Source: Candidatus Bathyarchaeota archaeon
Lineage (GTDB): Archaea > Thermoproteota > Bathyarchaeia > Bathyarchaeales > Bathycorpusculaceae
DNA: 64,000 bases
Reading direction: 5' to 3'
NCBI GenBank assembly: GCA_963782525.1
Contig: CAWAKC010000007.1
Location: forward strand, 128,001 to 192,000
How positions within the stretch are numbered: the first letter of the stretch is position 1; the number at the start of each line of letters is the position of its first letter. Under the pieces are notes generated by a model, which saw nothing but the letters and a program-made list of their open reading frames with translations, did no database searches and was not told where the DNA came from. Positions 1-64,000 of the stretch are shown in pieces. Made by a program: the position numbers and the translations under genes.

Positions 1-90
1 TACTAAATAGCGAATAAAGAACATCATAATAGCCATGTTTTAAAAATAGTTAAAAAAAAATAAAAAGGGAAATGGTTTATTTGATTCTGA

Positions 91-2796
91 TTATGGGCGT
101 TTTCGGAGCATAAGAAGGTTTACTATTCCAACCGCTATGATAGCAATGATTATTCCTATTGTGGCAGGTATAAAGTATGTGTCAGCGACAGATTCTGGTT
201 GTGGTGCCGGAGTTGGGGTTACGGTAGATTGTTCGTTGCCTACGTTAATGTAAGTTGTTGCGTATGATGGTCCGTATGCTTTGGATCCTGCGAATGACGC
301 TATGATTTGGTAGGTTCCTGGAACTTCTGGGTTGTAAGGGATCGCATAAGTGCCTGTTGTGTCGCTGGTTGTTGTGCCGATTGGGATTGTGTTGCCGTTG
401 GGATCGATGGCGGTTAAGGTTACTTTAACGCCAGTTGCGTTTGATGGCATTGCCTGCTGCATGAATTTGAATTCCATCCAAGCGGACATGCTTGCGTCGG
501 AGATTGCTGGAGTGCCTTTAAGCGAGAAGTCCATAACGCCGTTGGTGTTGCGTCTACCCGAAGAAGATTGGTCAGTAACGGTGCCCGTTAGCATTACAGT
601 GTTTCCGAAGGCTGCTGCTTCTGGTGATGCTGCAACTGTTGTTGCGCTTGGGCCTCTGCCGAAAGCGTAGATTTCGCCGTCGAAGTAGTTGAGACCAACT
701 AGGATTCCGTCAGCCATGTAGATGTTTGATTCAGTGGGGGACATTCTTGCGCCCCAGAACAGAATACTCCATATGTCTTCTCCGGTGGTAGCGTTGATGC
801 AGCGTAGGTTAGGACCACGGTAGAGTGGTTGGGTGGGTGAGTGTTCGCTTCCAACGGTGTATATTTTTCCATCTGCAACTATGTTTATACCTATGGGATA
901 GTTGCCGCCATAGGGAGATTCATCACCAATGCTGGTTGCTGCGTATTGCCAAAGCATGTTGCCTGTTTCTAAGTCGTAAGCGTAGATGACACCGCCGTAG
1001 CCGAAGGTGTAGAAGATGCCGTTGTACATGTTTGAACCGGAACCGTAGTAGACGAATTGTGTCTGTGGAGGAGTTGTCCAGATTAGTTGTCCAGTTGAGA
1101 GGCTGTAGCCAAACCAATTAAGCGTGCTCTTGCAGTAGAAGACCATTCTGTCGTATTCGGGATATACGCCCATTAGGCTTACTGAAGCATTAGCTGCTGA
1201 GGAGGGTGGAGTAAAGGTTGTCTTCCAGAGTTGTGTTCCTTGTTGACCAGGTTGTAAGCTTAGCGCTATCATATATCCTTGCACGGTGCCTCGTTCGTCA
1301 ACAAATCCGGAGGTTCCGATGATGATGCTGTCATCTTGACGTACAGACACGATACTGGCAGTTTGGTTGTTAATTGCATTGCGTGGACCCCAAACACTGT
1401 CTAGCGGTAATGAAACATTCAAAGAGTAGCCGGTTGCTCCGTTGTGGACCATGTTATAGTTTAATGCTGGACCACCGCCGAAGCCGCCTCCTTGAGGTCG
1501 CCATTGCCAGTATAAGGTTCCTGAGGTGTCTGCGAGTTCTGTTGGAATTGCAGAGGAGTTCCATACTTGCAGATAATATTTTGGTGATGTGTTTGTTCCT
1601 GAGTTGTATAGGTTATATCGTAGTAAGCTTCCGTCTAACCCGTAAACCATTGTTCCTGCTGTGCTAACATTTGCAATGAACGCCACGTGGCTAAATGTGT
1701 AGCCATCGAGCATCTCGTAGACTGTGCCATTACCGCTACCCCATACTGTACCTACACCAGTGGTAACCGTTCTATAAAGATAAGGAATGCCTCCGTGTTG
1801 GTTAGGTGACTCGTAGTTGTATATTTGGCCGTATGTTGGAATGGTGTCGTTGCTGAAGTATAGTTGTTCGCCTGTGTAGAGATCAACTGCTTGCCATCCT
1901 CTTGGGGCATGTGCTGTGTCTTGATATTGGTAGATTAGTTTTCCTTGCAGAATTATTGGGTTACCAAAGTTGTACCCTTGGTAATGCGCTGTTTCATATC
2001 CCCAGTTTCCTTTGCCGCCGTCACTCTCGAACCTTGAATCCATTATGCCGCCAGCGTAGTAGGGTTTTGTCCAAAGAATGTGTGCACTTTCAGGTGCGGA
2101 ACCATATGCGAAGTTTTGGGTGTTGCTTGTTGTGCCGCCGCCGATTGCTCCAGTAGGACCTGGTGAACCTGGTGGATATGCTGCTGCAAAGGCACCAAAC
2201 CAGTTGCCGGTTAGGGTGTACCATTCTCTGTTTGCATCGTTGAGTGGTCTAGTCCAGTAATCAGTCGTAACTGGTGGTTCTGCCCAGTTTTGAACGGGTT
2301 CGTTTTGCACTGTTAGAGTGACTGGTTCACTCCAGTCTGATGTAAAGTATGCTTGGATGTCAGCGACTGTTGAATTTCTCCATTCTCCTGGATAGTAGAC
2401 TTGGAAGGTGTAGTTGCCTGCAACTTGCGGTACATAGGAGGCATATGTGGCGCCTACGGGGTCAGTGCGGGGCAATTCAATTTGCGTATCGTTGGATCCG
2501 TCCGGTTTGATTACATTGACAATCATGTGAGCTTCCCATGCTGCGCGTCCGTTTGGAGCTGGAACTTTGCCGACCGTTTCGCCGATGTCTGGCGGGATTG
2601 CTTGAGTCCATGCAACAACGAGGGCTGTCTGACCGACTCCGACAATGTTGGGTGAAACGCCAACGTAAACATATGATTGCGTTGAAGATACAGATGCGCT
2701 GGCTGTTGGTACGTTAGAAAGTATAGGAATAGCAATTGTTAGCATCAGAATTATAGTGGCTAAAGATACTACTTTTTTATTAAACGATATTTTCAT
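91..2796 (-). CDS. Secreted PQQ-like beta-propeller surface protein with C-terminal membrane anchor (paralog 1 of 5)
   Basis: 901-aa ORF; signal peptide (MKISFNKK + hydrophobic core + ASA); propeller motifs (AYDLETGNMLW, NATTGEDIW); family motifs DPVG, ESPNQHG, SEHS, WMEF; C-terminal ADTYFIP + TM + LRKRP; many N-x-S/T sequons. Confidence 0.85.
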   Translation of the reverse strand: MKISFNKKVVSLATIILMLTIAIPILSNVPTASASVSSTQSYVYVGVSPNIVGVGQTALVVAWTQAIPPDIGETVGKVPAPNGRAAWEAHMIVNVIKPDGSNDTQIELPRTDPVGATYASYVPQVAGNYTFQVYYPGEWRNSTVADIQAYFTSDWSEPVTLTVQNEPVQNWAEPPVTTDYWTRPLNDANREWYTLTGNWFGAFAAAYPPGSPGPTGAIGGGTTSNTQNFAYGSAPESAHILWTKPYYAGGIMDSRFESDGGKGNWGYETAHYQGYNFGNPIILQGKLIYQYQDTAHAPRGWQAVDLYTGEQLYFSNDTIPTYGQIYNYESPNQHGGIPYLYRTVTTGVGTVWGSGNGTVYEMLDGYTFSHVAFIANVSTAGTMVYGLDGSLLRYNLYNSGTNTSPKYYLQVWNSSAIPTELADTSGTLYWQWRPQGGGFGGGPALNYNMVHNGATGYSLNVSLPLDSVWGPRNAINNQTASIVSVRQDDSIIIGTSGFVDERGTVQGYMIALSLQPGQQGTQLWKTTFTPPSSAANASVSLMGVYPEYDRMVFYCKSTLNWFGYSLSTGQLIWTTPPQTQFVYYGSGSNMYNGIFYTFGYGGVIYAYDLETGNMLWQYAATSIGDESPYGGNYPIGINIVADGKIYTVGSEHSPTQPLYRGPNLRCINATTGEDIWSILFWGARMSPTESNIYMADGILVGLNYFDGEIYAFGRGPSATTVAASPEAAAFGNTVMLTGTVTDQSSSGRRNTNGVMDFSLKGTPAISDASMSAWMEFKFMQQAMPSNATGVKVTLTAIDPNGNTIPIGTTTSDTTGTYAIPYNPEVPGTYQIIASFAGSKAYGPSYATTYINVGNEQSTVTPTPAPQPESVADTYFIPATIGIIIAIIAVGIVNLLMLRKRP

Positions 2797-2824
2797 TTTG
2801 TTTCTTTCCTTTTGTTTTTGATTT

Positions 2825-2878
2825 TAGAAAGCACTTGCTTCCTAGAGTCCCAGGTTATTTTCTCAAGAAATATATTAA
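2825..2878 (-). promoter_or_regulatory. TATA box (TTAATATA, 2871-2878) and 5'-UTR stem-loop (2825-2844) of paralog 1
   Basis: Minus strand reads UAGGAAGC-AAGU-GCUUUCUA (8 bp with one G-U), starting 34 nt after the first T of the TATA; AGGAAAG SD-like sequence before the ATG. Confidence 0.55.
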
Positions 2879-3076
2879 TTTAACCTGAAAAAAGTTCATG
2901 TAAAAAAATAAATCAGAAAGTACTTTTTTAGAAGAAATGCTCAAGGTATTTATTTCATCTAAAACAACTGTAACTAAAGATCTAAATTGGCTAAAAATTT
3001 GTGCAACCATAAAGACAAATTTTGAACAGAAAACTAAGAGTTATTATTTTGCAACTGAAACTTAAAAGATATAATA

Positions 3077-5632
3077 CTAATGTCTTTTGCTTCTTCTCCA
3101 AAAAACATAGCCCATAGCTGCGATTGCAACGACAAGTATGCTTGCGCCACCAATAAGTACTGCAATGTTAGGAGCCAGCGCCAAGGAGCTTGCTGCGGTG
3201 GAAGCTGGAGATGTGGCTTGACTTGTGACGTTTTCTCTGAACGCATAGAGGTTCCAGTCATTACATCCGATGTATAGCATCTTGTTTGCTATGGCTGGTG
3301 AAGACCAGCTGCTTGAAGGCATATCCATAGTTTCAAGTTTTTCACCATTGTTAGCAGCGTCCAAAACGAATATGTGACGTTGGCTAGTTACGTCGTAGAC
3401 TTTGCCGTCTGCATAGGTTGGCGCAACATACAATTCATCGCCCGTGTAGAAGCTCCATACAACTTTTCCCGTGTTGGCGTCGAGGCATGCTATGTTAAAT
3501 TTGTCGATGAGGATAACGTGTCCGTTCACGTATATCGGGGCATTGTAGATGAATTCGCCAGCGTCTTTGTTGGTGAAATTCCACAAAACCTCGCCTGTTG
3601 CCGCACTAACAGCATAATAAGTGATAACGTTGGATGACGTAAATACCATGCCATCTGCCACTGATGTTGAACCTAACAGTTCCGTTCCACCGATAAAAAC
3701 AGGGACATAGGGAATTGGTCGAGTCCAAATTACAGCTCCGTTGGCAGCGTCAAGTTTGTAGAGCATACCAGTGGTCGGTTCGTGGGAAGTGAAGAATATA
3801 GCACCGTCTGAGACTGAAGGGGAATTTTCAATCGGGCCAAGAGTTGCTGTTTTCCAAACAACATTGCCGTTGTTCGCATCAAGAGCATACATGTTGCCAT
3901 CCATTGACCCAATGTAAACAATGCCATTTGACACTGCGGGTGAAGATTTCATAACTATAGTGGAAAATGTGTTTGGCATGTTGCCGTTGACAGGCGTTGT
4001 CCATATGAGGTTGCCGCTGAAAGCATCTAGACAGTAAACGTTGCCGTCATCGCCTCCAGTGTAAACCTTACCGTTCACAACCGCAACTGAAGATTCAACT
4101 GCAGCGTTGGTGGCAAAGCTCCAGATGAGATTGCCGTTATATGCGCCAACCGCATAGATGTTTTTGTCTTGAGAACCAAAATAGACGATTCCATCCACGA
4201 TTGTTGGTGAGGATAGAACTGAACCGTTTGTCGCGAATTTCCACGCTAAAGTAAGATTAGCTGGACCTTGAGGGGCACTTGATGAGTGTGTTGGGTCTGC
4301 TCCCCACATTGACCAGTTGCTAACTGGAGTCGAAGGTGTGCCCATGGCCCAAAGCTGATTAGCGGTAGAGTATTCGTTTCCTGAGATTGTATCTACGGCA
4401 GTCGTTACTTCACCTGGAATAAGATACAAAGTTCCGTACGCAACGATCGCAGATTCTTTGGGTGCAAGGGCTTCCATCTTAAGCTTCCAAATTATTTGTC
4501 CAGTGTAAGCATCTAAACATGCAAACTGTGAAGCGCCCACTTCGTTGTTATAATAGGCATTTTGCCCAGTTGTCGCGTAAACCTTCCCGTCTGCAACCGT
4601 GGGGGCACCTGGAAACATCAGTGGACCTGGCCCCGTATAGTTCCATGCAAGTCGGCCAGTTTCTACGTTGACGGCATAGAGGTTACCATCCTTATTGAGC
4701 GCATAAACCATACCGTAACCAACCGCTGTGCCTACGCAGAAGTAACCGTCAGTGTTAGGCGTATAAGTCCAAAGGATGTCGCCGTTTGTAGCGTTAAAAC
4801 AGTACAGTGTATTGTCGTCTGTACCTCCCCTAAGATACATTCCTTCATAGTAGGAACCGCTAAAAATCATCGGCCCCTTCGTAAGAGTATCCCAAACAAC
4901 CTTGCCAGTTCTTGCATCTAGCGCCATCTGATGATTCTCAAAAGACCCTGGAAACACCAATCCGCCGCCGTACGTAACCCCCGAACCCGTAGTGCCGCCG
5001 CCGGGAACATATGTTTGCCAAGCCAAAGTTGGAGGCGCTGAGGGATCAGAGAAATCCCAAGCGTTGATGTATGAACCGACTTTTGTGTAGAACATTTTTT
5101 CTTCGGAACTATACACGTTGGCGACGAATAGAACGCCTGTGTCAGCTGAGAATTGTGTGCTGGTCCAAATGATGTTGCCTGTTTGCGGGTCAAGGCATGT
5201 GCCTTCAACAACCATGTGTGTATTGTCAATCTTGTAGGCTACGGGCCATGTTCCATTCATGGGAATGTCTTTGTGCCAGACAACTTGTCCAGATTGGTCA
5301 ACTGCACTAACGCCTGTGGTTGTGCAAACAAAAATTTTCCCGTCGAAAGCCACAAGGTAGGGTTCTATTCCTGTTATGTTGGTTTTCCACAGTACATTTG
5401 ATGTTGCTGGGGCTGGTCCTGCTGAAGACCGCGAGAAGGATGAATCGCCTTGGAATTGGGGCCACTCATACTGGTTTAGATTGCTAGAAGTAGAAGCGGA
5501 ATTAGTGTTGACTTGAGCATTTACAGTGGTGGGTCCTGCCTGAATGTAAAGCGAAGCAAAGATTGACGTAATAAGCAACAGAAGTAAGAACGACGCAACT
5601 TTGAGATTTTTAATAATTTGGCAGTCCCCCAA
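3077..5632 (-). CDS. Tandem PQQ/BamB-type beta-propeller protein, secreted and membrane-anchored
   Basis: 851 aa; two propeller units, each opening with a W-x-(Q/M)-(F/W)-x-(G/A)-D motif (WPQFQGD, WSMWGAD); many SSP-x-V-x-x-G-x-V-Y and A-L-D-A-x-x-G-x-x-x-W repeats; C-terminal TM + RRSKRH. Confidence 0.85.
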   Translation of the reverse strand: MGDCQIIKNLKVASFLLLLLITSIFASLYIQAGPTTVNAQVNTNSASTSSNLNQYEWPQFQGDSSFSRSSAGPAPATSNVLWKTNITGIEPYLVAFDGKIFVCTTTGVSAVDQSGQVVWHKDIPMNGTWPVAYKIDNTHMVVEGTCLDPQTGNIIWTSTQFSADTGVLFVANVYSSEEKMFYTKVGSYINAWDFSDPSAPPTLAWQTYVPGGGTTGSGVTYGGGLVFPGSFENHQMALDARTGKVVWDTLTKGPMIFSGSYYEGMYLRGGTDDNTLYCFNATNGDILWTYTPNTDGYFCVGTAVGYGMVYALNKDGNLYAVNVETGRLAWNYTGPGPLMFPGAPTVADGKVYATTGQNAYYNNEVGASQFACLDAYTGQIIWKLKMEALAPKESAIVAYGTLYLIPGEVTTAVDTISGNEYSTANQLWAMGTPSTPVSNWSMWGADPTHSSSAPQGPANLTLAWKFATNGSVLSSPTIVDGIVYFGSQDKNIYAVGAYNGNLIWSFATNAAVESSVAVVNGKVYTGGDDGNVYCLDAFSGNLIWTTPVNGNMPNTFSTIVMKSSPAVSNGIVYIGSMDGNMYALDANNGNVVWKTATLGPIENSPSVSDGAIFFTSHEPTTGMLYKLDAANGAVIWTRPIPYVPVFIGGTELLGSTSVADGMVFTSSNVITYYAVSAATGEVLWNFTNKDAGEFIYNAPIYVNGHVILIDKFNIACLDANTGKVVWSFYTGDELYVAPTYADGKVYDVTSQRHIFVLDAANNGEKLETMDMPSSSWSSPAIANKMLYIGCNDWNLYAFRENVTSQATSPASTAASSLALAPNIAVLIGGASILVVAIAAMGYVFWRRSKRH

Positions 5633-5895
5633 GAGTTAATCGATCGCAAGTTAGGCTAATTTCTATTCCACAAAAACGTTTAAGATGAAATCACAGTATA
5701 AACTTTACGTTAAAGTGCCTTTCAGCTTTAATCCAACGAAGTTTGATGACTCAGAAATATCTGGTTGTTTCAGCTGGAAAGGTGCGAACCATAAATCAGC
5801 TGACAATACTGCTCAACCCTGAATTATAGTCAGTAAATGTCAAAGCACCAATAGTTTATTAAGATTCCAAAATAGGTTCCTATGGTGGATGCTAC

Positions 5896-7929
5896 ATGAA
5901 AAAAATGTGGCGAATAATACTCGTTACTTTTCTAGTTTTCGCCATTTCAACATCCATTTTTGCTTCTGAAGGCACCGCTAAAGCGGTAACCAGCGATAAA
6001 GTGTACGTTGGTGTAACTTTCGGCGGCACTACCGTCGATGAAGCGAAACAGTTGATTGACAAAGTTTACACATACACGAATCTATTCATTGTGGACTCCT
6101 GGACCATCAGCGGCAACTTCAATGATACTACACCCTTAACTGAAATTTGTGATTACGCAGTACAGCACAACTTAGCTATCATAGTTTATTTCAGCTTCAT
6201 CTATTACAACTACACCCGAACCGTAGGTAACCTCTACAACGCCTCAGTTTGGGACCTTTATGGAGTCTTACCTTGGCATGTTGATTGGCTAAACCAAGCT
6301 AAAGCAAGGTGGGGCGACATGTTCTTGGGCGCTTACCTCTATGATGAGCCAGGAGGAAAACAAATAGACACGGGATACTGGGGAGGAAGCACCATGACGA
6401 CGTTCACCGGATCAAAAATCACTACATTTGTCAATACAACCGATTATGCTGACGCGGCCAGCCGGTTTACAAGAAGTTTAAACGGTGGAAGCATGCAGCA
6501 TATCATCAACACCACAATTCCCAACTCTGTAACGAGTCCAGTGCCTGTATTCACAGCTGATTATGCTCTTTACTGGTTTGATTACAAAGCAGGATACAAC
6601 ACTGTCTTTGTGGAATTGGGGAACAACCTACCAACGAACAGCAAAATCCAACAGATCGCCCTTTGCAGAGGTGCAGCTACAGCGCAACAAAAGGATTGGG
6701 GAGCCATAGTCACTTTAGGTACAGATGTGCCAAATCCAACTCCTGAAAATGGAACAACCGTCCTTAGTGATATGACTATGGCTTATGAGGCTGGTGCCAA
6801 GTACATTTTGGTGTTTAACTATGAACTCAACGGTCAAGGTATCCTAACAGATGAACAATTTAACGCTATGAAACAGTTCTGGGACAACATTCACTCATCT
6901 TCCGCAGATTCATGGGATAAATCCCCCGGACAAGTTGCCTTGGTGCTTCCCAATGACTATGGCTGGGGTATGCGACGCTTAAATGATAGGATGTGGGGGA
7001 TATGGGATGCACCTGATAATGCTACCCAAATCTGGAATAACATCGGCAACCTAACCGAAAGATACGGATTAAACCTGGACATCGTTTATGACGACCCTTC
7101 TGTGAACATCTCGGGGCTGTATTCTCAAACGTACCTTTGGAACAGCACCCTTAACTTTGCATCAACACCAACTTTATCCAACGAAATCTACATTTTGATT
7201 TCTGTAGTGGGTTCGGTTGGAGCAGTTGCTTGTGTATCCACTTATTTGGTTACAAAACGCAGAAAGCCAAAACTACCAACTCAGTTGGCGCAGCAATTCA
7301 GCCCAAGCAAAGAAGTGCTTTTAGAATCACCAATAACAACCCCAAAGAAAGTTGAAGTTAACCCCGAATTAAACGACATTTTCAACGCTTACGCCAACAT
7401 CATAGATCCATTGCATGATTTGCTCATGGACCTCCATGGACATACAAGCTGGATGGACCTAGAAAACGACTTAACCCGATGCAAACTTGCAAAAGCGTTG
7501 GAAGGAAAAATTTCCTTAGAAAACCTGAACTTTAGAAAGCTCTCTATTCTAATAAAGAATAAGAAGGCAAAAGAAGCCGCAAACGAAATTGAAGCTTTAA
7601 TTGAAACATTACATAGAGAAGTATCAACCCTAAAGGGAAAAGACGTCTCAGAGGAAACCCAAATAGAGTATAGTTCGTTAAAATCGGTAATTCTAGCCTA
7701 TTTTACTCTGAACGATGTTTTACTGGGTCAAGCCCTTGGCGATGAAGAACTTGAGAAAGAAAAGAGCGAGCTTGCCAAAGTTTTAGATGGCTTTTCTGAA
7801 AAGAAAGGAAGTGGATTGTTTGTCGAATTCACAGATAGGCTTAAGCTTCAAAAAACTGGGAAGCTTTCAGTTGAAAAAAGCCGATTGTTAATCAGAAAAC
7901 AACTCAATGAGTTCCTCAGACAGAATTAA
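5896..7929 (+). CDS. Single-pass membrane protein: extracellular glycoside-hydrolase-like domain, TM helix and cytoplasmic helical domain
   Basis: 677 aa; signal peptide; YLYDEPGG motif; TM at about aa 430-453 followed by KRRKPK; charged helical C-terminal region of about 220 aa. Confidence 0.7.
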   Translation: MKKMWRIILVTFLVFAISTSIFASEGTAKAVTSDKVYVGVTFGGTTVDEAKQLIDKVYTYTNLFIVDSWTISGNFNDTTPLTEICDYAVQHNLAIIVYFSFIYYNYTRTVGNLYNASVWDLYGVLPWHVDWLNQAKARWGDMFLGAYLYDEPGGKQIDTGYWGGSTMTTFTGSKITTFVNTTDYADAASRFTRSLNGGSMQHIINTTIPNSVTSPVPVFTADYALYWFDYKAGYNTVFVELGNNLPTNSKIQQIALCRGAATAQQKDWGAIVTLGTDVPNPTPENGTTVLSDMTMAYEAGAKYILVFNYELNGQGILTDEQFNAMKQFWDNIHSSSADSWDKSPGQVALVLPNDYGWGMRRLNDRMWGIWDAPDNATQIWNNIGNLTERYGLNLDIVYDDPSVNISGLYSQTYLWNSTLNFASTPTLSNEIYILISVVGSVGAVACVSTYLVTKRRKPKLPTQLAQQFSPSKEVLLESPITTPKKVEVNPELNDIFNAYANIIDPLHDLLMDLHGHTSWMDLENDLTRCKLAKALEGKISLENLNFRKLSILIKNKKAKEAANEIEALIETLHREVSTLKGKDVSEETQIEYSSLKSVILAYFTLNDVLLGQALGDEELEKEKSELAKVLDGFSEKKGSGLFVEFTDRLKLQKTGKLSVEKSRLLIRKQLNEFLRQN

Positions 7930-9398
7930 ATTTGCGCTGGTTTATTGCGTGCCCTAAGCTTCACCATGTTGGTGAACGCCCACCTCAGCGATTTTGATCG
8001 CCATATACGGTCGTTTAATGCGGTTCGTCCCATGTTTTTGCTGTAGAATGTTCCTTTTAAGTATTGCCGGGCAACATAGCGCCAAGAGTAGAAGTGGTCA
8101 TAGAATTCACGTCTGCTCTTGATTAAATCTACATCTTGGAGCAGAGGGTTTTCAAAAACAGGTTGCTGTAAATCGTATTTGCTCCAGTCGTCTGAGACCT
8201 CCCAGCCTAACTCTTGAAGGTAACTGCTAAGATGTGTACCCGGATACGGCGTTGCCATGCACAGGTAAACGTAGTCAGGGTCGGCTCTATGAATAAAATC
8301 GTAAGTTTGCTTAAGCGATTCTTTTGTTTCGCCTGGAAAACCAATGATTACTGACATAGCAACTGACAACCCCGCTTTTTTAGCCATCTTCACTGCTTTC
8401 TCATTCATTTCGACGGTGGTTTTTTTGTGGACTGAATCGAGGATTTTTTGGCAGCCGGATTCAGCGCCGAAACTTAGCAGTTGACAGTCTGCCGCTTTCA
8501 TAGCGTTGAGAACTTCCGGGGAGATGCGGTCGACTCTGGTTTGGGCATCCCAGGGGACATTGATTTTTCTTTTTCGCATTTCCTGACATATCTTGATTGC
8601 CCGCTCTTTATCGTAAGTGAATGCATCATCAAAGAAGCTGAACGCTCCAGCCCCAGCATCATGGTTGCTCTTTAACCATTCAAGTTCATCAACCACTTTC
8701 ATCGGGTCTCTGGCGCGAAACTCTTTTCCAGCCATCCGTGACGAGACACAGTAAGAACATTGGAATGGGCAGCCTCTGCTGGTTAAGATGGGCAGGATGG
8801 TTCTGCCGAAAAACCGGTATTGTTTAAGCGAAAAATACTGGTAGGCGGGGTATGGCAGTTCGTCGAGGTTTTCGATGAAGGGGCGTTCGGGTGTGCGGAT
8901 GACTTCGCCGTTTTTTCGGAAAGAAATTCCTAGAACGTTCGTGAGGTCGCCGTTACCGAATAATTTTGAAAGCAGTTCAGCCAGGGTGATTTCGCCTTCG
9001 CCTCGAACCACTATATCCACCGATGCCTCCTCGCTCAAAACATCCGTATCAAGGAAGGTTGCATGGGGACCACCCAAGATTACAACACAATTGGGCGCGT
9101 TTTGTTTAGCTACCTTTGCTGTTAGATAAGTGGATTTAATCGTGGGAGTAACGGAAGTGATGCCTACTACATCGGGTTGGTATGCGGCGAATTCTTTGCC
9201 GAGACTTTCGTGACTTAAGCCCAGGGCAAGGCAATCGAATACTTTGAGTTCATGCCCGTTTTTTTCGATAACAGCAGACAAATATGCCAGGCCAATGGGC
9301 AAATTGGGACACCAGAGCTTGCGTATGTCAAACGCAGGGGGAATAACCAGGGCTACCTTAAGTTTTCTGCTTGACTTAAAAACGGCAAGGTCACTCAA
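7926..9398 (-). CDS. Cobalamin-binding (class B, BchE-like) radical SAM protein
   Basis: N-terminal PIGLAYL, GGPHAT and GEGE B12-binding domain motifs; SRGCPFQCSYC; FDDAF; PYPGT. Confidence 0.9.
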   Translation of the reverse strand: MSDLAVFKSSRKLKVALVIPPAFDIRKLWCPNLPIGLAYLSAVIEKNGHELKVFDCLALGLSHESLGKEFAAYQPDVVGITSVTPTIKSTYLTAKVAKQNAPNCVVILGGPHATFLDTDVLSEEASVDIVVRGEGEITLAELLSKLFGNGDLTNVLGISFRKNGEVIRTPERPFIENLDELPYPAYQYFSLKQYRFFGRTILPILTSRGCPFQCSYCVSSRMAGKEFRARDPMKVVDELEWLKSNHDAGAGAFSFFDDAFTYDKERAIKICQEMRKRKINVPWDAQTRVDRISPEVLNAMKAADCQLLSFGAESGCQKILDSVHKKTTVEMNEKAVKMAKKAGLSVAMSVIIGFPGETKESLKQTYDFIHRADPDYVYLCMATPYPGTHLSSYLQELGWEVSDDWSKYDLQQPVFENPLLQDVDLIKSRREFYDHFYSWRYVARQYLKGTFYSKNMGRTALNDRIWRSKSLRWAFTNMVKLRARNKPAQI

Positions 9399-9402
9399 CA
9401 GT

Positions 9403-10800
9403 CTACAGCATCCTACTTACGCTTTTTAGGAAAGCAAGGAAACCATCGCGTCTTATTCTGCGAAGAAGCGTCTTTGGCGCTGTGTTGAAGCCTCGTTGAT
9501 ATCGTTTTTGGAGTGCAACGACTGATTCATAGTTGAATTCGTCAGTTTTAACGAAAGCCAAAAAATCTTCCATACGGTCATACTCATGCTTCTCCAAGAC
9601 TTCTTCGTAGAGGACGCTGTGTGGGCAAGCTATGAACACGTAGAAGGTTGCCCAGTCTGGACCGAGCTTCTTAGCAAACTTGAAGGTAGTTTCCATATCC
9701 GCAACTGTTTCGCCCGGGACACCAAGCATGAACGACGCTGCGATGTTTATGCCTGCTTTTCTGCATAGTTTAAACGCCGCCTCAATCTTTTCCGGGGTTG
9801 TGTGAGTGTTTAGTTTATCCAAAATGCGTTGGGAACCTGATTGTATGCCGAAGAATATGGTGCTGCAGCCTGCCGCTCGCATTTCGTTAAGCACATCAGC
9901 AGAAAGCAAGTCAACACGGGTGTCGCATGCCCACTCAAGGCCTAAATTGTTCGATCTCATCTGATGACATAACTCGATGGTGCTTTCCTTATTGATCGTA
10001 AAGTTATCATCTATGAAATAGATGCCCTTGGAACCAAACTTCTCCTTCATGTACTTGAGTTCGCCGATAACCCGTTCAGGACTGAAAGCACGACACTTCA
10101 TACCCCAAAGCTTCTTGGTTTCACAGTAGTTACAACTGTAAGGGCAGCCACGCATCACATGCATGACATCTACTGGTTTGGCTTTTAGGTAACCGATTTG
10201 TCGGTCATAGAAGTTCATGTCCAAGAGGTGACGTGCTGGGTAAGGAATTGTATCTATGTCTTCGATTAGTATGGGGGGAGTTTTGGAAATTTTTCCGTCT
10301 AATCTGCAAGCAACACCAGGAATTTTCGCTATGGTCTGTTGGTCGGCGCCTTTGGTAATTTGGGTGGCCAATTCCACCATCGCTCGCTCGCCCTCGCCCA
10401 TTATGGCATAATCTATCTCGGGGTTCTCAAGCGCTGAATCAGGCAAATAGGATGCATGCCATCCGCCGACTACCACTTTGCATGATGGGAGGACCTCTTT
10501 TGTGGCTTTAGCCATTTCAACAGCTCGGCGGTAAGTAACTGAACCGCAGGTTATGCCCACGATGTCGGGCTTGCGTTTCTGAACTTCCTGCTTGACAAAA
10601 TCAATCGTTGTCCGCATCTGATAGTTGTCGAGCATCTGCACCTCAAAACCCGCTTTCTCGAGTGCGCCAGCAACGTACGATAATCCTAACGGGGGCAGCT
10701 TGGCTGGGATACCCCAAGGCGAATTTTCAGGTGGTATGGTGGTCATTAACAGAATCAATGCAAATTTGCCCTCAGTCATGTAGCTTGTACCAAATAGCAT
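9403..10800 (-). CDS. Cobalamin-binding radical SAM protein (true start probably 10779 or 10758)
   Basis: PPLGLSY, GGWHAS, GEGE, MRGCPYSCNYC, IDDNF; a TATA-like TTTATTAT at 10812-10819 argues for a downstream start; 4-nt gap to the next B12 radical SAM gene suggests an operon. Confidence 0.9.
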   Translation of the reverse strand: MLFGTSYMTEGKFALILLMTTIPPENSPWGIPAKLPPLGLSYVAGALEKAGFEVQMLDNYQMRTTIDFVKQEVQKRKPDIVGITCGSVTYRRAVEMAKATKEVLPSCKVVVGGWHASYLPDSALENPEIDYAIMGEGERAMVELATQITKGADQQTIAKIPGVACRLDGKISKTPPILIEDIDTIPYPARHLLDMNFYDRQIGYLKAKPVDVMHVMRGCPYSCNYCETKKLWGMKCRAFSPERVIGELKYMKEKFGSKGIYFIDDNFTINKESTIELCHQMRSNNLGLEWACDTRVDLLSADVLNEMRAAGCSTIFFGIQSGSQRILDKLNTHTTPEKIEAAFKLCRKAGINIAASFMLGVPGETVADMETTFKFAKKLGPDWATFYVFIACPHSVLYEEVLEKHEYDRMEDFLAFVKTDEFNYESVVALQKRYQRGFNTAPKTLLRRIRRDGFLAFLKSVSRML

Positions 10801-10914
10801 AACTTTGTTTAATAATAAACTTAACTGTAAAGCCGCTTCAAAAGAATTTGAGTGTTTTTTTGCAGAATAAGCTCAGGGATAAATCGTTTAACATGTTATT
10901 AACTCTGGAAATCG

Positions 10915-10967
10915 CCAATAGGACCAACCTACCTTCTAAGGTTTCAACCGCATAGGTTGGTTATTGG
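10915..10967. other. Intergenic stem-loop 3' of the YVTN gene
   Basis: CCAATA-GG-ACCAACCTA / TAGGTTGGT-TATTGG inverted repeat; 15 bp with a 2-nt bulge and a 21-nt loop. Confidence 0.5.
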
Positions 10968-10991
10968 ATCCAAATAACCGAAAATCAGATG

Positions 10992-12111
10992 TTACATTCT
11001 TCTTTTGATAGCCAAAACCGCTCCAACTATTATGACTGTCACCGCTACAATCACTATAACGTATAGTGTTTCTTGGGGGACTTCTGGTTTATCGGGAAGA
11101 AGAGATGTAGCGTTAGGGGAATCAGAAATTACTGAGACCACGTTTGTTTCAGAATGTATAACAAAAACCTCGTCCCTGCCAGCATCGTAAGCTAAGTTTA
11201 AAGGCTGGATTTGCAGGGCAACCGTATCAATCACAGAATTATTGCTGTCGGAAATAACGGAGACGGAACTAAGAGTTATAGTTGGCAACAAAGATTTCTC
11301 TTTTATCTGCGGCATAATCTAAGCCAATCGGGTTCTTTCCCACGGGTATTGTTGCAACGACGGTTTTTTGGCTATCAGATATTACTGAAACAGAACTGGA
11401 ATTGTGGTTGGCTACAAAAATTTCGTTTTTAGCTGAATCGTAGGTTAAGCTTGCAGGCTGGCTACCAACTGTCACGTTTGCAACAACCGTGTTGGTGCTG
11501 TCCGATATCACCAAAACCTCATTGTCCAATGCATGACCCACGTAAATCTCTCCTGTCGCATTATCGTAAGCCAAAGCGCAAGGCTGATTTCCAACTGGTA
11601 TGGTTGCAACAATAGAATAATTGCTATCGGATATCACTGAAACCGAACTAGAATTAAAATTGGCAATAAACACCTCGTCTTTAGCGGAATCGTAGGCTAA
11701 GGCGGAAGGCTGGCGGCCCACGGCTATACTTGCGACCACAGTGTTGGTGCTGTCAGATATCACCGAGACAGAATTGTCGCCGTAGTTGGCAACATAGAGT
11801 TCGCCTTTCCCAGAATTATAAACTATACCATAGGGCAAGGTTCCCACAGATATGTTAGCAACTGCGACATGGGAACTATCGGAAATCACCGTTACCGAAT
11901 TAAAATCCACATTAGTGATGAACATCTCGCTCTTGCCATAATCATAAGCGATGCCGTAATGTCCACCATATTCTGTTCCTGAGGTTATGTATTCTGTTAC
12001 CCCTATAGCGCTGACCAGATTGATTGTTTGTAAAGCAATTATCACAATGAATATCACGCCTACAATCTTCCAAGCTTTAACTATCATAGACATGCCCAAC
12101 TTCTGTGCCAT
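10992..12111 (-). pseudogene. YVTN/YncE-type beta-propeller surface protein split by a +1 frameshift
   Basis: ORF 11269..12111 carries repeats like AYDSAKDEVFIANFNSSSVSVISDS. It ends TAT AAC TCT T AGT TCC GTC; removing one T at 11271/11272 restores YNSSSVSVISDS and joins ORF 10992..11315, which holds the last blade and the TM anchor. Confidence 0.8.
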
Positions 12112-12299
12112 GATGCTTTACCGTCTTTTTTCACTTGTGCTATTGGCATCGTTCAAAGTAAATACTTTAACGGTTCAAATGACAAAAGCGCAAAATTAAA
12201 TTGAGGCTGCAGAACCTGAAATTATCATTCTTACTTGATAACCCTGAGTAACTGGGATATGCTTATTTAATTCTGGTTTTTTAGTATAGGAAAGGTCAT

Positions 12300-13742
12300 T
12301 TGCGTATGCCTATTGCTGAAACTCGCCGATTGAAGGTTGCATTGATTAGTCCTCCGCCTGCTTCACAATGGGCTTTTGTTGATTATCAATACCCGCTTAT
12401 TGGGTTGGCTTATTTGGCGGCCGTTTTGGAAAAAGATGGGCATGCTGTTATGGTGATCGATTGTCCGCCGCAGCACCTGACTTATGGGCATATTGACCAT
12501 GAGTTAAGCCGTTTTCAGCCTGACATGGTCGGCATCACCTCCGTAACTGCCACCTTCAACTCAGCACTAAAAGTAGCACAAAACACAAAGCAGACATGCC
12601 CCAAAGCTCTGGTGGTTTTGGGTGGACCACACGTTACAATCGCCGACGACCAGTTCCTCCTGCAACACCCAGAAGTAGATGTGGTCGTGAAGGGGGAAGG
12701 CGAACAAACCCTCATCGAACTCGCTCGTTACGTGATTGGTACAAGGAGCCTAAATGATGTTGCTGGCATAGCTTTCAACAGCAAAGGACAAGTGATCCAC
12801 ACAGCCAACCGAGCTTGTATCCAAAACCTCGACGACCTACCCTACCCAGCTTATCACTATTTCCCATTAATCAAGTACCGTATCTTCAAAAAAATCGGCG
12901 TCCCCATCCTAACCAGCCGAGGATGCAGTTCTGGCTGCAGTTTCTGTTTGGTTCCTCAGATCGCTGGGAACAATTTTAGGGCAAGAAGCCCAGCAAGCGT
13001 CTTAAACGAATTGCAAGCGGTAAAAGAGAGATACCATGTCGACTTTGTTACCTTCAACGATGAAATATTCACCTACGACAAACAGCGGGTTTTGGATATT
13101 TGCTCGGGAATAAAGCAGCGCAAAATTAAGGTGCCTTGGGACTGCCAAACTCGAGTTGACCTTATATCAAAAGAACTGCTAAACGCTATGAAAGAAGCAA
13201 ATTGCCAATCCATTAACTTCGGCGTAGAATCAGCTAACCAAGGAATTCTAAACGCTATTGGAAAGGGCACGACGGTGCATCAGAACGCAGCTGCTATTCG
13301 GTTGGCTAAAGAAGCAGGATTATCGGTCACAGTCTCTTTGGTCCTTGGTTACCCAGGCGAAACGGACCAAACCATCCATCAAACCATCGACTTCATCAAA
13401 AGAACCGAACCCGACGACCTCTACCTTTTCCTGGCAACACCCTTCCCCAGCACCCAACTGCGTGATGCTGTTAGCGATTTAGGGTGGAAAATGTCGCAGG
13501 ACTGGAATAGCTATGAGATGCAGACAGCTAGTTTCGAAAACCAAGGTATTCCCTTTGACCGAATAAATAAGATGCGTGAAGTTTTCTATAATCAGTTGTA
13601 TTCGCCTACCTACATTTTGAAGCAGTCTGTGAAAGGAACCATTTACAGCAAAATTATGGTTGAGAATGCGTTGCATCAGCTTCTTTGGCGAATGAAGTTG
13701 ACTTGGCTTTCTTCGAACTTTAAGAGAATCGTGCGTTTATAG
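12300..13742 (+). CDS. Cobalamin-binding radical SAM protein
   Basis: PLIGLAYL, GGPHVT, GEGE, SRGCSSGCSFC; close paralog of 7926..9398 (KVPWDCQTRVD vs NVPWDAQTRVD). Confidence 0.9.
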   Translation: MRMPIAETRRLKVALISPPPASQWAFVDYQYPLIGLAYLAAVLEKDGHAVMVIDCPPQHLTYGHIDHELSRFQPDMVGITSVTATFNSALKVAQNTKQTCPKALVVLGGPHVTIADDQFLLQHPEVDVVVKGEGEQTLIELARYVIGTRSLNDVAGIAFNSKGQVIHTANRACIQNLDDLPYPAYHYFPLIKYRIFKKIGVPILTSRGCSSGCSFCLVPQIAGNNFRARSPASVLNELQAVKERYHVDFVTFNDEIFTYDKQRVLDICSGIKQRKIKVPWDCQTRVDLISKELLNAMKEANCQSINFGVESANQGILNAIGKGTTVHQNAAAIRLAKEAGLSVTVSLVLGYPGETDQTIHQTIDFIKRTEPDDLYLFLATPFPSTQLRDAVSDLGWKMSQDWNSYEMQTASFENQGIPFDRINKMREVFYNQLYSPTYILKQSVKGTIYSKIMVENALHQLLWRMKLTWLSSNFKRIVRL

Positions 13743-13781
13743 ATTCAATTTTTTTTTGAAAACTTGCTTTCTTTGAGATTT

Positions 13782-13919
13782 AAACAAAAAAAGAAAAAGG
13801 GTTGTTGTTTTAGTTTTGATGGTTGTGGCTTATTTCTTTCTGAGCATCAATAGAGCCAAAACAATGGCCACTATGATGATGAGAACGAACAAACCTGCAA
13901 TCGCTGGAACAAAGTATTG
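13782..13919. repeat. 138-bp direct repeat, copy 1 (anchor-coding 3' end plus terminator of paralog 2)
   Basis: Matches 18172..18309 with 2 mismatches. Confidence 0.9.
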
Positions 13920-16694
13920 ATCTGCAACTGATGAGACTGGTGTTGCTGTTGGTGCGGGTGTTGCTGCTGCTGCGCCGATTGAGAAGCTTGACTCAGCCGT
14001 TGATGGCCAGTATGCGTGTGACCCTGCGAATGATGCTAGGACTGTGTACATACCTGGGCCTGCTGCGGTCATGGCTGGTGTAACTTCGAATGCGTAGTAT
14101 CCGTTTGCGTCGCTGTGGGTTGTGCCGACTGGGTTGCTGTTTCCGTTGGGGTCAATGATCGTTATTGATACATCGACACCTGCAACGTTGGTTGGCTTTG
14201 GATTCTGGTAGTAGACATATTCCATCCAGGAAGTTTGATCGTTGTCATTAACTGCTGCGACCCCATTGGGGAATCTTGCAGCTACGGTTGTTTGCTTTGT
14301 GCCTGCGGAAATGTCCATAACTGTACCTTGTACGGTTAAGCCGTTTCCTTGGATAACACCGCCTAAGGGTGTTTGGCAAGTTGTTTGTGTTGGACCCATA
14401 CCGAATGCGTAGATTTGGTTGTCGAATTCGTTGAGAGATACGAGGTATCCATCAGCTACTGCTAAGGTTCCGCCTTTGAAGAAGGTGATGTTCCAGATTT
14501 GTTGTCCTGTTAATGCGTCGATGTCTTGTAGGTATTCGGCTGCTTCAAGGTTTGGTCCGGGGCTGTGTTCTGCGCTGCTTGTGTAGACGTTGTTTGCTGA
14601 GAAGGCGCTGATTGATGCTGGTGCATATGCCCAGTAACCGTCATAGCCCATTTCAGCTGATTGGTAAGTGAACAGTAAGTTTCCAGTGGTTGCGTTGTAT
14701 GCGTATACCAGTCCGCCTGTGCCGCTTGCGTCACCGCTGTAGAGAACACCATTGTAGATTCCGCCGCTGACACCGTAGACGTGGTTAACAGTTTCTGGTT
14801 GACCAGTCCAAAGGAGTGCGCCAGTGGTTGTACTGTATGCTTTCCAGGCAGCTGTTTCTTTTTGGAGCATTGCAAACACGCCGTTGCCTAAGTTGTTTTG
14901 GTTGAACAGCATGGTGTAGTTGTCTGTGCGTGGACCTGAGACTGACCACAATACTTTGCCGATGGTATCTGGGGCAATGCTGATTGCGTATTGGACATAG
15001 GAAGTGGGTGATGGATAAGATGCTGTGCCGAGAATTGCTGGCAGTGTGCTGAATATTAGTTCTTGGTCGTTTTGGTCAACAGCGAAGAGTAATGCGCTGC
15101 CGGTACTGCTTGAAGTTGTGGGTATACCGCCTTGTGGACCTGCGGTAATGTTATAAACGGTTGTTCCTGACAGGGCAGCGTCTATTTGCGCGCCAAGTGC
15201 TGGTCTGTAGAACCAGTAGCTGTTTGAGGAAGATCCATAGACAACTGTATTATTTCTTAAGGATGGATAGGTTTCATAAACGTTTGTGATTGCTGCAGTG
15301 CTGTTCCATACGGATAGTGTATTAGCGGCATTGTCAACAGTGTAGATTATAATGTTGCCGTTTTGGTCAGTAGTCATGCTTGGAGAAGCAAAGCGCTGTG
15401 CTGAGTTTGGTACGTTCCAAAGGTTAGTTATCCAGTTGCCAGTCATTGGGTCGAATGCTGACCAGACGTTAGATCCATTGTAAGCTGTCCAAACTGCCCA
15501 GAGAGTATCGATGGTTCCGTGTTGGTTTGGTGATTCAAAGTCCATTTCTTGTCCAAAGCTTAGTTGCGGATAGCTGTTCTTGTTGAAGTTTGAGACGCCT
15601 ACACCATTTGGATTAGGACTGTTTGTTCCGGCCCATGCGTTTGTACCGTTCTGGTACCAAACTGTCTGTCCAGTGTGTAAGTCAACATCGACAAAGCCGT
15701 ATTCTGGTGGGTTAGGTGTGTTGTAGTAGAGTTGTCCGTTCATGATAATACAGTTTGAGAACATTGTTTCGTATGATTGATAACCATAGTAGTTGTCTCC
15801 GCCAGTGTTAAGTTGCTGTGGGTTACCTGCAACTCCGCCAAAGTTTATTGGTTTAGACCAGGCAATGTGGGCAGTTGTTGGTGGAGTTGTATAGTCGTTG
15901 ATGCTTCCGCCTATGTTGTTCTCTGGAATTTGAGTGCCTTGATAGTTCGGTGCGATTGATTGACCTAGCCAGTCGCCAGTGACATAAGACCATGTTGCAT
16001 GGCCTGCTTGACTGACGGGTTCGCTCCAGTATTCGGTCGGCATTGGGTAGACTATTTCGGTTGGAATTGGGGTTGATTGTACGTTGACTGAGACTGATCC
16101 TGACATGCTGTCGAGGTAGTATTTGTGCCAGTTTGCGCCTGCAATAACATATTCTTCGCCAACATAAAGTGATACGCCGTTAGCTGTTGCATAGTCTTGG
16201 GCCTTAGCAAGGTTAGCTGGGCTTAGGTTTGCAATTGCTTGGGGATCGATTCCGTTCGGTGTTTCGTCGATGAGTTTTGCAGGTGTGAATCCTTGGAATG
16301 AGTAGTTGCCTTCCATGGTTGGTGTGAATGTCAAGAATATTGTGCCGACTGGGTCAGATGTTACTGGTCCGAGTGTTGAGTTTGTGCCGTCTGGTGCTGT
16401 TACGGTTACGTACATTCCTGTCCATCGGTCACCGTAGGCTCCGCTTCCGGTAGGTGGCAGGTTTGCAGTCCATAGGAAAACGCTGATTTGCTGGCCGACA
16501 CCGACTGTTGGTGGAAATGCGTTAATGTATGACCACTGTGGAATGATCAATGATGGTGTGACCGCTTGTGCGTTAGTTCGCGGTACTGCTACTGCGAATG
16601 CGCTAACTGCCATCAATAGAATCATTACTATTGCGCCTATAGTTGCTTTGTTTCGTAGGAGTTCCATTTTGTTTGTTGCTAAAATATTTGACAT
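13830..16694 (-). CDS. Secreted PQQ-like beta-propeller surface protein (paralog 2)
   Basis: 954 aa; signal peptide; DPVG, ESPNQHG, AEHS, WMEY; ADQYFVP + TM + LRKK. Confidence 0.85.
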   Translation of the reverse strand: MSNILATNKMELLRNKATIGAIVMILLMAVSAFAVAVPRTNAQAVTPSLIIPQWSYINAFPPTVGVGQQISVFLWTANLPPTGSGAYGDRWTGMYVTVTAPDGTNSTLGPVTSDPVGTIFLTFTPTMEGNYSFQGFTPAKLIDETPNGIDPQAIANLSPANLAKAQDYATANGVSLYVGEEYVIAGANWHKYYLDSMSGSVSVNVQSTPIPTEIVYPMPTEYWSEPVSQAGHATWSYVTGDWLGQSIAPNYQGTQIPENNIGGSINDYTTPPTTAHIAWSKPINFGGVAGNPQQLNTGGDNYYGYQSYETMFSNCIIMNGQLYYNTPNPPEYGFVDVDLHTGQTVWYQNGTNAWAGTNSPNPNGVGVSNFNKNSYPQLSFGQEMDFESPNQHGTIDTLWAVWTAYNGSNVWSAFDPMTGNWITNLWNVPNSAQRFASPSMTTDQNGNIIIYTVDNAANTLSVWNSTAAITNVYETYPSLRNNTVVYGSSSNSYWFYRPALGAQIDAALSGTTVYNITAGPQGGIPTTSSSTGSALLFAVDQNDQELIFSTLPAILGTASYPSPTSYVQYAISIAPDTIGKVLWSVSGPRTDNYTMLFNQNNLGNGVFAMLQKETAAWKAYSTTTGALLWTGQPETVNHVYGVSGGIYNGVLYSGDASGTGGLVYAYNATTGNLLFTYQSAEMGYDGYWAYAPASISAFSANNVYTSSAEHSPGPNLEAAEYLQDIDALTGQQIWNITFFKGGTLAVADGYLVSLNEFDNQIYAFGMGPTQTTCQTPLGGVIQGNGLTVQGTVMDISAGTKQTTVAARFPNGVAAVNDNDQTSWMEYVYYQNPKPTNVAGVDVSITIIDPNGNSNPVGTTHSDANGYYAFEVTPAMTAAGPGMYTVLASFAGSHAYWPSTAESSFSIGAAAATPAPTATPVSSVADQYFVPAIAGLFVLIIIVAIVLALLMLRKK

Positions 16695-16719
16695 TTTTTC
16701 TTTTCTCCTAAAATTTTAT

Positions 16720-16769
16720 ACATATTTTTGATATGCATATCCATATGTCTGGGTTTCTGGGCTTAAAAA
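16720..16769 (-). promoter_or_regulatory. TATA-like element and palindromic leader/operator of paralog 2
   Basis: TTTTTAAG at 16762-16769; perfect palindrome GATATGCATATC (16730-16741) nested in ACATAT...ATATGT; AGGAGAA SD-like sequence. Confidence 0.45.
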
Positions 16770-17002
16770 CCCTTTGTTAGTGCTTGGATTGCTCTGTGAG
16801 CCAAGCGATAAACAAAATGGGAAATTCTATATGAAAACTATGTCATAAAAGACAAAAAAATAATAAATCATAGCAGCAGAAGAGATGATTCTGCAGTTAT
16901 GTTGGAAAACGCAGTGGTTTTGAATACCGCAAAATCTTTTTTAGTGTGAAAAATATAGGGTAGAGCAAGATGGAAATCTGGTAGGCAATTGGAGGTTTTG
17001 GT

Positions 17003-18079
17003 TTGGAAGAGAAAAAAGGTCCTTTACTTATGACTTCTTGGAGGGCAACAGGTGCCTGTAATGCACGTTGCGCCTACTGTAATGTTGACGCTAAATGCGA
17101 ACATGCAGACAGAGAATTAACTACAAAAGAAGCCTTTGCCTTGGTTGATGAAGTTCACAGTTTCGGCGTCAGATGGTTTGGTATAAAGGGTGGGGAACCC
17201 TTGATGCGAAAAGACATCTTTGAGATAGTTAAGTACGCTAAGAGCAAAGGCCTCAACGTTTGCCTATTAACGAACGGATGCTTTGTTGACGGAGAAATCT
17301 ACGATAATTTGGTAAAAAACCAGGTTTGGACGTCTGTTAGCATCGATGGACCAGAAGAAATAAACGATCAACTTCGTGGAAAAGGGTCATACAAAAAGGC
17401 ATTGGCAGCAATCGAAAAATTGTCTAAGGGCAAAATTCTCAACGGCTTAGCCTGTGCCATAACAACCATAAATTACAAGTATCTTGACCATGTGGCAGAG
17501 CTAGCTGACAAATACCACGCCAACTTTGTCTGGTACAATCATTTGGTTCCAAGTGGAAGGGCAAAATCGATGATGGATTTAACTCCGTCGCCGGAACAGT
17601 ACGAGTGGACTTTAAATCACATTTGGGATTTAACGCAAAAATACGAGGGCAAATTCGAGATTCACGTCCACTGCCCACATTATGCACGGGTGGTTAAACA
17701 AAGAAACATACCAAACTTTGACGAGTGGTATGAACACAAATTCCATGGAAAATGCACATACTTCGCATTCGGCGGATATCTAAGCGTAACTGAAAACGGA
17801 AACTTGATACCTTGCTTCTATACTGATCTTCGACCTTCTGAACCAATGATGTTAGGAAATATACGAGACAAAGCACTCACCAAAGCATGGAAAGAAGTTC
17901 AAGAATCAAAATATTACAATAGCTTCAAAGACAGAAACGTCCTGAAGGGGAAATGCGGAGTCTGCGAATACAGGGAACTATGCGGCGGCTGCAGAAATAG
18001 AGCATACACGCTAACAGGAGACATCTACGAGTCTGATGCTGCCTGTGCCTATGTGCCTGAGAGCTTGCGCAAAAAATAG
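17003..18079 (+). CDS. Radical SAM/SPASM protein, AhbC/AhbD/NirJ-like
   Basis: CNARCAYC, GGEPL, SIDG, VPSGRA; SPASM tail GKCGVCEYRELCGGCRNRAY...DAAC. Confidence 0.88.
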   Translation: MEEKKGPLLMTSWRATGACNARCAYCNVDAKCEHADRELTTKEAFALVDEVHSFGVRWFGIKGGEPLMRKDIFEIVKYAKSKGLNVCLLTNGCFVDGEIYDNLVKNQVWTSVSIDGPEEINDQLRGKGSYKKALAAIEKLSKGKILNGLACAITTINYKYLDHVAELADKYHANFVWYNHLVPSGRAKSMMDLTPSPEQYEWTLNHIWDLTQKYEGKFEIHVHCPHYARVVKQRNIPNFDEWYEHKFHGKCTYFAFGGYLSVTENGNLIPCFYTDLRPSEPMMLGNIRDKALTKAWKEVQESKYYNSFKDRNVLKGKCGVCEYRELCGGCRNRAYTLTGDIYESDAACAYVPESLRKK

Positions 18080-18171
18080 AACCGAATTCTTTCTTTTTTA
18101 TCTGTTTTTTTTGGCTAAATTTTAATATATCTAAAAAGCCGTCTCTGAGCTTTATTTTCTTTGAGAAGATG

Positions 18172-18309
18172 AAACAAAAAAAGAAAAAGGGTTGTTGTTT
18201 TAGTTTTAGTGGTTGTGGCTTATTTCTTTCTGAGCATCAATAGAGCCAAAACAATGGCCACTATGATGATGAGAACGAACAAACCTGCAATCGCTGGAAC
18301 AAAGTATTG
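18172..18309. repeat. 138-bp direct repeat, copy 2 (anchor-coding 3' end plus terminator of paralog 3)
   Basis: Matches 13782..13919 with 2 mismatches. Confidence 0.9.
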
Positions 18310-21036
18310 GTCAGCTGTGGATTCTGCGATTGGTGTTGCTGCTGGTGTGGATGCTGGAGCATCATTGACCGCTAAGTAGGTTGATGCACTTGATGGACCG
18401 TATGCTGCTGAGCCTGCGAAGTTTGCGATGATTTGGTATGTGCCTGGAACTTGTGGTGTGTATTTCAAACCAAAGTTACCGTTGCTGTCGCTGGTGACTG
18501 TGCCTATGTCGATGATGTTTCCGTTGGGGTCGATTGTTGTTAGGCTGACTGGGACACCGGTTGCGTTTGTTGGCTTTGGTCGGTCATGGAACATGTATTC
18601 CATCCAAGCATCCATCGAAGCATCGCCTATGGCTGGAGTGCCCTTGAGTGAAAAGTCAAGGTTTCCGGTTATAGTGCGGCGTCCTGAGGCTGTTTGGTCT
18701 GTTACTGTTCCAGTGATCATAACGCTGTTTCCTAAGGTTGGGACTGTTTGTGGTGTTAAGACTGTGGTTCCGCTTGGACCTTTACCGAAGCAGTAGATTT
18801 GGTTGTCGTGTGAATCTACACCGACAAGTCGTCCGTCTGCTAGGATTGGGGCTACACTTGGCCAGTTGGTCAGCATCCAGACTAGTTTGCCGCTAGTTAC
18901 GTTGACGTCCCAAAGCTGTGCGTCACGTCGGATTGGGTTGTTGACTGAGTGCTCGGTAGAGTAGAGGTATAGTTGCCCGTCACCTGATAGTGCTGCTAGG
19001 TAGGTTGGTGTGTATTGGTAGGATGTTTCGTCTAAGCCTACTGATGGAGCTGTCCAGTTCCACAGGAACGTTCCAGTCCGTGCATCGAACGCTCGGACGA
19101 CACCGGCATATCCACCACAGTCAATAAATTGACCGTTGTAGAATACGACTGCGCCCATTCCGTAGAATGCGAATTGTTCTGCTTGGGGTGCTGTCCACAG
19201 TAGGTTTCCTGTTGCAAGGTCATAGATGTAGTATTCTCTGTTCATTGGGTCCTGGTAGTAGAAGACATCTGCTTGTATGTTGACACCGCCGAATGATACG
19301 TCTTTGCCACTGAATTGTTCGCTTTGACCGTATGCGTCACCGACACCTTGTGGAGCTGTAAAGTTGTAGCTGTACAAGATATTTCCAATACTACCTTGTT
19401 TAAGGCTAATGTCTACAACCATGCCTGGAGTGCTTAGTGTGCCGTTGTTATAGCCTGCATAGATTATGACCATTTGGTCGTCAGGGATGATTTGGCGGAT
19501 TGCGTTGATGGATGTGCCTGTCATTGTAAGGCCTGATAGGCTTTGGTTTACCGATAGACCGTAGGTTCCGTCGTATGTCTGGTTGAAGTTGGGTCTCCAT
19601 AGCCAGTTGGTGTTGGTGCCTGAGCCGGAGTTAGTGATGACGTAGAATGGGTACATGATTGCCTGTGTTGTGTTCCAGCATTGTAGGTACCATGAAGGTG
19701 ATGTAGATGAACCTAAGTTAACTATGTTATATCTTAGTATGCTTCCATCTACGCCTACTGCTGAAGTACCAGTTGCACCTTGGGTTACGGTTCTACCGTC
19801 AGTTGCTTTTGAGGTCCATGTTACGTTGTCGATTGCGCAGATGCGTTGGTTGGTGAAGTCATCATACATTTCCCACTTGTTGCTTGTGTAAGATGCTGTT
19901 AGACCAGTGCTGTATGTTCCTCCTGGAGTGCTTGTGACCCAGTAGTAACCGATTTCACCGTGTTGGTTAGGAGAGTCAAAGGTAAGAACTTGACCGAATG
20001 CTGGTGCACCGACCGGTACGTTACCGGTACTTGTCTGTCCGGAGCCTACACCGACGACTGGACCTGTTGTGTTTGCCCAGTAGAGTGTTTCTCCAGTGTA
20101 TAGGTCAGTTTCGTAAAAGCCTTCGCGTGGGTTAGTCTGTGAGCTGTAGTAGATTTTGCCGTTTAGGACGAATTGTGGTCCACCGAAGTTTTCGTATGAT
20201 TGGCCGCTGTAGTAGGATTCATCTGGGCTTGATGCGTTGATTGTTGAGACACCGCCTGCGAGTCCACCGTCAAACCATGGTTTTGTCCATAGAATGTGTG
20301 AACTTGCTGGTCCTTGCGTGTATGGGTTGTATCTGCCGTTGTTGCCGTATTGTGCGAGTTCATTAGCTCCTAGCCATTGACCCATCAATACCTGAGCCAT
20401 GCCTCTGTTAGTATCGTAAACAGGACGTGTCCAGTAGTCAGTAGTGACTGGAGTTTCAATGTAGTGTGGTACTGGATCGTTGGTCACTGTCAATACTTGG
20501 TATTGGCTGTAAGCTTCTTCGAAGACTACGCCGACTGCTTTCCATCCTGCAGGGGTGGCAGTTGTGGCGGGAGGTTGACCTGATGGCCACCAACCTGCTC
20601 CTCTTGTAGAGAAGAAGGGCGGAAGTGCACCTCTGCTTGCGCCGCCGTCAATTACGTGTCTTTGCATATAGACTTGGACTACGTATGTGCCGGTTGTTTC
20701 GGGTGTGTAGTAGGTGTATGCTGCGCCGACTGGGTCGGATTGGATGTTTGTAATTGTGTCGTTGGTTCCGTCTGGTTTAATGATGTTAACATCAAAGGTC
20801 CAGCGGTCACCGTATTCTCCTAAGGCTGTTGGGGGTAATTTGTCGCACCAGAAAGTAAAGATTGATGATTGTCCTACGCCGATTGTGTTTGGTGACAGCG
20901 AAAGGTAAACCATGTCTTTATAGAAGTTCATATAAGCTGTTGTAGCCTGTGTTGTTTGAGCGATAGAGCAAACAATTGCTAACATTAGAACTATTGCAAA
21001 TATCGAGGCTATTTTTTTCTTTTGAAGTATTTTCAT
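18220..21036 (-). CDS. Secreted PQQ-like beta-propeller surface protein (paralog 3)
   Basis: Start re-assigned to ATG 21036 (MKILQKKK + signal peptide, AGGAAAG upstream); DPVG, DSPNQHG, TEHS, WMEY; ADQYFVP + TM + LRKK. Confidence 0.85.
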   Translation of the reverse strand: MKILQKKKIASIFAIVLMLAIVCSIAQTTQATTAYMNFYKDMVYLSLSPNTIGVGQSSIFTFWCDKLPPTALGEYGDRWTFDVNIIKPDGTNDTITNIQSDPVGAAYTYYTPETTGTYVVQVYMQRHVIDGGASRGALPPFFSTRGAGWWPSGQPPATTATPAGWKAVGVVFEEAYSQYQVLTVTNDPVPHYIETPVTTDYWTRPVYDTNRGMAQVLMGQWLGANELAQYGNNGRYNPYTQGPASSHILWTKPWFDGGLAGGVSTINASSPDESYYSGQSYENFGGPQFVLNGKIYYSSQTNPREGFYETDLYTGETLYWANTTGPVVGVGSGQTSTGNVPVGAPAFGQVLTFDSPNQHGEIGYYWVTSTPGGTYSTGLTASYTSNKWEMYDDFTNQRICAIDNVTWTSKATDGRTVTQGATGTSAVGVDGSILRYNIVNLGSSTSPSWYLQCWNTTQAIMYPFYVITNSGSGTNTNWLWRPNFNQTYDGTYGLSVNQSLSGLTMTGTSINAIRQIIPDDQMVIIYAGYNNGTLSTPGMVVDISLKQGSIGNILYSYNFTAPQGVGDAYGQSEQFSGKDVSFGGVNIQADVFYYQDPMNREYYIYDLATGNLLWTAPQAEQFAFYGMGAVVFYNGQFIDCGGYAGVVRAFDARTGTFLWNWTAPSVGLDETSYQYTPTYLAALSGDGQLYLYSTEHSVNNPIRRDAQLWDVNVTSGKLVWMLTNWPSVAPILADGRLVGVDSHDNQIYCFGKGPSGTTVLTPQTVPTLGNSVMITGTVTDQTASGRRTITGNLDFSLKGTPAIGDASMDAWMEYMFHDRPKPTNATGVPVSLTTIDPNGNIIDIGTVTSDSNGNFGLKYTPQVPGTYQIIANFAGSAAYGPSSASTYLAVNDAPASTPAATPIAESTADQYFVPAIAGLFVLIIIVAIVLALLMLRKK

Positions 21037-21075
21037 ATTTTTTCTTTCCTTTAAATTTTTTCTTTCCTTTTTTCT

Positions 21076-21141
21076 GAGCAAGAAGCTATTAAGGGATAGC
21101 CCCTACTCGGAGGTAGCTCCTATTCTCGGAATGCTTATAAA
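21076..21141 (-). promoter_or_regulatory. TATA box (TTTATAAG) and 5'-UTR stem-loop of paralog 3
   Basis: GAGUAGGGGCUAU-CCCUUA-AUAGCUUCUUGCUC (13 bp with G-U pairs and 1 bulge), starting 33 nt after the first T of the TATA. Confidence 0.6.
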
Positions 21142-21363
21142 TTTTATGGGAGTTACACATGGTATTTGAAGCATAAATAAGGTAGTTTTTTTAGATAGCT
21201 ACCTAATTTTTCGCCGAATTAAATTCTAATAAAAGCAATAATACACGATATATTTCTTATGATACATTAGTTAAACTCTGAGAACAATTCAGGGTGATAA
21301 TAGTTCATTATCCAAAAAAAATTAAAAAAAATAAAAAGAAAATTTGTTTTGTTTGTGCTTTGT

Positions 21364-24111
21364 TTATGCTCGTTTTCTTAGAAGCAGTATGTTTGCAACG
21401 CCGACTAAGACTATCACAATGATGATAGCGATTATGCCAGGCACGATGTATGTGTCAGCTACAGATTGTGCGAGTGACGTTGGAGCGGGGGTTGATGATG
21501 GTCCATTCGCAACTGTTAGGTAGGTTGTTGAAGATGATGGCCCGTATGAGGCAGAGCCTGCGAAAGTAGCGATGATTTGGTATTTGCCAGGAACTTCTGG
21601 AGTGTAAGATAAGCCATAATTTCCATATTTGTCGCTTGTTGTATTGCCTACGTTGACTAGGTTACCATTGGGGTCAACTGCTGTTAGGGTAACTGGTACA
21701 CCGGTTGCGTTTGCTGGCATTGGTCTGTCGTGGAACATGTATTCCATCCAAGCATCCATCGAAGCATCTGAAATTGCAGGGGTGCCTTTGAGGGCTGTGT
21801 CTAAGTCGCCGTTGATGTTGTGTTTGCCTGATGGTGATTGGTCGGTAACTGTGCCTGTGATTGTTACTTGTGCTCCTAGTACTGGTGCAAGTTGTGGTGC
21901 TGAAACTGTAGTTGCGCTTGGTCCTCTACCGAGGCAGTAGATTTGGTTGTCGTGGTTATCGAGGTAAAGTATACGGCTGTCAGACATCACAACTTTTGAA
22001 AGCCCGTTGTTTGCTGTGTTTGGATAAGCCATTAATCTCCAGACGAGTTCGCCTGTGTCTCCATCAATGCAGAAGATAGCTCCGTCGCGTCTAATCGGAG
22101 TGGTTTCTCCTGCCCATCCTGTTGATCCATGTAGGTAGATGAGGTCGCGTCCAGTTGCGTTGTTGTCGACGTAGAAGCATAAGCTGAGAGGTGTGTATGT
22201 TAGTCCTTGTCCTTCTAGGTTACCTAGTAGTGGTGCTGACCAGTTCCATAGGGATTCGCCTGTGAGTGCATCAAAGCAATGCATTTGTCCCATTGAGCCA
22301 ATAGTAAAGACTTTTCCGTTGTGAGCTGTGAGTGAGAATCCTTGGAATGCAAATTGGTTAGGTTCATTGTAAGTCCATAGTTGATTTCCTGTTGAGAGGC
22401 TGTAAACCCAGACATTGCCAGTTACTCTTTCAATGTACCAGAAGATGTTATTTTGTACGGATATTCCGAAGGATAATCCGCCGCCGTTTGTTGTGTTTGC
22501 ACCGACAGGGTCAGCTGCATATGGTGCGTTGAAAGTTACGCTCCAAGTTATGTTGCCCCATGTGCCGTCTTTTAAGCTGTAAGCCCATATAGAGCCAGGT
22601 GCATTTCCTCTCACGTCGTTTCGACCTGCTGTGCCAACTACTATTTCGTCACCAGGGAAAATATCGCGGACCAAAGCTGTTTCGTTGAAGACGGAGTTAC
22701 GTGGACCATATAAGCTTGCAACTGATATGTTCATTGTGTATCCGTTGTAGCCGTTGTAGATTGCGCCGGCAGTTGTTGTTGACATGCCTGGAACCAGGTT
22801 TCCGGGTGTGCCGGGTCTCCAGAACCAGTATGCGTTGTCGCCTGTGTCAATGTTTGGTACGTTTGATTTTCCATTAATGAGTGTTGCTGGGTAAGCTACT
22901 CCATATTGGCTTCTCCACCATACAGCTTGAGTTGAGTTCCAGATTTGCAAGTAATAGTTGGGTGTTTGCCCTGCTGGAGCTAAGTTGGCTATGTTGGCGT
23001 AGCAGATGCTACCGATTGAGTCTCTGAATTGTGTGCCGGTTGTGGATACGTTAGCGATTTTGCATATGGATTTTCCACTGTAAGCGTCAAACATTTCCCA
23101 AGCGGATAAGCCTGCGGCGTTAGTATTTCCTGCTGGTAATGTAACACCTGATGTTGCGTATAGGTAAGCGAAGCCTCCGTGTTGGTTGGGTGAGTCATAA
23201 TTTAGAACTTGGCCTAATGAGGGGATAGCCTGGGTACCGTCGGTATTGTTTACGTAGAAGAGCTGGTTGCCGGTGTATAGGTCGATGCAGTACCAACCGT
23301 ATCTTGGTGGGTGCTGGTCTGAATAGTAAGCTTTGCCTTCAAGGACGATCAATGGACTTGAGAAGCCTTCGTAAGCGATACCGTTGTAGTAGCCTGTGTC
23401 ATCGTATCCACCCATGATGCCTCCAACCCAGCTAGATGTGCTCCAGAGCACGTGGCTGCTTTCTGGACCTTCCTGGTTGGGGATGCCTCTTGACCTAAGT
23501 TGTGTTTCATAATAGGTTCCACCTAACCATTGACCCATGGCAACGTTGCCCCAACCTCTGTTAACGTCGTAGACTGGGCGTGTCCAGTAGTCTGTTGGAA
23601 GAGGTGTTTCTTGGTATGTTGGTATTGGATCTTGTTGTACGATGAAGGTGTTTGGTCTGCTTATGCTGGCGTTGTAGACGTTCCCGACGTTAGCGTTGCC
23701 AGTGTTGCCTGGGGCACCTGTTAAGGTGTCTCCTGGGAAACTGGCTTGGATTGTGTACGTTCCGACTTCGGTAGGCACGTATGTTATGAATGCGCCTCCA
23801 ACAGGGTCAGATGTGATTGGTCCTTTTGTTTCGTTGACTCCACTAGGCGATGTGATGGTTAGATAAAAGTCCCATCTGTCACCCATGGATCCACTTGCAG
23901 TCGGCGGATAAACGTTGAGGTACATCTCTATGAGTATGGTTTGGCCAACGCCTACGACGGGCTGACCTGGAAATACGTAGGTGTATGTGCTGTAGACTGT
24001 GTTTGGGTATGCTTTGGCAGGTTGCATTGTAAGCATCATTGCGAGAGAAGTCATCAATATTACGATTAAGGCAATTGAAATTGCCTTATTTTTATTTAAT
24101 ATATTTTGCAT
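21364..24111 (-). CDS. Secreted PQQ-like beta-propeller surface protein (paralog 4)
   Basis: Start re-assigned to ATG 24111 (MQNILNKNK + signal peptide); DPVG, DSPNQHG, WMEY; the EHS motif is replaced by HGSTGWAGE; ADTYIVP + TM + LRKRA. Confidence 0.85.
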   Translation of the reverse strand: MQNILNKNKAISIALIVILMTSLAMMLTMQPAKAYPNTVYSTYTYVFPGQPVVGVGQTILIEMYLNVYPPTASGSMGDRWDFYLTITSPSGVNETKGPITSDPVGGAFITYVPTEVGTYTIQASFPGDTLTGAPGNTGNANVGNVYNASISRPNTFIVQQDPIPTYQETPLPTDYWTRPVYDVNRGWGNVAMGQWLGGTYYETQLRSRGIPNQEGPESSHVLWSTSSWVGGIMGGYDDTGYYNGIAYEGFSSPLIVLEGKAYYSDQHPPRYGWYCIDLYTGNQLFYVNNTDGTQAIPSLGQVLNYDSPNQHGGFAYLYATSGVTLPAGNTNAAGLSAWEMFDAYSGKSICKIANVSTTGTQFRDSIGSICYANIANLAPAGQTPNYYLQIWNSTQAVWWRSQYGVAYPATLINGKSNVPNIDTGDNAYWFWRPGTPGNLVPGMSTTTAGAIYNGYNGYTMNISVASLYGPRNSVFNETALVRDIFPGDEIVVGTAGRNDVRGNAPGSIWAYSLKDGTWGNITWSVTFNAPYAADPVGANTTNGGGLSFGISVQNNIFWYIERVTGNVWVYSLSTGNQLWTYNEPNQFAFQGFSLTAHNGKVFTIGSMGQMHCFDALTGESLWNWSAPLLGNLEGQGLTYTPLSLCFYVDNNATGRDLIYLHGSTGWAGETTPIRRDGAIFCIDGDTGELVWRLMAYPNTANNGLSKVVMSDSRILYLDNHDNQIYCLGRGPSATTVSAPQLAPVLGAQVTITGTVTDQSPSGKHNINGDLDTALKGTPAISDASMDAWMEYMFHDRPMPANATGVPVTLTAVDPNGNLVNVGNTTSDKYGNYGLSYTPEVPGKYQIIATFAGSASYGPSSSTTYLTVANGPSSTPAPTSLAQSVADTYIVPGIIAIIIVIVLVGVANILLLRKRA

Positions 24112-24138
24112 TTTTCTTTCCTCTTTTTTTGTTTTTGC

Positions 24139-24209
24139 GTTTGACAAAGATAGTGTTATTATGTATCCTGTCAAACCGTTAAGTAGGGTGCTTCGTTTAA
24201 TTTAAATAA
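24139..24209 (-). promoter_or_regulatory. TATA box (TTATTTAA) and 5'-UTR stem-loop of paralog 4
   Basis: GUUUGACAGGAUA-N11-UAUCUUUGUCAAAC (13 bp, 1 bulge), starting 33 nt after the first T of the TATA. Confidence 0.6.
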
Positions 24210-24303
24210 CTTTGGTAAAATAAGACAAAAAATAAAAAAATCCCAAAAAAATTGACTATAGACCCATATTTATTAATTAAAAAAAAATAAAAAGGGAATT
24301 TTA

Positions 24304-26946
24304 TTAGGGTTTCTTTCTTAGAGCTAAGACTATTACGACTGCTGCGATTGCGATTGCTACGATTATTGCGACAGATACTGGGATTAGATATGTGTCAGCT
24401 ACAGATTGTGCTTGCACTATTGCTGTAGGTGCTGGTGTGGTTGGTTCTGAACCTATAGTTAGGTAGGTTGTTCCAAACGATGAGCCATAAGAGTTAGAGC
24501 CTTCGAAGGTAGCGATTATTTGGTATGTGCCTGGAACGTCTGGTTTGAAGGCTATGCCGTAGTTGCCTGCAGCGTCGCTTGTAGTGTCCCCGATGTGGAC
24601 GAGGTTGCCGTTGGGGTCGATTGTATCTAATCTAACTGGAACGCCTGTTGCGTTTGTGGGCATTGGTCTTTGATGGTACATATATTCCATCCAAGCATCC
24701 ATCGAAGCATCTGAGATTGCTGGAGTGCCTTTTAGTGCACGGTCTATGTCGCCGTTGATGTTTCTGCGTCCATACTGAGATTGGTCTGTCACTGTACCAG
24801 TAAGTTCAACAGTTGAGCCTAGAGGTGGAACTATTTGTGGTGCGGAAACTGTGGTAGCACTTGGGCCTTGACCAAAGCAGTAGATCATCTCGTCGTGGCT
24901 ATCTACCACTAAGAGTCGTCCGTCTGCTATGATTGGGGCTGAACTTGGCCAGTCAGTTAACATCCAAATCATCTTACCGTCGGTAACGTTTACGTCCCAA
25001 ATCTGTGCGTCACGTCGGATGGGGTTGTTGTTTGAGTGCTCGCTTGAGTAGAGGTATAGCTGTCCGTCGCCTGTAAGGAAGCCAAATGATGTTGGTGTGT
25101 ATTGGTATGGTGTTTCGTCTACGCCTACTGGTGGAGCGGTCCAGTTCCAAAGTGAGGTGCCTGTCTTTGCATCGAATGCTCTGACTACTCCTGCGTATCC
25201 ACCGCAATCGATGAATTCTCCCTTGTAACAGACTGCTGTTGCTCCGCCATAGAATTGGAATTGCTCTGCTGGTGGCGCTTTCCACGCTAAACTTCCGTCT
25301 GCGAGGTTGTAGATGAAGTAGGTTCTTGTCATTGCGTCATAGTACCAGAAAATGCCTTCCTGTATGCAAACGCTGCTGAAAGCTGTGTTTTTATTGCTGA
25401 ATTGCTCGGCTTGACCATATGCGTCGCCTACGTTTGCTGGAGCCGTGAAGTTGTAGTTGTAGAGCACTTGTCCTACGAACCCTGGCTTCAAGTTAAGTCC
25501 AACTACGCTGCCTGGAATACTGAGGGAGCCGTTGTTAGAGCCTGCGTAGATTATGACCATTTGGTCGTCTGGGATAACTTGGCGAACATTGATAGTGCTG
25601 AGAGATAGGGAGGGTATGCTTACGTTTGCTGAGTAGCCGTTTCTACCATCATACGTGTAGTTTAAATTGGGTCGCCACATCCAGTTTGAGTTGGTACCCG
25701 AAGTATCTTCGTGTGCAACGTATGATGCATACATGATTACTTGCGAAGTGTTCCAAACTTGGAGATACCATTGAGGTGCTGCGTTTGCCGGAGCCAAATT
25801 GACCAAGTTGTACCTTAGAATGCTGCCGTCTGGTCCGACTGCCGATGTTCCAGTGCCTCCTCTTACCGTACTGCGTCCGCCTATTGTATCAGTTGTTGTA
25901 ACGTTCGCTATGCTACATATATAATTGCCAGAGAAGTCATCGTACATTTCCCAAGTATTCGTCTTGCCAATTGGACTGGTTACCCAGTAGTAGCCTATGG
26001 TTCCGTGCTGGTTAGGATTGTCCTCTACTAGGACTTGCCCGAATGCTGGTGCACCAGAAGGTATGCTGCCTGTGCTTGAGAAGGATCCACCTGCGCCCGA
26101 AACTGCACTCGATGTATTGTTTCTGTAGTAGATTGTTTCTCCACTGTAAAGATCGCAACAGTACCAGCCCTCCTTCGGGTTAGTTCCTACAGCGTAGTAG
26201 AATTGGCCGTTAAGAATAATTGATGGACCGCCGTAGCTTTCGTATGATTGGCCACTGTAGTACGAGTTGTCGGGGCTTGAAGAATTAACAGTTGAGTAGC
26301 CGCCTGCGATTCCGCCGTTGAAGAAGGGTCTTGTCCACAGAACGTGTGAGCTTGATGGACCTTCAGTGTAGGGGTTGTATCTGCTGCTGCCGAACGTTGA
26401 AAGTTCATTTGCTGCTAAGTATTGACCCATTACGACTGGACCCCAGCCTCTGTTCGTGTCGTATACTGGTCGACTCCAGTAGTCTGTTGGAAGCGGAGTT
26501 TCTGTATATCTCGCCATTTGTTCCGTCGTCACTGTCAAAGTTTGTGTTTCGCTTAAGGCAGATTCAAAGACAACGCCGATTGGAGTCCATCCTTTGGGTA
26601 CATTGTTAGGATTAGGTGGTGAACCTGAAGGCCACCAACCAGCACCCTGAGGAGCAACTAAGCCTCTGCTTGCGCCGCCGTCGATAATACATTGTCGCAT
26701 AATAGCTTGAACGACGTATGTGCCAGTCTCTGTTGGAACATAGTTTGTATAGCCAGCGCCTACTGGGTCAGATACTACGCCTTTAATAGTATCGTTGGTT
26801 CCATCTGGTCTGATGATGTTGACGTCGAATGTGAAGCGGTCGCCGTATTCGCCTAGAGCTGTTGGCGGAAGTTTATCGCAGAAGAAACAAAAAAGACTGG
26901 TTTGACCAAGACCTATGGTGTTGGGAGCAATGGATAGGTACACCAT
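24304..26946 (-). CDS. PQQ-like beta-propeller surface protein (paralog 5); signal peptide disrupted, original start at 27017 is out of frame
   Basis: 880-aa ORF closest to paralog 3; DNPNQHG, SEHS, WMEY, ADTYLIP + TM + LRKKP; the upstream in-frame sequence FTQPANAAYARFYKD is a signal-peptide c-region. Confidence 0.8.
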   Translation of the reverse strand: MVYLSIAPNTIGLGQTSLFCFFCDKLPPTALGEYGDRFTFDVNIIRPDGTNDTIKGVVSDPVGAGYTNYVPTETGTYVVQAIMRQCIIDGGASRGLVAPQGAGWWPSGSPPNPNNVPKGWTPIGVVFESALSETQTLTVTTEQMARYTETPLPTDYWSRPVYDTNRGWGPVVMGQYLAANELSTFGSSRYNPYTEGPSSSHVLWTRPFFNGGIAGGYSTVNSSSPDNSYYSGQSYESYGGPSIILNGQFYYAVGTNPKEGWYCCDLYSGETIYYRNNTSSAVSGAGGSFSSTGSIPSGAPAFGQVLVEDNPNQHGTIGYYWVTSPIGKTNTWEMYDDFSGNYICSIANVTTTDTIGGRSTVRGGTGTSAVGPDGSILRYNLVNLAPANAAPQWYLQVWNTSQVIMYASYVAHEDTSGTNSNWMWRPNLNYTYDGRNGYSANVSIPSLSLSTINVRQVIPDDQMVIIYAGSNNGSLSIPGSVVGLNLKPGFVGQVLYNYNFTAPANVGDAYGQAEQFSNKNTAFSSVCIQEGIFWYYDAMTRTYFIYNLADGSLAWKAPPAEQFQFYGGATAVCYKGEFIDCGGYAGVVRAFDAKTGTSLWNWTAPPVGVDETPYQYTPTSFGFLTGDGQLYLYSSEHSNNNPIRRDAQIWDVNVTDGKMIWMLTDWPSSAPIIADGRLLVVDSHDEMIYCFGQGPSATTVSAPQIVPPLGSTVELTGTVTDQSQYGRRNINGDIDRALKGTPAISDASMDAWMEYMYHQRPMPTNATGVPVRLDTIDPNGNLVHIGDTTSDAAGNYGIAFKPDVPGTYQIIATFEGSNSYGSSFGTTYLTIGSEPTTPAPTAIVQAQSVADTYLIPVSVAIIVAIAIAAVVIVLALRKKP

Positions 26947-27043
26947 GTCTTTGTAGAATCGTGCATATGCTGCATTGGCAGGTTGTGTGAAGTTTTTTTA
27001 TTATAGAATTTTTGCATTTTTTTCTCTTTCCTTTTGTTTAATT

Positions 27044-27116
27044 CTGAGCAAGAATACTAACAAGTTATATACCCCTGCCCAGCAAAGATGGATATGACAG
27101 CAAGTTGCTTATTAAA
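27044..27116 (-). promoter_or_regulatory. TATA box (TTTAATAA) and 5'-UTR stem-loop of paralog 5
   Basis: CUGGGCAGGGGUAU / GUAUUCUUGCUCAG 14-bp stem capped by UAA-CUUG-UUA, starting 34 nt after the first T of the TATA. Confidence 0.65.
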
Positions 27117-27397
27117 TTTTGGTGAAAACAATGATTTCAGTTTCATATTAAACATTTTTTGGTGGTTTAAGTGTCAAACCAACTATCAGTGCAACTGTTT
27201 GTAGGACTACCCTGAGAAGTGAGTAATTAGAAGGCAATTATTTCAATTTCAAACTGAGTGACAAACCAAAATTTGACCACTCCTCTTTAATTGCAAATTT
27301 ATCACCGTATGCGATTTTTCTCAATTATAACATATTTACGGAAACTTTATTACGTAATCGAGCAATTTTTACCAATACATTCAAGGAGAGACCGTCA

Positions 27398-28702
27398 ATG
27401 ACAAAAGCATCAGCCCAACAGAAAAGCAGATCAGACGTTTATGAATCACGGGAAAATTGGCCTCCATACACTTACCGGGATTACCCAAACATCAAACCTG
27501 AAACCTACAAGGCCTTCCAAGAATTTCTGAACACCGAGAATACTTCAGGAAGACTCATGGAGTTGCAGCCGTGGATATCTGTTTGCGACTCAAAATGTGC
27601 TTTTTGTTACTTCCCAACTTCGCCAACAAACAAAGTGGAGATAGAAAAATATCTTTTCTTGCTCAAAAAAGAACTTGAAATGTATGCAAAAACCAAGTAT
27701 GTAAAGACAAGTTGGTTTGACGAGATAGTTCTGGGCGGTGGAACTCCCAGCGTTTTAACTGCCGAGCAGATGATCGACCTGATCGATTTTTGCAAGGAAC
27801 GATTCAACATAAACAAAGAATATTTCATCAAAGTAACCGGGTCCTCAAAGACTCTGGCGCTACCAAAAATCGACCAACTCGCCGCCTACGGCGTCTACCA
27901 AATGGACATGGGCGCCCAAACCTTCGACGACAAAATCCGAAAGATGCTCTGTTTACCCGACGGCGCTGCAGACGTCGAAAAAGCAATTCGCCATGCTCGG
28001 AAACTGGGTCTATGTGTCTGTGTGGATCTAATGTATAATCTTCCGGGGCAAACGATGGAGAGCTGGATAAACACACTCAAAAAAGCCATCGAGTTAGACG
28101 TGGAAATCGACGCATATTCACTACACGTTGACCCTGGCACGATGCTGGAAAAAATGATTAAAACAGGGAAATCTCCGCCTGTTGGAGACGGCGAATACGA
28201 GAAGCAAATGTACCTAACAGCCTACAACATGTTGACACAAGCAGGCTACAGCGCAGTCGGTCACGACCGCTACAGCCGCAATGAATGGCACATGAGAGAA
28301 AACTGCCTTAACGGTTGGCCATGGGGAGGCATACTCACCACCGGCGCAGGCTGCTTTATGGGTTATCTGCAGCGGTTCAGCTACAGCAACATCGAAAGCA
28401 TCGATGAATACATGAAGACAGTCAAATCGGGGAAACTGCCTATCCAAAGACTTTCAGAGTCCTCGGACGACGAAATGATGCGTCGAGAGATGAGTAGGCT
28501 GTATTTGCGTTTGCCCGTAAGCAAGAAAGAGTTTATGGAGAAATTCGGCAAACTACCAGAAGATGTATTTCCCAAGCAACTCAAAAGCCTCAAGGAGAAG
28601 GGGCTAATCGAGATAGATGACAAGGAAGTTAGAATTACCAAGCAGGGCGAAGTCTGGAAGGGCAACATTGCTTGGGAATTTGCAGCAAAACAGCCTTGTT
28701 AA
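27398..28702 (+). CDS. HemN-like (coproporphyrinogen III oxidase / class C methyltransferase family) radical SAM protein
   Basis: CDSKCAFCYF, LGGGTPS, DLMYNLPGQT, HemN C-terminal L-KEKGLIE...ITKQG; GGAGAG SD-like sequence. Confidence 0.85.
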   Translation: MTKASAQQKSRSDVYESRENWPPYTYRDYPNIKPETYKAFQEFLNTENTSGRLMELQPWISVCDSKCAFCYFPTSPTNKVEIEKYLFLLKKELEMYAKTKYVKTSWFDEIVLGGGTPSVLTAEQMIDLIDFCKERFNINKEYFIKVTGSSKTLALPKIDQLAAYGVYQMDMGAQTFDDKIRKMLCLPDGAADVEKAIRHARKLGLCVCVDLMYNLPGQTMESWINTLKKAIELDVEIDAYSLHVDPGTMLEKMIKTGKSPPVGDGEYEKQMYLTAYNMLTQAGYSAVGHDRYSRNEWHMRENCLNGWPWGGILTTGAGCFMGYLQRFSYSNIESIDEYMKTVKSGKLPIQRLSESSDDEMMRREMSRLYLRLPVSKKEFMEKFGKLPEDVFPKQLKSLKEKGLIEIDDKEVRITKQGEVWKGNIAWEFAAKQPC

Positions 28703-28812
28703 ATTCTTTTTTGTTTTTTTAATTTTATTTTTTTTAAAAATAAATAAAAGACCACTATCTAAGAGTCGATAGTTTAAAAAAATTAAAAAAGGAAAAAGGG
28801 AAAATTATATTT
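28703..28812. terminator. Bidirectional oligo-T terminator region between convergent genes
   Basis: T-tracts on + after 28702, A-tracts (T on -) before 28813, and a small ACTATC/GATAGT hairpin between them. Confidence 0.5.
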
Positions 28813-29478
28813 TTAGTGCCTTACGGGCTGAAGCCCATACCAAGTCATTACTTTAGCAATGATGGGTGCAATTATGCCGAGAATAATCATCGGAAGCATT
28901 GCAAGGAACAGTGCGTTTGGTGGGTCTGATTGTGACATGAATGCAGCGTAAGCAATAGTCATGTTGAAGACGAAGGTCAATACTCCCACAGTTAATGCGG
29001 CAGTTAGACCGGCACCGAGCATACGTTTAAAGTTCATTGAGCCATTGTTTAAGCCGCCTGCGATGTAGCCGATTAGTATTCCGCCAATTATGTAGTTTCC
29101 AATGAAGCTTGGGTCAGCAAAGAGGTTGGGAGATGAGCCAAAATTAACGACAGAGTATTGAATGTTGTAGCCTGCTTCGCCAAGGTACAAAAGAGTGCCT
29201 AACATGAAGCCTGCAGCGCCACCAGCCCATTTATTCCAGATTAAGCCTAAAATTAATGGAACAGCGAACATTACCATCAATGCAAAGCCATGAGTGAAAA
29301 TTGGTGTCAGGAACGAATATGGCGAGCCTGCTGCGCCTGTAGCCATGTTTGGACCTGGGAAGTAGTGGTCAAGTCCTGGGCGAATTACTGCTGGAAAAGC
29401 AACGATAAGAAGACCGACGAGTATTGGTATGACTAAGCCGTAAAGAATGTCTGCTAGTTTAAATTTTTCTGTTTCCAA
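28813..29478 (-). CDS. Uncharacterised integral membrane protein (about 6 TM, Gly-rich, faintly ECF S-component-like)
   Basis: 221 aa, hydrophobic; WAGGAAGFMLG; TTG start with AAGGGA upstream. Confidence 0.75.
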   Translation of the reverse strand: METEKFKLADILYGLVIPILVGLLIVAFPAVIRPGLDHYFPGPNMATGAAGSPYSFLTPIFTHGFALMVMFAVPLILGLIWNKWAGGAAGFMLGTLLYLGEAGYNIQYSVVNFGSSPNLFADPSFIGNYIIGGILIGYIAGGLNNGSMNFKRMLGAGLTAALTVGVLTFVFNMTIAYAAFMSQSDPPNALFLAMLPMIILGIIAPIIAKVMTWYGLQPVRH

Positions 29479-29679
29479 TTTTATATCCCTTGATGGACTA
29501 TTTACGTTGCGGCGTGTTAATAAATTTAATGCTTACAAGCTTGTTAGCCAAGAAGTTTGGACGTCAAAAAATTATCTTTGCAATAAATAGACCATGGGGA
29601 AAACACTGCGACAAGCTTAGTTGAAACAAAAAATAAAAGAAAAGATTAGGGATTTAGTTATTTACTTAGAGTCTTGGTT

Positions 29680-30978
29680 TCAGTGGCGTGATGCACAGAT
29701 TATGCCGCTTAGGGGTAGTTTCGATGGGCAGACGTATGAGCAGGTTCCACATGCAATGCAGTCTTTAACCCATAGTTTCTCAGCTTTTGCAAAGTCACCT
29801 TTCATGATTGCATTGTAGATCATTATCGGGTGCAGACGTACTGGACATGATTGGATGCAGTTAGAGCAGTGGATACATGCGGTTGTTGGTTGATCTGGCT
29901 TGTATTTGCTTTTGGAGAAGACGATAATGCTTGATGTCCTCTTAGTTACTGGAGCTTCGATTGTTGGAAGAGCGTTTCCCATCATGACTCCCCCGATTAC
30001 TACTTGTCGGATGTCGCTTGTATCAACTTTGTTTTGAGTTAGGATTTCGCTGATAGGGGTGCCTATTTTGACTTGCAGATTCTTTGGTTCTGCGATGTCT
30101 CCGTTGAGGGTTGTGACTCTGGAGATCAGGGGTTCACCTTCGAAGACTGCGTTTGCTATGGCGTTTATGGTTGCGACATTCTGGACTATGGTGCCCATTT
30201 CGTATGAGCGTTTGCCTGATGGAGTTTCGTATTTGAGGATTGCTTTTTGTAGTACGCTTGCATCGCCTTGTTGATATGTTAGGTGTTTTGCGATGACTTC
30301 TGTATCGGGTTCTTTGCCGAAAGCTGCTTGTAGTTTTGGTACCGCTTCGACTTTGCTGATTTTGGTTGCGACGATAACTTTGGGGTTTCCCAAAAGTTTG
30401 CGTATAACTCTAACTCCCCGCACTAAGTTTTCGGTTCTCTCTATCATTAAGCGTTCGTCTGCTGTGTCGTAGGGTTCGCCTTCTGCAGCGTTTACAATAA
30501 GGGTTTTTATTGGTTTATCTGCGGGAACAGCAAGTTTTATGCTGGTTGGGAATCCTGCACCACCTAAACCGATAATGCCTGCGTCTCGGATTCGTTTGAG
30601 GAGGACGTCGTTGGCTGTATTTTTGAGTTCAGATTCAGAGATAGGAGTTAGGGTTTTGTCTTTGGTTTTTTTGCTGTCGTTTTCGATCCAGATGGCTTCA
30701 GAGCATTCTGAGTAGCAGCTATTGTATATGTCGCCGATTTTTACGACCTTGCCAGAGATTGGGCTATGGACGGGTGCGCTTACCCGTTCTTTAGAGTCAG
30801 CTATTTTTTGTCCCATGGCTACGATGTCGCCAACAGAGACCAAGGGCTTGTTTACTGCCCCGGTGTGTTGGTAAGTTAAGACTATGGCGGTTTTTGGGTC
30901 AGGGAAAATTTCGATGGGTTTAGTTCTAGCTATGTCTTTGTGTTCTTTAATTTCAACGAGATTTGCCATTATATTCAT
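29680..30978 (-). CDS. rnfC: Rnf electron transport complex subunit C homolog
   Basis: QHTGA...VGD..MGQ, SAPVHSPISGKV, GLGGAGFPT, EPY-TAD-RLM; two [4Fe-4S] motifs CIHCSNCIQSCP and CIACGTCSYVCP. Confidence 0.85.
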   Translation of the reverse strand: MNIMANLVEIKEHKDIARTKPIEIFPDPKTAIVLTYQHTGAVNKPLVSVGDIVAMGQKIADSKERVSAPVHSPISGKVVKIGDIYNSCYSECSEAIWIENDSKKTKDKTLTPISESELKNTANDVLLKRIRDAGIIGLGGAGFPTSIKLAVPADKPIKTLIVNAAEGEPYDTADERLMIERTENLVRGVRVIRKLLGNPKVIVATKISKVEAVPKLQAAFGKEPDTEVIAKHLTYQQGDASVLQKAILKYETPSGKRSYEMGTIVQNVATINAIANAVFEGEPLISRVTTLNGDIAEPKNLQVKIGTPISEILTQNKVDTSDIRQVVIGGVMMGNALPTIEAPVTKRTSSIIVFSKSKYKPDQPTTACIHCSNCIQSCPVRLHPIMIYNAIMKGDFAKAEKLWVKDCIACGTCSYVCPSKLPLSGIICASRH

Positions 30979-32156
30979 CTCCCAAAGGGTTTGTGGATAC
31001 CTACACGATCAAGGAGTGGTACCGTCAAGTTCATGATTAGCAATGCTAGCAGAGAGCCGCCAAAGAAGTTCATATAGGTTTGTATAACTACGGTCAAGAT
31101 GCCTAAACCGACGCCGAAGATGATTTGTCCTGCGCCTGTGAAAGGAGTTGTCGCGGGGTCCGTTGCCATGAAGAAACCCAAAAAGATTGAGCTGCCGATG
31201 AAAACTTCGAAGAGCAACCTTGTTATAAGATCTGAGTCTGCGTAAGCCATTGACATTACAATAGACATCACAGCGATTGAAGCGAAATATGCGAGGGTAA
31301 CTCTCCATTTCATGTATTTGCGTGCGAGGACGAATAACGCGATGCCGACAATGATGACTAAGATGCTTGATGCACCACCGGGCCAACCGTGGAATTTCTC
31401 AAGAATCATAAGCGAGTTTAAGTCTGGAAGAGCAGTAATAGAGGGGTTAGCATAGCATGACTGAAGGTAGCTGCTGAAAGATGCTACGCCGTTGGTTCCA
31501 ATTGCTGCGGTTCCTCCGCCTATTGGACCTGCTAGTAGAGGTATGCCGATGCCGCCTACAGAGGTTGAAGCAAAGTGTTCTTTAGGTAACAGAAGGGTGG
31601 CAACGAAGGGAAGCAGCAGGAGGAATTTTGCGGCTGCAGCGGGGTTAACGATTTTTCGTCCAGCTACGCCTCCAACTACTTTTTTGAAGAGAACTTGGCC
31701 GACTAGCGATATAATTGCAATGAAAACAAAAGCGTTAGGTGCTGTTAAGGTGGCAACAGGCATGACGTCTCCAGTACCCATAGCCATAGCAGGGACACCA
31801 AGTGAAAATGAAAGCGTGACGATTAAGCCGAAAACAGCTGAGGACCAATAGTTCTTTTCGCTGTCTGAGACGATTTTGTGGAACAAAGCATCTATTCCTA
31901 AGGCTACTCCGATAGCAATGAGGGCGTTGATAAGCAGTTCAACGCCAAGCGACATTTGCCAGACGCCCTTGAGCGAGCTGTAAGTGGTTAATTGTGCGTT
32001 TGTGGGGGTGGTAACAGGAAACCAGAGAATGGCGGTTACGACAGTGATTACCAAAAGAGCTACAAAAGTGTATTGCATCAGACGGGTTTTGGACATTGCA
32101 CCAGTTATGTGTGGAGCAGATTTGACAACTAGTTCATTAGTAGATTCATTACTCAT
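30975..32156 (-). CDS. rnfD: Rnf/Nqr subunit D homolog
   Basis: SAPHI N-terminus, K-V-GG..G-KIVNPAAA, FFMATDPATTP, LLIMNLTVPLLDR...PFG; ATGA overlap with rnfC. Confidence 0.82.
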   Translation of the reverse strand: MSNESTNELVVKSAPHITGAMSKTRLMQYTFVALLVITVVTAILWFPVTTPTNAQLTTYSSLKGVWQMSLGVELLINALIAIGVALGIDALFHKIVSDSEKNYWSSAVFGLIVTLSFSLGVPAMAMGTGDVMPVATLTAPNAFVFIAIISLVGQVLFKKVVGGVAGRKIVNPAAAAKFLLLLPFVATLLLPKEHFASTSVGGIGIPLLAGPIGGGTAAIGTNGVASFSSYLQSCYANPSITALPDLNSLMILEKFHGWPGGASSILVIIVGIALFVLARKYMKWRVTLAYFASIAVMSIVMSMAYADSDLITRLLFEVFIGSSIFLGFFMATDPATTPFTGAGQIIFGVGLGILTVVIQTYMNFFGGSLLALLIMNLTVPLLDRVGIHKPFGR

Positions 32157-32379
32157 TTTCGATAACCTTCTTTAAACGAAGAGGTTTATTTCGGTTTAGG
32201 CTATTAAGCTTTTTCGCAAAGCAACATTTAGTTAATATCGCTTTTTTTCCAATCTTTACCCAGCTTATCTAACGATTTAGATCGCAGAAGATTTTGCGCG
32301 CTAATTTGCAAGGAACAAAAACGGTTCGTTGGGGTAAAGCATAAACCGCCAAACGCAAACTATATTTTGCAGTGGTAGA

Positions 32380-32832
32380 GTGACTGACGCCGAAAACCAA
32401 GAACTTCAAGGAATAACATTAAAGGTCTACTTGTATGCCGTCAAAAAAGGCAAGCCCGTTGGACCAAGAGATGTAATGAAGGGAACCAACCTCACTAGCC
32501 CCAGTGTCGCTTATCGGCACCTGCAGAAACTTGAAGACTTAGGCTATCTGCAGAAAAATGAGTTTGGAGAATACAAAGTTGACAAAAAAGGTCAGATTAG
32601 GGGTTATGTTTGGTTTGGTCGACGTTTATTGCCGAAAATGTGGCTTTATTCTCTGATTTTCACTGTTATTTTGGCTGTGGAAATCTTTGTGTTGATTTTA
32701 CATTTTAGAGTAGAAACCTACGAATTCAAAGTTTTCTTCCTTCTTTTGATGCTTGTAACTGGGTTGGCGCTTGCTGTTTTCACCTTGGAAGGCTTTTTGC
32801 AGAACAGACGTAAAATCACCGCAAAAGAATAA
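32380..32832 (+). CDS. Winged-helix DNA-binding protein with two C-terminal TM helices
   Basis: PVGPRDVMKGTNLTSPSVAYRHLQKLEDLGYLQKNEFGEY HTH/wing; two hydrophobic segments. Confidence 0.75.
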   Translation: MTDAENQELQGITLKVYLYAVKKGKPVGPRDVMKGTNLTSPSVAYRHLQKLEDLGYLQKNEFGEYKVDKKGQIRGYVWFGRRLLPKMWLYSLIFTVILAVEIFVLILHFRVETYEFKVFFLLLMLVTGLALAVFTLEGFLQNRRKITAKE

Positions 32833-32937
32833 TTATTTTGATTCATAATTTTGCTGTGTCTGCAGTTTTTGTGAAAAAGCGAAAAACGAGTTTTTAAGGG
32901 GAAGTTTTATATCGCTTTACCAAATCTATTCTCCCCT

Positions 32938-34062
32938 GTGAATTCAATGAGTTCAATGAATCCAATCACAGCCCCCCTGTTTATGGTTGTTTGGCGGTGT
33001 ACCCGCAACTGTGTGGGCACTTGCACATACTGTAGTTACATCAAAGATTACGCTAAAGATCAAGAGCTGAACACTGCACAAGCTAAACATATGGTTGATG
33101 AAATGGCAGAGTTCGGTTCACAATGGTTTGGAATCAGCGGCGGAGAACCCTTGGTTCGACCTGACATTTGGGAAATTATCGAGTACGCAGAGAAGCAACA
33201 CGGCATGAAAGTCAGCTTGATTACAAGCGGCTTTGCATGGGATGAAGAACGCTTCAACAAACTAACAAAGTATGAAGTTCACACAGCCATCAGCATCGAC
33301 GGGAACAGAGAAACAAACGATATGATTCGCCGAAAAGGCGGCTACGACAAAGCCATCCACGCCATGGAAAAACTTAGCAGCGTTGGCTTACTCGACTGCT
33401 TAGTTACAACCATGACTAAGCACAACATTAAACAGATGGCTCATCCAGCGATGTTGGCGGAAAAATACAAAGCCCGAATGATGGTTTACCATAACCTTGT
33501 ACCAGTAGGTAGAGCAGGTGAAAACATGGAGGAGTTAGCCCCGACAGCCGACCAGTACGAGGAAGCATTCAACGAAATCTACGACATCCAAAGAAAACTC
33601 TACGGCACAGTCAAAGTCAACGTTTACGCACCATTCTATGCTCGCATCGTACGCCAAAAGAATCCAACAGACTTCTGGCAATGGTACAACGAAGGGTACC
33701 TTGGAAAATGCACCATCGGCGGCAACTACATCGGCATCACCGAAAATGGCGACTACCGAAGCTGCGGATTCCACGAAGGCTACCGAGTTGGCAACGTCAA
33801 AGACAAAAAATTAAGCACCGCATGGGCAGAACTACAGAAGAGCGAACTACACCTTAAACTACGCGACAAAAGCAACCTCAAAGGCAGATGCGGAGTCTGC
33901 GAATACCGAGAAATCTGCGGCGGATGCAGAACACGAGCAGAATACTACACTGGCGACCTCTTCGAATCAGACCCAGCATGCAACTACATACCCAAAGTAC
34001 TACGCGAAGACCCTAAAGCCCTCGAAGCACTACGCAAAAACCCAATGGGAAAAGTACAATAA
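32938..34062 (+). CDS. Radical SAM/SPASM protein, AhbC/AhbD/NirJ-like (paralog of 17003..18079)
   Basis: CTRNCVGTCTYC, SGGEPL, SIDG, LVPVGRA, GRCGVCEYREICGGCRTRA...DPAC. Confidence 0.88.
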   Translation: MNSMSSMNPITAPLFMVVWRCTRNCVGTCTYCSYIKDYAKDQELNTAQAKHMVDEMAEFGSQWFGISGGEPLVRPDIWEIIEYAEKQHGMKVSLITSGFAWDEERFNKLTKYEVHTAISIDGNRETNDMIRRKGGYDKAIHAMEKLSSVGLLDCLVTTMTKHNIKQMAHPAMLAEKYKARMMVYHNLVPVGRAGENMEELAPTADQYEEAFNEIYDIQRKLYGTVKVNVYAPFYARIVRQKNPTDFWQWYNEGYLGKCTIGGNYIGITENGDYRSCGFHEGYRVGNVKDKKLSTAWAELQKSELHLKLRDKSNLKGRCGVCEYREICGGCRTRAEYYTGDLFESDPACNYIPKVLREDPKALEALRKNPMGKVQ

Positions 34063-34212
34063 ACCAACTCAATTTCTTTACCCAATTTAAACCTCTTTTT
34101 AACTAAAAACGATTCTAAGGAAAGAGCAAAATAAGACCTCAAGAACCAGTTTTCAGAGTTTAGGTTTTTTACCAAAAACCGGCGGTGCATACGACGGCAG
34201 ACATGGCCCAGA

Positions 34213-34447
34213 ACTTGTGGTTCCACAAAAAAACTTCAACATACCCCACACCCACAACCAGCAAAACCAACATACTTGTGGAGAAAAAACCCTCACACCA
34301 CAACCCAACAGCAACCAAAAAACAACCCAAACCAAAAAAGCAAACAAAACCAAAGCCACAAGTGTAGTGTGGCATTTTTAGCCCACCACACCCACATAAA
34401 ACAAAAAAACAGCATGCAACTAAAAATGAGTTCAGACATGCACAAGT
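34213..34447. repeat. A/C-rich intergenic tract with repeated CCACA / ACTTGTGG elements
   Basis: ACTTGTGG at 34213 and 34274, CCACAAGT at 34356, CACAAGT at 34441; CCACACCCACA at 34246 and 34386. Confidence 0.55.
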
Positions 34448-34483
34448 AGAAAGGTTATTATTTCTAACAAGTTCACACGTACA

Positions 34484-35260
34484 TTGGAGAATATAATCGT
34501 GCCTTTAGCATTTATTATTGGAACAGCTGGTTCTGGCAAATCTCTTTTTACTGCCGCGTTTGCGGAGTGGCTTAAGATGAGCAAGCAAGATGTTGCGGTG
34601 GTCAACTTGGACCCTGGTGCGTTGAAACTGCCTTATCAACCCGACGTGGATGTCCGCAACTACGTAGAAGTCGGCGATATAATGGAGAAATACGGTTTAG
34701 GTCCAAACGGCGCTTTGGTTATGGCTGCTGACTTAATTGCTGACGAAATAGAAAATTTAACCCGTGACATCGATGAAGCCCACGCCGACATCGTCTTGGT
34801 GGACACGCCTGGGCAGATGGAGTTGTTTGCTTTCCGTGCAAGCGGACCATACATTGTCAACGAATTAACCAAAGAACCCAAAGCACTAATCTACCTCTTC
34901 GACGCAGTTTTCTCCATTAACCCGCTTAACTATGTTTCAAACATGTTCTTGGCAGCGGCAGTCTACAACAGGTTCTTCCAACCTCAGGTTCATCTGCTTT
35001 CAAAAAGCGATTTAATTCCCAAGAAAGATGTGCAAGCAATAGCGAATTGGTCCGCAAACACCAATGCACTCGAAGATGCGATTGAAGAGAAACTTGAGGG
35101 AACAAAACGGCTCTTTAGCCGCAACATGATGCAGGCAATCACCAAGCTGGGCTTACAATTCCATTTGATGCCTATTTCCTCCAAATCGAACGAGGGCATG
35201 GTCAACGTTAACACATTGCTCGAACGTATCCTAAACGAAGGAGAAAAATACACAACTTAA
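34484..35260 (+). CDS. GPN-loop GTPase (archaeal/eukaryotic family)
   Basis: GTAGSGKS, NLDPG, LGPNGAL, DTPGQMELF, SKSD. Confidence 0.92.
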   Translation: MENIIVPLAFIIGTAGSGKSLFTAAFAEWLKMSKQDVAVVNLDPGALKLPYQPDVDVRNYVEVGDIMEKYGLGPNGALVMAADLIADEIENLTRDIDEAHADIVLVDTPGQMELFAFRASGPYIVNELTKEPKALIYLFDAVFSINPLNYVSNMFLAAAVYNRFFQPQVHLLSKSDLIPKKDVQAIANWSANTNALEDAIEEKLEGTKRLFSRNMMQAITKLGLQFHLMPISSKSNEGMVNVNTLLERILNEGEKYTT

Positions 35261-35892
35261 GCAGCGATTAGTGACCAACTTGCGGCGAAGGCTCCACGTT
35301 TAGCCTTTAATAGTGAGTCGGAGCCTGCGATGATGATTACGTCATTGTCTAGAGGCTTCAACTTCTCAACAAGTAGGTTTGCAGCTTTAGAGTACTGTTG
35401 CTCGATGCAATCGCTGACAGATTCGATTCTTAAGTGACCATCCTTAACAACGATGACCAACGCTTTCCGTGCCCCAGCAATTATGGCTGCATCACGCTGG
35501 TCAATACCCGACCCAACTTTTTCTCCGCTATTTTTCACCAAGAACGCAAAATTAAACTCTGACCCAGCTAACTCTGATTTTGGAATTTCGATTCGTTTCG
35601 GGAAGATTTCTTCGAATTGCCCCCAAACCTCCAAGCCCTTTTTGGTGAGGTTGCAGCCTTCTTTGGACGTTTCAACTAAACCAGCATCCACGAGCCTACT
35701 GATAATCGTGCGCACTGCCCCATCGCCAACATTCAGCTTTTCCGCCAATTTGTTCCTACCCAAAGGTTTCTGCGATAGCAACTCCAAAGCGTAGAAAACG
35801 TGGAATATTGTGAAGCTGGTTGAGGGCCCGGGAGCTTTTTTTCCAGCAATTTGCTGCATAAACTTCTTGAAAGATACCGCCATATTTTGCAC
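35257..35892 (-). CDS. Archaeal wHTH protein, DUF4443-like
   Basis: GPSTSF, LGRNKLAEKLNVGDGAVRTI, GC-LTKKG, GIDQRDAAIIAGA. Confidence 0.75.
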   Translation of the reverse strand: MQNMAVSFKKFMQQIAGKKAPGPSTSFTIFHVFYALELLSQKPLGRNKLAEKLNVGDGAVRTIISRLVDAGLVETSKEGCNLTKKGLEVWGQFEEIFPKRIEIPKSELAGSEFNFAFLVKNSGEKVGSGIDQRDAAIIAGARKALVIVVKDGHLRIESVSDCIEQQYSKAANLLVEKLKPLDNDVIIIAGSDSLLKAKRGAFAASWSLIAA

Positions 35893-35943
35893 TGCTTTAG
35901 TTAAGCGCGGCTGGGTTTTTATAATTTATCAAACTAAACCATG

Positions 35944-36321
35944 TTAGTCCTTGTAAGCGATAACAGAAACCTCGACTAAAGCATCGGATTTGAGTTCTGC
36001 ACCAACTGTGGCTCGAGCGGGATAGTCGGTTTCAAAGTATTTGGCATATTCCCAATTAAACTCTTCAAACAGCGACATTGAAGATAGGTAAACGGTGGAT
36101 TGGACTACATCTTTTAGGCTATAGCCAGCAGCTTCCAAAATCGATTTAACATTCTCCATAACTTGATTAGTCTGAGCTTTGAGATCTTTGGCAACTATTT
36201 TTCCTTCTTTGGGGGCAATGGCTAATTGTCCAGAAACAAACAGGAAATTACCCGCTTGCACCGCTTGGCTGTAGGGGCCAATCGGTTTTGGCGCGTTTTG
36301 AGTTATGACGGTTTTTTTCAT
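35944..36321 (-). CDS. ridA: RidA/YjgF family imine deaminase
   Basis: [32 protein letters not shown]. Confidence 0.9.
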
Positions 36322-36481
36322 TCTATCCCTCTGGTTTCTCTGTTATTTTGAGTTAAAATGGCTTATGCAAACCCGCATTAACCTTATTTCTTATGGATTA
36401 ACTCGGGAATTTGTCGAAAGGCTTTTAAGAAAAACGCAGAGTTACTATGGCTATCACACGATTGAACAGAAGAGAAATTCC

Positions 36482-37660
36482 ATGAAAAAAAACGGAAAAT
36501 ATTTGTTCACATCTGAATCAGTTGGAGAAGGTCACCCAGACAAAGTTGCAGACCAAATATCCGACAGTGTTTTAGATGCAATATTTACAAGCGACCCCAA
36601 AGCAAGAGTTGACTGCGAAACTCTCGTCATGCAGGGAACCGTAATGATTACGGGTCAAATCACCACTTGCTCATACGTCAACATCCCAAAAATTGTACGC
36701 CAAACACTCAAAGAAATCGGCTTCGACAACGCAAAAGACGGCTTAGATTGGGAAACATGCGGCGTTCTAGTTTCATTAACTGAGCAGTCCCCAGACATTT
36801 CCATGGGAGTTACTGAATCTAAAGGTCACGAGCAAGGAGCTGGCGACCAAGGAATGGTTTTCGGCTACGCATCCAACGAGACAAAAGAACTTATGCCCCT
36901 GCCAATTATGCTGGCGCATAAACTTGTTAGACGCTTAGCAGAATGCAGAAAAACAGGCATCATGCCCTACTTGCGCCCTGACTGCAAATCCCAAGTTACA
37001 GTTGAATACGACTGTTGCAAACCAAAATGCGTGAAAACCGTAGTTATTGCTGCACAAAACAATGGAAAAGTCGATGAAAAAACCCTCAAGAGCGATATCA
37101 TCGAGAAAGTAATAAAAAATGTTATACCCGCAGACATGATGGCACCTGACATAAACTATGTCATCAACGGCACAGGCAGATTCGTCATCGGCGGAACCTT
37201 AGCAGACTCGGGTTTAACTGGCAGGAAAATCATCGTTGACACTTACGGTGGAGTTGGAAGCCACGGCGGCGGATGCTTCAGCGGCAAAGACCCCTCAAAA
37301 GTTGATCGTTCAGGCTGCTACATGGCAAGATACATCGCTAAAAATGTCGTTGCCTCAGGTTTAGCTGATCAATGTGAAATACAAATCAGCTATGCCATTG
37401 GAGTTGCCAAACCCATCTCAGTACTCGTAAACACCAACGAAACAGGCAAAATCTCTGACGAGAAAATCTTAGAACTCGTCAACAAATACTTTGACATGAG
37501 ACCTAAAGCAATCATCGACCAACTAAACCTGCTAAGACCCATCTACAAGAAAACAGCGGTTTTCGGCCACTTCGGAAGAGAAGAGGTTGATTTTCCATGG
37601 GAAAAGACCGATAAGGCTGATCAGCTCAAAAAAGAGCTTGAGAAAGCCAAAAAAGCCTGA
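36482..37660 (+). CDS. metK: S-adenosylmethionine synthetase, bacterial/eukaryotic type
   Basis: [56 protein letters not shown]; start re-assigned to ATG 36482. Confidence 0.95.
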
Positions 37661-37706
37661 TTTTTTTATTTTAATTTTTTTTTATTATTTTTGCGCTTGT
37701 GATCTT

Positions 37707-38870
37707 TTATGGTGCGTTTAGAGAGGGCGCCATTTCTGGCGGCGTAGGTTGAGTCAAGGATTGTTTTGTATGGCGAGTTTTGAAAAGCACCACTATAAGC
37801 GATATAATTGATAACACCAAAGCAGCGATTAACAAAACCAAGTACGTAGGCATGATTACAACGCTTGTTTGAGCGCTCGTTGCACCATTATAATTTCGGT
37901 TTCCCTGCCAAGTCGCTTGGATGGCGACTAAACCGTCCATTGTTGGTGCCCAATTGTACTCAAACCGGCCATCCGCTTGAGTTAACACCGTCCCAACAGT
38001 CGTCCAACCGCTACCATTAATTTCCGTGTGCAAGGTCACATTTTCGTTTGCAACTTGTGGCAGGATTTGGCCGCTTAAAGTGACGTTGTTGTTTTCGAGC
38101 AAAAGTGGCGGAAAAATTTGCAGCGACAAACTGCTCTCGTCAAGTTCCCTCCGACTTGCTGAAACTTGTCCAACAGATGTTTGCTCCATGTTTTCAAGCG
38201 GTATCACCTGGGATGAAATGTTCTGGTATTGGCTGGGGGTTTCGCCGATTCGCCAGCCAGTTCGCCATCCGTTACCTGTACATTCGCCTATGTAATAGGA
38301 GACACCTTGATAGTTGATACTGTAGGTTCCAACCCTTGCCTCTGTCGGAGCACTGCCAAGGTCCACTCCAATTTCCATGTGCTCTTGGGCTTTATAGTAG
38401 AGGAGCACTGTTGGGATTCCACCTGCTTCCAAAATCGAAGCAGCAATGTAAGCAAAGAGGTCACAATCCCCATAACCATTAACCAAAGTTTCAACCGGAT
38501 ACCTGCCTGGAATGACTTCTCGGTAAGTTATTTGGTGCACCAACATCAAAACGCCGTTGGTGAAATCTTCAGTATTGTTGTAAATCTGCCAGAGTTCATC
38601 GGCTATGGGTTTTAGAGTGTTGGGAGTGATGAATTTGGCAAAATCCCCGTTTGAATATAGGGTATGGCTTTGCATTGTGTAGTATTGGTAGAGGGCTTGA
38701 GGGATGGTTACGTTTAACTCGTATGTTAAGCCGCCGTCTGGATGATTGTACAAAAGAAAAGAAACAGTATAATCCGTTGTTTGCGCCTGAGTTTGGCTTA
38801 GCGACGCTAAAGAAAGAATAAACACTACGATTACCGCTACACTTACTGCTTTAAAGTAAGTCCTTCCCAT
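37707..38870 (-). CDS. Secreted, membrane-anchored transglutaminase-like protein with an Ig-like domain
   Basis: Signal peptide; YPVETL...GDCDLFA (Cys), EHMEIGV (His), YYIGECT; C-terminal TM. Confidence 0.75.
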   Translation of the reverse strand: MGRTYFKAVSVAVIVVFILSLASLSQTQAQTTDYTVSFLLYNHPDGGLTYELNVTIPQALYQYYTMQSHTLYSNGDFAKFITPNTLKPIADELWQIYNNTEDFTNGVLMLVHQITYREVIPGRYPVETLVNGYGDCDLFAYIAASILEAGGIPTVLLYYKAQEHMEIGVDLGSAPTEARVGTYSINYQGVSYYIGECTGNGWRTGWRIGETPSQYQNISSQVIPLENMEQTSVGQVSASRRELDESSLSLQIFPPLLLENNNVTLSGQILPQVANENVTLHTEINGSGWTTVGTVLTQADGRFEYNWAPTMDGLVAIQATWQGNRNYNGATSAQTSVVIMPTYLVLLIAALVLSIISLIVVLFKTRHTKQSLTQPTPPEMAPSLNAP

Positions 38871-38929
38871 GATAGTATAGCCAACATGTATTCTCGAAGC
38901 AATAATTCTCTTAAATGGTTATTCCCAAA

Positions 38930-39754
38930 TTATTCGCCAGCAACCTTAATGACTGCGCCACCAGCGGTTTCGATTAAAAGAGCAAGTTCTTTTGCCGCTT
39001 TAGCCAGTTTTTGATTTGGATTTTGCTCTTGGCTTGCCATTATGGTTAGGTGAAGTTCCACATGAGGCTTGTTTTCCGTCCGCATTGGATGAGATTTGAT
39101 GTAGACGCCCAAGTTATCGCTCATAACCCTATCAATTAAAGGTGCTAAACGCGATTCAAAAATGTCATCTGCAAAAATGCTCCTCTCACAGAAAACTCCT
39201 GAACCTACAGCCTGCTTAATCAGCGGCGCTATGGTTTGGTCAAAAATCGCTTCCGTCTCTATTGGCACACCTGGAAGGGCAAACAAAACTGTCCCATCAA
39301 CGTCAACTCGCATGCCTGGAGCAGTACCAATCGGATTAGTGACCACCTCAGTTTTTTCTGGCAGAGTTGCCATTTTAACTCTGGGTGGCGTCAACTCAAT
39401 TTCTGTGGGCAATCCCCGTTTTTTGGCGTACTCCTCAGTTCTTTGTTTGACCATCGCAAGGGCTTTAGAGTTGACTTCTAGTTTGCGGTTTAAAGCTTTG
39501 GCGATGCCTTGGAGGGTTTTGTCGTCGAAAGTTGGTCCTAACCCACCTGTGGTGACTATGAAATGTGGTTTTCGATCTATGGCTTCTTTGATCGAGGTCG
39601 CGATTTCTTCGATGGTGTCTTGAATTACGGTTACTCTTTTGACGTTTGCGCCTAGCTTTGTAGCTTGTTTGGCGAGGTAGTGTGCGTTTGTATCTTTAAC
39701 TTTGCCGATTAGTAGTTCGTTGCCGATGCATATGATTTCAATATCTACCGTCAT
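38930..39754 (-). CDS. CinA N-terminal-like / molybdopterin-binding domain protein
   Basis: IGNELLIG-VKDTNA, TTGGLGPTFDDKT, NPIGTAPG, LPGVP-E. Confidence 0.88.
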   Translation of the reverse strand: MTVDIEIICIGNELLIGKVKDTNAHYLAKQATKLGANVKRVTVIQDTIEEIATSIKEAIDRKPHFIVTTGGLGPTFDDKTLQGIAKALNRKLEVNSKALAMVKQRTEEYAKKRGLPTEIELTPPRVKMATLPEKTEVVTNPIGTAPGMRVDVDGTVLFALPGVPIETEAIFDQTIAPLIKQAVGSGVFCERSIFADDIFESRLAPLIDRVMSDNLGVYIKSHPMRTENKPHVELHLTIMASQEQNPNQKLAKAAKELALLIETAGGAVIKVAGE

Positions 39755-39892
39755 AGTCTTTCCTCGCTGGATTCAAAAAAATAGTGTTGATTTCATTTAT
39801 ACCGTTTGCTTTTTTATTGCCCAAAAGCACATAGCGCTCAACAAACAGAGTCAAGGCTAACGAAAAAGGAGCGTTAACCTTTTTTTGTCATC

Positions 39893-40099
39893 TTATTTTT
39901 TGCTAAGATACCACTTAAGGTATTCTTTTCGGCGGCTTTGTCTAATTTCTTCCTCAGTTTCATCAGCTGGTCTGTTCTTGTCGTGTAAATCGTTGAGTTC
40001 CTGACCTGTACAGGATAACCCGCAACTCTTGCAAACATAATGCTTAGTCAAAGAGATGTATTGTATTTCTCCGCCGCATTCCGGACAGTAATTTACCAT
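39893..40099 (-). CDS. Small zinc-ribbon protein
   Basis: 68 aa; CPECGG...YVCKSCG; charged C-terminal helix ending EYLKWYLSKK. Confidence 0.75.
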   Translation of the reverse strand: MVNYCPECGGEIQYISLTKHYVCKSCGLSCTGQELNDLHDKNRPADETEEEIRQSRRKEYLKWYLSKK

Positions 40100-40196
40100 T
40101 GTTGGTTTCTCTTTTAGGGTTTGTAAGGAAATCGGTGCAAGGAAGATATTAGTCTTCGCATGAATTCCAACAATTTAGCCCAAAAAGAGATGGATT

Positions 40197-41243
40197 TTAG
40201 ACGTGAGTGTACATTTTGTCGTTGCTGTATTTTCCCGTGTCCATTTCCTGCTCAATTTCCTTTAGGAGCAGAATGCGCTTAAAGGTTGGCGGATGCGTAG
40301 CAAAGAGGCTGTTCATTTGTACCCACGTGGATTTGGATTCTTTCTCCATTGCCAACTCCAACTCCCGCTCGTCCAAAACTCCGTCATGGTCTAAGTCATA
40401 TTCAGCTTTCTTGTCCATGATTTCCGACACTTCCAGTTTTGCTTGACCGGGGTCTTCAATGTAAAACGCCCTAACGCCTTCCGGAGCCTTAGGTGAGATA
40501 GATAAGCCATAAGTTATTTTTGCCAATGCACTTTCCAGTTCCCGCGGCGACCCCGTAACGTAAGCGGAGTAGGCATCTGCATAGTGTTCTCGCAGTCGGC
40601 TAAGCCGCATAACAATCAGGAAAGTGATAATGTAGACGACGAATGAGATTACGCCGATTGCGATTAAGGCGGCACCCGAATTGTCCTTGCTATTTCTGCG
40701 TCCTCCTCCACTGAAGGCACCTGCATACAACGTTATTTGGGCAATATAATAGGCAATCAGCGGCAAAGCTGAAAGCACAGTCATTACGATGTAATCTTTG
40801 TGCTTAATGTGTCCTAGCTCGTGAGCTATGACGCCTTTGACTTCATTTTCATTCAGCTGCCTCAGGAGTCCCTCGTGTACAGCTAATGTTGCGCTGCTGG
40901 TGGTTCTTCCAAAAGTGAATGCGTTAGGTGTGTTGTTTGGTACAGTGGCTAGTCTGGGCATGGGTATGCCGCTTTTGTCCGCTAACGCTTTAACTGTTGA
41001 TTCAAGCCAAGGGTTCTCACCAGGTTGTAAATAATGCAAATGTGTCGTTGCAGCAACAATCGCTGGACCAACCGCATACTGGAACAAGATAAAAAGTGCT
41101 GAGCCGCCTACAGCAATCAGCAATCCAGTAAAAACGTCCAACTGCAGGAAATAAACGATAACGAAAACGAGTAAGCCAAATATGAAGGCAGACAGAAAGA
41201 TGGATGTTGCCATTGCAAACTTGAGTTGGGATAGACTAGCCAA
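40197..41243 (-). CDS. htpX: Zinc metalloprotease HtpX (M48)
   Basis: PNAFTFG, IAHELGH, SRLREHYAD, FATHPP; N-terminal TMs. Confidence 0.92.
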   Translation of the reverse strand: MASLSQLKFAMATSIFLSAFIFGLLVFVIVYFLQLDVFTGLLIAVGGSALFILFQYAVGPAIVAATTHLHYLQPGENPWLESTVKALADKSGIPMPRLATVPNNTPNAFTFGRTTSSATLAVHEGLLRQLNENEVKGVIAHELGHIKHKDYIVMTVLSALPLIAYYIAQITLYAGAFSGGGRRNSKDNSGAALIAIGVISFVVYIITFLIVMRLSRLREHYADAYSAYVTGSPRELESALAKITYGLSISPKAPEGVRAFYIEDPGQAKLEVSEIMDKKAEYDLDHDGVLDERELELAMEKESKSTWVQMNSLFATHPPTFKRILLLKEIEQEMDTGKYSNDKMYTHV

Positions 41244-41348
41244 GCAATTTGCCTCTTGTTGTTTTTCACAATTACAATATTTAGAGAATTAAGTCTTTCC
41301 CAATCAAAATAAAAAATAACAGAAAATTCAAAAAAATAAAAGGAAAAT

Positions 41349-42347
41349 TTAGATGGGGTAAGCTCCGCAGGTTTTGCAGAACTGGATTTTTGTTTTGATG
41401 TAGCTATGGCATTTGGGGCACTGTACGCCGCCTTCAACCTTGGGGAAGACATCTTTGGGTTTGCCGAATTTCTTGCGGAAGACTTCGTAGTAGAGGAGTT
41501 GTTCTTTATCTTGGATTTCAACGTCATCTGCTGCTTTGATTGCCGCCTTCTTCTCATTGAACTCTTTGTCGGTTATCATGTCGTTGAAGTATGTACGCAG
41601 TGTCTCCGTTCCGGTGCCTGCTTCTAGAGGTGCTTTGGGTCTCCAGATTATGTCTTTGGGAATTACGTCTTCGTAGGCTTTACGCAAAATCCATTTGCCG
41701 TATTTTACGCCGTTGTAGATGTTAATCTTGTATTTGATTGGTAACTTCATTGCCCAATCCATAAATTCTGGGTCTCTGTAGGGCGCTTTGATTTGCATTC
41801 CAAGAGATTCTGCCATCGGGAAAGATGAAAAGCCCATTTCAGCCCACATTTCCTGTTGCTTTACTGCAAATTGTTCCTCTGTTAGGTGGAATTGCCATGG
41901 GTAACCGAAAAGTTCGTCTAAGGCGTCGCCAGTGAAAACGGTCTTTATCCCTTTGGGTTTTAGCAGTGTTAAGCCGATGTAGACTGGGAGACTGTTTCGG
42001 ATTTCCATGGGGTCATATTTTTTGAGTGCTTCCACAACTTTGGGGAAGTATTTCATTACGTCCTCTTTGCCGAATTGGTAGGTTTCATGTTTTAGGTGCA
42101 ATAGTTCAACCATTTTTTTGACGTATTCAGTGTCTTTGGGTTGTCCATGTTTGAAAGCTAAGGTAAGGCAGGGGATGTCGGGATTGTATTTGACAGCTTC
42201 GTAGGCGATTATTTGGGTATCGGTTCCAGCGGAGAAAAGGAAGCCATCAGCCATGTTTTTCTTGACGACTTTGTTAACTAATTTTCTAATATCTGGCAAG
42301 AGTTTGTTGACTTCTGACTCATTAATTGTCATTTCTGTCCCTCGCAT
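41349..42347 (-). CDS. Asparagine-synthase C-terminal (N-type ATP pyrophosphatase) domain protein with a zinc ribbon and no glutaminase domain
   Basis: FSAGTDT (PP-loop variant), TGDALDELFG, KWILRKAY...IIWRPKAP; CPKC...CKTCG tail. Confidence 0.82.
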   Translation of the reverse strand: MRGTEMTINESEVNKLLPDIRKLVNKVVKKNMADGFLFSAGTDTQIIAYEAVKYNPDIPCLTLAFKHGQPKDTEYVKKMVELLHLKHETYQFGKEDVMKYFPKVVEALKKYDPMEIRNSLPVYIGLTLLKPKGIKTVFTGDALDELFGYPWQFHLTEEQFAVKQQEMWAEMGFSSFPMAESLGMQIKAPYRDPEFMDWAMKLPIKYKINIYNGVKYGKWILRKAYEDVIPKDIIWRPKAPLEAGTGTETLRTYFNDMITDKEFNEKKAAIKAADDVEIQDKEQLLYYEVFRKKFGKPKDVFPKVEGGVQCPKCHSYIKTKIQFCKTCGAYPI

Positions 42348-42538
42348 TACAGTGTTTGTCGTTTATGCAGTATTTAAGTTTACTGTATGCATATAAAAGG
42401 CGACAAAATACAAACATCTGTGCTGAAACTGAAAACAATGCTGAACAAACGACTATTTGCCAAACAAAAACGTCCTCACCAACTAAGTTTAAATGCTCAA
42501 AAACAAAACTCATAACCATTAACTGAGGCACATCCTCA

Positions 42539-43291
42539 ATGAAAGTCAGCATACTTCACATGGAAATCCGCACCACCTTAGAAGGCAACCTAACTGCTTC
42601 AAAAACCGCCGTCGTCAAAGCTGCAAAACAAAACCCAGCCATAATCGCCCTCCCTGAATATTTCACAGTCCCCAACTGCATGGCAGACTTCATCAACGCA
42701 AAAAAAATATCAGAGGAAACATGCGCCAAAACGCTGGATTTTCTTCAGAAAATTTCCCAAAAAATCGACGGCGTATACCTACTCGGGGGAACAGTATTGG
42801 AAGAAGACGGCGGCAAATACTACAACACCAGCACACTCTGGAGAAACGGCAAATTACTGGCAAAATACAAGAAAATCAGTCCCATAAGAGCTGAGCTGGA
42901 GGCAGGCGTCGCCAAAGGCTCAACACCAATTGTTATAGACACAGAATTTGGCAAGCTTGGAATGATTGTTTGCGCAGACACCTTTAACCCCGAAGTCGTC
43001 ACCAAAGTTGCAGCTTTGGGCGCAGAAATCGTCTCGTTGCCCGTGGCTGCCATGGGAACCCACCCAACAGTTCAAGGCCACCCCCTAACAGTCGGCATTG
43101 CCCGTAACTTTGGTTTCTACATTCTTAAAGTCGGCAATGTATGTTCAAACATGAGGGGAGGTCGAAGCGCAATCATTGCACCATGGGGCGTCATAGGCGA
43201 AGTTACAGACTCACAAGAAGACTCCATCTTAAGCGCAGATTTAGACATGCAAGTGCTAAGAGACTACCGAGCACAACTCAGTAAATCTTAG
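42539..43291 (+). CDS. Carbon-nitrogen hydrolase (nitrilase/amidase family)
   Basis: Triad context LPEYF / KYKK / IVCAD; GRSAIIAPWG. Confidence 0.88.
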   Translation: MKVSILHMEIRTTLEGNLTASKTAVVKAAKQNPAIIALPEYFTVPNCMADFINAKKISEETCAKTLDFLQKISQKIDGVYLLGGTVLEEDGGKYYNTSTLWRNGKLLAKYKKISPIRAELEAGVAKGSTPIVIDTEFGKLGMIVCADTFNPEVVTKVAALGAEIVSLPVAAMGTHPTVQGHPLTVGIARNFGFYILKVGNVCSNMRGGRSAIIAPWGVIGEVTDSQEDSILSADLDMQVLRDYRAQLSKS

Positions 43292-44168
43292 CCCAACCGT
43301 CAACGATTCGGCTCATTTCCTTAAACTTATATTCTTCGAGCCATTGTCGGAAGTCATTGTTTTGGACAGCAAACCTTGCTACTTGCCGCGCGTTCTCTGA
43401 ATTGTGCACGAGCAGAAGTACCGCGTCGATTTTGTGTCGCGAAATGTAGGCTACGGTTTTTAGTAAGGCGTCGAGTTTTTCGCCGGTGGGCATTTCAGCG
43501 CTGAGTTCCACCACGACGGGTTTTTTTAGGGTAGCAACGAAGTCGCGAACGATGGTGTCAACCCAGTAGTTAGTAAAATAATCCCGAGATGAAAGGGGAA
43601 CATGGAAATAATCGACCAATTCGGCTATTGCTTTGAAATCTATCCCAAACCGTTCTTTAGCCAACACGGGGTCGGGGAACATTTCAATCGCGAAGGTTCC
43701 TTTTGTGTGGGTTTTGGCTTCTTTGAGGAAAGTGGTTATGATTTGAGCGCGCCACTTCGTCCTGTTTAAGCCGCTCGCTTTTCTCTGTGTGGTGCACCTT
43801 GGACAGATGCAGTAGTCTTGGTCAGGGAAATGGTAGAGGTTGAGGGTGACACCGGTTATGTTTTGACTTGATATGCCGTCGAGGTATTCGAAGACTTTAG
43901 CACGGTAACCTGGGTGGGTTGGGCAAACAAAGTCGAAAGCTAAATTAGATGTTCTGTTCCGCCTAAGCGCAGGTCCGCCTTTTGAGAGGGCAACAATGCT
44001 TGGGTCTTCACGGATAGCTTTAGCATCACAAAAAACCGTAACATCGTTCTGCATACCCACAGCCGCTGGAAAAACTTGTCCGTCAACCCATTTTGAGAAG
44101 AAAACATGCGGGTCAAAGCCCTCGACTTTTTCCGGGGTATATGTGACTAAGCCTATATTCATGCCCAA
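43278..44168 (-). CDS. Uncharacterised TIM-barrel-like protein with a CxCPRC motif (paralog A)
   Basis: 296 aa; ALRRN..NL.FDFVCPTHP, HFPDQDYCICPRC, PDPVLAKERFGIDF. Confidence 0.75.
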   Translation of the reverse strand: MGMNIGLVTYTPEKVEGFDPHVFFSKWVDGQVFPAAVGMQNDVTVFCDAKAIREDPSIVALSKGGPALRRNRTSNLAFDFVCPTHPGYRAKVFEYLDGISSQNITGVTLNLYHFPDQDYCICPRCTTQRKASGLNRTKWRAQIITTFLKEAKTHTKGTFAIEMFPDPVLAKERFGIDFKAIAELVDYFHVPLSSRDYFTNYWVDTIVRDFVATLKKPVVVELSAEMPTGEKLDALLKTVAYISRHKIDAVLLLVHNSENARQVARFAVQNNDFRQWLEEYKFKEMSRIVDGWAKIY

Positions 44169-44220
44169 TCCTCGCTCGCAACAAATATATTATTGGCGCT
44201 TATTTAATTGTTGATTCAAA

Positions 44221-44439
44221 ATGGACAAGCATAAAACACCAATCACAATTGATGCAACTAAATGTCCACCCTGCGCGGGGCAAGTTTGTATCGGTGTTTG
44301 TCCACAAGGCGCCTTAGAAGAGGGAAAAAACAGAAAACCCCAAGTTATCGCAGTTGTCCAATGTACAAAATGTGGCGTATGCGTTAATCTGTGTCCAAAC
44401 AAAGCCATCACCTTAAATGTTAGCAACCCCAAAAAATAA
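44221..44439 (+). CDS. 2x[4Fe-4S] ferredoxin
   Basis: CPPCAGQVCIGVCP and CTKCGVCVNLCP. Confidence 0.88.
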   Translation: MDKHKTPITIDATKCPPCAGQVCIGVCPQGALEEGKNRKPQVIAVVQCTKCGVCVNLCPNKAITLNVSNPKK

Positions 44440-45494
44440 TGTGGGGACTAGCGGGTTTGGAACAAATCGACCTTGCGGATAATGTTAGATTGATTATTAA
44501 AGATAATGTACTAGCCGTTTTTTGTGATAGCGCTTTAAAAACAGTTAGCTCTGCAATATACAATGGTGGGCACAATCAGGTTAAAGCTGTCCTCAATGTA
44601 GGAGTGCCAGAAGGATACAGTGACCTCTCCTTGCACCTTGACCCGCTTGAACTAATCACTTCATCGGCGGCGAAGGTTGGATTAACCAAAGACTACCTCG
44701 CCATGGTTACCGCCGCTAAAATAAAAAATTACAGCTTAGTGACAAAGAAAACACTTGAGTTCTCCGTAAGCGTCGCCGCCACAGCAGGGTGCTCACACGG
44801 CGAATCCTCAGGCGAAGAAATGGAGGTTCAGGAAATCGCAAAAACAGGAACCATAAACATCATTGTCCTGATTGATGGGAACCCAACGGAAAGTTGCATG
44901 GTCGCCGCCTTAATCACCGCAACTGAAGCGAAGTCCGCTGTTATGAGGGATTTTGATGTTCGGAGCCGTTACACTGGCGACTCAGCCACGGGTTCTATAA
45001 CTGACAGTGTCACTGTAGCGTCACCTTGCAGGGGCAAAACGTTGAGTTTAGCTGGTCCAGCCTCGAAACTGGGCAAAATGATTGGGTCTTGCGCTAGGCA
45101 TGCAGTTACGGAAGCTCTACTTAAGCAGGAGCCAGTTTGGGGTTGCCGAAGCGTGTTAGACAGGCTTAAAGAGAGACATCTTGGTGTGGAGAAGTTGGCG
45201 GTTGAAGTATCCAAAGTTGAAGGTTTGGAAATTAATGCGGCCGAGTTAACTGAACTTTTAAAAAACAATCCTATTGCAACATCTTATCTTTTGGGTGCGG
45301 CAAAGATGGATGACGATTACAAGAAGAACCTGTTGCCAACCGACTTTAAAGATTTTACAGAAATAAGTAGGTGTTTTGGCACCTTTGCCTCTTCAGAAAA
45401 CGACTGCTCAAAGCTTCCAAATTACGATTCAATCGACTTGCCGCCCTTCCTAAAGCAGGCGTTAATCAAAATTGTAAAAAAAACGCGGGCATAA
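44439..45494 (+). CDS. cbiZ: Adenosylcobinamide amidohydrolase with a C-terminal extension
   Basis: SSAIYNGG, MVTAA, ATAG, GTINIIV, ITATEAK, ATGSITDS; start may be TTG 44457. Confidence 0.85.
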   Translation: MWGLAGLEQIDLADNVRLIIKDNVLAVFCDSALKTVSSAIYNGGHNQVKAVLNVGVPEGYSDLSLHLDPLELITSSAAKVGLTKDYLAMVTAAKIKNYSLVTKKTLEFSVSVAATAGCSHGESSGEEMEVQEIAKTGTINIIVLIDGNPTESCMVAALITATEAKSAVMRDFDVRSRYTGDSATGSITDSVTVASPCRGKTLSLAGPASKLGKMIGSCARHAVTEALLKQEPVWGCRSVLDRLKERHLGVEKLAVEVSKVEGLEINAAELTELLKNNPIATSYLLGAAKMDDDYKKNLLPTDFKDFTEISRCFGTFASSENDCSKLPNYDSIDLPPFLKQALIKIVKKTRA

Positions 45495-45569
45495 CATCTA
45501 CCGAAAAGACTTAAATAACTTGCACTTTTATTTCGTAAATAAAAACAACATTACAATGGTGAATTAAAC

Positions 45570-46472
45570 TTGAAATTTGGCGTATTTCTCTATCAACCCG
45601 AGCCTGTTGAAGGCGTCGATTACAATTTCTACCGTCAAAAATCAGAATCTGGAATCGTCGGAAAAGTAAACCCAAAGATGTACACTAACATCGCAGTTTT
45701 CGGCGACAACAACATGGCCGCAAAACGGCCAGATTGGGTGTCTGTAAGCTCATTTGGTCCAGCACTCAGAACAAACAAACGCTACAATCTCCGCTGGGAC
45801 GTCGTATGCATGACTAACCCAGAAGCCAAAGAATATAACTTAAAAATCATCGCCGAAACCGCCAAAGTTTCCCCAGGCATCAGCATCAGCAGTCAACACT
45901 TTGCAGATCAAGGTTTCTGCACGTGCCCAAGATGCATTGAACAACAAAGCAAAAGCGGCTTAGGCTGGGTGGAATGGCGAGCAAAAGTAGTAACCGATTT
46001 CCTTGCTGAAGTTAAAGAAATTGTCAGCGGAAAACCGCTCTTTGTCAACCTCCTTCCAGACCCATTGTTGGGCAAGGTACGTTTCGGCTATGACTTTGAA
46101 GCTTTAGCACAATATGCTGACTACTTCGTCATTCCAATGTTCAGCAAGGCATACCCGACCCCCTGGTACTGGGAAACCATCGCACGCGGTTTCAAAAGCC
46201 AACTAAAGAAACCAATGTTCGTTAATTTCTATGTCCGTGGCCCAAACGAAACTTGGGACACTGTTGCAACAACAAAGCAAATCATGACTGTTGCAACCCG
46301 TGTTGCAAGACAAGGAGTAGACGGCATTATTTTCCTTGCTGAGAAAGCCGAATACATCCAAAAGTTCCAAAAAGAAGCTGCAGCCGACAAAGAAACACGT
46401 GAGTTCCTCAAAGACCACAACGGCGACGACGTGTTGGAACTTTTCAGCCGATGGGAAAAACTATACAAATAG
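45570..46472 (+). CDS. Uncharacterised TIM-barrel-like protein with a CxCPRC motif (paralog B)
   Basis: 300 aa; ALRTN..NLRWDVVCMTNP, HFADQGFCTCPRC, PDPLLGKVRFGYDF; clear paralog of 43278..44168. Confidence 0.78.
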   Translation: MKFGVFLYQPEPVEGVDYNFYRQKSESGIVGKVNPKMYTNIAVFGDNNMAAKRPDWVSVSSFGPALRTNKRYNLRWDVVCMTNPEAKEYNLKIIAETAKVSPGISISSQHFADQGFCTCPRCIEQQSKSGLGWVEWRAKVVTDFLAEVKEIVSGKPLFVNLLPDPLLGKVRFGYDFEALAQYADYFVIPMFSKAYPTPWYWETIARGFKSQLKKPMFVNFYVRGPNETWDTVATTKQIMTVATRVARQGVDGIIFLAEKAEYIQKFQKEAAADKETREFLKDHNGDDVLELFSRWEKLYK

Positions 46473-46607
46473 TTTCCCTTTATTCTTTTTAATTTTATTT
46501 TGTTTGATACATTTAAGTTAAGGTTACGCCATTTTCTTTGTTGTTCCACAATTTCAACAAGCCATTTTTCAAAATACTGACTTGCTATGGAACGTGAAGG
46601 TTAAAGT

Positions 46608-46850
46608 ATGAAGACAATTAAGGGTTGGAAACGGCTCAGCCACGATTGCGGATACCAAAACGATACTTCAGGGCAAATTGTGATTGTTGTGCAGAAAGAA
46701 TTCAGCCGAAACTTTCATGTGCGGTTGTTCGAGTCGGGACAATCCGAAAAAGAAGATGGCAAAACCATTTCGCCAGATTACGCTTCAAAAGCTAGAGCTG
46801 ACGCATTCGCTGAAGACTGGATGCAAAAACACCCAAAAGGGGCAGAATAA
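46608..46850 (+). CDS. Hypothetical protein (80 aa)
   Basis: ATG with GAAGG upstream; protein-like composition ending WMQKHPKG; fills an intergenic gap. Confidence 0.65.
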   Translation: MKTIKGWKRLSHDCGYQNDTSGQIVIVVQKEFSRNFHVRLFESGQSEKEDGKTISPDYASKARADAFAEDWMQKHPKGAE

Positions 46851-46884
46851 AAATTTAAGAAACTGCAAAATTAAATAGTTAAAA

Positions 46885-47046
46885 TTAGGTTTGTGCAGCC
46901 TTAAGTTGTGCATCGATTTTTCTTTGACGTTTTTGTAGAACTTTGCGTTTGTTTGCTTTTGGATTTGGTTTTACTCGGTAAACTTTTCCGTGAGTATTCT
47001 GGTAGTACTTAGTTCCTTTGGACTTTAGTTTAGTTTTTTTCTTCAA
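46885..47046 (-). CDS. Small, highly basic protein (53 aa), absent from the ORF track
   Basis: TTG start 9 nt after AAGGAGGG; MKKKTKLKSKGTKYYQNTHGKVYRVKPNPKANKRKVLQKRQRKIDAQLKAAQT. Confidence 0.7.
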   Translation of the reverse strand: MKKKTKLKSKGTKYYQNTHGKVYRVKPNPKANKRKVLQKRQRKIDAQLKAAQT

Positions 47047-47276
47047 GCGTATAGTCCCTCCTTGGCTCTTTAACTGGGAATTGTGCTATACAATACACCG
47101 TAACTATTTGAGCATGCCTATGAAATTTCGGGCATCAAGAAGCTAAAGCTTTGTTTAATTATATCGTTTTACCCGATAAAACGTCATTGGTTTATAAGCA
47201 TGGTAGAACCTATATTTGATGAGCTTGTAAAGACTCGATTTTTTGCAAGAACAATATGTGAGAAGGCAAACGTTAA

Positions 47277-47411
47277 ATGTATACTTACGAGAAATTAGTT
47301 CAAGAAAAATTTAAATGCAGAATATGCTCCTCAAGTTTTCAAACTCCAGACGAACTAAGAGACCACCGGATGAATGCACACAAAACACACATGCTCACTT
47401 ATAGGCGTTAA
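47277..47411 (+). CDS. C2H2 zinc-finger microprotein (44 aa), absent from the ORF track
   Basis: MYTYEKLVQEKFKCRICSSSFQTPDELRDHRMNAHKTHMLTYRR matches F-x-C-x2-C-x3-F-x5-L-x2-H-x4-H. Confidence 0.75.
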   Translation: MYTYEKLVQEKFKCRICSSSFQTPDELRDHRMNAHKTHMLTYRR

Positions 47412-47612
47412 AACCACTATGAAGCCGGCAGAGAATCATCCCTCTGTCAAAGAATCCAATAATCTGAACTTTTGCCCTTCTGTTTTTTGGAGTTCACAGA
47501 ATATTTTTTTAACCTTTCTGCATTATCCGTAGATTTTTCACTTTATTGTTTTATCTAGAAAACTATATAATCCAACAAAACGTACTCCACTCACTAAAAG
47601 GGCGAAACACCA

Positions 47613-48995
47613 TTGAAAATTACTCTTATCAACCCACCATATCCGCCAAGCGTACATTCACACCCACCCTTTATCCCCTTAGGTCTTGGATATTTAGGCG
47701 CTGTTGCCGAAAAAGCAGGCCACCAAGTAACCATCATCGACTGTCAAGCTGAAAAACTAAATTATGAAACTTTCACCGCGCGCATCAGCCAAACGTCCTC
47801 TGATGTAATCGGTGTAACAGCGACCACTTTGCTTTACAAGTCGGCCATGAAGCTAATCATCATAGCTAAACAGGCTCAGCCACAGGCAGTAACGATGCTC
47901 GGTGGGTCGCATGGAACTTTCTGGGATGAAAACGCCCTTAATGAATACCCAAGCTTGGACATTGTTGTTCGAAGAGAAGGCGAACGAACCTTCATTGAAC
48001 TACTCGAAAAACTTCAAGCCCAAGCCAGCCTCGCCAATGTACTGGGCGTCACATACCGAAATGGAGATAAAATCGCCCGCAACCCAGATCGACCATTCAT
48101 AGAAAACTTAGATTCCATTCCGTTCCCCGCTCACCACTTGATGCCGCTGGAAAGCCTCAAGCGGGACGGCAAAATCCTCTTCCCCCTAATCAGCAGCCGC
48201 GGATGCGTGTTTTGGTGTGACTTCTGCAGCACTGTTCGTATGTTCGGCAGAGGTTACCGTTGGCGAAGCCCAAAAAACGTCGTCGACGAAATGCAGTTGA
48301 TACACGACAAATACGGCGTCAAACAAGTAACGTTCTACGATGACGCCTTTACCGTTGACCGCAACCGAGTCATACAAATCTGTGATGAACTACACGCAAG
48401 AAAGCTGGATATGATGTGGGATTGCGGCACCCGAGTCGACATGGTTGACCGCGAACTATTGACAACCATGCGTTCTGCAGGTTGTTTCGCGGTTTGGTTG
48501 GGTGTAGAGTCTGGTTCTGAAGCCATACTCGGCGCCATGAATAAGAGCATAAAGCTGGACCAGACAAGAAAAGCATACAAAACCGCTCACGAAGTTGGCT
48601 TGATGACGATTGCAAACGTTGTTTTAGGATTTCCAGGAGAAACAGATAAGACCGCAAAAGAAACAATCCGCTTTGTGAAGGAACTAAACCCCGACGATGT
48701 AGGTTTTTACGTAGCTACACCTTACCCAGGAACGCCCATGTACGAGGAAGTCAAGAAAAACGGTTGGCTACGCGTAACAGACTTTGACAAGTACGACACG
48801 GCTGGTCCCACCTTTGAAACACCATCCCTGAGCATGGAGGCGCTGGCTAAACTTCGCTACAAGGCATACCAAGATTTTTACTTGCGCCCAAGCTACGTGT
48901 TTAGAATGATGCGGAAAGGCGGAACCTACGGAAGAGCAGCTGTTAAAACTTCAGGAGCTTACTTGCTCAGGTACTTCCACATTAAGCTGTCTTAA
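47613..48995 (+). CDS. Cobalamin-binding radical SAM protein
   Basis: IPLGLGYL, GGSHGT, REGE, SRGCVFWCDFC, YDDAF, PYPGTP. Confidence 0.9.
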   Translation: MKITLINPPYPPSVHSHPPFIPLGLGYLGAVAEKAGHQVTIIDCQAEKLNYETFTARISQTSSDVIGVTATTLLYKSAMKLIIIAKQAQPQAVTMLGGSHGTFWDENALNEYPSLDIVVRREGERTFIELLEKLQAQASLANVLGVTYRNGDKIARNPDRPFIENLDSIPFPAHHLMPLESLKRDGKILFPLISSRGCVFWCDFCSTVRMFGRGYRWRSPKNVVDEMQLIHDKYGVKQVTFYDDAFTVDRNRVIQICDELHARKLDMMWDCGTRVDMVDRELLTTMRSAGCFAVWLGVESGSEAILGAMNKSIKLDQTRKAYKTAHEVGLMTIANVVLGFPGETDKTAKETIRFVKELNPDDVGFYVATPYPGTPMYEEVKKNGWLRVTDFDKYDTAGPTFETPSLSMEALAKLRYKAYQDFYLRPSYVFRMMRKGGTYGRAAVKTSGAYLLRYFHIKLS

Positions 48996-49361
48996 TTCCC
49001 TACTTTTCCTAACTAACGCAATTACAGCAAGAACTAACACTAATGTACAGAGCGAAACAGTAATAGGCCCAAAATCGAACCCGATCGACGTTAAACCCAA
49101 AAACAAACCCACCAAACCAGTTAAACCAAAGCTTAGTGCAACAGACAAAACTAGTTGCTCAACGAAGTCTACCTTGTTTTTGCCCAAGAACAAAACGTTC
49201 ACGAGACAGTAGCCAGGTAAAAAGGCTATAAAAACAAAACTCAATACATATCTTGGAATTAAGACTACAGAAAAATCTGGACTGCCAGGAATAAGATAAG
49301 TTACCAGTAACGTTAATGCCGTGAATCCAACGATAATTTCAAACCATCTGAGCGGTTTCAG
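48951..49361 (-). CDS. DUF1616-like membrane protein, probable CTG start
   Basis: FLPGYCLVNVLF...EQLVLSVALS motif; the frame stays open upstream of 49244 through a TM helix (LKPLRWFEIIVGFTALTLLVTYLIP) to CTG at 49361, two codons after an in-frame TAA. Confidence 0.7.
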   Translation of the reverse strand: MKPLRWFEIIVGFTALTLLVTYLIPGSPDFSVVLIPRYVLSFVFIAFLPGYCLVNVLFLGKNKVDFVEQLVLSVALSFGLTGLVGLFLGLTSIGFDFGPITVSLCTLVLVLAVIALVRKSRELRQLNVEVPEQVSS

Positions 49362-49406
49362 ATTTTAGCCTTCAAAAATTTAAAAAAATAAAAAGGGAAA
49401 GAATGT

Positions 49407-50318
49407 TTACATGAACATCTTGTAGATTGGATGAGACTCTTCGAGGGGCCTTGTTCCGAGATCGCCTGCTGCTGAAGCAATATATGTATCTGTGACTGCA
49501 ACTGCTGGGAATACCCATTCAGCTTGTTCTGCCGGGCCAATCATAAGCCAGTTTGCGCCTGCCATTTGCATGATTGAGTTTGTTGCGGTTCTGCATCCTG
49601 GACGGAATTCTTTAGCGACGTTTGCTTTAACCCATCCCATGGTTGTGACAACGTTTCCGCTGCCTAAACCGACTGGGTGACCATACTTCTCTTTCATGAT
49701 AGGTATAGTTCTAACGGCTGTGCCCATGTCTGGTTCGAATGCTGGGATGGCTGTGTCGATTAGTGGTTTTGTGATGCCACCTTTGTCTGCTAATGCGAGC
49801 GCTTCAACTATGACTTTCATTTTGCCTTCCATTGTGGTGTCTTTTGGATCATCAGCAAGCACTATGGACATTTTGATGCCACTGTCTTTGAGGTTTGCTA
49901 GTTCAGCATCGGTTACGCCTTTGTAAACTGAGTTGTAGAGACATCTGTCTGCGAGACCCATCTTTTTTGCTAAGGTTGCTGCTCCCATGCGGGTCTTTGG
50001 ACTCATTGCGTCAAGCATGAGTGGTGCATCAGTGTGTTTCGGTACGAAGTCAATGTATTTTTCGAATGCAGCTTCAGTTGTACCGACGATGTCAAGAGCA
50101 AATTTAACGCCTGTTATGTCGCTTTGGGTCTGGCATGTATTAATGATTTGTTCGGCTGCTTTAGCATCAAAAATTCCTTTGTTTGCATCGGTAACCATTT
50201 TTTGGCCTAGCCAAAAGATGGAGCCGATCAGGAAGGTTGGATTTTCTCCTGGTTGACCGCCTATTTTTGCTCCAGCGAGGTCATATACTTTTTGGGGGGT
50301 ATTGAACTTAAAGGACAT
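49407..50318 (-). CDS. mtrH: MtrH-like methylcorrinoid:tetrahydromethanopterin methyltransferase (MtoA/MtgA-type, stand-alone)
   Basis: IGGQPGENPTFLIGSIF, D..KGIFD.KAAE, LYNS, PLIDTA, HPIYKM; no other mtr genes adjacent. Confidence 0.85.
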   Translation of the reverse strand: MSFKFNTPQKVYDLAGAKIGGQPGENPTFLIGSIFWLGQKMVTDANKGIFDAKAAEQIINTCQTQSDITGVKFALDIVGTTEAAFEKYIDFVPKHTDAPLMLDAMSPKTRMGAATLAKKMGLADRCLYNSVYKGVTDAELANLKDSGIKMSIVLADDPKDTTMEGKMKVIVEALALADKGGITKPLIDTAIPAFEPDMGTAVRTIPIMKEKYGHPVGLGSGNVVTTMGWVKANVAKEFRPGCRTATNSIMQMAGANWLMIGPAEQAEWVFPAVAVTDTYIASAAGDLGTRPLEESHPIYKMFM

Positions 50319-50337
50319 TATTCCACATCAGATGGAT

Positions 50338-50763
50338 TTATTTCTTCAGTGCTTTCTTTGCTAGCTCTGGAGCCTCTTCTTTGTTCTTGCCGAAGAGTGC
50401 ACCGAGTGCATCAGCATCTTCTTTTTTGACTGCTGCGCCGCCCATGATTATGCCGACTTTGTCTTTGAGGCCTGCTGCTTTGAGTAATTCGTCGAGTTTT
50501 GCTAGGTTGTTCTTTGCGGGAACTGTGTTGACTGAGATTGCGATTAGGTTTGCATTGTTTTCTTTTACTTTGTCAATGAAGACTTGTGGTGCAACGCTTT
50601 TTCCAACATCAATGGTTTTGAATCCTGCGCGTTTTAGAGACCGCCTAACTGCTTCTTTTGCAGTGTCGTGCATGTCTGGTTCAATGTTTCCGATTACGAC
50701 AATACCGAGTGGATTTTCTGGTTCTGGAGGCTCTTTTTCCATCATAGATTTAAGCCAAGACAT
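50338..50763 (-). CDS. Stand-alone cobalamin-binding (corrinoid) protein
   Basis: EPDMHDTAK (DxHxxG variant), GF..IDVG, IAIS, IMGGAAV. Confidence 0.82.
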   Translation of the reverse strand: MSWLKSMMEKEPPEPENPLGIVVIGNIEPDMHDTAKEAVRRSLKRAGFKTIDVGKSVAPQVFIDKVKENNANLIAISVNTVPAKNNLAKLDELLKAAGLKDKVGIIMGGAAVKKEDADALGALFGKNKEEAPELAKKALKK

Positions 50764-50871
50764 TTAAACACCTTGTTTTCCTTTTTTATTACTCTGGGCT
50801 TTTTATACTCGAAATCCATATTTAACCTTTTACCAACAATTGTAAAGTAAGCTTATCAAGCAGGAAAGTAA

Positions 50872-53274
50872 ATGCTCAAAGCAAACAGAACATACGCCTT
50901 ATTGCTGTTAATTTTTACTTTCTCATTCCTCTATCGCTTGGTTCTGATGCTCTGGAATTATTTTCCCCCTGGAGCAGACATAGGTTTACACAACAGTGTA
51001 ATTTACTCCATCACCGGGCATGGAAATACGAATTTCATGTATAACTTCTACCAAATGGGTGGAGGTACTTCACTGACTTTTCCAGGATACCACATCTTTG
51101 CTTCAAGCATAATGATGATGACCGGGCTACCTGAATACTGGGCGCAAGCAACAATTGTGGCATTATTCTCATCCCTTATTGTTCTGTGCGCGTTTCTAAT
51201 AACGAAAAAAGTTTGGACGGAGCCAGCCGCCTACGTTGTTGCTTTTTTGGTGGCAATTTCACGTTTCGACATAGAGATGCTCCTGTGGGGAGGCTACCCA
51301 AATGTCATAACTCTGCTATTGATTCCCTTAACATTCTACCTTTACCTGCAAAAAGACCGATTTTCGATAACGCCCTTTTTGGTTTCAACGTCTATTTTGG
51401 CGGGTTCAATATTTTTAACTCACTCGTTGAGTGCAGGCATTTTCGTTTGTGTGACAGCCCTAACTGTGCTTTTTGTCCTGATTTCTCCTAAGACTTTTAG
51501 AACGTCCAGAAAAACTGGTTTCATGTGGCTCCTGCCAATGGTTTTGGGAGTCATAATGGTTCTGCCTTTCTTGGCAAGTGCTGTGCCTACTTATTTGCAT
51601 GATAATTCTTCAGCGCCGGGTGTTTCAGGTGTAAACGACATCAATTCAGCAATTCTTTCGACAAGGATTCTTCCTTTGGAAATGGTTCTACCCCTTTTTC
51701 TAATTATAGTTGGGTTTGCTGCGTTCTCAAAAAGGTACAATAACCGATTTTTTACTCTTCCAGTCCTTCTTCTCTCAGCATGGCTCTTTGTTCCACTATT
51801 CTTAACCCAAGGATACCTGTTCGGGTTCATCATTGACTACAACCGATTTCTGTACTTTGAAATTCTACCCGTAATAATCTTCATCGCTGTACTGCTGGAT
51901 TATGGCGCGAAGTTCTTTGCAGAAACAATAAATAACTACCGTACTTTGGTGAAAAACCAAAGAACAGAAAAATTTCCCAGCAAAGAAACACTCACTGATT
52001 TTGGATCAAAAGCCAAGACAGGAAACAACGGTTTCCGGCAAAGTAGGAGGGAGAAAGCAGAAAAATCAATCGGAAAGAAAGCTGCTTGGCTCTCAACGCA
52101 TTCATCGACTAAGGCGATTTATGCAGGCTTCATCCTATTTTTCCTGCTCTTCTCATTTGTCGCAATTCCTGTTTTTCTAACCCCGATGCAGGGTCTAACC
52201 ATTCAGAGTTTCTACCAAGTTATGAATAATCCAGGATGGGATGCGATACAGTGGGCTAAGCAGAATACACCTACAAACTCTGTGTTTGTTTCTGATGCGC
52301 TCTACGGCTGGTGGTTTATCGGGTTTGCTCAGCGACCCACATTGAGTGCTGTTGACCCACAGTATTTGACAAGTGCTAGAGAGGTAAACCCTTCAAAAAA
52401 CGCCAGTTACCTCCTTGACACCGATTACTTGATCGATAATAATGTAACTCAGGTTCGGGAAGATGGTGGGTACATTGCAAGGCATAATCCAGAAATCTTA
52501 GCTGACCTCAACTGGACCTACTTCCCCTATTCCTTCTTCAATTTTGACAGTAGCCAAAATGAAATTAAGTATGAAGTAAACGGTACCCTTCACTCAGTTT
52601 ACTTATCGGATCTTGAGGTGAAGGAGATGTACATGGAAAAAAGCACAGGTTACGATACAATCATTGTTAGTAGAGGAAACAGCTTTTTCAATTATACACA
52701 GTTTACTACGGTTTATGCAACTTCAAGTTTTGTTAACGTCACCTCAACTCTGGACAGTAACGTACCGGGAGTTTCCCTTGACTGGGTTAACATCAATGTT
52801 CAAAGCAAAGGAACCCAAATTGCCTACGATGACCCACGAACGGTTGCTTTGGTGGATGTTGGTGTAAAAACGTTCGGTCAATTAATCTTTAGCGATAACC
52901 AGCCAAATGTGACAACAAAAGTTGTTGATCCTCTCTTGATTGATTTAGAGTATCAACCGCAGAATAGAAATCATGGAGAAATTCAGATTTTAGCAAGTGC
53001 TTACTCAGCCGACAACAACCCAGACATCTACAAAGATGCAGCAAGCATAAACAACCACTTCTATCCTGTTATAGCTACAAATCTTAAGTCTACTCAAACA
53101 ACAACCAACCTATACATCAAAGAAGCGTTTGATTACCAAAATATGCTCCAAAACTACAATGTTTCCTACATTGCCTGTCGGGTTCCTGAAATGTACCCCA
53201 AATTCCTACTAGACCCAACGTTTAGCCTTGTATTTATTAACAGCGAAGTCGCCATTTTCAAAGTAAATGGGTAA
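50872..53274 (+). CDS. GT-C fold multi-pass membrane glycosyltransferase-like protein with an extracellular C-terminal domain
   Basis: PPGADIGLH, FPGYH, LTHSLS, YNRF, about 12 TMs, AIQWAKQNTP...SDALYGWW, C-terminal YNVSYI...F.NSEVAIFKV. Confidence 0.72.
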   Translation: MLKANRTYALLLLIFTFSFLYRLVLMLWNYFPPGADIGLHNSVIYSITGHGNTNFMYNFYQMGGGTSLTFPGYHIFASSIMMMTGLPEYWAQATIVALFSSLIVLCAFLITKKVWTEPAAYVVAFLVAISRFDIEMLLWGGYPNVITLLLIPLTFYLYLQKDRFSITPFLVSTSILAGSIFLTHSLSAGIFVCVTALTVLFVLISPKTFRTSRKTGFMWLLPMVLGVIMVLPFLASAVPTYLHDNSSAPGVSGVNDINSAILSTRILPLEMVLPLFLIIVGFAAFSKRYNNRFFTLPVLLLSAWLFVPLFLTQGYLFGFIIDYNRFLYFEILPVIIFIAVLLDYGAKFFAETINNYRTLVKNQRTEKFPSKETLTDFGSKAKTGNNGFRQSRREKAEKSIGKKAAWLSTHSSTKAIYAGFILFFLLFSFVAIPVFLTPMQGLTIQSFYQVMNNPGWDAIQWAKQNTPTNSVFVSDALYGWWFIGFAQRPTLSAVDPQYLTSAREVNPSKNASYLLDTDYLIDNNVTQVREDGGYIARHNPEILADLNWTYFPYSFFNFDSSQNEIKYEVNGTLHSVYLSDLEVKEMYMEKSTGYDTIIVSRGNSFFNYTQFTTVYATSSFVNVTSTLDSNVPGVSLDWVNINVQSKGTQIAYDDPRTVALVDVGVKTFGQLIFSDNQPNVTTKVVDPLLIDLEYQPQNRNHGEIQILASAYSADNNPDIYKDAASINNHFYPVIATNLKSTQTTTNLYIKEAFDYQNMLQNYNVSYIACRVPEMYPKFLLDPTFSLVFINSEVAIFKVNG

Positions 53275-53288
53275 CTTCAATCAAGACG

Positions 53289-55595
53289 GTGAGCACTGTC
53301 GCCTTGATGAATAAATTTAGAGACATGCAAAAGCTCGAAATTGCATTCATAACCATATTCTCAGTCCTGATCTTGGTTGGTTTCTACACCGTCATATCTA
53401 TGAACGGGGTAATACTCGGCAACGACCCAGCAGTTCATTTGGAAAAAGCAAGAATCTTCCTAAACACAGGTCAAATCCCCCTATCCAACAACAGTTGGAC
53501 ACCACCGCTTTTTGAAATAGTGTTGGCTATGTTCATTTCTTTGGCCGGCGCAACCGACATTGCACAGCTAATTTTTATGGAAAAAGTCCTGACGGTGATT
53601 GTGAACTGGCTTTTGTTTATGTCAGTTTACTTGATTGGAAGCAAATTTTTCAGCAAAAAAGTTGGCGCAGTAGCATCTGTTTTGTTGTTGATGTGTTTTC
53701 CCATCTTTGAGCTTAACCAGTGGGGCGGATACACCACTGTTTTGGGTATTGCATTCTTGATTCTCCTTCTCCTCTATCTGCCGTTGTCGATTGAAAAATT
53801 CGGATATGCACTCGTCACGTTTTTTGTGGCGTTCTCCGTTGTCTTGTCCCACCAGCTTACGACTTTTCTTGCTGCATTTATGCTTCCACCCATACTACTA
53901 TATATGCTGATTAAGTCTCGGGGAGCATTCCTAAAAGTCTTAATCCCGCTAACCGTTGGCGGTGGCATAGCATTTTTTGTCTATTACTTCCAAGCTATGG
54001 TTGGTTATCTCGGGGTAATCGTGGAAATTCTGTTTTTCAGCATAAAAACCTACGCTTACCAGATTCCAGCCACTAGCCTCAATGCCATGACAGTTAATTT
54101 TGGCTTCATACTCTTACTTGCAATCGGCGGATTTTACTTCGCATTTAAAATTCTCAGAGCTAACAAAAAATCAGCGTTTCTCTTGGTTTTGCTCCTCAGC
54201 TTAATTGTGCCATTTTTCTTTGCTTATTCGTACGTGATTGGGTTTTACTTACCGTTTCAATGGTTCGTCTATTACTTGGCACCACCCATTGCAATCTTCG
54301 CAGCTGTTACAGTAGTTTTCCTGTTGCAGAAAGCACCTGTGTTCTATCAGAGACATCAGGCAGGTTTCCGCAAAAGCTGGGTAAAAGCACTCACCATCAC
54401 CTTAATTGTTGTGGTATCTTTGGCGGTTGTTGTACGCTCAGACACTGTATATGGCAAAATTTTGGAAGCAGCCAATTATTACTCAACAACTGACATTAAA
54501 GCCTACGATGCAGGCATTTGGCTAGGAAACAACTACCCAGAAAACGCGACGGTTATTGTAACGCGGGCACCTGGGTTTTGGTTCCAAGAATTTTCCGATA
54601 AAAGCGTAATTGCTCAAACTGACCCAATCGTTGGAAGAAACGAAATCGCTGAGGCAGTTTTGAGTTTATCTTATGAACTTGAGAACCAGCTAACTCTAGT
54701 GAAGGCTTACCAGGCGAAGGGAGACATATCCGACGAAAATTATGTTTCAATGGATAACGTTTGGAACAGGGTTTCTTACTCTTCTGCAAACGGCAACTTT
54801 TTGAACTACACACAAAACGGCGTAGGCTACCGGCTTCAACTCTCAGAATTAAGCAAACAAATCGTTTTTGAAGACCAAAGCTACCCCAAGAAGATAGAGT
54901 TCATTTACGCTAATGACAACATAACCTTAACAGAAACCGTGACAGCACAAAATGACAGCTATCCACTCGGCATTTCTTGGTCAATCACGCCTCAGAGAAG
55001 CGAAATCTCAAACATCACTCTGTACCTGAGCACATTTTTTGATCTCCAATTCAAGTTTGACAAAGCCCAAATTCCCCAGTTGATAGATTGGGTTAACCCA
55101 TGGGATGCCCCCCCAGCCATAACGACTACACATGGAACAGATTGGGCAGTTGCAACTTTTTCAAACACAAGCCTAAAAGACAGTTACCTTGGTCTCTACG
55201 ATGACACAAACAACATAGCCTTTGCGTTCAAGTTTACTGATTTGCCAGATTGGGGAAACATCGGTGCCTTAGCAAACAGACAGATCGATGCAGTGCGGTT
55301 TCAGTATCAATTCAACGATTTAACAGTAAACCAGACGGCTTCACGTTCCTACCAGGTTCTCACCATGTCTAAGAACAGTTACTCACCGCTCCAACCTGAT
55401 TCGCTACAAAGTCTCTTTGGCTTAAAAACGGCCCCATTCACTGTGGCTACCCGCGATTTTAGCGATTACATTGCAGAAAACAACATAGGATTCATCGTTT
55501 ACGACAGAAACCAACTTGACCCACAAATGATCCACAGCAAACTTCTACAGTTAATCTACTCAAACGACCGATACGTCATCTTCAAAGTCATTTAG
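53289..55595 (+). CDS. GT-C fold multi-pass membrane glycosyltransferase-like protein (tandem paralog)
   Basis: LGNDPAVH, WTPPLF, LSHQLT, WLGNNYP...APGFWF, C-terminal NNIGFIV...IYSNDRYVIFKV. Confidence 0.72.
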   Translation: MSTVALMNKFRDMQKLEIAFITIFSVLILVGFYTVISMNGVILGNDPAVHLEKARIFLNTGQIPLSNNSWTPPLFEIVLAMFISLAGATDIAQLIFMEKVLTVIVNWLLFMSVYLIGSKFFSKKVGAVASVLLLMCFPIFELNQWGGYTTVLGIAFLILLLLYLPLSIEKFGYALVTFFVAFSVVLSHQLTTFLAAFMLPPILLYMLIKSRGAFLKVLIPLTVGGGIAFFVYYFQAMVGYLGVIVEILFFSIKTYAYQIPATSLNAMTVNFGFILLLAIGGFYFAFKILRANKKSAFLLVLLLSLIVPFFFAYSYVIGFYLPFQWFVYYLAPPIAIFAAVTVVFLLQKAPVFYQRHQAGFRKSWVKALTITLIVVVSLAVVVRSDTVYGKILEAANYYSTTDIKAYDAGIWLGNNYPENATVIVTRAPGFWFQEFSDKSVIAQTDPIVGRNEIAEAVLSLSYELENQLTLVKAYQAKGDISDENYVSMDNVWNRVSYSSANGNFLNYTQNGVGYRLQLSELSKQIVFEDQSYPKKIEFIYANDNITLTETVTAQNDSYPLGISWSITPQRSEISNITLYLSTFFDLQFKFDKAQIPQLIDWVNPWDAPPAITTTHGTDWAVATFSNTSLKDSYLGLYDDTNNIAFAFKFTDLPDWGNIGALANRQIDAVRFQYQFNDLTVNQTASRSYQVLTMSKNSYSPLQPDSLQSLFGLKTAPFTVATRDFSDYIAENNIGFIVYDRNQLDPQMIHSKLLQLIYSNDRYVIFKVI

Positions 55596-55657
55596 ACTAA
55601 ATCATCCATTGCTATTGGTCTGCTAAAAACGCTGTTTAGATTTCTTAGGAAGGCCCC

Positions 55658-55861
55658 TCAGCAATAGTACAATTGGTCCAGCGAGTATTCCTTGAATACG
55701 GTACAGTTGAGGCATATGCATCCTGCGGTTGCTGCTTTTTCCTTGGATTTGCCTCTTGCACAAAAAAAGTTACAGGTAAAGTTCGATTTCTTGCGGGTCG
55801 AGCAAGCCGGGCCTAAACAAAGTTCAGTGTTTTCCCCGTTGTCAGAAACAGGATTTCTCAA
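55658..55861 (-). CDS. DUF2769-like Cys-rich small protein, possibly degenerate
   Basis: EN..LC, FCARGKS, GCICLNCTVFKEYSL...YYC. Confidence 0.55.
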   Translation of the reverse strand: MRNPVSDNGENTELCLGPACSTRKKSNFTCNFFCARGKSKEKAATAGCICLNCTVFKEYSLDQLYYC

Positions 55862-55950
55862 AAATTCGCCTAAATAACAGTCTGGTTAAGGCTAATAGTG
55901 GTATGTGACTGCTGCGAATCAGTTATAGAAAGAAAAAGCTGAAAAAGAAG

Positions 55951-56148
55951 TTATTGTTGCTTTTGGCCGCATTGTGGACAAAACTTGGATACTACAGGAA
56001 TTCGAGTCTTGCATCTTGGACAGATTTTTAGCAGGAGTGGTTGCCACAAGAGTGCACCGCAGATGTTGCAGTAATTGGAGTTAGCTGGCACTTGCGAAGA
56101 GCAGTTTGGACAGGTTAAGTACTGAGTGTACATTGGAACTGGAATCAA
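55951..56148 (-). CDS. Double zinc-ribbon small protein
   Basis: CPNC..YCNICG...CPRC..FCPQCG. Confidence 0.75.
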   Translation of the reverse strand: MIPVPMYTQYLTCPNCSSQVPANSNYCNICGALLWQPLLLKICPRCKTRIPVVSKFCPQCGQKQQ

Positions 56149-56291
56149 GATGGAAACGGAAAATATGTTGCATTCCCCAAAAGAATATGGGTTTATTCTC
56201 TTTTTTCTTTTACGCTTTTACGCTTAAAAATTATTGGTTAGTAAATGTTAATCAACCAAATCTTCCTTTGCAATAGGCAGGAGAGTCTGGC

Positions 56292-56963
56292 TTGAAGAAT
56301 CTAAAAGGCATCTTAGTCGTTGGCGAAAAAAACATCTTCAAAGAGCTTGCGCAAGTTGTTGCTGTTGCTTCAGAAGCTAACCCTCTCGTTTTGACCATGT
56401 TCAAGATGGGTTACAAAGACAAAGGACTAAGTGAAATAATGCATAAGGTTCAGTTGCTTGAGAAAAAATCAGATGACATCGCCTTCAAAATAAGTGAAGA
56501 CATCACAAGCGGCGCCATAAGCCCGAACATAATAGATAACTTGCTTAACTGTGTCCATGTTGCTGACGACATAGTCGACGTGTACTATTACATTAGTCGA
56601 GAACTAAACAGAATGGCAAAAGGTTACTCAGCAGGCTTTGAAATCAAAGAAGCCGAATGGAATTCAGTCTACGAAAAAATGCTTGCTGTCGCCGAAAAGT
56701 CACTCCTAAAGGTCAAACAAGCTTTATCGTCTCCTTCAATAACGGAGATTTTGGCGTTACGCAAAGAAATAGAAGCGTTAGAAGAACAAGGCGATGAAAT
56801 AAAAGACCAAGGATTCGACAGGCTGTATGGTTTAGCGCCAAAACTGAATTACCTGCAATTCTACCATTACTCCGAACTCTTGCATAAAACCGATGACATA
56901 CTAGATGGCTGTGAAGATTTCGCAGACCTAATTGTTTCTGTGGTTACCTCAATAGTTAAGTGA
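56292..56963 (+). CDS. DUF47 / PhoU-like phosphate transport regulator
   Basis: LEKKSDDI, ADDIVD, LEEQGDEIK, DDILDGCED; directly upstream of pit. Confidence 0.85.
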   Translation: MKNLKGILVVGEKNIFKELAQVVAVASEANPLVLTMFKMGYKDKGLSEIMHKVQLLEKKSDDIAFKISEDITSGAISPNIIDNLLNCVHVADDIVDVYYYISRELNRMAKGYSAGFEIKEAEWNSVYEKMLAVAEKSLLKVKQALSSPSITEILALRKEIEALEEQGDEIKDQGFDRLYGLAPKLNYLQFYHYSELLHKTDDILDGCEDFADLIVSVVTSIVK

Positions 56964-56970
56964 CCTGCAT

Positions 56971-57885
56971 ATGGATTGGTTGTCTATCCTTCTTTTGGCG
57001 CTAACTTTTGTTGCAGTAATGTTGGTTTCAGGTAATAACCTGTCTGCTTGTGTTGGTCCAGCAGTAGGATCAAGAATCATAAGTAAACGGTTTGGCATGC
57101 TACTGGGAGCTACAGGGTTTTCGCTGGGTCTCATATTCCAAGGCGTAACCATGACGAATACTGTGGCTAAACTTATGCCAGTTGCGACTTCGCAGTTTCG
57201 AGCGGAAGTTTTGTTTGTGGCAATTTTAGTTTTTGTCGTTGCCGATTTGATTAGGGTGCCAATGTCTCTGAGCATGTCACTTGTAGGTTTGCTTACAGGC
57301 GTGTCGATTGCCAATGGAACCTTAACTGACGGTGCATACATCACTGAGATAGTGGGTTTGTGGGTAGCTGCCCCCCTAATTGCGATAGTCTTCTCTTTTT
57401 ACTTAATAAGAATAATCAACAAAAGACAGCCAAAAAACGTTTGGCATAGGCTACAAACATACAAAATCCTGCTCATTGTTTTAGCTTTTTCCACATCCTA
57501 CGTGTTAGGAGCTAACACCCTTGGTTTGATAGCTGCCACGGGGGGCTTTGATTTGACCACTGCGATATTGTCAATTGCTGCAATTTTCATTGGAACATTC
57601 TATTTGAGTGCAGGCGAGATTCGCAGGGTTTCGCAGGAGCTTTTTCTCATGCGGTACTCAAATGCGACTACAGCACTCTTAACTTCAAGCGTTTTGGTTG
57701 AAGCGGCTACACTTTTGAATATCCCTCTGTCTAACACTCAAGCACTCTCATCCGCCGTTTTCGGGACAGGCATTTCCTACAAATCCAAGTTTGTTTCCAT
57801 CAAGCCTTTTTTGATTACAGTTTCAAGTTGGGTAATTGCTCCATTGTTGAGCTTCGCTATCGGATTAATCATCGCAAAAATTTAG
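56971..57885 (+). CDS. pit: Inorganic phosphate transporter, PiT family
   Basis: SGNN..ACVG.AVGS, PMSLS, LGANT, IPLSNTQ. Confidence 0.85.
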   Translation: MDWLSILLLALTFVAVMLVSGNNLSACVGPAVGSRIISKRFGMLLGATGFSLGLIFQGVTMTNTVAKLMPVATSQFRAEVLFVAILVFVVADLIRVPMSLSMSLVGLLTGVSIANGTLTDGAYITEIVGLWVAAPLIAIVFSFYLIRIINKRQPKNVWHRLQTYKILLIVLAFSTSYVLGANTLGLIAATGGFDLTTAILSIAAIFIGTFYLSAGEIRRVSQELFLMRYSNATTALLTSSVLVEAATLLNIPLSNTQALSSAVFGTGISYKSKFVSIKPFLITVSSWVIAPLLSFAIGLIIAKI

Positions 57886-58035
57886 TTTCGTTAGGGGCTA
57901 AACTTTTATATACACTTGAATCAAAAAGAGCCCTATAGGGCGTCAACAAAAAGGCAAAGCCGTATTACCAAGCTCCAGATGCGCCGCAAATTTTTTGCCT
58001 AAGATTAACGTATAGTAATACAAAGGTGTCTTTGG

Positions 58036-58244
58036 ATGTGCTTAATCGAATGTCCTTTTTGTAACGAAATTCTTGAAGTTGAACCTACTAATAAACTTCA
58101 CACTGCCTTCTCGTTCGTAAACCCAATATCACATAGTTACTATGGAGAGATTGTGAAAACGAAACATAAGTGCCTAATCAAAACTACAAAAAACAAATTA
58201 AAGTCAAGTGGTATGCTCCACTCGAATACTTCAATCGCTTATGA
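58036..58244 (+). pseudogene. Probable frameshifted small zinc-ribbon gene
   Basis: CPFC at the N-terminus; after HKC (58171) the alternative frame reads NQNYKKQIKVKWYAPLEYFNRL-stop. Confidence 0.45.
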
Positions 58245-58312
58245 TCGATAGCAAAAAATACTGGATTTCTTCAAAAATGAAGTGAGAGCGAAGCTTTTAA
58301 AAGATGATAAAG

Positions 58313-58385
58313 TGCGGTTGCCGGGATTTGAACCCGAGTCGACAGCTTGGGAAGCTGCAGTCCTACCGAACTAGACTACAACCGC
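58313..58385 (-). tRNA. tRNA-Gly (CCC), intronless, CCA not encoded
   Basis: Cloverleaf GCGGTTG/CAACCGC, D-arm GTCT/GGAC, anticodon arm GCAGC-TTCCCAA-GCTGT, T-arm TCGGG-TTCAAAT-CCCGG. Confidence 0.96.
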
Positions 58386-58478
58386 AACATTTACCTACAG
58401 AACCGCGGTAGCTATCGCATAGGGATAGTTCATTTGATATAGAAACTTTACTATCAAATCTTTTTGGCGAATCAGTCA

Positions 58479-59315
58479 TCAGTTAAGGATTCTAGTTGCG
58501 TCGACGATGTATCCGCAGTTAGTGAGTTCGCGTATGAGGGCAAGTTTCCAGCTGTCGCGGTCATCGAAGGCTGCGAGCTTTAAGCCTTCAAAATCGGTAG
58601 GGCACTCAAAGTTTGCGCATTCCCGATAGAAGACGAGTATATGGTCTTTACCAAGCTTGCCTATTAGAAAACCAAGTTCAAAAACCACGTCCTGCCTTGG
58701 TCGGAGCCTTCGTTTTGTGGGCGATTCCTTCTTAGCGTAAGCAAAATCATCAGGTGACAGCAAAACTACGGCAAAACCGACATCTTTGTAGTCAGCGAAG
58801 CGTTCAACAATTTTTCTGCCTTGACTTGGCTCCTCACACATAACTACAGGCACAAGCCAAAGTTTAGTCAGAGCATTAGTGATTGCTTGTTTCATTTCAT
58901 CATCGGTACCGCAAACAACGAAAATCCTGCGCCTATCCGAAACAGACTTTGATTGAAATGGATCTAGAGTTTTTTCGGTTGAGGACAAAAATTTTTCAGT
59001 GCAGAGGTATGCGCCTTTGACTTTGCCTTTGAGGATGCTATCGAGGAGATATTTTTTGTCTTTGGCAGCTACAAGGTTTTCTTGGTTAGGAAGGGTTAGT
59101 TTGTCAGCTGTTTCATAGGACCAGAAGATGACAGCTTTATTGACTTTTAGGGGGTTGAGGAGTTTGCCCATGAACCAGAAAGGTTGGCCTGCGGTAAAAG
59201 ATGTGGAGAAGGTGCGTACTAGTTCCTCTTGAGGAACGTTAAATCGAATACCGGATTTACCTGGCTCGGCGTATTCAACATAGATGTGATACTTGGGCAC
59301 TTGCACACTAATCAA
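58479..59315 (-). CDS. TIR-like nucleotide-binding domain protein (CAP12/Pycsar-effector TIR family) with an unknown N-terminal domain
   Basis: RIFVVCG-D, GRKIVERF, FAVVLLSPDD, RPRQDVVFELGFLIGKLG, PTDFEG, WKLALIREL. Confidence 0.82.
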   Translation of the reverse strand: MISVQVPKYHIYVEYAEPGKSGIRFNVPQEELVRTFSTSFTAGQPFWFMGKLLNPLKVNKAVIFWSYETADKLTLPNQENLVAAKDKKYLLDSILKGKVKGAYLCTEKFLSSTEKTLDPFQSKSVSDRRRIFVVCGTDDEMKQAITNALTKLWLVPVVMCEEPSQGRKIVERFADYKDVGFAVVLLSPDDFAYAKKESPTKRRLRPRQDVVFELGFLIGKLGKDHILVFYRECANFECPTDFEGLKLAAFDDRDSWKLALIRELTNCGYIVDATRILN

Positions 59316-59433
59316 TGACTAATCAATCGATCTAAGCTCAAAAACCTTACCATACATAAAGGTTAGAAGAAAACGCAAACAAAATCGTTATCAGACAGCA
59401 ACCTACACATTTAGCGTGCAAGGAGAAAAGTAC

Positions 59434-60516
59434 ATGCCCAAAAACTACACTTACGATGACGCAGGGGTAAACCGCAAAAAACGCGTCGAATCCAAAAAAG
59501 CTCTAAAAATGCTGCAGGAAACTTACCAACACAGTCTCTACAGTGGGGTAATCCATTTGCCGTACGGAAACATCTTTGCCGTTGGTGAGAACACGTTTTT
59601 AGACATGGTCATCGAGGGTGTAGGCACCAAAGTTCTCATTGCACAGTTAGCTCAGAAATATGACACCATAGGCGTTGACGCTGTCGCCATGGCAGTTAAC
59701 GATGTGATTCGTTCAGGCGCAAAACCGCTTGCAATAGCCGATAACATTCATGCGCAAGCCAGTGAACCCACACTCGTAAAAGAATGGTTAAAAGGCATCA
59801 TACAGGGCGCTAATGAATCCGAGTGCCCAGTTACGGGCGGGGAAACAGGCGATGTGGCTGAAATAATAAAGGGTATAGTTGAAAATGCGGGTTTCGATAT
59901 GGTTGTAGCCTCCGTGGGCAAAGTTGGGCGCCAAGAAATCATTACTGGCGAGGGCATCAAGCCAGGCGACCCCATCATCGGTTTAGCCAGCAGCGGCGTA
60001 CATAGCAATGGTATCACGTTGGTAAGAAAGGTTCTCTTTAAGCAATGGGGCGGAAAATACAATCCAACCGACATTCCCGAAGGCTTGGATAGAGAGGTGG
60101 CACTTGAAGTGCTTGAACCAACAAAAATCTATGTTAAACCTCTCCTTAAGCTGGCTCGAGAAGTTAAAGTAAAAGCAGGAGTTCACATAACAGGCGATGC
60201 ATTCACCAAATTCAACAACCTCGCCAACTACTCACCAGGAATAGGCTTTGAATTCAACAATTTTAAGCCTCAACCAATCTTTGGCTTAATCCAAAAAACT
60301 GCAGGTGAACAAGGCTTAACCATAATGGATGAAGAAATGTTTAGAACTTTTAACATGGGGTGGGGCTTCGGCATAATCGTGGACAAAGCTGACATCGACA
60401 AAGCCATGAATACACTTGAACAGGATAGCATTAAGCCTGAGCGAATAGGCAAAGTTACAGCAAAAGAAAGAGTCGTCGAAATCGATTACCAGAACAAACA
60501 TATGATTTTAACATAA
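59434..60516 (+). CDS. purM: Phosphoribosylformylglycinamidine cyclo-ligase (AIR synthetase)
   Basis: YDDAGVN, EGVGTK, AMAVND, GGET, SSGVHSNG, EPTKIY, HITG, RTFNMG; AAGGAG SD before ATG 59434. Confidence 0.95.
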   Translation: MPKNYTYDDAGVNRKKRVESKKALKMLQETYQHSLYSGVIHLPYGNIFAVGENTFLDMVIEGVGTKVLIAQLAQKYDTIGVDAVAMAVNDVIRSGAKPLAIADNIHAQASEPTLVKEWLKGIIQGANESECPVTGGETGDVAEIIKGIVENAGFDMVVASVGKVGRQEIITGEGIKPGDPIIGLASSGVHSNGITLVRKVLFKQWGGKYNPTDIPEGLDREVALEVLEPTKIYVKPLLKLAREVKVKAGVHITGDAFTKFNNLANYSPGIGFEFNNFKPQPIFGLIQKTAGEQGLTIMDEEMFRTFNMGWGFGIIVDKADIDKAMNTLEQDSIKPERIGKVTAKERVVEIDYQNKHMILT

Positions 60517-60574
60517 AGTATTGCTTTTTTCTTGACGAAAGCGTTTAAATCCTGATTGCATGATTTAAAAGCTC

Positions 60575-60826
60575 ATGAAATACGCTGCAAAAATCGAAGT
60601 CAGCCTCAAACCCGGACACAGTAATCCGGAAGGCGAAACTACTGCACGTTTACTAATAGAACTCGGCTACAAGGTGCAAGCGGTGGATATCAGCAAAGTC
60701 TACACCGTACACCTCGACGCCTCAACGCTCACTGAAGCAAAGACAAAAACGGAAGAAATGAGCAAACGCCTCTTGGCAAACCCAACCAAAGACAACTACA
60801 CCATAAGCGTCGTTGAAGCCAAATGA
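60575..60826 (+). CDS. purS: FGAM synthase subunit PurS
   Basis: LKPGHSNPEG, LLANP; overlaps the purL start. Confidence 0.92.
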   Translation: MKYAAKIEVSLKPGHSNPEGETTARLLIELGYKVQAVDISKVYTVHLDASTLTEAKTKTEEMSKRLLANPTKDNYTISVVEAK

Positions 60827-63210
60827 AGGCTAACCTCTATACCCAACGCAAAAACAGCCCCATTTTAGAGTTTCCTATAGAAAAAGCCGGCGAGGAACAA
60901 CTCGGTCAAATCAACAGCGAACTCGCCTTAGGCTTCAGCATACAAGAACTCAAAGAGATTCAATCATATTATAAAACAGAAAAACGTAACCCCACAGACG
61001 TTGAACTCCAAACAATCAGCCAAACATGGAGCGAACACTGCTGCCACAAAACATTCAAGGGCAAAATAGAGTTCGACGGCAAAGAAATCAACAGCCTCTT
61101 CAAAACCTACATAGCTAAAGCTACCAAACAAATCAAGGCACCTTGGTGCGTCAGCGTTTTTGAAGATAACGCTGGCATCGTCAAGTTTGACAAAGGCTAT
61201 GGTATAGCGGCTAAAGTGGAAACTCACAATCATCCCTCTGCGGTGGAGCCCTTTGGCGGCGCTGCAACAGGAGTCGGCGGAGTTATCCGAGACATTTTGG
61301 GCGTGTGGGCTGACCCAATCGCATGCACCGACGTTTTGGGTTTTGGTCCCTTAGATTATGACTATAACAAACTTCCCATAGGAGTTAAACATCCTAAGTA
61401 TGTGTACATGGGTGTCACCGCAGGAATTAGCGCATATGGCAACAACATGGGCATTCCAACTGTAAACGGCGCCATATACTTCGACGATTCCTACACGGGA
61501 AATGTCGTCGTCTACTGTGGCTGCATCGGTCTCTTACCCCTAAACAGGTACGCAAAAAACGCAAAAGTCGGCGACATCGTAGTTTTATCAGGCGGAAAAA
61601 CAGGACGTGACGGCATCCACGGCGTGACCTTCGCATCCGCCGAACTCACCGAAAAATCGGAAGAAATCTCGCGGTCAGCCGTCCAAATCGCAGACCCCAT
61701 CGAAGAAGAAAAAGTAAAAAGAGCAATAGTAGAAATCCGCGACCTCCAACTTGCTTCAGCTGTGACCGATATAGGAGGAGGAGGTTTATCTTCAGCTGTC
61801 GGCGAAACAGCAGAACGTTTCAACTGCGGAGTCACCGCTGACTTAGCGAAGGTGCCTTTGAAGTATCAAGGTTTGGCGCCGTGGGAAATTTACCTCTCCG
61901 AATCCCAAGAACGAATGTTAATCACTGTTGCGCCCGAGAATTTGGAGCGAGTTATGGCTGTTTTTGAGAAAGAAGACGTTATAGCTACAGCAATTGGGAT
62001 ATTGACACCTGAGAGACGCCTGAAACTCACTTACAATGACGAAACAGTCTCCGACGTAGACATGACTTTCCTCTTCAACCCTTGCACCAGCAGCAAAGTG
62101 GCCACCTTCGAGAAAACAGACTTCACTGAACCAGAATTCCCAGAGCCAGCAAACCTCACCGAGACCTTGCTGCAACTGCTGGCAGCCCCAAACATCGCCA
62201 GCAAAGAAAGCGTAATCCGCACATACGACCATGAAGTCAAAGGCAACACAACCCTCAAACCACTTCAGGGCGAGTACGCGGGACCAAACGACGCAGCCGT
62301 ACTAAAACCACTGGATGATTCCCTAAAATGTCTAACTATCTCCTCCGGCATGAATCCAAACTACGGAAAGATTGACGCGTACTGGATGGCAGCTTCAGCA
62401 ATCGACGAAGCCATACGCAACAACATCGCTGTAGGCGGAAGAAGAATTTCGCTTTTAGACAATTTCACCTGGGGCAACCCAGAGAAAACAGAACGCCTAG
62501 GCTCGCTAGTTAGAGCTTGCGAAGCATGCTACGACTTTGCAGTCGCATTCAAAGCGCCATTTATCTCAGGCAAAGACAGCCTCTACAATGAATCGCCGCT
62601 GGGTCCAATAACCTCAACACTCTTAATCACTGCAGTTGGCGTAATCCCAAACATCCAATCCACCACATCCATGGACCTCAAAGCAGCAGGCAACCTCCTG
62701 TATCTAATCGGCGAAACATTCAACGAACTCGGCGGATCCGAATACTACAAACTTAAAGGCTACCTCGGCGCCAGTGTACCCAAAGTGAAGGGAGCAAAAG
62801 CTAAACGCACATTCAAAGCTGTAACCAAAGCCATTGATGAAGGTTTAGTCAAGTCTTGTCATGACCTCTCGGAAGGCGGTTTGGCAGTGGCGGCGGCTGA
62901 GATGGCGTTTGCAGGCGGCTATGGCTTAGAACTGGATCTGCGCAAAGTGATAGGTAAAGAATTAACACGCAACGATTTCATATTGTTCTCTGAATCAAAC
63001 AGCCGCTTCCTAATCGAAGTCGCGGAAGCGGACAAGGAAGATTTTGAGGATTTGATGAAGGGTAAAAACTGCGCCCTAATCGGCAAAGTAACCAAAGAGC
63101 AGAAACTCCTCGTCCACGGGATGAACGGCAAAGTCGTTGTTGACGCTTCACTCGAAACGCTTCGGAGTAGCTGGAAAAAAACCCTCAGCCCAGAGGAGGC
63201 ATCACAATGA
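60823..63210 (+). CDS. purL: FGAM synthase subunit PurL
   Basis: WSEHCCHK, ETHNHPS, GGAATGVGG.IRD, DIGGGG, SESQERM, SGKDSLYN, HDLSEGG. Confidence 0.96.
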   Translation: MKANLYTQRKNSPILEFPIEKAGEEQLGQINSELALGFSIQELKEIQSYYKTEKRNPTDVELQTISQTWSEHCCHKTFKGKIEFDGKEINSLFKTYIAKATKQIKAPWCVSVFEDNAGIVKFDKGYGIAAKVETHNHPSAVEPFGGAATGVGGVIRDILGVWADPIACTDVLGFGPLDYDYNKLPIGVKHPKYVYMGVTAGISAYGNNMGIPTVNGAIYFDDSYTGNVVVYCGCIGLLPLNRYAKNAKVGDIVVLSGGKTGRDGIHGVTFASAELTEKSEEISRSAVQIADPIEEEKVKRAIVEIRDLQLASAVTDIGGGGLSSAVGETAERFNCGVTADLAKVPLKYQGLAPWEIYLSESQERMLITVAPENLERVMAVFEKEDVIATAIGILTPERRLKLTYNDETVSDVDMTFLFNPCTSSKVATFEKTDFTEPEFPEPANLTETLLQLLAAPNIASKESVIRTYDHEVKGNTTLKPLQGEYAGPNDAAVLKPLDDSLKCLTISSGMNPNYGKIDAYWMAASAIDEAIRNNIAVGGRRISLLDNFTWGNPEKTERLGSLVRACEACYDFAVAFKAPFISGKDSLYNESPLGPITSTLLITAVGVIPNIQSTTSMDLKAAGNLLYLIGETFNELGGSEYYKLKGYLGASVPKVKGAKAKRTFKAVTKAIDEGLVKSCHDLSEGGLAVAAAEMAFAGGYGLELDLRKVIGKELTRNDFILFSESNSRFLIEVAEADKEDFEDLMKGKNCALIGKVTKEQKLLVHGMNGKVVVDASLETLRSSWKKTLSPEEASQ

Positions 63211-64000
63211 ACACTGAAGAAATCAAAGTCTGCGTAATGCGTGTCGGTGGAACCAACTGCGATGCAGAAACTCAACGTGCCTTCCAAGAGTTGGGCGTAC
63301 AAGCTGAAATAGTCCATGTAAACGAATTAATCAAACGCCGTAACCTTTTGGATTATTCGGTGCTGGTTTTTCCAGGCGGCTTCTCCTTTGGCGACTACGT
63401 GCGTTCAGGCGTAATTTTTGCAAGACACCTATCCGCGAACCTCGCAAAAGAGATGGAAACTTTCATCGATGAAAGCAGACCCATATTAGGCATATGCAAT
63501 GGTTTTCAAATTCTTGTCGAATACGGTTTGCTTCCAGGCTTCAAAGGCATGAGCGAATACCCCGAAGCCACATTGACAACCAATGAGCCGGCAGGCTTCA
63601 AGTGCCAATGGACCTACCTAAAACAAGAAAACAAAGGCAAATGCATGTTCACAAACAAAATTCCCGCTGGAAAAGTCGTCAATTTACCAATCGCACATGG
63701 CGAGGGACGACTCCTGTTCCCCAAAGAGCAAGAACAGGCGTTGCTCAAGAAACTCATCGATGAGGACATGCTGGTCTTCCGCTACTGCGACAAAGACGGC
63801 AAGGTCGCCGACGGCAAATACCCAGTCAGCCCCAACGGCTCATTCTACGACATCGCAGGCATCTGCAACAGGGAAGGCAACATATTCGGTTTGATGCCGC
63901 ATCCGGAAAGGGCGATGTACTGGTGGCAGCAACCAAACTGGACACGCGAGCAACAAATGCTTCAGTACGGCGACGGCAAAATGATCTTCCAAAGCATAAT
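63207..64000 (+). CDS. purQ: FGAM synthase glutaminase subunit PurQ (runs off the window end)
   Basis: GGTNCD, PGGFSFGDY, GICNGFQ, AHGEGR, PNGS, MPHPER; ATGA overlap with purL. Confidence 0.95.
   Translation, partial: MNTEEIKVCVMRVGGTNCDAETQRAFQELGVQAEIVHVNELIKRRNLLDYSVLVFPGGFSFGDYVRSGVIFARHLSANLAKEMETFIDESRPILGICNGFQILVEYGLLPGFKGMSEYPEATLTTNEPAGFKCQWTYLKQENKGKCMFTNKIPAGKVVNLPIAHGEGRLLFPKEQEQALLKKLIDEDMLVFRYCDKDGKVADGKYPVSPNGSFYDIAGICNREGNIFGLMPHPERAMYWWQQPNWTREQQMLQYGDGKMIFQSI

Follow-up and report, generated by a model that had tools for sequence, protein, structure and literature searches.

A group of Bathyarchaeia from soil, gut and sediment gains and loses a dozen radical SAM enzymes, additional copies of lipid enzymes, a reduced RnfD-like membrane protein and a large family of surface propellers as one package. 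The window examined here is a stretch of 64,000 nucleotides from one such genome. Among 201 Bathyarchaeia genomes sampled in a single draw, matches were found for the RnfD-like protein in 26, the PNQHG propellers in 29, the SPASM enzyme in 28, the HemN-like enzyme in 29, the double propeller in 26 and the second DGGGP synthase in 27. All six were confined to the same 28 genomes, which belong to two families, barring two exceptions, a fragmented genome with propellers only and a HemN match of 33%. Eight genomes of the host's own family lacked all six, and 6/6 of one genus in another family possessed all of them. By a single-copy marker, three of these eight all-absent genomes were nearer to the host (78-83%) than the one positive genome tested (71%). 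In G106, a member of the other family, the whole block, starting at Btu and ending with Tes2, runs without a break for ~70 kb. This shared presence and absence supports the original prediction in so far as radical SAMs, a reduced Rnf and propellers constitute one co-inherited module; as it also supposed, the module is not described as a unit in the literature searched. The profile represents about two or three independent events, and genes without any functional tie may travel together in an island that was acquired once.

Every gene listed earlier for the 34-kb stretch at positions 91-34062 was recovered at its coordinates: five PNQHG propellers, a double PQQ-type propeller, a YVTN propeller, rnfD and rnfC, a wHTH gene, and three B12-binding, two SPASM and one HemN-like radical SAM; downstream of these lie MetK, CbiZ and a fourth B12 radical SAM. 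The stretch is the middle part of an island of ~90 kb, which extends ~35 kb beyond the upstream edge of the window and, on the downstream side, 22 kb past the 34 kb, and which also carries second tetraether and DGGGP synthase copies, glycosyltransferases, B12 salvage genes and MtgA/C. Radical SAM genes are clustered in the island beyond chance: the 34 kb holds 6 where 0.57 would be expected (P = 0.011 in a genome-wide scan), and 96-177 kb of contig C7 holds 12 where 1.4 would be expected (0/5000 simulations). Among 58 RnfD-like loci, MetK for SAM supply (36305-37660, plus strand) was present in 21, a wHTH regulator with two TM segments (32380-32832, plus) in 16 and the family of an accessory 677-aa membrane-anchored protein without family match (5896-7929, plus) in 7. 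Two paralogous large polytopic membrane proteins of 800 and 768 aa (50872-55595, plus) adjoin SPASM 2 in 14 of the 58; they had no Pfam match and may be GT-C-like, judged by topology. Further downstream genes encode two Cys-motif barrel proteins flanking a 72-aa dicluster ferredoxin and CbiZ (43278-46472), and an MtrH/MtgA-like methyltransferase with a corrinoid protein (49407-50763, minus).

PNQHG propeller 1 (91-2796, minus; model pLDDT 82.7) consists of a signal peptide, an Ig domain, a PQQ-type beta-propeller, another Ig domain and a C-terminal TM anchor. Propellers 2 to 5 are encoded on the same strand at 13830-16694, 18220-21081, 21364-24174 and 24304-26946. All five genes expected to encode anchored propellers are there, yet only four of the five specify intact secreted proteins in the assembly because a deletion and a frameshift just upstream of 24304-26946 break the signal peptide, which is intact in G002. 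The TM-anchored double PQQ-type propeller (3077-5632, minus) is the most constant one of the island and was present in 18/22 mapped relatives. The TM-anchored YVTN propeller (10992-12111, minus; split by a frameshift near 11270) is accessory and was not seen at the equivalent place in G002. Structure match and PF13360 assign a PQQ-type beta-propeller fold. The model matched quinoproteins (Z 12.0 with 4mh1, rmsd 5.8, 308 aligned) and approximately tied with the cofactor-free YxaL, BamB and tetrathionate hydrolase (Z 10-11). The double propeller attained 120 bits with the PQQ-dependent dehydrogenase model TIGR03075 (cut-off 480), and NCBIfam yielded no match for the three PNQHG proteins that were scanned. 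PQQ-dependent dehydrogenases have a conserved vicinal Cys pair; a vicinal CC was present in only 1/32 PNQHG paralogues. A His/Met pocket in the propellers found no support, the PNQHG His being kept in only 22/32 full-length paralogues, and few polar residues are invariant in the PNQHG or the double propeller type.

The RnfD-like membrane protein (30975-32156, minus), a core component, is homologous to RnfD (E 1.5e-20 to 8ahx_D). The RnfD threonine with covalent FMN is situated in a [ST]GA[ST] motif. This motif was present at the aligned site in 0/59 RnfD-like proteins and elsewhere in the chain in 1/59; the residue aligned with the flavinylation site is S or T in only 45/59. Invariant in 59/59 are His194, Cys234, His256 and Trp258, and the Cys aligns a few residues past the TGAT of A. 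vinelandii RnfD. RnfA/RnfE, RnfG and ApbE (PF02508, PF04205, PF02424) were not found in the 95.8% complete host genome, in which controls were detected. With these subunits absent and the flavinylation motif missing, identity with an Rnf complex was rejected. RnfC (29680-30978, minus; TIGR01945 409 bits, cut-off 246) is an interchangeable input module, encoded in 36 of 58 RnfD-like loci and replaced by a fused Fe-S domain in 22. In G013 and L099 the F420-binding FrhB is fused to the RnfD-like protein, and 3/58 loci have NapH-like membrane Fe-S genes nearby. As fused Fe-S or F420-binding domains stand in for RnfC in relatives, NAD(H) is not supported as the obligatory partner. The absence of RnfA/E, RnfG, ApbE and the flavinylation motif and the replaceable RnfC therefore speak against an ion pump. 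Electron transfer across the membrane in one direction is plausible; RnfD-based one-way conduits have a precedent (PMC8238504).

A 221-aa membrane protein with the six-helix fold of an ECF S-component (28813-29478, minus) was missing from the original prediction and is a core component, present in 37/58 RnfD-like loci. It aligned with S-components at rmsd 2.6 over 138 residues with Z 11.9, a value low enough for the tool to advise caution with helical bundles. The top six structure matches were all S-components (rmsd 2.6-5.0; Atlas lead 0.85), and a sequence family match was absent. The protein is predicted to bind a small molecule.

The radical SAM core comprises SPASM 1 (17003-18079, plus; 79-100% identity across 17/18 genus genomes), SPASM 2 (32938-34062, plus; in 45/58 RnfD-like loci, mostly divergent from the RnfD-like gene), the HemN-like class C enzyme (27398-28702, plus; 38/58 loci) and the B12-binding enzyme a (7926-9398, minus), which has a basic C-terminal tail (+12). 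Of its paralogues b (9403-10800, minus), c (12300-13742, plus) and d (47613-48995, plus), c shares 46% identity with a. The island has seven B12 paralogues of 459-490 aa. Their tails carry net charges of +1 to +12 against a proteome mean of +1.2, and basic tails exist outside the island, too.

Co-inheritance and synteny, the lost FMN motif with the His/Cys/His/Trp set, the swapped inputs, the S-component fold and the absence of the remaining Rnf lead us to a tentative reading, for which we would claim somewhat less than an even chance: the ~90 kb module builds an undescribed membrane-bound redox cofactor that carries electrons between a cytoplasmic donor and the surface propellers. Such a cofactor is probably prenyl- or ether-lipid-linked. 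Btu, CbiZ, CbiB, CobD, CobS and CobY would salvage B12, MetK would supply SAM, and the lipid scaffold would originate from the second DGGGP synthase and the second Tes. B12, SPASM and class C radical SAMs together with a methyltransferase, a reductase, an amidohydrolase and glycosyltransferases would tailor the product at the membrane. The S-component-like protein would bind the cofactor or a precursor. Electrons from NADH (via RnfC), a ferredoxin-type domain or F420 (via the FrhB fusion) would travel by way of Fe-S clusters and the riboflavin site that the RnfD-like protein has retained, reaching the cofactor at the vacated FMN site, and ions would not be pumped. On the outside, the double propeller would be the original partner, and the PNQHG family would be a set of clients that has expanded and diversified in its substrates. 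Rather doubtful in our view is the larger claim that a whole abundant Bathyarchaeia lineage depends on an extracellular redox system not described before. In it, about a dozen radical SAMs would build a new lipid-anchored cofactor, and an RnfD in which a His/Cys/His site has taken the place of covalent FMN, perhaps through the action of the neighboring SPASM or class C enzyme, would conduct electrons across the membrane from NADH, ferredoxin or F420; with the cofactor, surface propellers in their tens would attack lignin-derived or humic substrates.

The same genes may instead form an envelope island, a possibility we consider real, if on balance unlikely. A structural lipid of unusual type, either an ether lipid or a glycolipid (methylated, butanetriol-type or other), would then be the product of the radical SAMs, the second Tes and DGGGP synthase and glycosyltransferases. 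The only task of the RnfD-like module would be to supply reducing power at the membrane, and the propellers would be cofactor-free surface proteins acquired along with this type of envelope, as the fold matches permit. The original prediction had set lipid tailoring apart as an alternative; it is not separate, the second DGGGP synthase having the distribution of the module. The Tes copy passes NF045702 and, like the DGGGP synthase copy, lies in the island, together with GT2/GT4 genes. GDGTs are the substrates of the B12 radical SAMs Grs, Gmm, Cgm, Pgm and Ted, for which the NCBIfam matches listed included no model; a Cgm bound to the membrane through its C-terminus likewise has a basic tail there (bioRxiv 2025.10.20.683597), and in the literature searched no enzyme was named for BDGTs. 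Seven basic-tailed B12 enzymes suit plain lipid tailoring as well as a cofactor; however, such tails are not peculiar to the island, and its enzymes are shorter than the filters applied to Cgm (>495 aa) and Ted (>=500 aa) homologues, which is a weak objection. An envelope lipid also leaves unexplained the invariant His/Cys/His at the outer FMN site, and does not account for the S-component-like protein, the NapH-like neighbors or the SPASM and class C enzymes adjoining the RnfD-like gene. Less probable is a cobamide hub in which salvaged corrinoids are remodelled, by a new lower ligand or a ring change, for an MtgABC O-demethylase and the S-component-like protein imports the base or corrinoid. 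CobD, CbiB, CbiZ, CobS, CobY and Dph6-like genes flank the core, as do BtuFCD and CobT in several relatives, SPASM 1/2 cluster with a Cys-less SPASM of the btu operon (96% SH-aLRT, quick tree), and an account of Bathy-6 lists BzaCDE homologues (PMC11697101, section 12). Yet BzaD scores were 93-139 (cut-off 450), MtgB, reported in 60/172 MAGs across the order (PMC10989822), appears wider than the module, and lipid enzymes, RnfD-like protein and propellers are left without a role.

Quite improbable, too, is a heme d1-like tetrapyrrole or PQQ-like peptide cofactor made for the propellers, the narrow form of the original prediction. Among families BchE, AhbD/NirJ and HutW scored best, the top PDB match of SPASM 1 was PqqE, and a 'possible PQQ synthase' has been proposed in Bathy-6 (PMC11697101). 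No curated cut-off was reached: BchE gave at best 269/481 and HpnJ 248/578; the HemN-like enzyme 130/325 with HemN, 153/205 with HemW and 186/400 with ChuW/HutW; the SPASM pair 113 and 126 bits with PqqE TIGR02109 (cut-off 381), 219 and 199 with Ahb TIGR04545 (500), 149 and 153 with NirJ TIGR04051 (515). HemB, AhbAB and PqqD (PF05402) were not found in the host genome, 168 small ORFs contained no conserved short precursor, and no propeller has a c-type heme CxxCH. AhbAB occurs in only 7/18 genus genomes, accompanied by its own AhbC/D in the three loci examined; these true AhbC/AhbD are encoded in a separate operon and form a clade apart from SPASM 1/2 (quick tree). Accordingly, we rejected the Ahb heme pathway (AhbAB not found, SPASMs not orthologous), heme d1/cytochrome cd1 (NirJ below cut-off, no HemB, no CxxCH) and PQQ biosynthesis by pqqA-E (no PqqD, PqqE below cut-off, no candidate peptide). 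Finally, the propellers could be hitch-hikers, a duplicating surface family linked to radical SAMs by shared ancestry only. The host genome has 34 PNQHG loci on 7 contigs, only 8 of which have a radical SAM no farther than 10 kb away, and 4 of 19 clusters lie near radical SAMs where 5.7 are expected. Dispersal without excess co-occurrence, which would have refuted the original prediction, is thus half borne out within this genome and contradicted across genomes. The five-copy alternation with radical SAMs is a local expansion containing at least four subclades in the window, 8/22 mapped relatives have no PNQHG gene in the fetched island, differing subclades occupy the slot, and G137 has propellers alone. 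We nevertheless regard hitch-hiking as very improbable: presence and absence match in two families, the double propeller directly adjoins a SPASM gene in 15/22 relatives, and a PNQHG gene adjoins the methyltransferase in 6/22, with both families represented.

The island offers a bounded gene list, along with candidate genes for archaeal lipid chemistry that still lacks assigned enzymes, an RnfD that does without flavinylation and in which defined residues stand out, and markers by which Bathyarchaeia lineages with and without the trait can be told apart. The proposed redox cofactor module resembles several known systems in part. It shares SPASM and tailoring enzymes and a client propeller or oxidoreductase with the pqq, nir (heme d1) and ahb clusters, and the mycofactocin (mft) cluster has a parallel layout; unlike these, it lacks PqqD, AhbAB, HemB and a precursor peptide and passes none of the curated cut-offs. 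With GrsA/B, Gmm, Cgm, Pgm and Ted it has in common B12-binding radical SAMs and, apparently, basic membrane-type tails and linkage to Tes and DGGGP synthase, but its enzymes are shorter and come as seven paralogues with SPASM, class C and redox genes. The 221-aa protein resembles ThiT, RibU, PanT, FolT and BtuM in fold; unlike these S-components it has no sequence family and is encoded behind rnfDC. Expansions of PQQ-domain and radical SAM proteins in Bathy-6 were published with a proposal of lignin redox and a PqqE-like gene (PMC11697101). Lineage and protein families are the same, yet there the families were not tied to one island or profile, Rnf has 0 mentions in the main text and PQQ binding was assumed. 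As in the Rnf complex, an RnfC above cut-off and an RnfD homologue are present, and the wiring from RnfC Fe-S clusters to RnfD riboflavin is likely kept (PMC12174285); in contrast, RnfA/E, RnfG, ApbE and the flavinylation motif are missing, and RnfC is replaceable by fused Fe-S or FrhB domains. Also similar are the NQR/RNF-like systems (Meheust et al., 2021; PMC8238504), in which an RnfD/NqrB homologue occurs singly, equipped with a cytoplasmic redox domain, and is proposed to transfer electrons unidirectionally. Those are fused to NqrF (PF00175) and reside in flavinylation clusters, whereas fusions among the kin of the island protein are to Fe-S or FrhB domains and the island has neither ApbE nor an FMN-binding domain, with His/Cys/His in place of the motif.

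In the genome under study (G000; 2.87 Mb, 12 contigs, 95.8% complete), of which the window covers C7:128001-192000, radical SAM genes cluster more than chance predicts. Six of its 48 radical SAM genes lay in the 34 kb first noted against 0.57 expected (scan P = 0.011), and twelve in C7:96-177 kb against 1.4 expected, a number reached in 0 of 5000 simulations. Seven of the 13 strong B12 radical SAM matches were within C7:116-177 kb. A gene and domain check of the window recovered all genes named in the original prediction. The predicted island was thus real and, as described below, conserved; its extent, however, had been drawn too small. The upstream part contained cobamide genes (CobY, CobS, CobD, CbiB) and lipid genes, i.e. 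a DGGGP-synthase-like UbiA enzyme and a Tes above cut-off. Tes and the UbiA enzyme each had a distant second copy elsewhere in the genome (38% and 30% identity, respectively). Further upstream genes coded for a third SPASM protein with DUF362, three more B12 radical SAMs, a sixth propeller, an epimerase, glycosyltransferases, a methyltransferase, an amidohydrolase, an Fe-S aldo-keto reductase and two Dph6-like ATPases. In the G000 assembly the signal peptide of propeller 5 was not intact and the YVTN propeller gene was frameshifted; assembly errors are possible in both cases. A partial second copy of the module was located at G000:C7:227173-242080 (loci L003-L004). It held a HemN-like gene (85% identical), a 692-aa SPASM, a second MetK-like gene and a double propeller nearly identical to that of the island (96% in domain 1). 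A CAP12/Pycsar-type TIR domain protein (window 58479-59315, minus strand) adjoined tRNA-Gly (58312-58385) and is possibly a defence gene.

Conservation was examined in four samples. Among 18 genomes of the genus, propellers and the SPASM family were present in all, the HemN-like gene in 17 and RnfC in 10; none of these was found in 12 genomes of other families. Orthologues of B12 enzyme a (window 7926-9398; at least 44% identity) occurred in 17 of the 18, and weaker relatives in 8 of the 12. Second, 58 loci with an RnfD-like gene were compared within 8 kb flanks, many of them truncated, with labels by best BLAST match: SPASM 2 was counted in 45, the HemN-like gene in 38, a 221-aa membrane protein in 37, RnfC in 36, a fused RnfD-Fe-S form in 22, B12 a in 22, a PNQHG propeller in 15 and the double propeller in 13. 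Third, in 22 more widely mapped relatives the double propeller was present in 18, with a SPASM gene directly adjoining in 15; a PNQHG gene was present in 14, and 8 were without one in the DNA covered. Fourth, six markers were profiled across 201 genomes from the class Bathyarchaeia, taken in a single draw. Hits were obtained in 26 genomes for the RnfD-like protein (E ≤ 1e-15), 29 for PNQHG (1e-30), 28 for SPASM (1e-80), 29 for HemN-like (1e-60), 26 for domain 1 of the double propeller (1e-50) and 27 for the second DGGGP synthase (1e-45). All six were confined to the same 28 genomes, save G137 with propellers only (550 contigs) and G063 with a 33% HemN match. Among the positives G158 was without three markers, G146 and G006 without one each.

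The 28 positive genomes belong to five genera of family f1 and to one genus, g28, of family f7; eight other f1 genomes (seven genera) and four f7 genomes lacked all six markers. Kinship was gauged in five genomes by a single-copy gene, presumably proteasome alpha; thermosome was set aside as confounded by paralogues. Identity to G000 was 78-83% for three negative f1 genomes, 71% for the positive G106 and 70% for a negative f7 genome. In G106 the module is one block of about 70 kb, from btu through Tes2 and DGGGP synthase 2. Because kin are not independent, the profile amounts to few events, perhaps two or three. What the data demonstrated is a single inherited module; its arms are for supply, lipid, tailoring, membrane redox, binding and the surface.

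Within G000 itself the propellers gave a different picture. With 16 full-length PNQHG proteins as the basis of a family profile, 34 loci on 7 contigs were detected. Eight had a radical SAM no more than 10 kb away; in terms of clusters, 4 of 19 were near one while 5.7 were expected. The expectation that propellers and radical SAMs co-occur in this genome beyond their copy numbers was therefore not borne out, and without enrichment co-location here is ruled out as proof of a link. In a quick tree of 48 rows, with SH-aLRT as the sole support measure and without split or short genes, the five copies of the window fell into at least four subclades. The island copies of G001, G003, G004, G011, G013 and G016 belonged to another clade, the G000 member of which is on C1. 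Hence the alternation of propellers and radical SAMs, common to the window, G002 and G181, is a local expansion. Among the best 120 matches listed, propeller homologues were close relatives only, with no donor outside Bathyarchaeia. A tandem regulator, from its sequence presumably AsnC-type, accompanied PNQHG propellers both within the island and elsewhere (G001:442162, G003:2344297, G011:459564, G181:144.7 kb, G000:C3:168437).

The PNQHG model (pLDDT 82.7) comprised Ig, PQQ-type propeller, Ig and a TM anchor. Its structural matches, with rmsd values of 5-6, put quinoproteins (Z 12.0 and 11.3) level with YxaL (11.1), tetrathionate hydrolase (10.4) and BamB (10.3). His239 and Met774 were invariant in 32 full-length paralogues, Glu651 was present in 28, His652 in 29 and the PNQHG His in 22. 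The secondary structure suggests that the PNQHG loop is a hairpin connecting strands one and two of a blade.

In the membrane arm, RnfC (window 29680-30978) passed its curated cut-off and the RnfD-like protein (30975-32156) fell below its own. ApbE, RnfA/E and RnfG were not found in the 95.8% complete genome. Canonical RnfD binds FMN through a threonine close to the outer side; its riboflavin, close to the cytoplasm, is bridged to the two clusters of RnfC (PMC12174285). The TGAT of A. vinelandii RnfD aligned with a variable segment of the RnfD-like protein, and none of 59 RnfD-like rows of 330 aa or more had an FMN motif at this site. All 59 had His194, Cys234, His256, Trp258, Asn171 and Asp333, the last two of which we take to be on the riboflavin side. 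The gene position exists in three forms: RnfD plus RnfC, an RnfD-RnfC-type dicluster fusion, and this fusion with FrhB domains (L099:573-2885; G013:C10:23783-25939). The triple fusion with F420-binding FrhB suggests F420 as an electron partner. NAD(H), the partner proposed in the original prediction, is not supported as an obligatory one, since relatives swap RnfC for a fused dicluster or FrhB. At G000:C11:18909-24071 an RnfD-Fe-S fusion paralogue and a PNQHG-family propeller are separated by 1.2 kb, in which two HTH-type ORFs overlap; therefore G000 has both input types. NapH-like Fer4_5 membrane proteins were encoded in 3 of the 58 loci (L113:3455-4588, L116:10882-11961, L119:4777-5817), in L116 together with three double propellers. 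A cytochrome c link was rejected: the sole CcmF-like gene, followed by genes for a cbb3-type oxidase subunit I-like and a tri-heme cytochrome c-like protein (G000:C3:68709-74398, L066), is unrelated. These genes, presumably a cbb3-type oxidase, occur in an anaerobic lineage, apparently in a mobile region.

The 221-aa neighbour of the RnfD-like protein (window 28813-29478) was predicted to fold like ECF S-components; no significant sequence match existed in PDB or Pfam. What we take to be EcfT and two ATPases is located at G000:C7:64.9-67.4 kb (L067:16928-19381), about 90 kb upstream, a possible energising module.

What might such a module make? A membrane-bound cofactor would link its arms, and this is the reading we tentatively prefer, at less than even confidence; the chance that it is a categorically new cofactor system is lower still, though of real weight. 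The original prediction had pointed to heme d1 and PQQ as precedents. No radical SAM of the window passed a curated cut-off, and HemB, AhbAB and PqqD were not found in G000 at 95.8% completeness. SPASM 1 (17003-18079) and SPASM 2 (32938-34062) grouped, in a quick tree, with a third paralogue and a Cys-less btu-operon protein; the AhbC and AhbD encoded in the ahb operons of three relatives were placed separately. On these grounds the heme d1, Ahb and PQQ routes were rejected, and a tetrapyrrole or PQQ product is improbable. Complete ahbABCD operons were present in those three relatives (L063-L065), and AhbAB in 7 of the 18 genus genomes. None of 168 small ORFs compared with the fetched loci stood out as a precursor peptide. 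Best conserved were a membrane protein, a 68-aa Zn-ribbon-like protein (39893-40099, minus strand; matches in 26 fetched loci) and a 72-aa two-cluster ferredoxin directly 5' of cbiZ (44221-44439, plus strand; matches in 10). Longer fused forms of SPASM 2 were absent at E ≤ 1e-30, which is weak evidence. HemN-like homologues (query 27398-28702) were close relatives only among the best 120 matches listed, with no donor outside Bathyarchaeia.

In the simplest alternative, the enzymes make a structural lipid and the propellers carry no cofactor. Methylation, cyclisation and desaturation of GDGTs are reactions of B12 radical SAMs, one of which is bathyarchaeal (bioRxiv 2025.10.20.683597), and Tes and DGGGP synthase belong to the module; we consider this explanation unlikely, though of real weight. 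The basic C-terminal tails of the B12 enzymes also occur in paralogues outside the island. Cobamide remodelling would account for CobY, CobS, CobD and CbiB and leaves the surface propellers aside; there is a small chance that it is correct. Mere hitch-hiking agrees with the scattered propeller copies of G000, is set against the shared 28-genome profile and is very improbable.

Parts of this gene content have been touched upon before. PMC11697101 reports genomes with up to 46 PQQ-domain genes and with 7-20 B12 radical SAMs; it also mentions a possible PqqE and conserved genes in the neighbourhood of mtgA-mtgC, and proposes lignin redox. None of five searched terms occurred in the accessible part of its supplement, of which Figs S4 and S10 (gene neighbourhoods) may already show part of the island. 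MtgABC has been described (PMC10989822). A partial Rnf in Bathyarchaeia is mentioned in passing (PMC9534799), in Bathy-6 a complete Rnf reportedly went undetected (PMC7886697), and flavinylated one-way RnfD systems are described (PMC8238504). Literature searches, mostly at title or listing level, brought up no paper that treats the module as a whole. The module brings known families together in an undescribed way; it is real and conserved, its extent exceeds that first proposed, and its product and chemistry are putative.
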